Assembly: GCF_963676685.1 (NCBI RefSeq) | Contig: NC_092350.1 | Coordinates: 38,626,001 to 38,690,000 of the forward strand | Length of the DNA stretch: 64,000 nucleotides | Direction of reading: 5' to 3' | DNA from: Mytilus edulis | Lineage: Eukaryota | Part shown: positions 1 to 64,000 of the stretch, piece by piece | How the letters are laid out: each line of letters opens with the position of its first letter | Numbering within the stretch: the stretch's first letter is position 1 | The notes under the pieces: generated by a model | What the model was told of the DNA's origin: nothing | The model's input: only the letters and a program-made list of their open reading frames with translations | Databases searched by the model: none | Position numbers and translations under genes: made by a program

Positions 1-261
1 GTGTGTTTCTTCGGTTTATATTTATGTAGTTTTGGTTTTACAAAATTAATCAGAAGTATCGTAAAACACGCATTTTTGTTGTTGTTGCTAATACAATATA
101 AATTATGATACTGCGTGAATGCTTCAAGTTGTTCTTGGCGATATGTACCTGCTGCGAATATGTAATCAGATGAATTGATAGATAGTTTATACGATTATAT
201 TTTTTACAGAGTATTTGGTTTCCTTTAACAATGAGATGTGGTACGATTGCCTGCTCGTCGC

Positions 262-372
262 CTTTGTTCCTTTGTTTTAGTATTTTGTTCCTTTGTCACT
301 TCCTTTGTTTTAGTATTTTGTTCCTTTGTCACTTTCTTTGTTTTAGTATTTTGTTCCTTTGTTTTAATATTT
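262..372. repeat. ~33-bp minisatellite, about 3 copies
   Basis: Unit cctttgttttagtattttgttcctttgtcactt. Confidence 0.85.
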
Positions 373-1510
373 TGAATCGTACTACTATCACAGTATAAAA
401 TTTAACTATATTAGCTTGCCGTAGAATTAAATGTCCATTAGTACACGGTTTTGTTAAACAAACTCTTTTTTAAATTCTGTAGAAATATATATATATATAT
501 CTATATCTATATATTTTGACTTTTCTAAACACACAGAAGAAATTTATTACCCAGCACATGTTATTAATATATATGCAAAATAAAAGTGAACGGTTCATTC
601 AGTTTTGTGATCTGTTCATTTCATTTATAATTAACCCTGGTAAAGTTCATTCGTTTAGTAGAGTACGTTTATTGTCAATCAAGCATAGGTTAGGTTCTCA
701 AACATTTTTAACCCCGCCACATGTTGTATGTGCCTATTCCATTTCGGGAACCTGTGGTACATTGGTGTCATTGGTTCATGTATGTCGTTCGTGTTTTTTG
801 TACATGATTTTGTTATAAATCATGCCGTTTGTTTTCTCAATTCTTCAGTGAATTTTTCCATATTTGTCATGTTGGGGCCTTTATTGTACTGTATGGGTTT
901 CCCCCATTGTTGAAGGCCGTACGGTTGCCGAAAATTGCTTAAATCCCCTTCATTAGAACGTGGAAAGATCTCATTGGCAATTATACCACATCTCCTTTTT
1001 TATAACAACAATGAATGATATCGATCTCAGTGCATCAGGTTTTTTTTCTGGAGGAACCCCTATCAGGTACACTTGAGACCAAAGGTTTTGAAAGTCTTTG
1101 ACATAAAAAGTTTCAAACTTCTAAACAGTGGTACGTAGAATTGCTACGCGACATCGCCATTGTTACGGAATGAGAAAACGTTCACGAGCGCACATGTTAG
1201 TACTTATTCTTACTATACTTTTATATAAATTGTATTCTCGAGAACGTGAAGAAACAACGAAAACTAGGAGATAACTAAAAAGTTTAATTAATATAAAAAA
1301 ATATAACCAAGATTAAAAACAATAGTAGTTTGAATAAATTAAGAGTGTGGTTTGCATATTGTATGTTCTACATGAAATAGGGTCAAACTAAGAGCATGCA
1401 CGGCTAGCCAGTGTGCTGTTGATCGATCGTTTGTGTTTTTGTCACGTGACGACAAGGAGTTCGGCAGGTACTGTTTCTACGTAGAATGACGTAGGCAGTT
1501 TCATTCGCAG

Positions 1511-4500
1511 TTATTTAGCCAATGATCCAACACCAAATCCATGAGGTCCAAAGTTCTTTGCATAACATCCTGTAAAAAAATAAAAACTTTCAGTTAACAC
1601 TTCATGAGTGAAGATGCATACATTTATTAATTCAACATAATACGAATCTATGATACTTGCATTGATTGTTGTATAAAAGTGAAACAGTCCTAATCTTTAA
1701 AAAAAAAATGTCCCTTTACAAAAGAATAATATCATAATTTATATATGTTGCGTAAAAATTATTAGCCTTTATTTCCCATAGTCAAACCTTATTACATAAC
1801 TTAACCAGATGCTCCGCAGGGCGCATCTTTATACGACCGCAGAGGTTGAACCCTGAACGGTTGGGGCAAGTATGGACACAACATTCAAGCTGGATTCAGC
1901 TCTAAATTTGGATTGTGATTAAAAAGTTGACACAGCATAGGTTTCTGACACAGAATGAATGTGGTCTAATGAACTTAAAATATTTTTTTTAATTTTTGAG
2001 CAATTCACTATGCTGTTGAATATTAATCCTCTCAAAAAAATGTTTGAAGAAATTTTCTTTTTATTTATGAAATCTGAAATGAAAAAAATTTAACCCCCCC
2101 CCCCCCCATTTTTTTTCACATCCCCCTTTCCCTTTTTCCAAAACTGATCTCAATTCAAATTTCTAATGGAGTTTGCAACAATAACTACTCATTTAAATAC
2201 ATCATAAAATATTAAAATGTAAAATAAAGTGCTTGTTATCACTGAATGGTAAAGATTGTTTTAATTTATCAGTTGGTAGTAAAAGTGAATATACATTGTA
2301 TATTGTATAAAACAATGATTTAAGTTGATTCAACTACTATTCTGGACAAAGAAAGATAACTCCAATTGAAAATTTCTTGCTATTGCACAATATTGTGCAA
2401 TTAGATATTTCTTGCTATTGCACAATACTGTGCAATTGAAAATATTTGCTATTGCACAATACTGTGCAATTGAAGATTTCTTGCTATTGCGCAATACTGT
2501 GCAATTGAAAATTTCTTGCTATTGCACAATACTGTGCAGTTGAAGATTTCTTGCTATTGCTGAATACTGTGCAATTGAAAATTTCTTGCTATTGCACAAT
2601 ACTTAATATAATAATTTTGGATCCTGATTTGAACCAACTTGAAAACTGGGCCCATAATCAAAAATCTAAGTACATGTTTAGATTCAGCATATCAAAAAAA
2701 GCCCAAGAATTCAATTTTTGTTAAAATCAAACTAAGTTTAATTTTGGACCCTTTGGACTTTAATGTAAACCAATTTGAAAACGGGACCAAAAATTAAGAA
2801 TCTACATACACAGTTATTTTTGGCATATCAAAGAACCCCAATTATTCAATTTTTGATGAAACCAAACAAAGTTTAATTTTGGACCCCGATTTGGACCAAC
2901 TTGAAAACTGGGCCAATAATAAAATAATCTAAGTACATTTTTAGATTCAGCATATCAAAGAACCCCAAGGATTCATTTTTTTGTTAAAATCAAACTAAGT
3001 TTAATTTTGGACCCTTTGGACCTTAATGTAAACCATGTGGAAATAGGACCAAAAATTAAGAATCTACATACACAGTTAGATTCGGCATATCAAAGAACCC
3101 AAATTATTCAATTTTTGATGAAATCAAACAAAAGTTCAATTTTGGACCCTTTGGGCCACTTATTCCTAAACTATTGGGACCAAAACTCCCAAAATTAAAC
3201 CCAACCTTCCTTTTATGGTCATAAACCTTGTATTTAAATTTCATAGATTTCTATTTACTTACACTAAAGTTATGGTGCGAAAACCAAGAATAATGCTAAT
3301 TTTGCCCCTTTTTGCCCCCTTATTCCTAAACTGTTGGGACCTCAACTCCCAAAATCAATCCCAACCTTCCTTTTGTGGTCATAAACCTTGTGTTTAAATT
3401 TCATTGATTTCTATTTAATTATAGTAAAGTTATTGTGCGAAAACCAAGAATAATGCTTATTTGGGCCCTTTTTTGGTCCCTAATTCCTAAACTGTTGGAA
3501 CCAAAACTCCCAAAATCAATCCCAACCTTTCTTTTGTGGTCATAAACCTTGTGTCAAAATTTCATAGATTTCTATTTTCTTAAACTAAAGTTATAGTGCG
3601 AAAACCAAGAAAATGCTTATTTGGGCCCTTTTTGGCCACTAATTCCTAAAATGTTGGGACCAAAACTCCCAAAATCAATCCCAACCTTCCTTTTGTGGTC
3701 ATAAACCTTGTGTTAAAATTTCATAGATTTCTTTTCAATTTTACTAATGTTAGGGTGCGAAAACTAAAAGTATTCGGACGACGACGACGCCGACGACGAC
3801 GACGACGACGCCAACGTGATACCAATATACGACCGAAAAATTTTCAATTTTTGCGGTCGTATAATAAGTACATCGAACAAATTGAATAAACATATTCTGT
3901 GAATGACTTTATGTGGAGAGTCTCTTGTGGAGAGTTCAAATTGTCACATTGGCAATCCTACCACATCTTCTTTTTTTTATATTTACCTTTGCAGTATATT
4001 TCTATCTCGTGTCTGCATAGTGTTGTAGAATCTACAGCCTTGTTACACTCCTTACATTTACTGCAACCTTTATGCCAAGCCTAAAACAAACAAAAGAAGA
4101 ATGTTCATGATCTACACAGGTCAATGACTGACTGTGGTCGTCATACTCTACTATTTTAAATTTGTAAAGGGGCATAACTATAGAAAAGTAAAAGTGACAC
4201 CACCTAAATTCAATAAGCATTGCGTAGAAGTTTCATAACCTTTTTTTAGGCAAACTAGAGAACGAAAATAAATATGATGGAAATGGATCGGGTCAGAATG
4301 TTTCATTAATCATTCCATGGTGAAAAGACACTTTTAAAAACAATAGATATCTCAAACAAGCGATCTTATAACTTACATCTGTTAGTCCTATAGCTCGTTC
4401 AGCTTCATACACAGTTTTGCCACATCTAGGACAATGAGGACCGGGTCCAGAGTTTGAAGGTCCAACATGCTGCTCCCTTGGACGATTGCTATAAATAAAT

Positions 4501-7288
4501 AAAATATAATTTTTACAATTGAAAGATTTCAAAAACCTTGTTTTTGGTCCTATTCCACTGTTTTATAATAATCATAGTTTGATAATAAATTGTGTTACCA
4601 CGTAACATATATAACATAAACCATTGTACATAAGGCTTTACGTTGTGTGAGTTTGAAGAAGAGGTGAGTAAAATTATCAATTACCGTTCAATCCATCCAA
4701 TGTTAACTCTCCATCTACTTCAACATTTTTAAACAGCCCCACGATTTTTCACCGATCGTGTGGTAAAATGGATATCCATCTATCTATTTTAATATTAACA
4801 GCACCGCGATTTTTCACCGACCGTGTGGTAAACTGGAATCCCAATCGATGATAATCTTACCTCATCTCACTATCTTTGTTTCCAAACTGTGATCCGGTTT
4901 CCATACTGAGTGCACCGGCTCCTTGACCAAATCCGTAGCCCTTCGGACCGAATTTCTTTCCGTGACATCCTTTACAATACACACGACCTTCATGCTCAGC
5001 TACAGTTGTACTCTCTAACAATTTATTGCACAAACCTAGAATAAGAACAACATACATGAATAAATGTATTATTATGATTGAGTGCACACATTTTATTTTC
5101 TAGTGTCGTGTTGGATGTCCATTTACACGACTACAGCATACACGTACAGTAATTGAACTTGCACTTTTAATTAGTAAATTATTAATTTCATTTTTCTTAC
5201 ATGCATGTTTATCATTAATTGTTTTATCTCATTTATTAGAGCAGCTAACTGCATTTACTATTGGGACTATCCTCTTGGAAAAAAGATTATTTAGTTTTAT
5301 TTATTTGTTACAATAACAGATTACATTGTTTGAATTTTGTTATATATACGTCTGCTCTATGGTCGGGTTGTTGTCTCTTTGACACATTCCCCATTTCCGT
5401 TCTCAATTGGGAAAATATTAAAGCTACATTTTTTAATTGCAGTTTAGGTGAGAACTAAACGGTTTCGGGAACAATACAGCTATTATAACCTAAATTTATA
5501 CCAGAGCAAAATCAGTAATAATTATAGTATAACTAATCGCCGTATTTGAATATCAAAAATAAGACAACGCGATTGACCAAATTTTTATTGAAAATAAATA
5601 TGATGGAAATGGATCGGGTCAGAATGTTTCATTAATCATTCCATGGTGAAAAGACACTTTTAAAAACAATAGATATCTCAAACAAGCGAAGTGCTGTTTT
5701 CCCAAATTCCGTTTAGTTTTGATTTTTTTTTTAATTAATTAGTTTTTAAAATTAGAAATGGGTTGAGCTTAACCGACCAAATGATAACGTATTTGCTCAA
5801 AATATAGAATCTCGCCTGTGGTTGTGTGTTTATATCAAATATCATTCTATTAATCAGTTTTTCGTTAAGTATTTTTGAGTAGATGTTTAGATATTTGCTA
5901 GTCTGCGAAATTTATTCTCAATGCGTTTAGTCTCAGAGCAATTTTATGAGATTGGCCTATAATATTGTTTATACACTTGTCTTAGAAGACCACATTGTGT
6001 CCTTTAAGAATTACAATAAAGAGATGTGGTATGACTGCCAATGACACTTGTCTTAGAATACCATATTGTGTCCTTTAAGAATTACAATAAGGAAATGTGG
6101 TATGACTGCCAATGAGAAAATTTCCACCCGAGACCAAAAATAGCAAAGAATTTAACACCTGAAGCCAGAATGTCATAGTACGACTTTTTTTAAACAACGA
6201 GTACAACCTATACCGCATATGAAACAAGAATGTTTCCAAAGTACACGGATGCCCCACTCGCATTATCATTTTCCGTGTTCAATGGACCGTGAAATTGGGT
6301 AAAAAATCTAATTTGGCCTTAAAAGTAAAAAGATCAGCCAATAGGGAACATGTGTACTAAGTTTCAAGTAGATTGGACTTTAACTTCATCAAAAACTACC
6401 TTGACCAAAAACTTTAACCTGAAACTCACACTTTTAATTTCTATGTTCAGTGGACCATGAAAATGGGGTCAAAAGTCTAATTTTGTTTTAAAATAAGAAA
6501 GATCATATCATAAGATACATGTGTACTTTTCAAGTTGATTGGACTTCAGCTTCATCAAAAATTACCTTGACCAAAAACTTTAACCTGAAGTTGGACGAAC
6601 GGAAGGACAGACGAACGGACAGACAGACTGACGAACGTACAGACGGACGAACGTACAGACGGAAGGACACACAGACCAGAAAACATAATGCCCCCTCTAC
6701 TATCGTAGGTGGGGCATAACTATAATGTTTTGATTGTATTGTGTTGTTCGTTTACAGTTTTATTTATCTGATACATAAATCTCCATCACATGCGAGAATA
6801 AATCAATAAAACATTTCTGAATTTATAGAAAATGTGTCGAGCATCTTATTTCCGTGTTTCCCCTTCAAATTGGAAAGGGATTAGAGACATACGACTGCAC
6901 AAACAAACGAGTCAATTTATGTATGGGAATATACAGCTTTAAATCGTTCATGTTCAACAGATATAAAGAGGTATAATCAATGTATAACACTTTTTTCTAT
7001 TGATATAGTGTTAGTTGACCCCCCCCCCCCCTCTTAGTTTTTTATTCATTTGTTCAAATCTACAATACGTTTTTTTTTTATAGCATGTAATCTGGAATTT
7101 GGTTTTTATCAAATTCACGATAATTGAGCCATAAAAGTTTGTTCTTCTATGATCTCATTTTTTAATCACTTACCACATTTAAAGCACATTTTGTGCCATT
7201 TTTTACCAGCTCCTAACTTTTCTTCAGCTGCATACACAGCGCTTCCACAAGCTGGACAGATCGACCTCTCTGGTGGTTTGAAAGGCAT
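1511..7288 (-). CDS. CSRP: Cysteine- and glycine-rich protein / muscle LIM protein (CRP family), 184 aa; coding exons 7288-7174, 5035-4861, 4488-4377, 4080-3987, 1569-1511
   Basis: Spliced translation [81 protein letters not shown]...[69 protein letters not shown]. Two LIM domains, each followed by the Gly-rich FGPxGxG motif. All introns GT-AG with phases 1,2,0,1; total 555 nt. Confidence 0.95.
1803..3866 (+). mobile_element. Helentron-type non-autonomous element (HINE/DINE-like) with internal satellites, in the last CRP intron
   Basis: Sub-terminal tttatacgaccgca near the 5' end is matched by the terminal hairpin tatacgaccgaaaaatt..aatttttgcggtcgtata. Contains a (GAC)n microsatellite, a ~35-bp array at 2363-2600 and longer tandem units at ~2620-3770. 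Confidence 0.75.
6222..6719 (+). mobile_element. HINE-like element; related copies at ~21623-21865 and, degenerate, ~36227-36636
   Basis: Shared 5' aagaatgt..agtacacggatgccc, GACA/GACG microsatellite and terminal hairpin atgcccc..ggggcat. Confidence 0.7.
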
Positions 7289-7668
7289 TGTTTACTGCAA
7301 AATAAATAATTGCCTTAAAAACGAGAACATTTTCTGAGTTGATCAACTCCATAAAATTATTGCTTCGAAACTACTCTTAGAATCAATACTTCTGGTGATA
7401 ATGTGTATATTACTTCAGTAACCTTTCAGTAAATCGGTGAGATCTATCTCTAAAATATAATCTTTTTAATAGGAGTAATTTATATGCGATGCCCATCTGT
7501 TTTAATTTTATGATTTTGGCTGTCAGATCTCAACAATACTGATTTCAACCCATACACAATCTTATGTTTTTAATCTACCATGATATAATCCTATCATTGA
7601 CTGGTTCCTTCTGTTAGTAATACCTATACTTCGATGATGATACGTTATCAAATCGTAAAAATCAAAAG

Positions 7669-7830
7669 CAGTGGCGGATCCAGAGGGGGGGTTCCGGGGG
7701 TCCGCACCCCCCCTTTATTTTGGCCGATCAATGCATTTGAATCGGGACATATGTTTGCACCCCCCCCCTGCACCCCCCCTTTGTCCTGGGCTAGCACCCC
7801 CCCTTTCGAAAATTCCTGCATCCGCCACTG
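7669..7830. mobile_element. G/C-rich MITE with CAGTGGCGGAT TIRs and a 5-bp TSD (AAAAG)
   Basis: aaaag|cagtggcggatccag ... ctgcatccgccactg|aaaag. Confidence 0.85.
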
Positions 7831-8277
7831 AAAAGTATATACTTATAAAGTACAATGAAATGTATATATACAGTTTACTTAAAACTAATAAGATTAATAG
7901 CTATCAATAAATATAGTGTCAATTTTAATCTACTTGATTTTTTTGTAAATTTAGTTTGTACGAGCTTATATTTCAGCAGAAGTTGATGTTCGTGTTAATT
8001 AATCTTGCAGTCGTAGCGAAGTAAATTTGGCAGCTTCATGTAAATAACTTACTTCACATAGGTGACTCACATAATTTATCACGATCTGTGTATATACATT
8101 CCAAATTTTACATAAACAAATGTGAAAATACGTCATTGTTTTCTAACTATAATGAACAAAAGCAATTGAAAATCTCCTAAATCACAATGGACACTTGTAC
8201 GACTATTGTCATATTAGTATTAAATAAATTATTTTTTTAAATTTTGTTTTTTAAGATAACGGATTGTTTTTTTAAAT

Positions 8278-8287
8278 CTAAAAATAG
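8278..8287. promoter_or_regulatory. Candidate MEF2 site upstream of the CRP coding start
   Basis: CTAAAAATAG is an exact CTA(A/T)4TAG match, ~1 kb 5' of the ATG; chance matches are common in AT-rich DNA. Confidence 0.3.
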
Positions 8288-9847
8288 ACAGAATGTTTCT
8301 TTAAGTTGAGATCAATCTTAGTCGGGTTTAGGGAAAAAAGGGGGGACAGTTGGGTCTCCCTCACCTTGTGGAGCTACATTTATGGTTAATAAATATACTG
8401 TATATGTTCCATCACAAACTTTGCCTAGTTAAAGGACCCATTTTCGAAATCCTGGAAATTATATACATGTATTACACTTAGAAAATTCATTAGGTTGTGG
8501 CCTTCAATCAAATGATTCAATGACCATAGACTCTAACCATCAAATAATTCAGAATCCAGATACGTTTTTCTTGTTATCTTTTATCAAATAAATATCTTAC
8601 TTAAACTAAGGACTGAAAGTATTTTTCACTTCAAATATTTAAAGTTTGTTGAAATAATGTCACCAGCGCTTTCATGCTTTCATATATATAAAGTTTTTTT
8701 TAACGATTCAAAGAGAAATGATTAAATTCATAACAATATGTTGTTATTTTATTTTTAAAGGGTTATTGTATATTAATCTTTCCTAAAACAGTAAGATATA
8801 ATAGATTTTGTGAGATTGTTTTTTTAACTTTTCAAAACCCTTAATTAATATAAATTATACCATCTACTCACCTCAGTGTACGGTATCGTCAGCAGCGAAA
8901 GAAGGCTGGGAATTTGGAATTCTTTGCACACGGGACAATCTTTATGAACTTCCACCCCAACATCTTTATTTTCAGTTTTATTACAATTTTGCACACTTCA
9001 CTAATAAGAGGTTAGTAATAGGGGGGTTTGAAAAAATCTCACAACGAGTTATGCACAACACCAGGAAACTATTCAAGCTATGATTATTTCCTTAATTATA
9101 GATTTAAGGAAGTTAAAATATAAGGAGGAAGTCGTTAAGTACACAAAATCAAATAAAAATCATTTTTTTAATATTTTTTTCTTCTCACAGAACCCATCAG
9201 AACCCATATTATGCTTCAAATGGTAAACAATTTCGACATAAATGGTTCCTGCATATTTGCCTATCTCGTCATCAGCGACAAAGAGTGAATGATATAACAC
9301 AAACATTTGTAATTCAACGTAATACAATTTATAATCGGAACCACTTTCTTTTATCAATTGCGGTAGATCTATATCTAAATTGTAACTTAATAATGGAGTC
9401 TGTGCGGAAGGCTGAGGATACTTAATCTTCAAAGATTGATGAAAGCGGATTAAACGATGGGATTAATTTTCTGCCAACTGCGCGTAAACTGATTATGGGG
9501 AAATACTACACAGAGATTTTTATGATAAACGTGTATTGTACATGTTGTACTTAGGGAAAAACAATTAAAAATAATTTAGTTTGCATACATAGTTTAAAAA
9601 ATGAAGGTGACTATATAAATTATACTTGTGTGAAAAAAACATTTTCACATTCAATGCTATAGAAATTCTGAGTATAAGTTATTATCAACGAAATCATTAG
9701 AACAATATCTGTTCTCGTAATTTCAAATGTTCGTTTGTTGTATATAATAAATCAACTAACAATGTTTCTAATATACAATGATCCCAAAACATTTATTACA
9801 ATGCTCTTGTTTCAAAAAAATATTTCGTGTATAGTTAAGGTCAAACT

Positions 9848-9974
9848 TTTTTTTTGGCTTGGTGGAAGAAAATATTCAAAGTTTCGGAGCGATTTTTATG
9901 TTTATGAACATTTTTTTTTGGCTTGGTGGAAGAAAATATTCAAAGTTTCGGAGCGATTTTTATGTTTATGAACA
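9848..9974. repeat. ~63-bp tandem duplication
   Basis: tttttggcttggtggaagaaaatattcaaagtttcggagcgatttttatgtttatgaacat x2. Confidence 0.92.
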
Positions 9975-10676
9975 TTACATTTACATCAAATAAAATGACA
10001 TTGTTCATGTCTCACTCTGGAAAATACATTTTAGCTAAATCAATGTATTGTACATATAAGATAAAGTCAGGTTTCACGAGTGACATCTAAAAATCTTCTG
10101 TTATATATAATGATTTACTATAAAGGAATCACACGTTTTATCTATTTTATAAAACTAAAAGGGGAATACGCAGAATTGACAAGGCTTCCATTGAATCGTA
10201 CCATCTCGTATGTGTTTGTTTATCCCGTAAACAACAGAATTTTTTTTTAAATTCTAAAAAAAAATCCAGAAAAATACATTGGCTTCAATAAACGGAAAAT
10301 AGAATAAATGCTTATCGAGAATTTTCTCATTGTCAATCATACTATGTACAACATCTTCTTATTTTTATATTTTAAACTGAGTTATCCCTGAATTTCATTG
10401 GTTTCTTTGTCCAAATGAATATTCAGTTTTTTTGTAAATAAAATGTTAAAATGTGACTATTGGATGTTTTTCTTTCATTCATCTGCAATTGCTATTGCAT
10501 TCATACCCCTTTCCAATTTCTCTGATTACCCCTTGAGTATGTTCTCATGTTTCTTTGGTCAATGTCCTCTTTCTGTTGTATAAACAACCCTCAAAATGTA
10601 TTATTAATAAACCGTTCATTGACTCTTTGTTGTTACACATTCCATAGCTATATGGCTGCCTCAGATATTCAACCTT

Positions 10677-11474
10677 TTATATGGAAAATGATTCATCTAG
10701 CTGTATAAATGAGTCGCAATCTAAATGCATAATGTACTGGAATGGTAAATATCTTTTTTTTTTCTTTTTTGTGTCGTAGTGGGTCTTTGACATTGACGTA
10801 CTAGTATTATAACCGAACTCTTCGTTTAATTTAGAATTAAGTACATATAAACCATACAAATATAGACCACAACTGTAGATATTTTCTCCGTTTTTTTTAT
10901 CTAAAAATCGTTGAAGTGCTTTGTCATTGACGAAGATCACACAACTATTCCTTTTATCTGAAAGTAAGTACATATACCATACAGGTAGAAAGCAACTGTA
11001 GTGATTTTCTCCTTCGTGATATATACATTTTGCGATTAAGATGTTTTTGTTGACAAAGTGAATAAATATACAATAGTTCATGTATGTTGTCTCCTCATGC
11101 AGTAACAATAAGATAAAATTGGATTCGATTAATGAATGGTAACATCTGGGTGTTGTATGTTTATGGCATACCATCCTTAACGAAAATCGAATATCAGATG
11201 ATATTTTGTCAATCAACATTTTTTTTTCCATATCTATCCTTTGACATCTAGCAAAAATAAAATAAAATGAAAAATGGTCGTACACGATAATTGACCGGAT
11301 TCTAAATACTATTTCATAAGTGGATGTGTTTGAAAAAGTGTCCTCAACTTCTAATAGCCAGTCGTTGAAATACAAAATGTATGTTACAGTTTGGCCGTTG
11401 ATTCTAGTTATATTGTGAAAAAAAAAGTGCACCGATCTACCTGATATTTTCGAAAAACAAACAGTAACAAACAT
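10677..11474 (-). other. 265-codon ORF of uncertain status, head-to-head with the 577-aa gene
   Basis: Uninterrupted reading frame starting at ATG, but F/I/Y/K-rich with homopolymer runs and no recognisable motif. Confidence 0.25.
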
Positions 11475-11500
11475 TATGACATGAAATAATTAAATAAACA

Positions 11501-13234
11501 ATGGATAAATTTTTGTGGATTTTGTTTATAGCTAATTTACAAATAAGTGGATTTTTGTCGAAACCGCGTTCTCGACCAAAAAGATTCACCGAGTTCTCTA
11601 TACAGTGCAGAGAGTATAATGATTTCACATGGGAATGTTTATGTCCTCAGAGAAACGTCATCATGACATTGAAAAATTCGGACGACGCCTATCTTGTATG
11701 TGGATTAGATTTCAAGCTCTCACTTCTGTCAAAAACACCTCATTATCAGGCAAATCAGCAAGAACTAGCCTCAGACTATGATAGGATGGTTCAACACGAG
11801 AGACCAACCAAGAACATCTGGAGTGATCATGAGTATCATCGGTCATCATCTTTTCAAAGGGAAGGATATGATCCACGCAAAGACCCAAAAGGTTATCAGA
11901 CGGGGAGTGATTGGAATGAAGTTGACCCGAACACGCACTTTAAACAAAATCCCCATGGAAATAAAGAAGACTACGATAGACCCAGGCCTGGTTACAACAA
12001 TATGGAACATCATAATCGTCAATCTCAACGGTACCCCGACGTAAATGATCGATATATAAATACTGAAGATGAGCAATTTCAAAGTAATGACGAAGAAAAT
12101 GGATACATTCAAAAACACAATGAAAAGTTTGGTAATGATGAATCATTTCAAAATAGAAATAATCTAAAGAAAAATAAGAATCCGCATTCAACAACGACAG
12201 ATCTATTTCAAAGAAATCCTTCGGCCACTATTACTACTACTACTACAGATGGTATGATTTCGCAAGAAAAACTTGATGAAAACCTACATGAAGTATTGTC
12301 CGGTTACCCGACTGACTCTAGTGAGATGAATGATACAAACACTGACAATGACGAGCAGGACATTTCAGTCGGTGCTGATTCTAAAACGGAAGATACGTCA
12401 CTGGAAAAAGAAGAAAATATTGACCAAGAGGTACCAGAACCTAATTCCGAGAATAATGTTAACGGGGAGAGACCGACTTATGAGCAAACACAAGAGACTT
12501 CCACGTCATTTATTTCCAAAAAGGAAATACCAGTCATACCCATCTATACCACCGTGCCAATTAAGTCTACATTGCTACAAAGTTCGAAAACTTTGGAAGA
12601 ACAAACCGTATCGAAACAGAATGTTAAAAGGAAAACCACAGTGCACAAAAATGACAAAACTGCAACAGTGAAACCTACAATTTATAAGAATGGACGTATT
12701 ATGACAGTTAAACCTGTAACTCAACAGAAAACACAAGAAGGAACAGAAATGCATGATACTAAACAGACTCATAGAACAGATGTGAATCAGGATACTAAGA
12801 GGCCGGAGATAACAATTCACAATGACAATAATGGTCGATCTATGTCGGGTATCGATACGAGATACAAAACTGACAAAACTGTTGCTACACAACAGAGAAT
12901 GAACTTCAATAGTGGCCCAATCGATAAAGGTGATTTCAGGGAAGACCCCGATACTGTTAAAAAAACAAATAATAGCACCAATGATAAGACAATACATGAT
13001 TCAAGGTACGCGGGTGACACAACTGGGATCAGTACTGGAGAAAATAAGAACGACACTTCCGGAGGATGTTATTTCTTTGGAAAAATGTTTTCAATTGGAC
13101 AGTTTTTGAAAATAAGTTCTGGTTGCATAATGATGTGTGTAAAGCAGAACATGATGAAACGAGACTGTACGAGAACACATACGTTACAGAATAAACCTGA
13201 CCCAAATAACGCCATTGCCAACTGGCATCCTTAA
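11501..13234 (+). CDS. Uncharacterised secreted 577-aa protein, single coding exon; Cys modules at both ends with a low-complexity core
   Basis: Long ORF with aaacaATG context, hydrophobic leader MDKFLWILFIANLQISGFLS and an RPKR furin-type site. It has a 4-Cys N-terminal module, Y/H/R/D/N-rich, acidic and K/T-rich blocks, and a C-terminal GCYFFGKMFSIG...CIMMC...C module. AATAAA at 13508-13513. Confidence 0.85.
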   Translation: MDKFLWILFIANLQISGFLSKPRSRPKRFTEFSIQCREYNDFTWECLCPQRNVIMTLKNSDDAYLVCGLDFKLSLLSKTPHYQANQQELASDYDRMVQHERPTKNIWSDHEYHRSSSFQREGYDPRKDPKGYQTGSDWNEVDPNTHFKQNPHGNKEDYDRPRPGYNNMEHHNRQSQRYPDVNDRYINTEDEQFQSNDEENGYIQKHNEKFGNDESFQNRNNLKKNKNPHSTTTDLFQRNPSATITTTTTDGMISQEKLDENLHEVLSGYPTDSSEMNDTNTDNDEQDISVGADSKTEDTSLEKEENIDQEVPEPNSENNVNGERPTYEQTQETSTSFISKKEIPVIPIYTTVPIKSTLLQSSKTLEEQTVSKQNVKRKTTVHKNDKTATVKPTIYKNGRIMTVKPVTQQKTQEGTEMHDTKQTHRTDVNQDTKRPEITIHNDNNGRSMSGIDTRYKTDKTVATQQRMNFNSGPIDKGDFREDPDTVKKTNNSTNDKTIHDSRYAGDTTGISTGENKNDTSGGCYFFGKMFSIGQFLKISSGCIMMCVKQNMMKRDCTRTHTLQNKPDPNNAIANWHP

Positions 13235-14533
13235 TGTCAAATACATGTACATCTAATGACAGGAATGTTCAATTCATTTTTAATTTATTCAAACCATGAT
13301 GATGTGAATATTATTTTTATCATAGTTGTACATTATATTATAAATGGTAATCAAAATGAGAATTATTATATAGTTCATAATTATACTTTTAAAATTTTGA
13401 TGAACAAATAACACTGTAACATTTTAAATCCATCACTGAGTATTTGAAGTAACCTTTGAGTATACAAGGGAAAAAAGCGCAATAAGATTTCAGACTTCTT
13501 TTTGTAAAATAAATACACATTTGTAACCCGTTAAAAACTTCAAATTATCGTCAGAGATGTAACGTTCATTGTTGAAGTCACGAACAATTTGTCAAGTATC
13601 GAGGTATTGACATATGGTTTTGATGCTTGATTATTGATAAAGACGGTATGTTGCCTTGTGCTCATCAGTTGTTATGTTATATGAATGATTTAGTTATTAT
13701 CTGTTTTATTTTCTCAAACAAACAAATAGGATTGGACACAGTTTTAACTGACATAAGATATCGAATACATCATAAAGATCATTGTAATTGTTATATTGAT
13801 GCTTAAATGCTCATCCCACAATATTTAATTTATTCTCAAATTCTATAACACATATATTTAAATTCATTCACGGCTATTATTATTGCATTGTATACCACGA
13901 AGCCCTGTTGCTCTCATTCAGATACGCAGTTGTGTTGGTTTTTTTTAAATGGTACGCGCTTGACTTTAAAACACAACTCTTTATCTCTATGAGAAAAACG
14001 CGAGGCACCGTATAGTATAATACCGATTTTAAATTAACTAGTACAATAGCAATAGTTCCTTATAGGTCTTTTTTTAACGATACTACAGACTGTGATATTC
14101 CATTGGTGTGTGTGGTTTTTTTTTTAATTTATAAGGATTTTTATATGTTAAACAATTATTGTAAGTTCGATCATACATACAAAACACAATAGTTGTGTAC
14201 TGTAATATTGTACAGAGGGAATATGAATTTGATGAAAAAATTCAGAACAAAACGACCGTGTTTCTGTTACATTAATTTAGACATCAACTTAACTCGTTGA
14301 CAAAAGTTTAGAATTTGATTTACCTTAACATAACTTAGGAATGTTTATCTAGAAATTAACTTTATAAGCAAAACCTATCAACACAACACAACCATGTATT
14401 TTAAGTAAATCTCGTTCGACAGTTTTAGTGGATTACTTTTTCGTTTAACGTATTGTGTGTTTTGCTTTCCCCACTGACATGGCTGTACAATGCAGGTAGA
14501 TTATCATTGAAATCGATACTTTCACTTGTACGA

Positions 14534-14915
14534 ATATAGTCCCTAGTGTGGACAGTTCGTTTCATGCCAATTTTTTTATACCCTTTCCAAATTTATTTCT
14601 TCATGTTTTATGCCTCAAATAGCAAGTTACACTGTAAAAAAATTGGGTCATAACTTTGAAAGTCAAGTAGTGATTTGGTCCAGCTGAAAAGGTAAAAATA
14701 AGCATTAAATTTTATGAATCTGTCAAAAGATTTCAAAACCCCCTTAACATAAAATTATCCATATTTTAAGTTAGAGCTGATGAAGTTTTCTGTACTTTTT
14801 ATATAATTTGTCCCAAAAGTAGTACAACACACTGAAAAAATGTTATTGAGAAAGCGCAGGTGGGATTTTAATTGTCTAAAAGAAATGCACAACGAAATAA
14901 CTGTGGTCTCGGACC
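14534..14915. mobile_element. Truncated inverted copy of the MITE at 43583-44032
   Basis: Reverse-complement similarity throughout; ends gtggtctcggacc. Confidence 0.75.
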
Positions 14916-15840
14916 ATATACATGTATGTACTACGCAGAGGGGTACATGGCGAATTCTACTGAGGTTGTTTTACTCACGTGTCTTTTTTTTTTATATATA
15001 AATTTGGGTTATAATGTACTTGTTCATTTTTCTTTCTTTTAACGGGGGTGAGCAATATTCGAAATTTGCACACATTTTTTTCTTTAAATAATGCCGTTTC
15101 AAAGCCATATATTTCTGCTGGTTAAAACATATTTCAGTAACAAGACATAATGTTGTTAAAATCGTTAAACGAACATGTATACACATGCAAATTTACAAGG
15201 ATATTGTAAATTATGAAAAAGTTGAAGAAGTTTTTTTAATATATTCCCGTTGGGAAATAAGCTTGTGGTACATATGTCTTTCCTCTTTTATTAAAACATG
15301 TGCATGTACATGTATTCCCTCAGACGTGTAAAATTAGCTTTGCATACGTTGATATTAGCGCTGGTATATTTGGTTTTGATTATTTTCAGCATATTGTTTC
15401 GACGATTATATTCAAAATTGTAACGAAAACACACCTGGATGTAAGCAAATATATGTCTCTGTACGACCTTTGACATTGAGCAAAACGGTATAGTCAGCTA
15501 TAAAATACCCCGATATGACAAATCGTGAAACAATTCAAACGAAAAAAATCCACAGCCTGGTTTAAATGGCAAACCAAAAAACGATAAACTAATATTACGA
15601 ACAGCAACCAACGTCAACCACTGAATTATAATTTTAACCCTGGCTATGTTACTACTGTCGTGGTGTTAAACATTTGTGATAGCTAAATTATCTGGAACAG
15701 ACTCAGTGCCTGATGTAACAGCATGTACATAAGATAAAATTCTTATACAAGTTACAAAATAGGAAAAAAATGTTTTTTTGTTGGTAAGGGCTGCATGGAC
15801 TTTTCAGATCATATACTATAAATAAGCAGAAGAACAGCTA

Positions 15841-16933
15841 AACAAGAGTGCACACACTGAAATGTCTCGCCTTCTTTACTAATCATTGATATTATGTTGA
15901 TAGTCCTAAGTATAAAGCTTTATTACAACTGTCACATAAACTTAACATTAACCAAGATAGCTAAACAAAGACCAATGAACCATGAAAATGAGGTCAAGGT
16001 CAGATGAACCATACCAGGCAGACATGTACAGCTAACAAAGCTTCCATACAACAAATATAGTTGACCTATTACTTATAGTTTAAGAAAAATAGACCAAAAC
16101 ACAAAAACTTAACACTGTGCAATGAACCGTGCAATTGAGGTCATGGTCAAATAAAACTGCGGGACTGACATATAGATCATAATATATTTCCATACACCAA
16201 ATATAGCTGACCTTTGGCATATAATATTAGATAAAAAGACCAAAACTTAAAAACTTAACTTTGACCACTGAACCATGAAAATGAGGTCAAGGTCACATGA
16301 CATCTGCCCGCTAGACATGTACACCTTACAATCATTCCATACAACAAATATAGTAGACCTATTGCATAAAGTATGAGAAAAACAGACCAAAAACACAAAA
16401 ACTTAACTATAACCACTGAACCATGAAAATGAGGTCAAGGTCAGATAACACCTGCCAGTTGGACATGTACACCTTCCAGTCCTTCCATACACCAAATATA
16501 CTAGCCCTATTGCTTATAGTATCTGAGATATGGACTTGACCACCAAAACTTAACCTTGTTCACTGATCCATGAAATGAGGTCAAGGTCAAGTGAAAACTG
16601 TCTGACGGGCATGAGGACCTTGCAAGGTACGCACATACCAAATATAGTTATCCTATTACTTATAATAGGAGAGAATTCAACATTACAAAAATTCTGAACT
16701 TTTTTTTCAAGTGGTCACTGAACCATGAAAATGAGGTCAAGGACATTGAACATGTGACTGACGGAAACTTCGTAATATGAGGCATCTATATACAAAGTAT
16801 GAAGCATCAAGGTCTTTCGCCTTCTAGAATATAAACCTTTTAAGAAGTTAGCTGACTCCACCGCCGTAGCCACCGCCGGATCATTATCCCCATGTCGAGC
16901 TTTCTGCAACAAAAGTTGCAGGCTCGACAAAAA
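15841..16933 (+). mobile_element. HINE-like element with ~140-bp internal tandem repeats
   Basis: Repeated gaaccatgaaaatgaggtcaaggtca units, a (GCC)n tract and terminal hairpin tgtcgagc..tgcaac..gttgca..gctcgaca. Confidence 0.75.
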
Positions 16934-17232
16934 CCTAACATAAACAATTCACAGTATCGATATTAGAGGTCTCACAGTAACGGAAGGCTTTTATAGTTCA
17001 CATCTCTATAATTCTTTTAGCATATGTAAAAAAACACAGAGAAGTTCTTGTGTAAATACAAATTGTACGATTCTTGTTTTTTTCTTATGGTAACGTTATT
17101 TGTTTTTAATGTTGTTGTGATTTGTTGGCATGCCGTATATTTGGTATTTTGTATCAAAAGGAAGCTATCATATTGAAGTAAGAAACACGCCTTTTGGATG
17201 CGGTTTCTCTCTCTCGCTCTCGCTGTTTGGAA

Positions 17233-17390
17233 CAGAGGCGGATTTAGGGGGGGGAAGGGGGCCCGGGCTCCCCTTTTTTTGGAAAAAAATTGGTTGCTTA
17301 TATAGGGAATCACTGAAGCGTGACTAAAGTGGGCCCCCTCTTAGGCAGTCAGTGGGCCCCCACTTATGAAAATTTCTAGATCCGCCACTG
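17233..17390. mobile_element. G/C-rich MITE related to 7669-7830
   Basis: tggaa|cagaggcggatttag ... ctagatccgccactg|ttgaa (5-bp TSD with one mismatch). Confidence 0.8.
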
Positions 17391-18194
17391 TTGAAGACTC
17401 AATGGTGGCCTTCGGCTGTTGTTCTGCTCTTTGTTCGGGTTGTTTTCTCTTTGATACATTCCCCATTTCCATTCTTATTTTTATTCCCACAGATTTTAAT
17501 CATATAAGGAAAATAATTTCAATACTACAGGAAAATGTCATCAACTAAATTCAGAAGATTTACGTGCTCAGGGCTTTGTATTTGCCAAACATGTGCTTGT
17601 TAAACTGTACACATCAAACTTACGTATATATATATACATCCTGTACAATTAATCGGACATTCCATTAGAGAGCATTCTAACTTTTGTTTGAAGTATTGCA
17701 GTCTGAAAGCCTTTGTATTTGAGAAATATCACTATCATCGATTTTAGTAAAAAACAAATTTGATTGGATGGATGGTCATTCATGACTCGCTTTTCAGACT
17801 TGGACTGCTGCTCCTGAGTATTCCCACAAGGATATATTACCAGGCATTACTTGCCACTCTTAAAATTGTAAAATTTCTGTTCATCTCACTGCGAATTCGA
17901 TTTAATTTCAAATTTTTGTTTTTTGTTTTTTACACATGTTGCATTTATATATATGGTTACTCATGACATATGTTACAATTCTTTGAAAACCTAGTTCTGT
18001 ATAATTATTCCTTTTGGTATTATAGGTGTCTGAATATTATATAGGGTTATTGGAGTTTTGCGAATGCCAATACATTAGTTAAGGCCATATCATGCAGTGT
18101 AATATATCCTAGCGGCTTTGCAAGTTCATGTATATATAATGACAATACCGAGAATATCATGGAGGTTATTCATGTGTTTCTTATAGTATACAAA

Positions 18195-18860
18195 AGAAGA
18201 TGTGGTATGATTTCCATAGCGACAACTCTTCACAAGAGACCAAACGACAGTGACATTAACAACTATAGGTCAATGCATATGACCTTCAACCTTTAGCAAA
18301 GTCCATTCCGCGTAGTCAGCTATAAAAGGCCTCAAAATGACAAAATAAACAATTCAACTAGAAAATTAACGACCTAGTTTATGTCCCAATATAATGACCG
18401 AAAAAACAAATATTTTACACAGCAGTAAACGACAACTACTGAATTACAGGCTCCTGACTTGGGACAGCACATACAAAATGTAGCGGGGTTAAACTCGTTT
18501 GAAGGCGCAAAACTTCCCCTTACCTTGGAAAGTGGTGTAACCGTACAACATAAGAACAAAATATGAAGTTCAACTGAAAAAGGCTGAACTCATCAGATAG
18601 ATACAAATAGAACTACATCTAACAAAAACACCAGAGTTGACGTGGACGGGTACACATCCACACAACGGAAAGACACTACCTACAGGTACACAGATATGAG
18701 GGTGCTTGCAGTTACTAACAGCTAGTTCAAAGCCTATAATAACTCATGTAAAAAAATTATGAATCTAAAATAACGACTAAAATATCAATTGGTACACATC
18801 CAATCTCTCGTGGATTTAGAATCATTTAGTGTAAAGACGTAATAAACCGTCAGAGAAAAC
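18195..18860. repeat. Dispersed repeat family (unclassified); related copy ~59040-59750 and short tails at ~910-1003, 3915-3980, 22117-22220, 25300-25435, 51280-51393, 58660-58915
   Basis: Shared motif gagagttgtctcattggcaatcataccacatcttc on either strand, and ttact(a/g)acagctagttcaaagcc. Confidence 0.7.
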
Positions 18861-19306
18861 CTGACATTTTTCAAAGAAAAACTAACTTTTAGTTTGTAGT
18901 GATCAAAGTGACTGGTAAAATTCGTAGTTAATGCCGCTTTAAGTTATACTTAAATTCATAAACATGTTTCGTTTTGGGCATCCGGTATATGATTTGTATA
19001 GCAGGGTAGTATGAATAAACTGTCTGCTTGAGATAAAATTGTATTTAATTCAAAGATGTTTACACTCATGGATAATACATCTCCATTGTCCGACTGTTAT
19101 CTCTTCTTTTTTTTGTTTCATCGATGTAAACGCTAAAAAGAGAAATTGATTATGCATCAATTCAATGTGTTACATAACTATATAAACAGATCAACAATTA
19201 TCTGTACTTTGATCCTATCCTTACTGAAGATACACTACTTTACATTAATAATTCATATTAAGCAACCAATCTTATAAAATTTCTAGAATCAAGAATGGAA
19301 TCTGTA

Positions 19307-21622
19307 AACTAGAGGCTCTAAAGAGCCTGTGTCGCTCACCTTGGTCTATGTGCATATTAAACAAAGGACACAAATGGATTCATGACAAAATTGTATTTTG
19401 GTGATGGTGATGTGTTTGAAGTTCTTACTTTACTGAACGATTTTGCTTCTTACAATTATATCTATAATGAACTTTGCCCATTAGTAACAGAGAACTATAT
19501 TTGGTAAAAATTTACATATATTTACCAAATCAATGAAAATTGTTAAAAATTGACTATAAAGGGCAATAACTCCTTAAGGGGTCAATTGACCATTTAGGTC
19601 ATGTTGACTTATTTGTAGATCTTACTTTGCTGAACATTATTGCTGTTTACAGTTTATCGCTATCTATAATAGTATTCAAGATAACCAAAAACGGCAAAAT
19701 TTCTATAAAAATTACCAATTGGAGGGCAGCAACCCAACAACCAGTTGTCCAATTCATCTGAAAAATTCAGGGCAGATAGATATTGACTTGATTAACAATT
19801 TAACTTCTTGTCAGATTTGCTCTAGATGCTTTGAATTCATAGTTATAAGCCAAAAACTGCATTTTACCCCTATGTTCTATTTTCAGCCGTGGCGGCCATC
19901 TTGGTTGAATGGCCAGGTCATCGGACACATTTTTCAAACTAGATACCCCAAAGATGATTGTGGCCTAGTAGTTTCAGTGGAGATTTTGTAAAAGATTACT
20001 TTGATTTATGAAAAATGGTTAAAGATTGACTATAAAGGGCAATAACTCCTAAAGGGGTCAACTGACCATTTTGGTCATGTTGACTTATTTGTAGATCTTA
20101 CTTTGCTGAACATTATTGCTGTTTACAATTTATCTCTATCTATAATAATATTCAAGATAATAACTAAAAACAGCAAAATTTCCTCAAAATTACCAATTCA
20201 GGGGCAGCAACCCAACAACCGATTGACCGATTCATCTGAAAATTTCAGGGCAGATAGATCTTGACCTGATAAACATTTTTATCCCCATGTCAGATTTCCT
20301 CAAAATGCTTTGGTTTTTGAGTTATAAGCCAAAAACTGCATTTTACCCCTATGTTCTATTTTTAGCGGTGGCGGCCATCTTGGTTGGTTGACCAGGTCAC
20401 GCCACACATTTTTTAAACTAGATACCCCAAAGATGATTGTGGCCAAGTTTGGATTAATTTGGCCCAGTAGTTTCAGAGGAGAAGATTTTTGTAAAAGATT
20501 AATTTAATTTATGAAAAATGGTTAAAATTGACTATAAAGGGCAATAACTCCTAAACGGGTCAACTGACCATTTTGGTCATGTTGACTTATTTGTAGATCT
20601 TACTTTGCTGAACATTGTTGCTGTTTACAGTTTATCTCTATCTATAATAATATTCAAGATAATAACCAAAAACAGCAAAATTTCCTCAAAATTACCAATT
20701 CAGGGGCAGCAACCCAACAACCGATTGACTGATTCATCTGAAAATTTCAGGGCAGATAGATCTTGACCTGATAAAGATTTTTATCCCGTCAGATTTCCTC
20801 AAAATGCTTTGGTTTTTGAGTTATAAGCCAAAAACTGCATTTTACCCCTTTGTTCTATTTTTAGCCGTGGCGGCCATCTTGGTTGGTTGACCAGGTCACG
20901 CCACACATTTTTTAAACTAGATACCCCAAAGATGATTGTGGCCAAGTTTGGATTAATTTGGCCCAGTAGTTTCAGAGGAGAAGATTTTTGTAAAAGATTA
21001 CTTTAATTAACGAAAAATGGTTAAAAATTGACTATAAAGGGCAATAACTCCTAAACGGGTCAACTGACTGTTTTGGTCATGTTGACTTATTTGTAGATCT
21101 TACTTTGCTGAACATTATTGCTGTTTACAGTTTATCTCTATCTATAATAATATTCAAGATAATAACCAAAAACAGCAAAATTTCCTCAAAATTACCAATT
21201 CAGGGGCAGCAACCCAACAACCGATTGACCGATTCATCTGAAAATTTCAGGGCAGATAGATCTTGACCTGATAAACATTTTTACCCCATGTCAGATTTGC
21301 TCTAAATGCTTTGGTTTTTGAGTTATAAGCCAAAAACTGCATTTTACCCCTATGTTCTATTTTTAGCCGTGGCGGCCATCTTGGTTGGTTGACCGGGTCA
21401 CGCCACACATTTTTTTAACTAGATACCCCAATGATGATTGTGGCCAAGTTTGGTTTGATTTGGCCCAGTAGTTTCAGAGGAGAAGATTTTTGTAAAAGTT
21501 AACGACGACGGACGACGACGACGGACGACGGACGACGGACGACGACGGACGACGGACGCCGGACGCCGGACGCCAAGTGATGAGAAAAGCTCACTTGGCC
21601 CTTCGGGCCAGGTGAGCTAAAA
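19307..21622 (+). mobile_element. HINE-like element carrying four ~500-bp tandem units
   Basis: gactataaagggcaataactcct recurs at ~19552, 20028, 20530 and 21030; (GACG/GAC)n tract; terminal hairpin agctcacttggccc-ttc-gggccaggtgagct. Confidence 0.8.
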
Positions 21623-22221
21623 ATAAGAATGTGTCCCTAGTACACGGATGCCCTATTCGCACTATCATTTTCTATGTTCAATGTACCGTGAAAATGGGAG
21701 AAAATCTCTAATATGGCATTAAAATTAGAACGATCCACATAACATAAGGAACATGTGTACTAAGTTTCAAGTTGATTAGACTTCAACTTTATCAAAAACT
21801 ACCTCGACCCAAAACTTTAACCTGAAGTTGGACAGACGAACGGACGCAGACCAGAAAACATAAAAAGTGGGTTTTTTTTATGTACATTTTGTATATGTAT
21901 GACACATTTTGTTCTATTCTCAAACTATTTATGATACGATGGAAGACGCGTTTATATATTTTTTATTTTTTTAGATGCAATAACCCTAAAAGCATGTCGG
22001 TAATGGTTTTTGTTAAACATGGTACACCCGCAAATGATGCAATTACAATGGTATTAAAATCCTTGATCTAGTTTTATCTTCAATCTACCAAAAAAAAAAG
22101 GAAGGAATGCATGCATGTTGAAGGTCGTACGGTGACCTATAGTTGTTAATGTCTGTGTCATTTTGGTCTCTTGAGGACAGTTGTCTCATTGGCAATCATA
22201 CCACATCTTCTTTTTTATATG

Positions 22222-24127
22222 TCACGCTGAAACACTTACATCGCAAAAATCCGCCATATCACAGCTGCCTGATAAAATGCGTAACACACCATGGCAGCAA
22301 TATCTATACCCACATAGCTCGTATCGGGTACCAGCTAACGTGTAACTAGTAAAGGTATTGTGCGCGAGGTCAATAACAGTTGTATTATCAATCCTCTTCA
22401 TGCAATCAGCTCCCGGAACTTCAAAAGTTGGGGCTTCCGTAACTGGTTCGAAATCCACACCACTTGGGCATCGACTGAATCTTAACGACAAAAATTCTGC
22501 CTGCAAATTAGAGAAGTAGTATTTATACACTCAAAAGTACATATACAGAGAAAAACAGTTAATATGTATCAGCTCTTTATTTAAATTCAAACTGTATTTG
22601 GTATTTCTAAACTATGATCATTCTGATAGTCTATATTCAGAGGTCGATATTTAAGTTTATAAAATCAAGCTATATACGATCCTTTACGACAGATATTTAG
22701 CTAATCTGCCATGAATTCAATCTTCATATCTAATACAATTATCATATGATGTGTGTTACAACTCTAGATTCTACTGACGAGGAAATTTAACAAAAGGCTG
22801 AATTTAAAGTTCAGTCTAGGTGGCCGAGCAGTCTAGATCGATTGACACAGTGCAGGTGGTGTTGTCTCGATATGCCAATAGCCGAATCTCGGCGAGGGAA
22901 GAACAACCATTTGCTTCCGCAAATTTGCAAGTATAACATTGTTGTGCTGACATTAAAAATAGTTATGAATATAAAATGTGTTTTCAGCCGTGCATCACCT
23001 TCACTGGCGATCCAATCAATGGATAGGGTTAAATTACGTGTTTGTTGGACCCTTAACTCTCTCCTTAAATTTGTCAGTTCAAAATCAAAAAGTACCTAAC
23101 ATATTTAATATGTTTATTTATTCATGAAATGCACATTTATACCCCTGGGGGTTGAAGGCATATACAAACAATACAATACAATATACACAATGGAAAAATG
23201 AACATATTAAAAATCATATATAAATGATAAAACAGTAATATTTATGCAGGCGTTGTGTCCACTCCCCTCAGTGCAAATGACTTTTTAATGAACGGAACAG
23301 TAAGCTGCATAAAATATGACTACATGTATATTATCCCGGAGAAATGAACAACAAAAACTTCATTTCAACAATAACCAATATTGTCACATCAACGTTAACT
23401 GCAAATGGTGACCAAAGATACTGCAAGCTCAGAATATTGAACCTTAATAATGTCTTATTATATATACGATAAAAGGTTAGCTCAACATTTCTTATTCGAA
23501 TCTTGCATTGCTTTTGCTTACACACTTAAAATCTTTTAAGAAAAACGACAAAATGTAAAATAAAATGAATCGAATTTATGCACTCTTTCAAACATTCTCT
23601 TAAATTTACATATTTAAAAATCTAAGGAAAGAAAAATGCAAATTATGCCACACATAAAACAGCAATATATGACATAATTGAAACCCTGTAAATACCTTGT
23701 GCGTTTCATTGCAGACAATAACAAACGGATCGTGACGGTAATTGGTGTGGTTAAATGATATAATAGATTCAGCAGCAAAACCGTCCGGACAAGAATCACC
23801 GAGGTATAAATTTGTATCAAGTGGCGATCTTGTATGTCCTGGACCAAATTCAAGATTGAATGTCCCGAGTCCAAGGTCGTAAGGGTTCCCTCTTCTATCA
23901 AGGAAAAGTGGAGTTCCATCTTCATCACATACTAAAATACATTCTTCAGTCCACTTCAAAACCTGACTTGGAGTATCAGTGGAACATCTATCTTTGAAAT
24001 AATCATACAACGTTCGCCAGTCCTTTGAAAAGAATATCTCACTCAATCTACTACGTTTACGGATATCATGATCTTCAGAACAAATATAAAACGGTAGAAC
24101 AACTAAGATAATGTATAGTAAGTTCAT
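22222..24127 (-). CDS. Uncharacterised secreted Cys-rich protein, 236 aa; exons 24127-23696 and 22500-22222
   Basis: Signal-like MNLLYIILVVLPFYICS, then an acidic spacer EDHDI and RKR. Donor CACAAG|gtattt and acceptor ttgcag|GCAGAA join in phase 0. 12 Cys in the predicted mature part. Confidence 0.8.
22814..22960 (+). mobile_element. Probable tRNA-derived SINE relic
   Basis: A-box-like ggtggccgagcagtcta and degenerate B-box-like ccgaatctc; no cloverleaf. Confidence 0.45.
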
Positions 24128-24830
24128 GCTTAAAGACTTGGCTGTGAACGTCGAACAATCTTCACACGGAGAAAAAAAAGGGTAAATAGATATGTTTGGT
24201 AAGTATGTAAGTAAATACAAATTCAGGTATTGTTTGGGGACGAATCAGTACTTCGTTATGTAAGACAAATAATTCCTGTTTTTACACCAATTTCTTTAAA
24301 CATTGTGCCTCTATGTATTCTAATAAGCGTTTGTTTAGTTAACATTTCAAATAATGGAATGTTATATAGCATATTTTAAACATTCAAAAATCAAACTTCC
24401 TTAATGTACCTCATATTTGTTCTGCTTAATAATCATTCATGTATTGTTTTGAACGTTTATAGGTTTGACTTAAGACACAATGCCAACCAACATGTTACTT
24501 ATACGAACAAAAAAGTATGTAAAGATATCATGCCTTTGAATAAATTAACTAACCCTTACTAAGGTTATAAGTTTATTATGTTTCGTTCGATGACATGATG
24601 GCATTGTTTCGTATGTTTGAGGTAATGGTGAAATGGCAACATTCGTACAAACTTTTATAAACATGCCCTTACTCAGCACTATATTTTGACACATGTGGAG
24701 CAGGATCTGTATACTCTTCCCGGTGTTGCTCAGTCCTGTTTACTTTTTTATACTGTTGTCTGTGTGTGTGGTCGTTTGTCGTTCTTTTGCCATTGCATTG
24801 ACATTTTTTTTTATCGAAAAATGAGTTTGA

Positions 24831-24996
24831 TGCCTCGTTCACACGGACATTTAATTCGAATTGAATTCGAATCGAATGAGAATCGAATTTGCTAATCGCG
24901 TTCACACACATTTCTGTTTTAATTCGAATTGATTCGAATCGGCTAATTCGAATTATCTAATTAGCATTAGAAAAACACTTTTGCGAATACGAATTC
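24831..24996. repeat. MITE-end fragment with reiterated (a)ttcgaa(t) palindromic motifs
   Basis: gcctcgttcacacgg start followed by many ttcgaatt/aatcgaat units. Confidence 0.5.
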
Positions 24997-25549
24997 AAAG
25001 TTAACGTTAAGTTTGGTATCTTTCGTCTCTTTTTGACAAACAAGGTTAAAACAAGAACAGTGATGATTTAAATTACAAACATATTGATTAGTATTATTAT
25101 TTCGATAAGATTTTAAAAAAACTTTGCAAGTATGCTTTAATATCATTATTTTTGTAAGATTTCAACTGGACTCCGGCAGTGTCACGACGGGTGTCGCTAA
25201 TATTGCAGGAACCGCTAAACGTTTATCTGATGTTCAGCGTTTTTATATAGATTAGACTGTTAATTTTCCTGTTTGAGTGCTATACCTAGTTCTTTTGGTG
25301 CCCTTTATAGTTTGCTGTTCGGTGTGAGCCAAGGCTCCAAGTTGAAAGCCGTACTTTGACCTATTATGGTTTACTTTTCAAATTGTGACTTTGATTGAGA
25401 GTTGTATCATTGGCACTAATACCACATCTTCTTATCTATTATCCAATGTGTTCACTTCAGGCTTTGGTAGGGTTCGCGTTGTTTAATTCTTTATTTTCTA
25501 AGTAGTATTTTGTAGAATTTTGTTTGTGTGTTCCTCATTACTCGTATAT

Positions 25550-26045
25550 TATAGACTGGAAACTGGGAGGTATGACAATTTGCCGCTGGAAGAGAGATGT
25601 TGTTTTAAATGTTTTAATACTGTTTAAGATGAATATCATGTTATTTTTACATTATCCTGTTTATAATGATCTTAGACAAGTTTTTTTTACTGAGTCTCTT
25701 AAAATTGAAATTGATGAACATTTTAATAATTTTACAGATTGTCAGAAAATGGTATTTTTATTTTCGAATCAAGATAGTATAATACTATGTGCCAAAACCT
25801 GTAATTTTATTCTTAAAAGACGCCGATAAGTTTTATATTGTCAATAATAATTGAATACTTTTGTTGTATAATTTGACCATTCAGGTTTATTATTTATTAT
25901 GTACATATACATATAGTTTTAGTTGATTATCGTCTCTTATAAATCTGTACAGATTGGCTTATGTTTGCAAAATGTATCTTTTATAAATGTATTGTGTAAT
26001 TTTATACACAAGGTGAGACGTAAATAAAATACTGAATTGATTATA
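25550..26045 (+). mobile_element. 5'-truncated non-LTR retrotransposon 3' end
   Basis: Translates (with a stop and a frameshift) as RLETGRYDNLPLEERCCFKCFNTV*DEYHVIF..YPVYNDLRQ, the ORF2 C-terminal Cys/His knuckle; ends aataaaatactgaattga. Confidence 0.75.
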
Positions 26046-26683
26046 TATCTTTTTGTGATGGTTTTGTTTCTATTTTCACCGACGGTTTTTTATTGTCCGC
26101 CCTGTCTTTTTTATTTACCGAAATTCCACAATGATTTTGAACGTTTGTACATTTCATCAAGTTAATCAACAAGCCAGTTATAATAATTACTACTGCAATT
26201 ACAAACAAACAATCATCCAATGTAGAGTCAACTAATTCATTTCCAATATCTAAATTGTGAAGTCTATGAAGACATGTCACACGTCAAGCATAATATGTTT
26301 TATTTGGTCTAGTGTATTACTGTGTTATAGTAGTCTCAGTGTATTATAATAGTTATACCGCCTCAACCTGCGTTGGAAGTACGGTCAAGACAAGAAGAAT
26401 GTCAAGAAGAAAAACTTTGACACGAAGCGGGACAGAAGGACGAGCGAACGGGCGTACAGTCACTCAACTGTCGCACAGACCGAAAAACATAAAAAAAATC
26501 AAGTCTGAAATTAGTTTCTTTAAAATTGGTCATTAGCAAAAAATAATTGATTAAAATTTAAACACTAAAGTCAGTTATACTAATATTTCCCATTGAAAAG
26601 ATGGATACACCTGAAGTTTCTTCAATTTCATAAAAAAAATGTAAACTTTTACATTTTGGGGTGAAAACGTTTTCTTTTTTTAA

Positions 26684-27604
26684 GGATGCTCGAGAGTACA
26701 AATATTTCAGAAAAAAATTGATTTTTTTTTTTACTCATTACAAATTTTATTTACAACTTTTATTTACTTGTTACTTTATCATATCACAGGTGCTTGAGGA
26801 CAGGATCCTGTATGAGCCCCAAATAGTCCCTCCCCCTTTTTTTTATATTTTTTTTTTAATCATAAATCTCAGATTTTTCTATATATATCCCTTATTTGTA
26901 CTTATTTGTACCATATATATACTAATATACCATAGTTATACTCTAAATATGCATGTTTACTATCAACGTGAATCTCGACTATATATAGTCAGATTCACGT
27001 TGATAGTAAACAACGTGATTATTATTATTTCGATAAGATATATATAGTCGAGATTCACGTTGATAGTAAACATGCATATTAAGAGTATAAATATGGTATA
27101 TTAGTATATATGGTACAAATAAGTACAAATAAGGGATATATATAGAAAAATCTGAGATTTATGATTAAAAAAAAAAGGGGGGGAGGGACTATATGGGGCT
27201 CATACAGGATCCTGTCCTCAAGCACCTGTGTATCATATGGTACAAAAATCATCCCAAAAAAATCAATTCATTTTTTTGCATTTAAATTGAGATATCTTTT
27301 TTTAACTTATCGGTGACCTATATTTTTTATTATTTTTTTTTCAAATAAGCTTTACTTAATCTAAACCATTGTAAAATTTGAGCGATTTCTGTAATTTAGT
27401 TCTTTTTTTATTTCGATATTTCTCCTATTAGTTCAACAGAAAAAAAGTACCTTCACAAAAATGTATGCTTCTTTCGAAGGCAGATTGTGAGCTTAAAAAT
27501 TTTTATCTAAATTTTTTTTTAAGTATATGATAAGTTCATTTATAGAAAAAATATAGCAAAATCCTATATTAAAAAAAAAAAAAGATTTATACCAGGGAGC
27601 CCCC
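26684..27604. mobile_element. TTAA-flanked (Kolobok/piggyBac-type) non-autonomous DNA transposon hosting a nested foldback MITE
   Basis: ttaa|ggatgctcgagagtacaaat ... atttataccagggagccccc|ttaa, imperfect TIRs. Confidence 0.6.
26785..27230. mobile_element. Foldback MITE, ~200-bp inverted arms, 8-bp TSD TATCATAT
   Basis: tatcatat|cacaggtgcttgaggacaggatcctgtatgagcccc ... ggggctcatacaggatcctgtcctcaagcacctgtg|tatcatat. Confidence 0.92.
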
Positions 27605-28366
27605 TTAAGTAGTCAAAACTGAAAATAAAAAAAAACAACATTTTTGTGCACAGTATTGTGCATTTTATATAAAATAAAATATATGCATTTTGGATGTCAT
27701 CTACAGTTGGGGCAAACTTTCTATTGATCAACAACCAACATATCTTCACCATTTACACTCTGATGGATATATACATGCATCATTGGCCACATCTCCCTAT
27801 TTGTACACACCTAAAGGGCAAAAAATTGATGAATCTGGGTCCTCAATGCTCTTTAACTTTGTAATATCTTTTGCCTTTTTGCCCTGTTTTTTTTCAACCA
27901 CTACTAACAAGTCTTTTGAAGACGAAGTGCAAGGGCTGTATAGCCAGTCAAGGTCGTTAAAAACTTCCATTTGTTTGAAGACGAAAAAGTGTGTCTAGCG
28001 TACAATATTTTTAAATCCTGGCAACTATGATGAGTTTATTTGCAGACCCTACCTATTGTATGTCTCATCCTAAATACTTGCCACTGGACATTAAACACAC
28101 CACTATCAATCAATCACAGTCTATTTTTGAACATCACTATATGTTGACCTCTACATCCCTTGTTATTGTGTTGTTTGGGTTGATATTTTCTTCACAGCCA
28201 TGCAACTTTTTTTTCATTCACATATTTGAACTAAATATTAATATTGCTGTAGAAAAGCAATATTTATGTCTATCTTTAAAAAAAAAATTGCAGCAAAGAC
28301 GAAAACAGGTTACCTTGTAGAGGCATTTTATCATAATATAAAACATGTAAAAGAATCTACTAATTA

Positions 28367-31300
28367 TTATAGTAAGTGTCTATACTTTGGGTTAACATCC
28401 AGTTTACATGTGGGACATGGGAATTCCTTGGTCAGAAATGGTTCATACCTGCAAGAAAAATTAATATAACAGTATTTCTCAGACCATAAAAAAATATATG
28501 CACAAAACATACAAATTAAAACAAAAGGTTCATTAGTAAATTAAGGACTCATTTAATTTATGAAAATATTAATTCACCTAATACAGTTTTTTTGAAAATA
28601 TATCAATCATTGTATGTTTGAATTAAATTGGATGTTTCAGTTTTACACACAAAACGTATGTTAAAACATGATGAATCCTTTAAAAAAAGGAGGTTAATGA
28701 TCACTTTCTTTGCTAAAACCTTAAAAAAGGAGGTTAACGGTCACATTCTTTGCTTAACCAAACAAAAAGGTGAGCAAACACAAAATGAAATATTATATTC
28801 TTACCAATAATTTACTGCTAGGTTTCGTTTTTCTTTCCTGTTTGGAACAGATTGTACTTCATGCCACCAGAATGAGGGCATAAAAAGGACATCCCCTTCA
28901 TTTAATGTACAGTTCAGTGGATAAGTGCCAGCAAACTTTGGAAACCTCTGTAATAATATAAAACATGATGAAGGCATGTAAAATCCTCAGTCCTTATGAA
29001 ATATATCAGTTCCGTGGATTTACGATAAACTAGAGGCTCTCAAGAGCCTGTGTTGTTCACCTGTATTTACCAATGCTTTGTAAATCATGTGAAATGAAGC
29101 TTATTAGTATTAGATATTAGATATTATCAGATACTATAATGATATCTAAGATAATAACCAAAAATTTCCTTAAAATAACCAATTCAGGGACAGAAACCCA
29201 ACAACAGGTTGTCGAATTTATCTGAAAATTTGTGGGCAGATAGATTTTAATCTGATGAACATCAACCCCCCCCCCCCCCCCTTTGTCAGATTTGCTCTAA
29301 ATGCTTTGGTTTCAGAGATACACACCAAAATCTACATTTTATCACTATGTTCAATTTAGCCATGGTGGCCATCTTGCTTGGTTGGCCAGGTCACCGGACA
29401 CATTTTTAAAACTAGATACCCTAATGATGATTTCTTTAAAATTACCAATTTAGGGGCAGCAACCCAACAAAGGTTGTTGGATTTGTCTGAAAATTTGTGG
29501 GCAGATAGATCTTAATCTGATTAACAATATAATTAGCTGCCATATTTGCTCTAAATGCTTTAGTTTCAGAGATATGAGCCAAAAACTACATTTTACCCTA
29601 TGTTCTATTTTTAGCCATGTCAGCCATCTTGGTTGACAGGCTCGGTCATCAAACACATTTTTTAAACTACATACCCTAGTGATGATTGTGGCCAAGATAA
29701 GTTAAATTTAGTCCAGTAGTTTCAGAGAAGACTTTTGTAAAAGATTACAAAATTGTATAAAAATTGTTAATAAACAGCTACGCCATGAGCACATAATACG
29801 CCCGACGTCTTGTGTGGAAGTTTTATGCAATAATCATAAATAGTTTCTGAGAAAGTTTGAAGAAATTACCATTTATTGCTTTTGAGACACAGCGGGACAT
29901 GTGAAACCCCCCCCCCCCCCACCCTGTTTTTTTTTTTACAAATATCACTAAAATAAAATTTTGAATCAAACCAAAAAGTGTACAGACCTTTAGATTAATA
30001 TAACAAAGAAGTGTGTACAGTTTTAAGCAATAATCATAAATCGTTTTTGAGATACGGTGCGACATGTAAAAAACCCTCCCCCTTTTTTACAAAATACTCA
30101 ATAACTCAAAAATAAAACTTTGAATCATCACCAAAAAGTATACAGATATTAAGATTAATATAACTAAGAAGTGTGTAAAGTTTTAAGCAATAATCAAGAA
30201 TCGTTTTTGAGATACAGTGCGACATGTGAAAAAAAACACACCCCTGTTTTAGTTACAAAGTGCCGTAACTCAAAAACTTTAAATCTTATTTTCACCAAAA
30301 AGTATACAGATCATTTGACCATCATAAAAAACAACTATTTTAAGTTTCATGAAATTTAGATAAGTTGTTCTCAAGTTACGGTACGACATGTTTACGCCGG
30401 ACAGACGGACGGACGGACGGACAGACAGACGGACACCGGACATTTGTATACCATAATACGTCCCGTCAACATTTTGACGGCCGTATAAAAATTGACTATA
30501 AAGGGCAATAACTCCTTAAAGGGTCAACTGACAATTTTGGTCATGTTGACTTATTTGTAGATCTTACTTTGCTGAACAGTATTGCTGTTTACAGCTTATC
30601 TCTATCTATAATAATTATATTCAAGCTAATAACCAAAAACGGCAAATTTCCTTAAAATGACCAATTCTGGGGCAGCAACCCAATAACGGGTTGTCTGATT
30701 AATCTGAAAATTTCAGGGTAGATATATCTTGACCTGATTAACAATTTTACCCAGATTTGCTCTAAATGCTTTGGTTTCAGAGATATAAGTCAAAATCTAC
30801 ATTTAACCCCTTGGTTAGTTGGCCGGATTACCGGACACATTTTTTTAAACTAGATACCACAATGATGATTGTGGCCAAGTTTGGTTAAATTTGACCAAGT
30901 AGTTTCAGAGGAGAACATTTTTGTAAAAGTTTACGGATGACGGACGGACGACGGAAGCCAAGTGATGAGAAAAGCTCACTTTACCTTTCAGGTCAGGTGA
31001 GCTAAAAAATATCAAATCAAACATGTCACAATATTATAAAGTTGTAGAGTGAAAACATTTAAAAAAAAAGATAACCAACCCAGAAAGATTTGAAATCTTA
31101 ACAATATGCAGTACTTGGAATATTGGAAAAAAAAACCAATATTCTGATGTTGATCTAAAATTGGATATCATGTATATAAATAAGCCTTTGTTAAGAACCA
31201 AGTCAGGACCTTACGAGCAGTTGTTTCATATTGGAGACAATTTTCCAACAAATACAACTACTGAAAAATTTTGGGACCCTTTTATGCAGAAAATGGTTTG

Positions 31301-34300
31301 TTTTTCGGGTTTTGGTCATAGGACGGTTAATTGAGAAGCTACATGTACTTAGGACTTATACATAATTTCATGAATGCAAAAGTATTAAAAAATCTTCTGA
31401 ATAGAACATCTAAATAGAATAAAGCATGGTTACTGATTGAATACATAAACAACACATTTTTGTGTTATGGAATTTACTAAAAATTGTCAAAAATCTGCCC
31501 TTCGGGTCTTAGCAGAAACGAACTTCTTTATTACTTTGTCAATATTCACACAAGAATCTCGATGAATATGCAGCAATGCTAGAGATGCTAAACCGTCGTT
31601 GTTCGTTGTTAATCGTACATATGTTTTCAACAGACGTACATGTAGTTCATTGTGACGATCTCTCTGCGGTAGCACCCGCGATATGTAATCCAGCGTGTTC
31701 GCCATCGAGCGACCTCTCGATTGAATTTGTCAAAATTACATGACAAGTCAGTTTCGTATGTCTCAAACAATGCTGCGATTTGTTCGTTTGTTGTATTTCT
31801 TACAACACGAGGAAGCAGATATTATTTCCTTTCTAACAGTATAATTCATTGTTCTTGATAGGAACAACATTATTTCACCCTAAGGTAATAACAGTACACA
31901 CAATGTGGAACATCACATGAGATTAACGAGTCGCGTGTCCCCTGTGTTATTGCTACAATAACATCCAATTAACACCTTCAACTTTGTACACGCGTCAGAT
32001 ACAATTACACGCGCCAGAATATACAATCATTGTAAATAGTGAACACCTGTTGAAAACTCAAGATTGTCATTAATTTCCTTTCATCTTCAATCAATATGCA
32101 TAAACATGATAAATTATATCGTTTAATGAGGCAATAAACAAATAAAAAGAGGAAAACATTCACATTTCAATTTTCTTTTCCTCCTGTTTGATTTCAGTTC
32201 TTTGTATTTCACAATTTGTGTCAATATTTTCAGCCGGGACAATGATGCACAAATAATTCATTTTGCGAGCTTAATATATATTACACGAAAAGAGTTTTAA
32301 AAAACAAATTATAAGATAAATAATATGTTCTAAAACACAAGGAAAAGTAATCTCATAATACAATAATTAAACGTAATACTGGCTGTTATTCATAATAGAT
32401 GATAAAATATTATGTAAATAATGTTTCATTTTTTTCTATCAATTTTAACTTTCTTGTCGCTAAAATTATTTTCTTTTGCATATTCTTTTAATATTTATTG
32501 CAATAATTAATTTTAATTAAAAAAAATGTTTTCTTGTCGCTAAATAGATTCTTGTCGCTAGTTGTCGCTAAAATAATTCTTGTTGTCGCTTCTTGTCGCT
32601 TGTTGACGCTTGTTGTCGCTAATTAGTGAGACCGCAAAGCAGTGATTTTTCTGACTGATATCAGACGCGACTCCAGTTCCTTAAATTATCATGTACTTAT
32701 GTACATGCAGCTTCTCAATTAACCGTCCTATAGCCAAAACCCGAAAAACAAACCATTTTCCGTTACCACGATTTCACGAGAAATACAAGAAAAACATTAT
32801 ATCCCCAAAACAAACTGATATATCACGAGAAAAAAGACTTTTTATGGTGTTATGCTACGTTTTATATTGTTATTACTTTTAACAATATTAAAGAATATTA
32901 ATTAAAGATATTATTCGTAAATTATCATGTGGTCTATGGACGCAAAATATAATGAGACTTTCCAAGACTGTTTTTGCGTGTTTGCAGGGTGATTGGCTTT
33001 GGTAGTCACTTCGCATCGGCATATCATACGATATCGAAGGGTTCTGATTTAAATCTTAAATGGCCGATTAGTACCTCGCATTCCAAACAGATAAACCGTA
33101 CTCTGTAAAATGTTCTCCGAAACTACAAGAGTATAACAAATTATAATCTTGTAATAGATTCAAGTTCGTTTTTGTCATCTGCAATAAAACTGTAATTTTG
33201 AAACCAAATGCCGCTATTTAATGACATTACATCATTTGAATACTCGTATGTGTATCCTTAAAAATTTTAATTTATAAATTTTTATTTTGCAATTTTTTTT
33301 TTGCATGCCGAATTGATGCGCCTGGTAGTTTTTGTTTAAGGGTGAAAGCTATCAATAAATGTTCTAGACTGAGAGCTTTACATTTAATATACATGCCTGA
33401 CTATCATTAAGGATTGTAATAACATTAACGGTACCAATTTTTCTGCACCAGATGCGCATTTCGACAAATAATGTCTCTTCAGTGATGTTGTGGCCAAAAT
33501 AAGTAAAATTCAAAGCTTATATAAAATATGTAGAGCTATAATCCAAAAGTTCCAAAAAAAGTATAGCCAAAACCTTGAAAGGAATCAGAGCTTTGCATGA
33601 GGGAGATACATTCCTTAATTTATAATATTTTTTAACATTTTGTAACAGCAAATTTAATAACACAAAAAATCCGTATTTTCATGCCAGTACCGGAGTACTG
33701 GCTACTGGGCTGGTGATACCCTCGGGTAAGTTGACCTCTAGATGTTTTCAGTGATTTTTTGTGTTGTTGGGTTGTTGTTGCATTACTTTAAATCCCAACA
33801 ACCTGTTTCATTTCATTCATTGCATTGTGTAGTTCAGATGTTAGGTTATTGTCTCATTGATATGTTAACCCTACATATACTTTTTTCAAGTAATCTGAAC
33901 AATGGAAATCTTCAATATCATACAACTCTAACCATTATATAGAACTACATGCATTTGTCAATAATAATTTGTCACTATAAACCAAGGATAACTAGTGTTA
34001 ATATATGGAATTTCTAAATAGCCATGCTCTGAAAGTCACTTCAAATATAACCAGCAACATAGTCCGTGATATCTTAAAGATTATTAATTTGACTGACAAT
34101 ATTGAAAGTAATACAAAATGAATGCATAGGTCTTAAAATTGCCCTTTAATTTCTCATGAAAAAGCTTAAATATTGCCAGGCTTAAACAACTATAGGGACA
34201 GTGTTAATATAAGCATTAATAGACATTTAAAGCCTTAATGAAGCAATTATAGTTGCTCCTTTTTTCAACAAACCATAATAAATAGAAAGAGATATTCAGA

Positions 34301-37300
34301 AACTGTAATTCATAGTGACTTGCTATGAACTATCTATTATAATAATATTCTTATAAAAACTTGTATCAAAAAAATTATAATTTAGCAATATTATACATGC
34401 AAGGACACAACTATTTCTGTCAAACCTTTGACAAATAGGGTTAACATGGGCTAAAATATAAATTCTTCCACCATTCTCTATATGCTCACCATTACTGATA
34501 TTCTGTTGTGTCTGGATTTACAAAGTACATAAAGGAAGAATATTGAAACCTGGATACATTTGGTCTGGGATTAAACAACTTTGTCTCCTTTTGGAGTTCA
34601 ATGGTTTTTGACCAGCAACTCTTACAGGGTAATAGTTTGTTTGCGATCATTATACATTAAAAAAAAGGACATTCCAACGATTACAAACTGAATTTAAAAG
34701 ATTATATTTTTTTTTAAAGATAATAAGATTTTTATTGGCTACAACTTATTTTTCCATATGAAGGTTAAGGGGAGATAAACATGATAAATAACTTTGGGCT
34801 TGAGTCATGGTTGTGAATGATTTTGTATCAAGTCTTCCTGCATTTTGAAAAACATTCATTGTGACAAGAAATCAGATATATTTAAGAGTGATATTATGAG
34901 TATTTAAAGAATAGGAATGCCAGACCTGCAATCAGATATAGACACATTCCAAAAGGATTTCTTTTTAAACGGACATTGTTGGGAAAAAGATTTTTGAAAT
35001 TTATTTAAGAAATCTATTAGCAAGAACCAAATATTTAAAACTATGATAGTCAGTCACATAAAATTAAAACAATGTGTTATTAATTCCATGTGTCTGAAGC
35101 ACTTTTCTGAATTTACCTCCATCTGGAATACTCATAGCTGATTATTGGAAAGCAAAGGATGTATAAGAACTGAAACAGATAGAGACCTATAGAAGTGATG
35201 AAAATAATAATACAGTACTGAAGATGAGAAGTAATAGAAAATATTGTGTGGATTATATAATATAATCCAATGAATAAAAATTTCTTATGTTTATATATAT
35301 ATAATATAATTTCCTTTTTCTTGTCCCAAGTTTTTAAGTAATAAGCCATGACAAATTAGTGAGTATTAGAAAAACATCTAATAATTTGATCAGGTTAGCT
35401 TACCTAGTATATTTAACCTATTATAGCTAAGACTTGTTAAAAGAAAGATACAGATTGCATTGACCTTTAAAAGCAAATGTATAGAGCTTTTAAAGTTACT
35501 ACAATTTCTTTATTATCAAAATGTAAATTGATTCAGTTATAAAACTTAACACTTCTAATCTACTAATTATGCATGTAATAAAAATTTTAAAAAATACTTA
35601 AAAGATAAGCTTTTAGACGTCACAGAAACCTACTTTGAAATCAACCTTCTTTATGTCAACAGGGGACATAACCATGGATGTACTCTGTGCCAACTGGTTC
35701 CTGGTAAACTGTTTAGTGGAATGGTTGTAGGCTAACATGGCCTCTGGAATGTGACTTTCATATAGTCTTGTATTGTCATGTGGTTCAAATAATAGAACTT
35801 GTTTTTGTCCACTTATCTAAAAATAAAGAAACAGATAATAAGTTTGGTATCTTGAAACCATTTAAAAAAATAATTTAAGTTATAATGCATGTGATGGCAG
35901 AGGACAATTCAAGTTAAGCTTTTCAACTAATTATATAATTAGTTAGTTTATAGATCCAGGAACAACTTTATTTAATTTTTATTTTAACAATACACTGTAC
36001 AAAAAATTAGACCCTTATTAAATACCAAAAATAATGCAAATAAGACAAAACCAAGACAATATCTGATCAACACATTGACTTTAAATTTTCTTTACACAAT
36101 TATATTTTCCAAGATTATTTCATTCCTTTAATGAGAGATATGCACTTTACTATATATATATATAAATGTATACATTTTAAAAAACTGTTGACCGATACAT
36201 GTTTTGTAAATCAGGCCACATTTTGAAGAACATGTGTCCATAAGACAGTATGCCTCACTATTACATTCTCATGTTCAGTGAATTGTCAAATCAAAAACCA
36301 TAAACCTAAACTTTTTACCAGATCAAGTACATGTACCTGCCAATTAATCAGTTTCAACCTTTATTTGACATATACATGTACATGCATTGTATTCTATAAA
36401 AATGTACTGCTTAATGAACTAGTGCATTAAGTTTCATTTACATTTTGTACATAAGGCATTACCAACTTCATGGTAAACTACATTGAACATTTATCTTAAA
36501 CATGTTAAATCAAATCTTAATACTAATACTGGATGGAAAGATAGAGGACAGACAAATGGATGGTGCAGAGACCAGAAAGAAAACATACATGTAGTGTCCC
36601 TATGACAACAATGTATGAATGTATATGGGGCATAAAACTTTTTTTATGGCCCTGAAACAAAGTTGTCGGTGCCATATAGTTTTATCCTTGTTGGTAATTC
36701 TGAAATTCTGTAATTCCGTCATTCCGCAACAAACCATTATACAGAGTTTTTTTCTAAACGCCTTCAGATATTGGGATGATTTTTGGCATCTGAGATAACC
36801 AAGATGAGTTACAGATCAAGTTTAAGTTTTGTTCCGCTCGGCTAATTTTTGCCGAAATTACGGGCTTTGGCCTCTGATAAATTGTTGAAAATCAGTGTTA
36901 AACAGACTTTTTATCTAAATGCTTTCAGATATTGGGCTGATTTTTGGTAAGTGAGTTACTCATGATGAGTTACAGATCAAGTTTAAGTTTTGTTCCGCTT
37001 TGTTAATTTTTGCCAAAATTGTTAAAAATCACATTTTTAATACAGACCTTTTTTCTATATGCACCTCCACATTTTTAGCTGATTTTTGATATGTGAGACT
37101 ACCATCATGTTTGTGTCCACATGTGTTATTGAAATTGCAGATTTTTCAAATTTTTCAGACTAGGCCATTAGCATGATTAGTGTCGCATTGACACATCTAG
37201 TTTTAAACCAAATTCATCAAGCATGTCAACATAATGGTCAAAGTACTTTATGTATATGTACATGCACATTTTGTCTTTTTATTAGAATTCGTCATCAGTA

Positions 37301-38643
37301 AAAAAAAAAAGTGTTGCTTGTCAGTTAGTAAACCTGTAACATTGTTTAATGTATTTTACTAAATAAAAAAAATCTTTTCATATAAAAGCTTTGTATTCAA
37401 TTTCTAAATAACTCTTTACCTGGCATAAAAAATTATCAAATGGATCAAAATGTAGTTTTCCTAGTGTGTTCCCATCACTAAACCAAATGTTTAAATGTTG
37501 TCTGTTTAAAACATCAATAATGAAAGGCATCTCCCTTATATCATCTTCTAACTCTGGTAAATGGTTAGGTATTGATGAATACTCTAAATAAGCAGAGACA
37601 TTATTTACTACTCCATCAGAAACTTTTTCTATTAGATCAACCAGTTCAGAAAATTTCATACTAAGAGTGGCTGGACGGACAACAACCAAGTCAGAAAACT
37701 CAAGTTGTTTTTGTACAGCTTCTGGAATTCTAAATGTTTTATAGTTGTCCCACAGCTCTGAGGATTCAACTCCTTCAAATTCTCCTCTTGGTGTTAGTTT
37801 AATGTGAGCTTTGTTATCTCCATATTCTTCACGCAAGAATTTATTTGACCATTTAGTCATAGCAGGCCATGATTCCATAGCTCCTTCAATAATAACTGGT
37901 CTTGATAATTTGAGGTAGTCATGAAAAAAATCATCTTTTGACGGGACTTTTATTCGATCACATTTTGGAATCTCATGTTGTTTTTGGTTGATAGTCTTCT
38001 GAAATGATTTTTGATGATCATGTTTATCATCGCAGATTATATTTTCTTTCTTATTTGTATTTTTGTCACATGATTCATCAACAACTTGCTCTTGAAACAC
38101 ATAATTCGATGTAACGTATGAAATGCTTGATACCGAAAACAAATTCTTCAGAATTTCTTCTCGATGAAGACCTTCATAAGATACACTACCTTTTACTGTT
38201 CGGTACGTACCACAATAGTTATTGATGAAATCTACTAATAAATTGATTGACTTTGAACCTTTGTACACATTCACCTTCGGCATCAAAGGTTTTGCTGGAA
38301 GTAAACATGTTCTATCTACCTTTGATTTTGGAAATAAAACTATATCATTCACTGAAGGATGTTCTCGTTTTATTGTCTGAAGCGTTTGATTATTTTGCCA
38401 CCTAAAGGATTTCAAATTGATGTACCCAAATTGAACAAATGGTTCTGATTGAAAAGAAACTTCAGACAACGACCTCAATAATTGTCCTGTGTCCCCCGGG
38501 AGGAACACGTCATCACTCTCAACAAGAACTGCCAGTAAGCACGAATTTTCTAATAAATGAATTATTTCTCTTGGCTGAAATAGTTTTAGAGCTGAAGATA
38601 TGTAAAAGAGAATTGTGAAAATGTATATGCAATTCGTTGTCAT
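28367..38643 (-). CDS. JmjC (Cupin_8) 2-oxoglutarate/Fe(II) oxygenase with signal peptide and N-terminal thioredoxin-like domain, 543 aa; exons 38643-37420, 35816-35634, 28947-28805, 28448-28367
   Basis: Motifs FFHDYLKLSRPVIIEGAMESWPAMTKW, NIWFSDGNTLGKLHFDPFDNFLCQISGQKQVLLF, SPVD..DFKRFPKF and LNEGDVLFMPSFWWHEVQS..NLAVNYWY give an intact HxD...H triad and 2OG-binding Lys. GT-AG introns with phases 0,0,2; total 1632 nt. JMJD5/JMJD7/TYW5-type fold; exact orthology unresolved. Confidence 0.9.
29027..31007 (+). mobile_element. Second, more diverged copy of the 19307-21622 HINE family, interrupted by a nested HINE at 29772-30490
   Basis: Same 5' aactagaggctct..agagcctgtg and 3' agctcac..ggtgagct. 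The host motif aaattgttaa/aaattgactataaaggg is split by an element ending atacgtcccgtca..tgacggccgtataaaa. Confidence 0.8.
31487..31640 (-). mobile_element. hAT-type transposase C-terminal (dimerisation domain) remnant
   Basis: LLKTYVRLTTNNDGLASLALLHIHRDSCVNIDKVIKKFVSAKTRRADF matches the LKTYLRSTM..ERL..LALL.IHR motif of hAT/ZMYM1-like transposases. Confidence 0.8.
33425..33725. repeat. Dispersed repeat; second copy ~49240-49440
   Basis: Shared gtacca(a/g)tttttctgcaccagat(g/a)cgcatttcgacaa and tacattccttaat. Confidence 0.65.
36639..37203 (-). mobile_element. HINE-like element in reverse orientation within JmjC intron 1
   Basis: Terminal hairpin tatggc..gccata, internal duplicated gatgagttacagatcaagtttaagttttgttccgct, and 5' end aactagatgtgtc on the minus strand. 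Confidence 0.55.
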
Positions 38644-40597
38644 GTTCTTTTCCTGCAAGAAAACATCAAAGTTAAAAATGTTGCCGGTTTTTCATTTTGT
38701 TGACATTCTGCAACAAGGTAGATAACTCTAAATTATAAAAATATCAAAATCGGTCAGGAAAAGTATCAGTGTGAAAATCCGGAAAAAAAACATTCACACA
38801 AAAGAGGCCCTCACAAAAGGTATATTAACAAAATGCCGAACCCAAAGGAAAATTCAAAACGAAAAAGGACTTATCAAATTGAAAAATCAAAAAATCAAAC
38901 ACTTCAAACGAATGGAAAACAACTGTCATATTTTAAATGACTTGGCACAGGCATTTCCCAAATTGTGTAGAAAATGATCCAGTCTCCAAAATAGTTTACC
39001 TCATACTGAGACCTCATATAAAACTTAATTCCAATTAAAGGGCCCATGAAGAGTAAAGTAATATATTACAATGATTTTTATAATTGTTACAATAATGTTG
39101 ACATAAATCATAAATAAAAATTTAACTATTTCAATTCTTAGATGTTAAACCACAGCCAGATCTGAGCCCGATGCACATAAAAAAGGCATACCAACATCTA
39201 TTATTAACAGGCAAATATTCTCAACGTCTTAAATAAAACAATATCTATACTATATTGATAGTTTTCTCAGCTCCAAACATTTATTAATATAAATTGCAAT
39301 ATTTTTAATACCTCTAGGTTTTCTTGAATAAAAAGCCAATTAAATTTGGCACTGACTTGTGCTATCAAATTTTTTACAACCTATTAAAATATTATCATAA
39401 AATTCTTTTCTTAAAAAGTTATAAAGGGGACACTGACATAAAAAATGATCTTCGTCTTCAACTTTATCTAAGGTGCATTTTTTACATAATCTTTGTGATT
39501 TATCTATATAGGTTTTAGCATATCTAGCTGTCTCTACTTTTAGAGGGTGTGCACTTATTCTGATCTTGCACAGTGCTTGTCAGCAGTGCAATCGTGATGT
39601 TTTGTTATTCGCATTGTTTCCATCAAAAATAATTATTCAATTTGAAATATCGTAAAAAGTCTTGTTTTGATCTCCATCAAAGAGCCTTAAAGCATATATC
39701 TACAATTACAATTGCGATTAACACATTGTAGTTTAAGTTAGACCAAATCGACCATAAACCTATTTATTCTTGGATATCATTTATTGTATATAAATTTTTC
39801 CACAAAAAGTCAACTTTAGAAAAAAAGCAATTATGGTATGTTACAGACATGATGAATAGTAACCATTGCCTATTGTTATATTGTTATAAATATGTGGAGA
39901 AACAAAACAAAACATTAGTAATTTGATTATTAGAAATATGAATTTAAGAATGGATGTAATATGGGTATTTCTCATTACACAATCATGGATCATTTGGAGG
40001 TAGGGTCAAACACATTCTATGGTTCAATCATTAGGATGAATTCCAAATTGGTGGAACTATATAGTAAATCTTGAAACATATACAAAACAAACACTTTTGT
40101 GTGGATGATAAAAAAAGGCGGAAAAACTGTCCAGGTGCAATTTGAGTATACCCGCACGGAACCTGCTTAAAAATGAAAAAAAAAAATCATGTGTCCGAAG
40201 CATATTTCTGCATTTATCCTATCAGGAACGGTTGACAGCTTAATATTTAAAAGCAAAGACCCAAGGATTTAAAAGAATAAATAACCGTATTTAAGCATGT
40301 CATCGCATCCTCTAGATGGTTCCGGTCTCCAAAAGTTGTGGCGACCAAAAAATCCAATTTAATCCTTATTGCGGTGAATGCCTGAAGTATCTATTTTGTT
40401 ATTTATGTGGTGTTTTTTTTAACAATTTTTAATGTCACAACATTTCAAGCACCCTTTTCGTTCATTGTTCATTTCAATGTCGAAAATTATTCCCGACTTG
40501 ATCGCATTAATAATTCAGTATTACGTCCAACACTAAACCCTCAACCTCTTTGTAAAACAATTTATGTGTTAAAACTTCAATCCAAGGCTCAATTGTA

Positions 40598-40783
40598 GGG
40601 ATCCGAGGGGTAGGTATTTGGTTGGGATCCGGGGGTATGTATTTGGTTGGGATCCGGGTGTAGGTAATTGGTTGGGATCTGGGAAGAGGTATTTGGTTGG
40701 GATCCGGGGGTACCGTAGGTATTTGGTAGGGATCCGGGGGTAGGTATTGGGTTGGGATCCGGGGGTAGGTATTTGGTTGGGAT
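40598..40783. repeat. 25-bp G-rich minisatellite, ~7.5 copies
   Basis: Unit taggtatttggttgggatccggggg. Confidence 0.92.
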
Positions 40784-41960
40784 TTTCAATGAAAATCATT
40801 ACGCAAATCGATTGTTTTGGATTTTGACAAAAATATCAATACGACCATAAGCAGTTGGGCAAGGTTTTTGTTTGCACTCTTAAGACAATGTCGTAGTATT
40901 CGGCATCAAACCACTACTAGTATATACAAATCGATCCCTGTTTGGTTCTATCAGGGGTACATTAATTGTAAGATACACGTTTTCTCATTTATGAAGTCGA
41001 TCGCTCTTTTTATTCTGGGATATTTTTTTTTTTTTTTTAGATCAAAGAAGATTATGTTGATTCCTTCCTTTTAATCACCCATTATGCCTATAAAATAATT
41101 TGATCTGAATCCCTGAGTCATATATACTTCTATTTTAATTTACAATTACGTACTTGCATACATTAAATCGTGACTCGAGGTTTTGAATGCAGTTTCTGGA
41201 AATTTTCCCGTAAAAAATGATATATTTGTAAGACTTATCAACACTAATTTCAAGAAAAATGTAAGGGAATTAACCGATGATCAATAGACGGCAATAAAAT
41301 AAATGTACACATGCATTTATATATAAATTTACTATTAAAACACATTAAACGTGATTTCATCTGTATTTTTTTATTGCTAATCTGTCTCCATTGAACAAAG
41401 GTTTGTGGCACACATTAAAGATGTATGTGATACGTGTTGGAAAATACTGAAAAAGTCCATTTCATCTTGAAACCACTAAATTCAAAATGTATTAAAATGT
41501 AAGTTTTTTTTAGGGAAAGGTCAAAGTTTTATGTGTTACTAAAAGCATGTGTACAAGGAACGGTAAAGGTTTTCTAGAAAAACTGACATAAGATATCTCT
41601 ATTAAATTAAAAATTTTAAACGAAAAAAGAAACCCGCACAGTTAACCGTCACAGTCGTATTTTGTGCTGGCTCAGCTGCAGCACATCCACAGGATTTAGT
41701 AAATTGACTCCCTACCGAACCTTTTACTTCCATAGAATGATCAATACATTTTACGCATGTCATTCATAGTGAAACTTAATTAACCTCGGGCAAAAATTAC
41801 CTTTACTACTTGATGTATATGACGTAAAAATAATGTTTTTGTGCAATGATTGAAAGTGATCTTATAGGTTATAACACGGAAACCGTACATAAATAAATAA
41901 TCTACGAGATACACAAACTGGGCTTCACATTCCTGGGACCAACGGCAAGCTTACATCAAA

Positions 41961-44900
41961 ATGCTGAATTTATTTTGTACCATCCTTTTGATAGTACCTC
42001 ACATACTAAAAGGTAAGGTGAACAATACACCATTGTGATAGAGCTGAAAATAGAAACTATTTGTCTTATTCAAAATGAAATACGCTGTTATATATATGTA
42101 TGTATTTACAACCTTTCTGTTAAAGTAAAAGTTAAAGTTAATGTTTCAAAAAAGTCAGCCGACAAGACCAAAACTCTAAACATTGCTTGATTTCATTATA
42201 ATTAAACCAGAAGAAAATTTCGCTTTTTAAGATGTAATTAAGCTGCGTAAAATTTAAAGCGACATGCCGCCTTTCCAGGTGCTTGCAAGACAGTAAATTT
42301 TGAACAACTCTACGTGAAGTAACTTATTAAATTGAAAATAAAAATTATCTCGCTGATTTTATTAATTTTACTTATTCAACTACAATGTTAATGTATGTGT
42401 GCAGTAATCCCCCACCCCTTGAAATAAACATTGATTCACTTGCGACATAAAGCTTCTCATACAGCTAGGTTTATCGATTAAGAAGGCTCACTTCTCTTTT
42501 TACGTTAAATTTTCCAATTAAATTTAGTTTGCAGTAAATGCTTAAATTGTTCAAGAAGAAAAAAAACCTATTCATTGTCGCGGTTGTAGGTACTTCTTTA
42601 TACGTTTCACTTGTATAGTCAATATTGGAAAGGTGATAAAAGTCCCAAAAGCGTTATAAAAAATTAAACTGTTACATTTTGTATTCATAAAATAAAATAA
42701 ATTGTTTAGACAATATATTCAAAGGAATGGTCTTGGTTCTAAATGCACGGAACGTTGCTGTTTAATTTAATGTTTTTTGTCATGTTCGAACAACCCCTGC
42801 AAATAAAATTTGTAAATTTGTAACTGAAAAACAAAACCAAACTTCACTTCGACAGAATAGTTGATGTAATTTTTGTTTACCTAGAATTTCACAATATTTA
42901 TTGAAATTATAGATTTTAGTCACCTTTTACCAGTTCTTTGGGTTTAGGACATATTTACTCTATAGATATAACTTCAAAGTATACAAATGAAAGTATAAAG
43001 ATTCCAAGACGTTTTGAAAGTGTATAATATTGGAACACAAACTTGCGAAAAAATTGTAGATTATATCATTTTAAACTTGACAAAATGAAATGGGATAGGA
43101 TAACAAAGCGTCATACTAGTATAACAATTCATTTTAAAAAGGTATGTGAGAACATACGAGGCTTGTGGGACGCCACACAGTGACATTCAAACAATAGTTT
43201 TAGTATACAAATCCTAACATCTATATTTATCATCTTGTTTTGTTATATGACTTACTTATAGACAGTTATTGTATTATATATGCAATAAATTATATTTAGA
43301 TTCACTAATATTATAATTTAACACATGACTGCTGATGTTAACATTGTTCATTGTTTTAAATAAATTATAAATTACTAAATCAATGCTACTCGACGTACTG
43401 TATTTCTAGGGCATGTTTGAACTTTCAATGTACTTTAACCCATTTAAAGAAAATTGTATTTATCTTAAAGATGCAAAACATGTTTTGTAAAAGTAGAAAC
43501 GTCATTTATTCTCTCGTATGTTCAAATTGTAAAGACTTTTTTTTACATGTAATTGATAGACCAAAATGAACTGCGGACTACTGGTCCGAGACCACAATTA
43601 TTTCGTAGTGCATTTCTTTTAGAACATAAATGAAAATAAAAAAAATCCCACCTGCGCTTTCTCAAAGAAACTTTTACAGTGTGTTGTACTACTTTTGGGA
43701 CAAATTATATCAAAATTATAGAAAACGTCATCGCCTCAAACTCAAAATATGGACAATTTTATCTTTAGGGCGTCTTGAAATCTTTTGACAGCTTCCGAAG
43801 TGCTATTTTTCAACCTTTTTTACTTGGACCAAATTACTACTTTCCTTTAAAATTCTGGACCCAAACTTTTTTACAGTGTAATTTCATCCCCCCTACTTGC
43901 AATTTGAGGCATAAAACATGGAGAAATAAATTTGGAAGGGGTATAAAAATTAATGGCAAGTAACCCACTGTCAACACTAGGGACTATATATATACAACGA
44001 AAATCAAGGGACGACAATGGTGGTCTCGGACCTACTGAATGATTGTCAATAGTAGCACACCAACCTTGAAATTTAACTATCATCATAAAATTTTGATTCC
44101 TTGAATATCATTTTCGTTTAATATTAAGTTTTTTTTTAAATTAGAGAATGACATTAATTGTATATATTTGGTGAAAATTATGATGCTTATGATATTGGAT
44201 TTGAGCTGCATGGTATTATAATTTTAATAGATCAAAAGGTTCATTCTGGAATCGTGGATTTTTACTCTAGAACTATAATTTCTAGCAGTGTATTTCCCTT
44301 TTCGAGCAGTTAACCTGCTTCTCGGCAATGAAGTTTAATACAGAGTCAACGCTAGGCGGATTTTAATCCCTTTTGATTTAAAGATTCTATTTGGTTTGTG
44401 TTAATGAAAAAATTATTGATAGCCTTTTGTCTTAAATCACCAAATTCTATTTATACAGCTGGAAATCTTTGTTTATTAATGTTACACATAGCTATATACT
44501 AGTAACTATCTCTCAACATTGTTCTGCACTGCAGCGCATCAGGATTTATACCAGTACACCTGATAGCAGCCCATTTGTAATTAAGAATCAGACTATAGCT
44601 TTTCGAAGTAAGTTTCAAGAAAGTCATATTCTATTATGGTGATAGGTGGATATTTTATATGAAAATTATAAAATTTATATTTCAGGTCAAGAAAACATTA
44701 AAGATGGTAAGATAACAGGTTCGTTACAGATTACATGCCCAAAAATATCTTGTGAACTTCATCACTTTCCACAGGAACACTGCAAAGTTCAGACATTCAT
44801 TATGTACCATGGTGTTAAGTGTCCGAGTTGTGTAGAGGATATTTGTCATGGTTCACAAGTGGTGGCTGATTCACTGATTGGAGATGTCACTCAAGTAAAC

Positions 44901-46449
44901 ATCAACACAGTAGACAACACGAATGCTAACACAGGAAAACTTCAAAAGAAATGGAATAAACCCAGTTATATCAATAGATTAGGTTCTATATTTGGAAAGA
45001 ATCCTAGTGTTGAAAGTCTGAGACATTCTTTGGAGCCAGGAAATGAAAGAACAAGAAATAATCAGCAAATGCAAGGGCAAAGCTTAGTGCCTGTGAATTC
45101 AAAAGGTATATGTTTTGTAAAAAAGATAAAACCTACGTGCATTTCAATTTAAAAAATTTTGTTTTGTAAATTATCGAACCATAAATGCAACAGAAATATT
45201 CTCATTGGTAAAAATAAATATAAGGTATATGTTAAATATTAGGCTGAACAGATACGTTACATTGATCTATGAGGGCCCTCATGGGGTTTTTCATTATGTG
45301 ATTACTTGGCCGTTTTTTTAATGATTATTTGATTATTAAGCCAAATATTTCATGATTATTTGATTACCTAGGACTGTATTTTTAGTTTATGATTATTTGA
45401 TTACTAAAGATAAGCAAATATTTAATGATTATGTGATTATATTGGCAAAAAAATGGTGATTATGTGATTACTAGGACCCCCCATGAGGGGCCTCATCTAT
45501 TGTCGGTTTTGATGTTATTATAATCTCTTTGAATAATTTTTTTATTCGTTTCTCTTTACTTCCAGGTATGGACACGTTACAACCAAAGCCACACATTAAA
45601 TGTCCGGAAATAGAATGTCATCATCACCATCAGCCCAAAGCTCACTGCATGGTTGATTCGTACTTTATATACCATGATGAAAAGTGTAAAGGATGTATCG
45701 AGGATATTTGCCTCGGTTCACATATTGTGGATGAGAACTTGATAGGTAAAAATAAAAGTCAAAATTTATCAAAACCTGAAACACTACATCTTACGAATCA
45801 AGGAGTTGGAAACAGAATGACATCTGGAAATTGGAAATCAGGAAACTCACAGCCTTCATTGATAGAAAGACACAGGCATGGCAGTAATGGACAAACACAC
45901 CAAGAACCACATCATACTAACCATCATCAAGAAGACAGAATATCTGGAAATTGGAGATCAGGACACTCCCAGCCTCTAGTGTCTGAGAGACATATTCAAA
46001 ATCGAAACGGACAAATAAATCAGGAACATTTGATCTCCAACCAAGGAACTAGAGGCAGAATATTGTCCAGTGATTGGAGATCACGAAACCCTCAGCCTCT
46101 TGTGACAGAGAGAACTGTCCAAAACAGTAATGGACAATTAGATTTGCCTGGAAATCCATTTTTCAGCGGAGGAGCACATACTAACTTTAGAAATAAACTC
46201 CTTGGTGTACAAACAAATGAACCTGTCAATTCAAGACAAGGATTTGGTAAAAACTCGAATCCTAATTCATCTGTAAATATTCCAGCAAGTTTACCAAACG
46301 GACAAAATACAAAAAATAAGGAAGAAAGCATAGTTGTTGTAGACCAAAATCAATCTACCTTCACCAGAAAGGATCGGGGGATAGGGAGATTTAGAGGCAA
46401 GGGGAGATCATATCTACAAAGCTTGTTTCACCCGGCATTTACTGGTTAA
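41961..46449 (+). CDS. Secreted protein A, 451 aa, with two 6-Cys/His-rich modules and an N/Q/R/H-rich repetitive tail; exons 41961-42012, 44686-45105, 45566-46449
   Basis: Leader exon MLNLFCTILLIVPHILK-G|gtaagg (phase 1) joins ttcag|GTCAAGAA; exon 2 ends AAAG|gtatat; exon 3 starts ttccag|GTATG. Exons 2 and 3 each encode C-x4-C-x9-C-x12-C-x2-C-x4-C. Confidence 0.85.
43583..44032. mobile_element. MITE with 13-bp TIRs and a 4-bp TSD (TACT) in intron 1 of gene A
   Basis: tact|ggtccgagaccac ... gtggtctcggacc|tact. Confidence 0.85.
45271..45494. mobile_element. MITE with a 6-bp TSD (ATCTAT) in intron 2 of gene A
   Basis: atctat|gagggccctcatgggg ... ccccatgaggggcctc|atctat; internal gattatttgatta repeats. 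Confidence 0.88.
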
Positions 46450-48048
46450 TATTTATAATGCTCATTATGTAGTTGTATTTCTACTTTGCGTAGAAGTGTA
46501 ACTATTATATTTAGATCGCTGAAAATCCAATTCGTTCTCATGTATTACACAGATTTTATTATTTATGATGTATATGTCAAAAATTGGGGTCATTTTTTAT
46601 TCGACTACTTAAAAAAATTATTAACCATTAAATTTTGTAAATTGAATCGAAATATACCATATATATTTAATTGGTTGCAATAGGAGGCCCGAATGTATAA
46701 ATATTATTGGATGTAATATATCCAAGCCATAATTATTCATGCCAACTATATTATAAACTCTTTACAAAGCTTATTAACGAGTTGAATGCTATCAATATCA
46801 AAACAAACCTTGTCTTTTATATGGATATTATTCATTTAGATTTAGTTTAAACAATATTTTATTTTCAAAAAGTGCACGAAATATAATTATACAATATAAA
46901 TACAGGGATTCGGAAACAAGAAAAACTTATATAAATCCGTCTCCCTTAAGATTTGGTTTCAGGTAACCTTTTTTTGTTTGTTTAACCTAGATGTTCAAGT
47001 CAATGTCGTTCGGTTTAAGTTACATTGTTGGTGATATTATATTTTCATATTTGTTTAATGTGTCTTCCAATTTTTAAACACATGTCTGTAGCACTTACAT
47101 TATAGGAACATAACAGGCTTAATTTTTCAGAACAGTGTAATATTTATGTTTTAAATATTAGACATTCTTGCTGGCATTTAACAGTTTGCTTCTTGCTTCT
47201 TGCTTCCCATTTACTCGCAATTTTGATATCTTTTTTGGTCATTGACTAGAGATGAATCCTGTCTTTTTTTTCATTTTGAGAGATTAGAGTGAGGGTAACT
47301 TAATAAGGTTACACAAAAAGAGTTCATTCAGATTATTTATAAGCAATAGCTGAAGTCTATGCCTACTATATATTAGAACTTATTATTTGTTGTATTTTTG
47401 CGAGCACTACCAAAATGAAGGTTCGTTTTAAGTGATGTCTGAGTATTGCAGTAACAATCAAAAGCAAGTTAAGTATACTTTTTTGTGACTTGCATTGCTG
47501 TCATTATGCGGCACACTTTCATGTTTGTGTGAGACATTTCTTGAGTACTCTTGTTAAGATGTAAATTTAATGTATTTTGATAAAGACTGTCCGCTGTTAA
47601 AATTCGGACTTAGGAGTGAATAGAGCAGTCAAACAACAAATCTTATGCAAACATCTATTTGTTATAATAATAGAAACTATCAGTATTCTTATTACTACAC
47701 TAAAACATCAACGAAACAGACAAAATGAGGTCGAAACTCGAGCCAAAAAGGCATTTTTTTTTATCCATGTTACCATAAAAGCAGGTATGCCGGATAACTC
47801 AGAACGTTAGAAAAACCAAGAACGCCTCAAACGTACGTAAATGCTGGTGCATGGTAGTAACACTTGCTATAACAGCTGACATGTACAACATGTTTTAAGA
47901 AAAATATTAACCGCATAATTCTTTTCACATACTTAATATTATACTTGGAAAATTGCAAAAAACAAACAAATTGTACAGCAATCTAATGAGGAGTTGATAC
48001 AAGACATATGTTAAGACATGTGATTCATACCATACATTTTTTACTTAA

Positions 48049-48413
48049 GGATGTTCGCTCCTGTTTGAAAAAGAAGCTTTTTTAAAAGATTATTGTTAAT
48101 TGTTAATTGATAATATCAAAATAACGGAAACTAAAATAAAAAATGAAAGGTCTGTGTCCTCGTATTTGAGGTATGATTAATTGAAAATTTGGCGGTAAAT
48201 GATTCACCCGGGATTTTTCATTCATTCAACACTGGTACATTTATTATCTTCCAAAAACTATGGAAAAATAACTAGGATTTTTATAAGATTTGAAAAAAAA
48301 TCGGGTGAACAAAATAAAATTGTACAGAGAAAAGAAAGGGGTTAGCCGGCCAAATTTTAATGCCACTTCATGGATAACTAAAACTAAACTAAAAAAAAAA
48401 GTAGCGAACATCT
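48049..48413. mobile_element. TTAA-flanked MITE (Kolobok/piggyBac-type)
   Basis: ttaa|ggatgttcgct ... agcgaacatct|ttaa. Confidence 0.7.
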
Positions 48414-49590
48414 TTAAATATATATTCTTCAGGTCTTGACTCCAACCACATCATATTTGAATGGTGGTTTTGTTTTCTCTTAATCGATTTATAACTTGTG
48501 AACACTGTTACTGTTGTCTTTATATAAACCAAAATTCAGCTGCGGTACTTACTATCTCTCTTACTAAGAAAGATATAGTACATTCAACAACAAAGGAATT
48601 TATCATTTAACCAAAAAAGAACCAACCAGTGTTGCTAAATTGTGAAATGATATATCAGAAAATATGTTATTCATGTTCAGCTGAGAATTGATTCCAGAAC
48701 ATACTGCCAATTTAATTCCGGTATTATATGAACAAATTTGCGATACGATTTAGTTAAGAGCTGACCGAAATTCTAGAATTGACCGAAAGGCAGGGCGTTG
48801 CATTATATACATGTTAACGTTGATTTGAATAAAATATAAACACAGAAAATGTGTATATAAGCAAATATACTTTTGAAGAAATTCGGTAAATTAACGATCA
48901 TTGTTCACTTGCATTCATATACATTTCTGTTTACACGCACATTTTTCATCTGAACGTATTGATGCATACATATATATGTTGGCATACATTGACACATGTG
49001 TGCATTTGAGCAAGAAATGAATGAATTGTTGTCTATATTTTTGCCTCAACTATTATTGTTGTAATGTCTCACTGCTTATCAAAAACACCCTTTTATCCTT
49101 TTAACAAAGATTGTAAAAATGTAAAATTGATTCTGAATTATGAATTCGCTTTAACATTTATCACCATGAACTGAGAGCTTGAAGCAAATCCTTCTTAATT
49201 TTCGAATCTTCACACTTCAACGGTCATTCAACAATAACAAAAACTGTACCAGTTTTTCTGCACCAGATACGCATTTCGACAATCAATGTCCCTTCAAAGA
49301 TGATCGGTGCTAAAATATTTAAAAATCCAAAGCTTATTAAAAGGGAGAAGAGAAATAACCCAAAATGGAAAACAAATGTGTAGCCAAAACAGGCCAAATA
49401 AGACGACCTTGGCACGAGAGAGAGGTACATTCCTTAATCTTAAAGTTACAGAAAATCGGGGTTTTCAGGTACAATAAATTAGTACGAATTAAGAATAATA
49501 ATTGACACTAGCAGTACAATGCATTTTGATATGTATTTAAATACTAATCCTGGTTTGCAATCAATGGCGTGAAGGATATGATATTGCAAC

Positions 49591-50007
49591 TTGATCGGAT
49601 GTGTCTTGAATATCTGCCTATATAATTTTTCTGGCGATAATGATGTAAAGCATGTTCACAACAAACCTGATTACAAATTTCTGGAAGCCATGAAAATGCT
49701 CCAAAAATATCATACAGTACCAGATTGTGTTAGTATAGATAAGTATTTAGTAAACAGGAGGTTAGGGATTGATATATCTGAAAACGAATCACTACGTATG
49801 TGCACTTGCATGTATGAAGCTGGATTCCAAATATTAGAAATTTCTGATTTACAATTTCTGAGAGAAACCCGAAGTCGCTGTCATGCATGGTCATTATGTG
49901 CCAGAATAGAAAAGAAGTTGAGGATCGATGATCTGAAACCACTTAACAATGTAAAGCTTGTTCACTTGAAGCCTGACGAAAAAATATCGGACAGGTCTGA
50001 TCTGTAG
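49591..50007 (+). pseudogene. Possible orphan exon or decayed coding fragment (138 codons)
   Basis: Protein-like composition. No ATG at the ORF start (TTG); upstream frames are broken by stops and shifts; no family recognised. Confidence 0.25.
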
Positions 50008-51910
50008 TTCCTGGGAAAAATTGACCAGGGCAGACATTCTATACACGGCAATTATGTTTGAGAAAATATTTTTTTAACAGAAAGCTGAAAATAGATAAGA
50101 CTTGAACCGCACTTCACAGTTTAGCATTATCATGTTCGAATGAAGCTTGAAAACAATTTTCATGAATCGCTGACCAGTAGCTCATGAAAAAAAGTGCAAC
50201 GAAGATTTCAATGGGACGAAATGACATACGAACGGACACACATTTTGATAGACAGACATGAACGAAACAGTATAACTCCAACTTCTTAGAAGTAATCATA
50301 AAATTATGATGAAGAACATCCCACTAAAAAGGGATGATATCTTAGAAATTGAGAAATGCAGTATCGATGAAAAATAGTTCCATCAAACTGGGAACATGTC
50401 CATTAAAAAGAAAACAATCTTAAATTCTTCTATTCATGCTTTATCAACGGTAAAATTAAAACTTTAGTTTGCGTAGAACAGTGCAATCATATAAATTGTT
50501 GTATGTCTTATAAATGAATTCTAGATTAAAAGCTAAACTATGACTTTAGCAATCATATTCTACGATCAACAAAGTCGTAAATAAAATTTCGGATATTTCA
50601 AAGTAAAATTATGAATAGTATATATAGACACGTGTTTATAGAGCAACGTACTCCATTTTTGAAACTTTTCATTGTTGTGTTGTTGTTTATTGTTTTTACT
50701 CTGACATCTCTTTTTCAGACACATTTCGTCAACTGAGAAACATGTAGCAAAAAATTCAATTAAACACTGAATTCAAACTATTATAAAGTCGCCATGAGCT
50801 AAGAACCTACCCCCAATATTTCATTGTTCTTAATTTGTTTTTTGACTTACATCAAAAATACTTCATACTTTTACACAAAGTCGTATATCCTTCCGCTATA
50901 TATTCGAAAGTTAGAAACAAAATATGCACGAGCTGTACAATGCATTATGCTGTGCTTTTTGAAACTCATTATATTTTGCTAATAATGACATGAACGATAC
51001 ATAGTGCAACTGGATGAAATGCGATGTTACTATCTTTCTATCTACATATTTTTGAAGGATTACGATGCAAACGGTACTAGAATTTGATAACATTGATTTT
51101 AAGTTCACGTTTTGTCTTGAAAAACAAAAATATTTCACGTAATATTTAGAGGCAATTTACAACAAGTGACCTAAATGTAAGGTGTAGGAAGAAACTGACT
51201 AATTAATGTCAATTTAAAGCATACATTAATCAAGCCGTTAAGTTTCTTTTTTAGTTTTTATTTCGTTACTATGCAGTATGGGCTTTGCTCATTGATGAAG
51301 GCCGTACAGTTACATATAGTTGTTTATTTCTGTGTCATTTGGTTTGTTGTGACGAGTTGTCTCATTGGCAATCATACCACATCTTCTTTTCTATAAATAC
51401 ACATGTTTGAATATTGTAATAGGTCTTGAATGACTTTTAATGTATTACTTGAAACACCCAGTAATTAGATTTTGATTACAATATGGGAAAGTGTGATATC
51501 TGGAAATGTCTGGTAATATCTGATGACCTGTAAGTGACCCTCTGCTGTTGTTTTTTATTTGGTCGGGTTGTTGTCTCTTTGACAGATTCCCCATTTCCAT
51601 TCTCAATTTTATTATTACATAATTTTCTGATTAGTCTTTATAGTATACTATCAACGGATTGTCCTTACAAAGTCTTCGGGTTATATCATGGATTTCAGAA
51701 TATTCTTTTCAGTGTCGAAACATTTTATAGACAGTCATTGCATTTAAATATGATAAGTATTGTCAAGAACATTGCTTGCTTTTAACATAAAATCTAGGTC
51801 AGTGATCACCTAACTTGTGATGAGAGCCGCCGAAAATACTTACACTTTGTCACATATCATTTTGGAATGTGTTCATGTGTACAAGATTATATAAAGCAAA
51901 TATATTTCAG

Positions 51911-53443
51911 GTCATCAATTCATCAGCAATGAAAAGATAACAGGTTCGTTACAGATTACATGCCCAGAAATATCTTGCGAACTTCATCATTTTCCACAAG
52001 AACACTGCAAAGTCCAGACATTCTTTATGTACCATGGTGCATCGTGCCAGAGTTGTGTAGAGGACATTTGTCATGGTTCACAAGTGGTGCCTGCTTCCCT
52101 AATTGGGAATACTTCTCAAGTGCAAAACCTCCAAAAAACAGACAATTCAAATGAAGTCACTCCAAACCAAAAACAGACATTGCGTGTAGTCAATTATATC
52201 AATAAATTATGGACTTTGTTTGGAAACAATCTGAGAAAAGCGTTTAAATCAGGATATTCAAGGACGAGACGTAACCAACGAATGCAAGGATACGGAATAG
52301 TGCCTGTTTATGCAAAAGGTATGTTTTAAAATACAAATACGTCTATAGTTATAAAAATAGAAAAGAGCATACCTGTATTTTTAATTGAAACCCCTTTCCT
52401 ATTAAATTGTTTGCATTGTTTAACTTTAAAAGTATACCATATACATGTAAGCTTAACAGAAAAAAAAAGATCGATATTTTGTTTGTTTTGAAATGAATGT
52501 TTTTGAATGTACTTTTAATTCAGTTTTTAATTAAATTGCAGGTATAAACACCTTAAAACCAAAGTTACATATTAAATGTCCAGAAATAGAATGCCATAAT
52601 CATCACCAGCCTAAAGCTCACTGCATGGTTCATTCGTACTTTATTTACCATGGAAGAAAGTGTAACGGATGTATAGAGGATATATGTCTTGGTTCTCATA
52701 CTGTGGTCGATTTCTTAATAGGCAAAAATGATAGTAAATATGCACCAAGTCCAGAAAAACTACCTCTAAGAGATCAGGGAATCGGAAACAGAGTGATAGC
52801 TGGAGAATGGAAACCAGGACATTCTCAGCTTCCATTGCTAGAGAATCACAAACATAGCAGTAATGAACAAATAACTCAAGAATCTCATCAAGAATTTACA
52901 GACAGAATATATGGTAATTGGAGACCAGGACCCTCTCAACCTCCATTGCATGTAATACACATCCAGAATATAAATAGAAAAATAAATCCTGAAACCATTT
53001 TCCCCGACAAACACCAGGAGGCTAGAGGTAGACTTTTCTCTGGTGTTTGGAGATCAAGAAACCCCCAGCCTATTGTGGTGGAGATAGGTGTTCAAAAGAG
53101 TAAAGAACAATTAGAATGGTCAAGAAATCCAAATTTCAACAGAATTGAAAATAACATTAGAAATATTGATTCACAGTGGAATCACAAAAACAAGAATGGT
53201 GTACAAACGAATGCACATATCAATTCAAGACATAACTCCGGCAGGAATTGGAATCCAAATTCATTTACAAAAGTGCAAACAACTTTACAAAATAAAAAAA
53301 CTTCTAAAACCAATAAAGAAGGCAATATTGGTGTGGAACAAAAACAATCGTCTTTAACCAGAAAAGATGGGGCAATATGGCAGATTAGAGCCAAAGGCAA
53401 ATCATTTCTACAAAGCTTGTTTCATCCAGCATTCTTTAGTTAA
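51911..53443 (+). CDS. Secreted protein B, tandem paralog of A (5'-partial: leader exon not located); exons 51911-52318 and 52542-53443
   Basis: Both exons are open with intact phase-1 splice sites. Each Cys module is 32/37 identical to its counterpart in A. Shared C-terminus LQSLFHPAF, alignable 3' UTR, AATAAA at 53615-53620. Confidence 0.8.
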
Positions 53444-54014
53444 TAGTTATAATACTCATTATGCAATTCCATTGCTGCTTTCGGTAGAAAAAGCAGTTAT
53501 CGTAGTTAGATCGTTGTAAATCCAAATCATTCTTATGTATAACGCATATTTTAGAAATTATTATGTTTATGGAAATATTTATGTTTTCAGATGGAGGTTT
53601 TGAACTTCCTTTACAATAAAAAAAATATAAATAATATGCATTTAAAATAAATAATACGAGGTACGAATTGTGGGAAGGGTTGATATAGATGGACGTGATT
53701 TAGAAAGGACTAGTTCGAAAATGAATGCACACATTGCATGCAATACATCAACGCCATATATATATATATTTTAAAATCGAAGTTGATATAAAAAGATTTG
53801 TTTTGGTATGCATACACCATATTGAATAGCCCATTTCCTATATATACTAATTAAGTACACAATAATCAAAATCTTTTGTATCTGTAATTAAAACATTCAC
53901 AAAGGTGTGATATAGAGGTCACGTTGAAACTAAACCAATTAATGAAGGTCAACACTGGGTGTAACGTCTTGGTATTATTTTCTCAATTCTATACGGAGAT
54001 TTCGTATATTGCAA

Positions 54015-54310
54015 AAGTAAAATAACAAAAATACCGAACGAGGAAAACTCAAAACCGAAAGTCCGTAATCAAATAGCAAAATGAAATGCCGAAACACAGC
54101 GAATGAATGGATAACAACTGTCATATCCCTGACTTAATACGGGTATTTTCTTATGTATTGATTAAACCTGTATTTATAGCTAGCTTAACCTCTAACTTAT
54201 ATGAAAGTTGCATAATATCCATTTTATTGCAACGATGTGTGAACATTTCAAACAGACATAATAGGCAAACATGTCAAAAAGAGGGTACAGCAGTCAACAT
54301 TGTGTTATAA
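54015..54310. repeat. Dispersed repeat; related fragment at ~38825-38965
   Basis: Shared aacaaaa(a)t(a/g)ccgaac..ggaaaa(c/t)tcaaaac and gaatgga(t/a)aacaactgtcatat. Confidence 0.6.
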
Positions 54311-55507
54311 TCTTGATTACTTTAAAAATAAATTGACAGTCCTGTAGACGTAACTATTCGCTCTTATAGTGCCAATGTGTCAGGAATGGGTAAAACACGT
54401 AGTCAAAAGTGACGGTCTATAAGAATTCTGTTCAAACCGGTGCCAAAGGCCGTATTAAACTTTTATTAAGACGAGAGGTTTTTGTTTGCTCAATGTTCAA
54501 AGCCTCGCTGTGAGTTTAAGATATGAAGAGCATCAAAAGCGGTGTTGTTTTGCTTTTTGCAATGCAATTACTGATTTTGTTTTATAGATGGATAACACAA
54601 AACCTATTTTTTCTATTATAAAAAATGCATTCTAGTGTAATCAACTTCTTAAAAGGAGTTTTACGGGGGTATTTCTGAACGAATCATTTCAAGGGTTTAA
54701 CCACAACAATTAAGGCAAACTTACAATTTTGTTGATTGTTGTTGCAATTCGGATTAAGGAGTGAATTTAGCAGTCCGACAACTAATTTTCAATAAAAGAA
54801 CATTGTCAGTATTTCTTTTACTATACGTATAACAGATCAACGAAAGAAACAAAAGCGATCCTCATTCTCGGGGTGATCCATAAACTCTGATCACAACACA
54901 ACTGTTCTATCCATTTTATCTTAATATTAAAACAAAGTTGTTTACAATTTTCCAAATAATAAAAGAGAAATGAAAATAATGCAGAAAGAGCTGTTATCAT
55001 ATCTCATCTTTACAGCGTGTTGATTTCGCAATTCAAATGTTAAAACTGGAGAAATTGTATGTTCATACAATAAACATAATGTCTATTATCAAAGAAACTT
55101 CAGACACACACAGTGCATTCCCATTACGGACAAAGCAAGTAATGGTACACAAAATAAATATGACGATAGCAAATTGTTTTGAAAAACAAACTTAAACAGG
55201 TTAGCTTGTGGCCAAATGTTTGAACAGCCGAGTACATTTAAAACGTTCATTTATGGTGGTTTACAATTTTTACACAAGTTAAAATAGTTGACATGTAAAA
55301 TGTATGTTATACTTGTAGTATTAACCGCATAATCCGTCAGAAAAGTTTTATATTCTACCTTGTAAATTGGACAATATACAGAAGTCTTATGACGAGTGTT
55401 TACAAAGATTTATGTTAAGTTATGATTTATGCCAGTCACTGGGTTACTTAAATAAACAAGTGAATGCATTGACAGCAACCGCATCCTATTCGTTCTACTT
55501 TTGACCA

Positions 55508-55630
55508 CAAATGGGCCGCAATAACAATTATGTAGTACATCCCACTAAAAGGAATCAACCAGTTATTCAAATGGGCCGCAATAACAATTATGTAGTACAT
55601 CCCACTAAAAGGAATCAACCAGTTATTCAA
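55508..55630. repeat. Perfect 60-bp tandem duplication
   Basis: caaatgggccgcaataacaattatgtagtacatcccactaaaaggaatcaaccagttatt x2. Confidence 0.95.
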
Positions 55631-56677
55631 AAAAATACAATAATATTGCAGTACATATAATTTGTTTTTATTTAAAAGATATAGTTACTAAAAATAGTAT
55701 AATATAAACAACATTTAAATTTGAAACTTGTGTAACACGTTCATCAGTGCCATCAAAGATGTGCCTGTGTATCCAGTAATAAATAAATAAGGGCAAACCC
55801 GGCCTGTTTTATAGCAAACGTTGTTTACAAAGCTTGAGATAATTGAAATCTTAGTTTCTTAATGACCAATTTATTTATCAACAGGATTTTTTTCTCTGTG
55901 AAAAATGTGTTATGAATCCTGTCATAACCAAAGCACTGACAACTGGGCTAGTGACATTCTGTAGGACTAGCTCAGCAGTAATAATCAAAATAAAGCTTTA
56001 TTATTTTTTACATCTAGATCTACCTTCACCATGAATGCTTAAACCTAAAGATTTAAACTTGAGGGATGAAAAAATACGGAAAAACGTTAGAAGCATGATC
56101 AAACGGGAACGTAAATGACATTAGCGTGGCTAATCTTATGCTGCTATTTAACTACGTTAGAATAAATGGTCTTACATACGTAGTAGTGATTGGAGTTATC
56201 CCTCCTTGAATAACAATGTGCAAGTTTATGGTACAGAATTAAATTCACTAAACAATAAAATAGTGACACTTAATATTTTTAACCAATTCTGTAGCACTTT
56301 TACTATTAATAATCACGTAACCAGTTGATCTGTTTAGGAACTCAAAGAACATAATAGTTTAGTTCTTGTTTGTAATATTACAAAATTAAAAGCCTTTGAA
56401 ATTTTGTTTTTTAATTTACATAATATTATAATTGGTTTCTAGTCTTAACATACAAAATGTAAAAATGTATGTAGACAAGAAAAGTCCTGTTATACTATTT
56501 GTATGGGATATGACATTACACCGGGGTTTGGGTTGCATAAAATCAAAATGTTGACTCGCAGGACTGGTTTTGCGTTTGAAACATAGAAATGATGTTTTGA
56601 AAATTCATTATATTTGTATCGGAAGTGTAATGCAATTGTTTATAGCTGGTAATTAAATACTCATATGTAATTCAGAG

Positions 56678-57562
56678 AAGAGAGGCGAAAGATACCAGAG
56701 GGACATTCAAACTTATGAATTGGAAATAAACTGACATCGCCATGGCTAAAAAAAAGACCAACAGACAAATAATAAATCTGTAAACACAATATATTAAACT
56801 AAAGACTGAGAAACATGAATACCACCAAATATTTGGAGTGTGGTATAAAGTGCCCCGGAAGGGTAAGCGAAGATTCTACTCCACATGTGGTACCCGTCGT
56901 GATTCTCCTGTTAGTACAAACCCGGTAATAACTTTTTTCGGTAGGTAAAACTCAGGAAAAGTAGACGGGATTGAAGTTACTACATTATAAACATATCCGT
57001 TATCATCTATGAAACAGATATTCCATAACGGTCAACCAACTAGTAAAATATACGAAAGGATGATTTCAACCTCACCATTTAGAACCATGTTTAATAGCTT
57101 CCTTATGAGCAGTACTGTAACCCTCTATCAAGGAAATCATGATCAGACATACAAGCCCTGGAATATGGTATCACTTAGGGGATGTATATTCCGTATGCAG
57201 TCACTGGTGGAATGTTGCTATGTCGAAATAGAAAGTTCACAACTAGGAAGCCGAATCATGTCGTTTGACGTAAGTTTTGTTTGTAACCGATATGCATTGT
57301 CAATTTTTAGATGTAAGAAAAGATATAAGGTATATTTGTATGTTTTATCCTTTATCACAAGTTAGATTGGATAGATGCGATCAACAAAGTCGCCAAACTT
57401 TTAATTATTTCGTGAGAGATCATCATCTTTATAGTGGAATGTGAAGTTAAAGATTACTGCTTTACTATTTACTTCTTTTCTTCCTTCGTAAGAAGTTCGT
57501 GTATGAAGTCAGCCTCATATTAACAAATGTACAGGTCAGCAAGAGGGGCACAGTTAGTTCCG
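56678..57562 (-). mobile_element. Decayed Penelope-like retroelement (RT C-terminal half and 3' tail)
   Basis: Minus-strand fragments GTNCAPLADLY..YEADFI..FNFTFHYKDDDLS..FGDFVDRIY..VNFLF..SNIP correspond to the PMGxxxxP and YxDD RT motifs; multiple stops and frameshifts. Confidence 0.75.
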
Positions 57563-60500
57563 TAAGTGTTCATTTTTGTGTCTGTTTACTTTTATGGGAC
57601 AGTTTTCTCTTCCGCAATTCATCGAATGCATTATAATTACTTGCCATACTGTTAAGGTCACTTTTTTTATACCTCTCCGTACCGTAGGAATTTCAAATGT
57701 ACGTTCGTTTCAATCCCTCATAAAGACACTATCATCCATCCTTCGTCAGCTGAAACATTTTTGCAATGGTTTATTATTTACAGATTTCATTTAATTTACA
57801 TACAATGAAACTAATAATCAAGCAACGGAATGACCTCGTTTTGTATATGAATATTGTTGAAGTTTATATTTTATCACTGCATTCCTTGCAGTTTTCACAC
57901 AATGCAATGTCTAGTTGTCCATTTCACGTCGGAACATTGCTTCTGTTTTAGGGCAGCCTTTTTTTGTATCTACTTTACCTTTTTTCAATTCTTTCCAATG
58001 TTTACGTGCTTGATTTAAGTGTTTGTTATTCAAATTAAAGCTTTCTTTTATCATTGTTGATATATCACTGAAACGAGTGTCACATCAAACATGAAATATA
58101 ACATTTTTGTAATCATATCTCATTTCTCATTCATTATTTACTAATTTTAATGCATTGCTTTATGATTTTAATATTAATTAGCAATAACTAGGTTGTTGAC
58201 ACTTAAAAAATCATGGTGGTCTGTGTTTATATATTACTAAAGACAATGAGAAGATGACAGTTTGAGAGACAGGGGTATTTGAAAAAGTTTAACAAATATT
58301 TATGAAATACACCTATAGCTCCTGAGGTGACAGTGCATTGCCTTCATTTTGTGACTGACAATAGATGGCTTGAGGAATTGCACATGTAAAAGATTAAGAT
58401 TGTAATATACAATGCTTTAATGAATTTGAATTAACCAAAGGGCAATAAGAACTGTGTACTTAGCTATGGAAAGGGGTTGCACTCTTTAAAAAGAAGACCT
58501 GTCCCTTCAAGAGCAATCTCAAGAAATTATAACATGGGCATATTGAGTTAAATGTTGTGTACATACATGTGTTCAACTGCTTACGCTATGTCAACATTTT
58601 AATGCGTAAGAAAATATAACATGTAAAGGGGTGGTCTTTTAAAAATGGTCTATATGTTCAGTAGTTGTCGTTTGTTGATGTGGTTCATAAGTGTTTCTCG
58701 TTCCCCGTTTTTTTATGTAGATTAGCTAGACCGTTGGTTTTCCGGTTTGTATGGTTTTACATTTTAATATATTTTTAGGGCTCTGTATAGCTTGCTATTC
58801 GGTGTGAGCCAAGTCTCTGTTTTGAAACCGCATCTTGACCTATAATGGTTTACCTTTATAAAGTGTGACTTGGATGGAGAGTTGTCTTATTGGCACGCAT
58901 ACCATATTTTTTTATATACAACAGAAAAAGACGGATAGATAAAGATGACTTCCGATGAAGAGATTGATCTCTAGCTTCCAGTTTTAAACTAACACTGTAG
59001 GTCAAAATTTAGAAAAAAGGAGATATATTTAGATTTCATTTAGACAACTCTCCTTCAGAGATCAAATAACGTTTAAAAACTATAGGTCACCGTACGGCCT
59101 TCTATGTAATGATAAGCATCAAACCGCATAACATAAAATTGAGAATGGAAATGGGGAATGTGTCAAAGAGACAACAACCCGACCAAATAAAAAACAACAG
59201 CAGAGGGTCACCAACAGGTCTTCAATGTAGCGAGAAACTTCCGCACCCGGAGGCGTCCTTCAGCTGGCCCCTAAACAAATATATACTAGTCCAGTGATAA
59301 TGAACGCCATAACAAGCTATAACAGGTTCCGAACTGCCAAATGTAGACTATTCCAAACGAGTTACATTTTGTAACAAGCGGTCTGGTTTATAATATAATC
59401 AAAATACGAAACAGAAATAGTATATTCAGCATTAAACGACAACCACTGAAATACAGACATTGAGACAGATACATACATCTTCAGAGTGTGGCGGTGTTGA
59501 ACCCTCCCTTATTCTGGGACAGTCATAAGAAGAAACTATAAAAACCAGTTGAAATAGGCTTAACTCATCAAAACGATGCAAAGAACGACATCAAACAAAA
59601 TCACAGACAGGAAGTGACCCTATATATCCATCCTTTCTTCTTTAAAACAGAACAGAAAACACTAAGTACAGAAATGCGAGTACTCGAGTTTACTGACAGC
59701 TAGTTCAAAGCCAATGACAACCAATAAATAATTCACAATTCTAAGATTAGGATTCTAGGCTGTAAAAGTTAAACTCTAGTAAAATATTATCTTCCCTGAT
59801 GTAGCAATCAATACTCAAAAGTTTTCTTTAAACAAGTAAGTACATGTATAGTTTATTCGTTTTTTATTTAAATTATAGTTTATATTTGTCATAGTTGATG
59901 TATATAACCAGTAATGTAACATATTAGTGATTGATAATCTTATTCTTATTCATTATAATGTTGTTTATGAAGTGTTGATGTGTTTAATTAATGATTAAAA
60001 TCTTAAATAGATGCAAGCACACATGGTTGTTTTTAGTGAAAAAATAAATACAAATTCTGTACTTTATGTTAATGCGCAAAAATGAAACAAGCCGGTGCAA
60101 TAATTTTCAATTGGTAATTTATTTTTACCGAAAAAGAAGAACAACATTTTTTAATTCAGAGTGAAAATAGTTTTACTGTTAAAAAAAATTAAAAAAAATT
60201 GAAAAATTAAACAATGATACCAAGATCCTTGCGGTGAGTTTGAAATACATTGAAACGAAAATAACTTTTTATTGACAGGCTTGCAAAACCTTATAATCCG
60301 GCTGATCGGTGAAAAAAATTGCTCAAATAATGAGAGAGCACCAAATTTTGCATGATGGTACATTTTTGTGTACTTAGCAATATTAGCTATGGACCCACCT
60401 TCAAAATTTAATATGACGGCTTATTTCCAGATGGCCACCATACGTTCTAAATAATTTTCCAGTATTGCACAAACCACAAGGGATTTGATGATGGAAGCAC

Positions 60501-61010
60501 AAACTTCCACACATTTAAATGAATTGGTGTACTTGGCAGGATTTTGTTTTGATCTATCTTTAAAATTTAATATGGCGGCTACTTTTTCAAAATTACCGCC
60601 TTGAAAAATAAGCAAATATTCATCTTTGCAATTATTTTGTATCAATGTTTCTGACTGGATGACAGTTAGCGTATAATTCTCTATCTCCTTGTCTGTAACT
60701 AAGGAAGCCGACATTTTGAATTGCTGAATGTATTGACATGTAATTTCTACAATAATAAGCCAAAAAACTCACATGTTGCACCTAAAATCTTCTTTTTTAT
60801 TATTACATTCTGAAGCGGCACAGAAGCAAGAAAACGCCCGGTGTTTATGTTTGACACCGGAAGCATACCTATGACGTCACCTATTAGGGACCAAAGAAGG
60901 GACATGTAGGGAACAGAAGAAGATAACATCTTTTCACGGATTTATTTTAATGAAGATTTTACACTGAAATAAGGATTGACATATAATAATGAACTTGTTT
61001 TGCATTAGAA

Positions 61011-61120
61011 TAGAGATAACTGTATTGTATTTGAAGCTTTGCGGACGTCCATCGATAGTTTTACTGTCGCAAATTAAGTTTACCTGGCGACGCGTTCAAA
61101 TACAATACAGTTATCTCTTA
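61011..61120. repeat. Short inverted-repeat element
   Basis: agagataactgtattgtatttgaa ... ttcaaatacaatacagttatctct. Confidence 0.7.
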
Positions 61121-61623
61121 ATTAACCTGAATTTAAGCATTTGAATAAAATATAGTGTCATTTAGTCTCTGTACCAGTTCTGCCCTTTTGATTTTGCCTG
61201 GCTTGTTATTTCATATACAGAGCAGTAGCTTTCATCATCACCACCATCATACCTTATTTGCTCCTATAGGATATTGACAAAATGCATATGCAAATTTAGT
61301 ACAATTACAAAGTTTTGAAATTAGATAATAGAATTAAAGTCACTTAATATTTTGGATTGAAAGTATTTACAGTTTACAATATTTAAGAAAGGAAAATCCT
61401 GCAGTAGTAGCTTTCATTAAAAGCTGCAATATTTTTTCTCTTAGGTCACACATACAAGCTGTGATTTGAGATTTATCTGCCCTAAGATATTATTTAGTGC
61501 CTATCTTATTTCTTGGGTTGCAATATTTTGCAAGTTCAGATAGTATACTGTGAAAATTGTATAAACACATATCAGTGATATGGACAACAAGGACAAGAAC
61601 ATTATACAACAAGGACAAGAACA

Positions 61624-62850
61624 TTGGACAACAAGGACAAGAACATTGATATTGCAGAAACTGAATCACTTGGGGATATGGAGAAATCAACAATCGAAGA
61701 CACTTCAACAGAGGACAACTCAGAAATGACTATTCAACAATTCTACCAAGAGTTTTTAGCAGATAGGAAATCTAATGCTCAAAGAACAGCTGAAATTGAC
61801 CGCACTATCAAGTTTCTCCAATGCTGACTGCAGTGCCTACTAACAGTATCATCCCTGTCGATTCAGTGCCAAATCCTCCTCCTCCCATATTTATGACTCC
61901 AATTATGACAACCTCGTCCGCTTCTTGGCTCTAACAGGCTTGCCACAACAGCAAGCTGACTCCACTGACCGATTCAGGAAAGGGCAGAGGAAACCGCTCT
62001 TCTTCAGACTCCTCTATGGAGAGAGAATATACCCGATGACAAGAAAGTTCTGGTACCAGGGACCGGAGCCGAGGCCCACGGCTCCCAAAATACAAAATTA
62101 ATATTCAATGAAAGAGTATCCATGACTTTGGAGGTGTTCATTTACCAATTTGAACGGACTGCTGACAGACGACAATGGGGAAAAGAGGAAAAAGGTGTGT
62201 AGGTTTCTAGATTGCCTGGCCGATGTTGTCTTGAAGTACGCTTGTAAGGTAAACACAGATGATGATTCAAAACCCTTAAGAAAAACATTGAAGCAGCGCT
62301 TCAGCAAGAAAGACAATCGTACCAGATTGGAACCGAAGCATTCCTCATTGGATTTGAAGACAAATATTCTGTAATAGAGAGGACCCAGAAACGACCAACA
62401 AGGCGTTAAAACAATTGAAAACCTCAATAGCCAACCAGATGGCGATACATGGATCAAAAAGTGTCAAGTATGCCCATCGACAAGTCTTCTTTGCTGATGG
62501 CGCAGTATCACCGACCGATAAAGAGTATATGAGCAGTTCTTTGGAAAATGAGGTAACCTCACTCAAATTTTCACAAAACTAGCTAATGTTTGCTTTCAAA
62601 TAATCATTATAATCGCTTGAAGATCACCAGATCAATTGAAGATCACCTGATCAATATACATGTACACGTGGAAGATCCCCATAGCAATATAATTGCGGTA
62701 GATCGCCAGATAGAAATGCATCCAAGTTTAATGCCTATCGACCAGCAACACCCCACCAAGACAGAGATCATATAGCCTCTAAGGACAACGGTAACCATCT
62801 CCACGGACAAACTCTGGAAATCCCGGTTATTACAGGCAACGAGTCGGGCC
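61624..62850 (+). mobile_element. Decayed LTR-retrotransposon (Ty3/Gypsy-like) gag region
   Basis: Frameshifted fragments ..TLEVFIYQFERTADRRQWGKEEK/VCRFLDCLADVVLKY..LRKTLKQRFSKKD resemble the gag capsid N-terminal helices; higher GC than the flanks; no pol seen. Confidence 0.6.
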
Positions 62851-64000
62851 ACGAAACATCACCTCATGACAAAACCGAACATAGGCCCATGGCCTCGTCC
62901 GATATTGTCATCAGACGAGGAACTATATATGACAGTGTGTGAGCATGATGTTTTCTTTCTTTGCTCAGTGCTCGAAACATAAAATCCGACATTTTGATTG
63001 GTTAATTTTGGAGTATGAGTACAAAAAAAAAATAGAAAGTTATATGATTTCCATGCCTGGTATGGAATGTACAAATACTAATATATTAGAATCGCCTATG
63101 ATGTCCAAATACAAAATAAAAGATATAATAATAAGATTGTTTACTAAGTAAATTAATCTTTTAGATCGATTTTGAATACAAATAAAAAAGCATGCATTTA
63201 TAAAACGTCAAACCCCCTAAAAACACGTTTACAAAATAACTTATAAACCAGAAGTATTTCTTTTATCTATTTTTCTTGGCTCCAATACATATGGTAAAAT
63301 TGAAGAGCCTAGAGACTGTGGTACAATAGAGGGAAAAGTTTAGATAGCCAAAAAAAGACTATTACAGCTTGCGGTAATGCAGTTATTATTGCGTTGAAAG
63401 ATTCTTGAATTGATAACAAACACTGAACTGTCATATATTATATTGTTTAAAAAGGTTGCACATTTGTACATTTCACTTACTTTATAATAAAAGTTCATAT
63501 TCAAACACTGGATAAACAAGAAATCTGTTGCAAAGTAATCGTGGATATCTGATGGTTTTGTCATCAATAAAAACAAAAGGTAAATAAGATGCATCAAAGG
63601 TCTTTGCAGGTTGTAACTTTTTTCCTTTACCATGTGCATATGTTAAACGAATAATTAGCTTAATGTTACGAAGTACAAAAGACAACAGTCGTTTAATTCA
63701 TTGTATTTAATCAATGGAAATTTGTAACGATTAAATTCAGTGTGTAAAATTACAACGATTTATCACGGTCTTATTAAACTACTTTGAAAAGTTAAATCAG
63801 CTTAGATATGGCATCTGTGAACAGAGTGACTTTTAAGGTAAGAATAATTTAATTATCGGTATATTTTATATCCTTCCCACAAAATTTATGAATTCCTCAT
63901 TAGATACAGTTAGCTCCATAAGAAATGGTAATGAGGTTTGATACTATATATATATATAGCTAGTAAGAAGTCAATGTAAAGTTATCAGTCATACATGTAC

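What the first reader, a model, noticed from the sequence alone, without database searches (positions are those of the whole stretch)
11501..53443. Candidate enzyme-plus-substrates cluster: four orphan secreted Cys/low-complexity proteins around a secretory-pathway JmjC hydroxylase
Seen: every confidently reconstructed gene from 11.5 to 53.4 kb has a signal-peptide-like leader or is the paralog of one that does. Four are unrecognisable, exon-poor, Cys-modular proteins, three of them with K/R/N/H/Q-rich disordered blocks. The fifth, in the middle and divergent from gene A (ATGs 3.3 kb apart), is a catalytically intact JmjC enzyme with its own leader. Known: JmjC-only enzymes hydroxylate Lys (JMJD7), Arg (JMJD5) and Asn/His/Asp (FIH), and mussel secreted adhesive proteins carry unusual hydroxylations such as 4-hydroxyarginine in mfp-3. 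Inference: this could be a co-expressed locus for a secreted biomaterial (byssus, periostracum, shell or mucus) with its own tailoring enzyme.
Basis: partly seen in the sequence, partly recalled or inferred. Interest (0 to 1): 0.75.

Follow-up and report, generated by a model that had tools for sequence, protein, structure and literature searches.

The report
Ancient secretory JmjC among mussel orphans
A mussel gene for an unstudied, animal-wide enzyme predicted to add hydroxyl groups to proteins inside the secretion pathway sits among young genes for predicted secreted proteins; the neighbourhood is likely chance rather than a dedicated enzyme-plus-substrate kit, so the enzyme family itself is the part worth testing.

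Summary
The genes are real (Mytilus, contig C7). The JmjC gene (4 exons, 543 aa) has a leader, an intact H398-D400-H498 triad and starts 3,318 bp from gene A. But it is no local invention: orthologues with the same leader occur from corals to lungfish, its catalytic half is about 63% identical across them, one copy was found in this genome, and the mussel branch is not long. Its predicted structure is an ERp29/PDI-type thioredoxin domain plus a JMJD7-like fold, distinct from the genome's own JMJD7. The neighbours are young: A/A' and G2 were found only in Mytilus; A's six-cysteine module recurs at four other places on C7; G1 has a relative 11 kb away across a cytosolic LIM gene. A' has no leader exon and may be an internal cassette of A; G1's tail is acidic; Lys/Arg are neither enriched nor specially conserved. 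In Tegillarca the orthologue is merged with a different neighbour. Its closest relatives hydroxylate C-3, not the C-4 of mfp-3 arginine. Co-expression was not measured. Verdict: dedicated cluster unlikely (about 0.1); an uncharacterised ancient secretory oxygenase family is the real lead.

The parts
11501..13234 (+). G1: single-exon gene, 577 aa; leader, RPKR site, N-terminal 4-Cys module, acidic T/N/D/E-rich spacer, C-terminal 4-Cys module
   Evidence: ORF and composition; homologues P0177-P0180 keep both modules; Mytilus database models in cluster
23696..24127 (-). G2 exon 1 (leader + 144 codons)
   Evidence: database models P0156, P0206
22240..22500 (-). G2 exon 2 (Cys-rich)
   Evidence: tblastn of P0206; own-genome search finds only this locus
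19118..19132 (-). G2 exon 3, last four codons and stop (from the database model's ending)
   Evidence: not tested with RNA
37420..38643 (-). JmjC exon 1: leader, ERp29/PDI-like thioredoxin-fold domain (about residues 17-153), variable linker, JmjC start with H398 and D400
35634..35816 (-). JmjC exon 2
   Evidence: joint to exon 1 in 3 of 4 runs
28805..28947 (-). JmjC exon 3 with H498
   Evidence: gives 543 aa as P0001
28367..28448 (-). JmjC exon 4, conserved C-terminal CxxC and xHLL end, stop
41961..42012 (+). Gene A exon 1 (leader), head-to-head with JmjC, ATGs 3,318 bp apart
44686..45105 (+). Gene A exon 2: six-Cys module 1 plus spacer
45566..46449 (+). Gene A exon 3: six-Cys module 2, N/S/G/Q-rich tail with three W-[RK]-S repeats; the stop codon overlaps a possible splice donor
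51911..52318 (+). A' exon 2 copy (module 1'); no leader exon found upstream
52542..53443 (+). A' exon 3 copy (module 2' and tail); modules under purifying selection against A (dN/dS 0.11)

Best explanation
The JmjC gene encodes a member of an ancient, animal-wide family (leader + ERp29-like thioredoxin domain + JMJD7-like catalytic domain) that likely works in the ER lumen as an Fe(II)/2-oxoglutarate hydroxylase of a conserved secretory client, and the young Cys-module genes likely came to lie around it by ordinary local gene birth and duplication, not as its dedicated substrates. Shown: gene structures, triad, family range, fold match of the predicted model, dispersed relatives of A. Inferred: lumenal location; that the thioredoxin domain, lacking a CxxC, holds the client as non-catalytic PDI-type domains do (recalled); that the reaction is C-3 hydroxylation of a Lys or Arg side chain, by likeness to JMJD7 and JMJD5; that A, A', G1 and G2 are extracellular matrix or mucus-type proteins whose small disulfide modules bind partners and whose tails are spacers. 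A' is most likely a duplicated two-exon cassette that is spliced behind A's own leader or behind A's exon 3.
For: Family range: 315 hits of 3,765 candidates; named hits among the 120 listed span bivalves, gastropods, a chiton, annelids, echinoderms, a hemichordate, amphioxus, lungfish and cnidarians. In 41 of those 120 aligned, 38 have a hydrophobic leader and 3 lack the N-terminus; sequons at N348, N439, N481 are kept in 24, 21 and 33 of 41; median identity to the mussel protein is 63% in residues 226-543 and 82% in the last 34. One match in the own genome; JMJD5, canonical JMJD7 and FIH-like exons lie elsewhere. Quick tree of 42 family rows: mussel path 0.63 against 0.75 (Pinctada) and 0.76 (Tegillarca) from their shared, weakly supported node. 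Model pLDDT 89; best match JMJD7 Z 27.9, residues 14-153 match Wind Z 11.2 (rmsd 2.5, 109 aligned) and ERp29 Z 10.1 (rmsd 3.2, 115 aligned); CxxC in that domain in 1 of 41. Neighbours young: A 6 hits of 249 candidates, all five named ones Mytilus; G2 2 of 11; G1 5 hits in 1.84 billion representatives. A's module recurs at four other C7 regions (3.04-3.09, 35.87-35.88, 42.97, 75.86-75.93 Mb), none at a Cupin_8 match. The Tegillarca model P0022 joins a TPP-enzyme gene to the orthologue; in this genome that gene is 15 Mb away. Lys/Arg in A's tail are kept in 20 of 29 positions against 183 of 239 overall (M. edulis vs M. californianus). None of the 4 JmjC-like rows in the Perna viridis foot-enriched table has this family's full-length alignment footprint.
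Against: All three confident neighbours do carry leaders and the order is kept across Mytilus. JmjC and A are head-to-head and spliced contigs of both occur in all 4 laid runs, though the runs were chosen with a query holding both. An old enzyme can be co-opted without duplication. The homologue searches for A and G2 are word-seeded and length-limited, so older relatives may be missed; three unnamed G1 homologues at 22-33% identity show that family is older than one genus. Synteny outside Mytilus rests on one merged gene model. One Perna row (pvir_s136446g229, query 4-135) could be a fragment of the orthologue. Two of JMJD7's four 2OG C5 ligands are replaced (G395, L406), so the reaction need not be JMJD7-like. 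No activity, location or tissue data exist here.
Confidence: 0.7

Rival explanations
1. One reading: a co-expressed biomaterial locus in which the JmjC enzyme is the dedicated hydroxylase of A, A', G1 and G2.
For: Leaders on JmjC, A, G1, G2; head-to-head JmjC/A; order kept in Mytilus; three W-[RK]-S/P repeats in each of A and A' could be target motifs.
Against: Enzyme conserved in cnidarians to lungfish where the neighbours were not found; A-module relatives at four unlinked places; different neighbour in Tegillarca; cytosolic LIM gene splits the G1 pair; contig ends of JmjC and A lie at least 3.0 kb apart, wider than the under-1-kb spacing of shared promoters (recalled); K/R neither enriched nor conserved, Tyr 0.4-0.8% in A/A' tails.
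Confidence: 0.1
2. The enzyme is a general lumenal hydroxylase with relaxed specificity: it has a conserved client but also modifies basic, disordered secreted proteins, possibly including A or mussel foot proteins; linkage is incidental.
For: Secretory location and a client-binding type domain; some JmjC hydroxylases are promiscuous (PMC11603075, passages); a JmjC enzyme can make C-4 hydroxyarginine (KDM4E, same paper); altered 2OG pocket.
Against: Closest solved relatives act at C-3 (JMJD5 3R-Arg, JMJD7 3S-Lys) while mussel plaque arginine is C-4; other JmjC-like genes, with a footprint that fits a short leader plus JmjC, are the foot-enriched ones in Perna; high conservation fits a fixed client.
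Confidence: 0.13
3. The enzyme acts on a non-protein substrate (glycan, lipid or small metabolite in the secretory lumen) or has no catalytic role.
For: G395 and L406 replace JMJD7's Thr172 and Tyr183 in 41 of 41; TYW5, a tRNA-base hydroxylase, is the third-best fold match.
Against: Triad, N404 and K413 are kept (41, 41, 40, 41, 40 of 41); a PDI-type domain points to protein clients (inference).
Confidence: 0.07

Closest known systems
JMJD7 (3S)-lysyl hydroxylase (PDB 7yxg, 4qu2, 5nfo)
   Same: Best sequence match (E 1.9e-29) and fold match (Z 27.9, 26% identity); HxD...H triad, C1-binding Asn and C5-binding Lys in register.
   Different: Leader and thioredoxin-fold domain added; Thr172 and Tyr183 equivalents are Gly and Leu; the genome has a separate canonical JMJD7 at C7:51.67 Mb.
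JMJD5/KDM8 (3R)-arginyl hydroxylase
   Same: Fold Z 25.0, 28% identity.
   Different: Separate gene on C5; about 60 extra columns of insert in this family; no leader in the C5 protein as read.
'Secreted JMJD5-like family' of Iyer et al. 2010 (PMC2938197, passages seen; supplement not available)
   Same: Metazoan, secreted, conserved cysteines, predicted to hydroxylate cell-surface proteins.
   Different: Defined by an N-terminal GHxxxhG motif, lineage expansions and loss in vertebrates; motif absent in 41 of 41 aligned proteins (two loose matches among all 120), one copy here, lungfish orthologue present; the word thioredoxin does not occur in that paper's main text.
JMJD8 (PMC5684140, passages seen)
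   Same: JmjC-only protein with a signal peptide in the ER lumen.
   Different: JMJD8 has His in place of the triad Asp; this family keeps Asp400 in 41 of 41 and adds a thioredoxin fold.
ERp29/Wind, PDI non-catalytic domains
   Same: Fold of residues 14-153 in the model (Z 10-11), no CxxC.
   Different: Here fused to an oxygenase; sequence identity only 8-14%.
Mussel foot proteins (mfp-3) and other DOPA adhesives
   Same: Secreted, partly basic, low-complexity.
   Different: A/A' tails hold under 1% Tyr, G1's 3.6% and acidic; no peptide hit in one shell-proteome supplement.

Membership tests
Fe(II)/2OG JmjC oxygenases (Cupin_8) | Cupin_8/JmjC domain over cut-off | tested here: met
   PF13621 211 bits against cut-off 27.4
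Fe(II)/2OG JmjC oxygenases (Cupin_8) | HxD...H metal triad | tested here: met
   H398, D400, H498 in 41, 41, 40 of 41
Fe(II)/2OG JmjC oxygenases (Cupin_8) | 2OG-dependent hydroxylation | not testable with these tools
   needs an enzyme assay
JMJD7 orthologues | Four-residue 2OG C5 site (Lys190, Tyr123, Thr172, Tyr183 in fly JMJD7) | tested here: not met
   K413 and probably Y352 kept; G395 and L406 in 41 of 41 (mapped by offset from the triad His)
JMJD7 orthologues | Is the genome's orthologue of JMJD7 | tested here: not met
   exons reading like JMJD7 lie at C7:51.67 Mb (compared)
Secreted JMJD5-like family (Iyer 2010) | N-terminal GHxxxhG motif | tested here: not met
   0 of 41 aligned; 2 loose matches in 120, position not checked
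Secreted JMJD5-like family (Iyer 2010) | Secreted, conserved cysteines, metazoan | tested here: met
Secreted JMJD5-like family (Iyer 2010) | Listed among that paper's three subfamilies | not testable with these tools
   supplement could not be read
JMJD8 | His in place of the triad Asp | tested here: not met
Enzyme-plus-substrate gene cluster | Linkage kept beyond close relatives | tested here: inconclusive
   kept in Mytilus; one merged Tegillarca model points to another neighbour
Enzyme-plus-substrate gene cluster | Enzyme and substrates share their taxonomic range | tested here: not met
Enzyme-plus-substrate gene cluster | Co-expression in one tissue | not testable with these tools
   only contigs of runs without tissue labels
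Enzyme-plus-substrate gene cluster | Neighbours are modified by the enzyme | not testable with these tools
   needs MS and assay
DOPA-type mussel adhesive proteins | High Tyr content with Lys/Arg | tested here: not met
   Tyr 0.4%, 0.8%, 3.6% in the A, A', G1 blocks
Known small disulfide folds (for A's six-Cys module) | Pfam or PDB match | tested here: inconclusive
   no Pfam over cut-off, no PDB sequence hit, no fold match for a 43-residue model

The most novel reading that the evidence does not exclude
This thioredoxin-JmjC family is the missing secretory-pathway arginine/lysine hydroxylase of animals; mussels have co-opted it, under shared control with gene A, to hydroxylate basic W-[RK]-S repeats and foot proteins, making it the source of mfp-3 4-hydroxyarginine.
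Probability: 0.08. Interest if true: 0.8.

Novelty: new variant of a known kind. Interest (0 to 1): 0.4.

Why it matters
The cluster idea, if true, would be a rare animal case of a tailoring enzyme linked to its substrates, but the evidence leans against it. What remains is useful: a conserved JmjC oxygenase family with a leader and an ER-type thioredoxin domain, present from corals to lungfish and mislabelled in databases as JMJD7, JMJD5 or 'jmjC-E-like'. I found no description of it in the searches run (one relevant supplement unreadable). It predicts an unknown, conserved hydroxylation of secreted or cell-surface proteins, and it is one of a short list of candidates that can be assayed directly for the unassigned mussel hydroxyarginine.

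Tried and rejected
RNA: no listed run is on record as RNA; A' exons had no cover in the 4 laid runs of 24 listed, which is no evidence on expression; no reads were laid on G1 or G2, so their expression is open. Unnamed Logan proteins for A' and G2 start inside an exon or run through an intron and so look genomic. ORF 49582-50007 is an open frame over a high-copy decayed repeat (179 matches, mostly with stops), not a sixth gene. The RidA-A-A' model CAG2209238 is not matched here: no RidA within 40 kb either side. ESM Atlas: no usable hit for A's module; G2 best 0.76 to an Fn1_2 cluster, below the bar. A likeness of G2 to chitin-binding peritrophin domains and of G1's end to fibronectin type I or VWC modules is by eye and recalled; Pfam gave nothing over cut-off. 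No fold or sequence match for A's module; absence shows no novelty. Literature: motif search 'crgcd' with 'mussel' 0 papers; six peptides absent from PMC4517812 supplements; PMC12607631 uses other gene ids, so its blank is uninformative; PMC13198611 main text has no JmjC term, its supplement and those of PMC2938197 and PMC8194122 were unreadable. One search was swamped by its second term. Earlier scan notes by place, sequence and words gave nothing on this locus. The careful tree did not finish; the quick one is quoted and its root, set by a long outgroup, is not used. No complex prediction was run, as enzyme-substrate pairs are a poor use of it.
Full report
Setting. The window is G000:C7:38626001-38690000. 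Exon 1 of the JmjC gene matches database protein P0001, labelled 'jmjC domain-containing protein E-like [Mytilus edulis]', at 100%.

Gene models. G1 is one exon, 11501-13234, 577 aa. G2 has three exons on the minus strand; the third comes from database model P0206. JmjC has four exons giving 543 aa. A has three exons giving 451 aa. In four runs guessed to be RNA (4 of 24 listed), contigs join JmjC exons 1-2 in 3 of 4, A exons 1-2 in 3 of 4, and A exons 2-3 in 4 of 4. The ATGs of JmjC and A are 3,318 bp apart; the nearest contig ends are 38717 and 41761, which are not start sites. A' is a 72-74% identical copy of A's exons 2 and 3 only. No copy of the leader exon lies between A and A', and database models P0125, P0171 and P0126 begin without a leader. 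A's last codons read G|GT TAA, so the stop overlaps a possible donor in the same phase as the acceptor of A', and two GenBank models (P0169, P0170) join A to A' there. The modules of A and A' show dN/dS 0.11 over 86 codons against 0.65 over the other 338, at dS about 0.53, so A' has been under selection. My reading (inference) is a duplicated cassette used with A's leader; no RNA junction shows it.

The enzyme. The search with exon 1 gave 315 proteins of 3,765 candidates; named hits among the 120 listed cover bivalves, gastropods, a chiton, annelids, echinoderms, a hemichordate, amphioxus, a lungfish and cnidarians. I aligned 41 of the 120, chosen for length and spread. Of these 38 have a hydrophobic leader and 3 lack the N-terminus; three glycosylation sequons are kept in 21-33 of 41; eight cysteines in 38-41; median identity to the mussel protein is 32% in residues 19-170, 63% in 226-543 and 82% in the last 34 residues (medians leave out the two Mytilus rows and 0-4 short rows). 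The model (pLDDT 89) matches JMJD7 best (Z 27.9), then JMJD5, TYW5 and FIH, and its N-terminal domain matches Wind (Z 11.2, rmsd 2.5, 109 aligned), PDI-family domains and ERp29 (Z 10.1, rmsd 3.2, 115 aligned); only 1 of 41 has a CxxC there. Against fly JMJD7 (PMC9001643, passages) the triad, Asn181 and Lys190 are kept, while Thr172 and Tyr183 are Gly395 and Leu406 in 41 of 41. The genome holds one match to exon 1 (a lower bound), and separate JMJD5-, JMJD7- and FIH-like exons. In a quick tree of 42 family rows the mussel path is no longer than those of Pinctada and Tegillarca. So this is an old, conserved family and not canonical JMJD7. It is also not JMJD8, whose triad Asp is His (PMC5684140, passages). 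Iyer et al. (PMC2938197, passages) name a secreted JMJD5-like family with a GHxxxhG motif, expansions and loss in vertebrates; the motif is absent from all 41, but I could not see that paper's supplement, so overlap is not excluded.

The neighbours. A gave 6 hits of 249 candidates, the five named ones all Mytilus; G2 2 of 11; both searches are word-seeded and length-limited. G1 gave 5 hits among 1.84 billion representatives: one near-identical, three unnamed at 22-33% with both Cys modules kept, one repetitive and probably spurious. A's module, C-x3/4-C-x8/9-C-x12-C-x2-C-x4-C, recurs with weak E-values but full cysteine register at four other C7 regions, several followed by Q/N/R/G-rich tails; none coincides with a Cupin_8 match. 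A G1-like single-exon gene lies just left of the window (pairwise E 9e-6), beyond a cytosolic CRP/LIM-type gene. The tails are rich in N, Q, H, S and G; K+R is 12-15% against 10.4% in ten JmjC proteins, G1's block has net charge -19, Tyr is under 1% in A and A'. Between M. edulis and M. californianus Lys/Arg in A's tail are kept at 20 of 29, all residues at 183 of 239.

Linkage. Consecutive accessions put A', A, JmjC and G2 together in M. coruscus, and JmjC beside A in M. trossulus, M. galloprovincialis and nearly so in M. californianus: expected within a genus. Outside it I had one pointer: the Tegillarca model P0022 joins a TPP-enzyme gene to the orthologue, and that gene lies 15 Mb away on C7 here. 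Earlier scan notes, which I did not check, list five other secreted-protein clusters or genes among the 8 shown of 15 fitting notes in this genome; they suggest such neighbourhoods are common.

The hydroxyarginine link. JMJD5 makes 3R-hydroxyarginine and JMJD7 3S-hydroxylysine; mussel plaque arginine is C-4 hydroxylated; KDM4E can do C-4 (PMC11603075, passages). In the Perna viridis table of foot-enriched genes (PMC7971044, part of section 9 and supplement 4 searched, 1,325 rows) four rows are JmjC-like. This family aligns to JMJD5 from query residue 155-288 over about 295-335 columns in 7 of 8 proteins tried (own JMJD5 as stand-in); the Perna JMJD5-like row aligns from residue 38 over 227 columns, which fits a shorter secreted JmjC. 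One low-level row could be a fragment of the orthologue. Exons of another JmjC type that I take, from recall, to be Iyer's family occur at three places here.

Verdict. Observation partly confirmed; interpretation partly supported. Best explanation (0.7): an ancient lumenal hydroxylase with a conserved client, surrounded by young secreted-protein genes by chance. Dedicated cluster 0.1, promiscuous lumenal enzyme 0.13, non-protein substrate or no catalysis 0.07. Activity, location and co-expression are untested. Searches for a description of the family (listings seen) found none.

Noticed in passing
L038:9314-9967 (+), G000:C7:38625314-38625967, just left of the window: Single-exon 217-aa gene with a leader and both G1-type Cys modules; a distant G1 relative (E 9e-6).
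   Followed up: partly
window about 4290-7300 (-): CRP/LIM-type gene with Gly-rich linker; LIM match E 4e-4, just under cut-off for the one exon scanned. It separates the two G1-family genes.
   Followed up: partly
window 46443-46451 and 53438-53446: Both A and A' end with a stop codon overlapping a GT, a possible switch between a short form and a spliced long form.
   Followed up: partly
L008-L021 (C7 3.04-3.09, 35.87-35.88, 42.97, 75.86-75.93 Mb): An unnamed six-cysteine module family; every match lay on C7, several in tandem arrays. It folds with pLDDT 86 and has no Pfam or PDB match.
   Followed up: partly
L027 (C4:92.50 Mb), also C10:15.66 Mb and C12:47.19 Mb: Exons of a second JmjC type, possibly the secreted JMJD5-like family of Iyer et al.; with Perna pvir_s00189g394 (foot 29.6, gill 18.7 TPM) a candidate for the byssal arginine hydroxylase.
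   Followed up: partly
window 28367-28448 (-): The JmjC family ends in a conserved CxxC and xHLL (RHLL 16, FHLL 4, YHLL 3 of 41); not a standard KDEL signal, role unknown.
   Followed up: no
window 49582-50007 (+): 141-codon open frame over a high-copy decayed repeat with a period near 168 bp.
   Followed up: yes
window 19.3-21.6 kb, 29.0-31.0 kb, 15.9-16.9 kb, 2.4-3.8 kb: Repeat elements with internal tandem units ending in GAC/GGAC microsatellites; several copies inside G2 and JmjC introns.
   Followed up: no
window 40598-40783: 7.2 copies of a 25-bp G-rich unit between the JmjC and A starts.
   Followed up: no
P0154, P0064/P0082: The JmjC family is duplicated in an oyster (two-domain merged model) and in amphioxus, unlike in this genome.
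   Followed up: no
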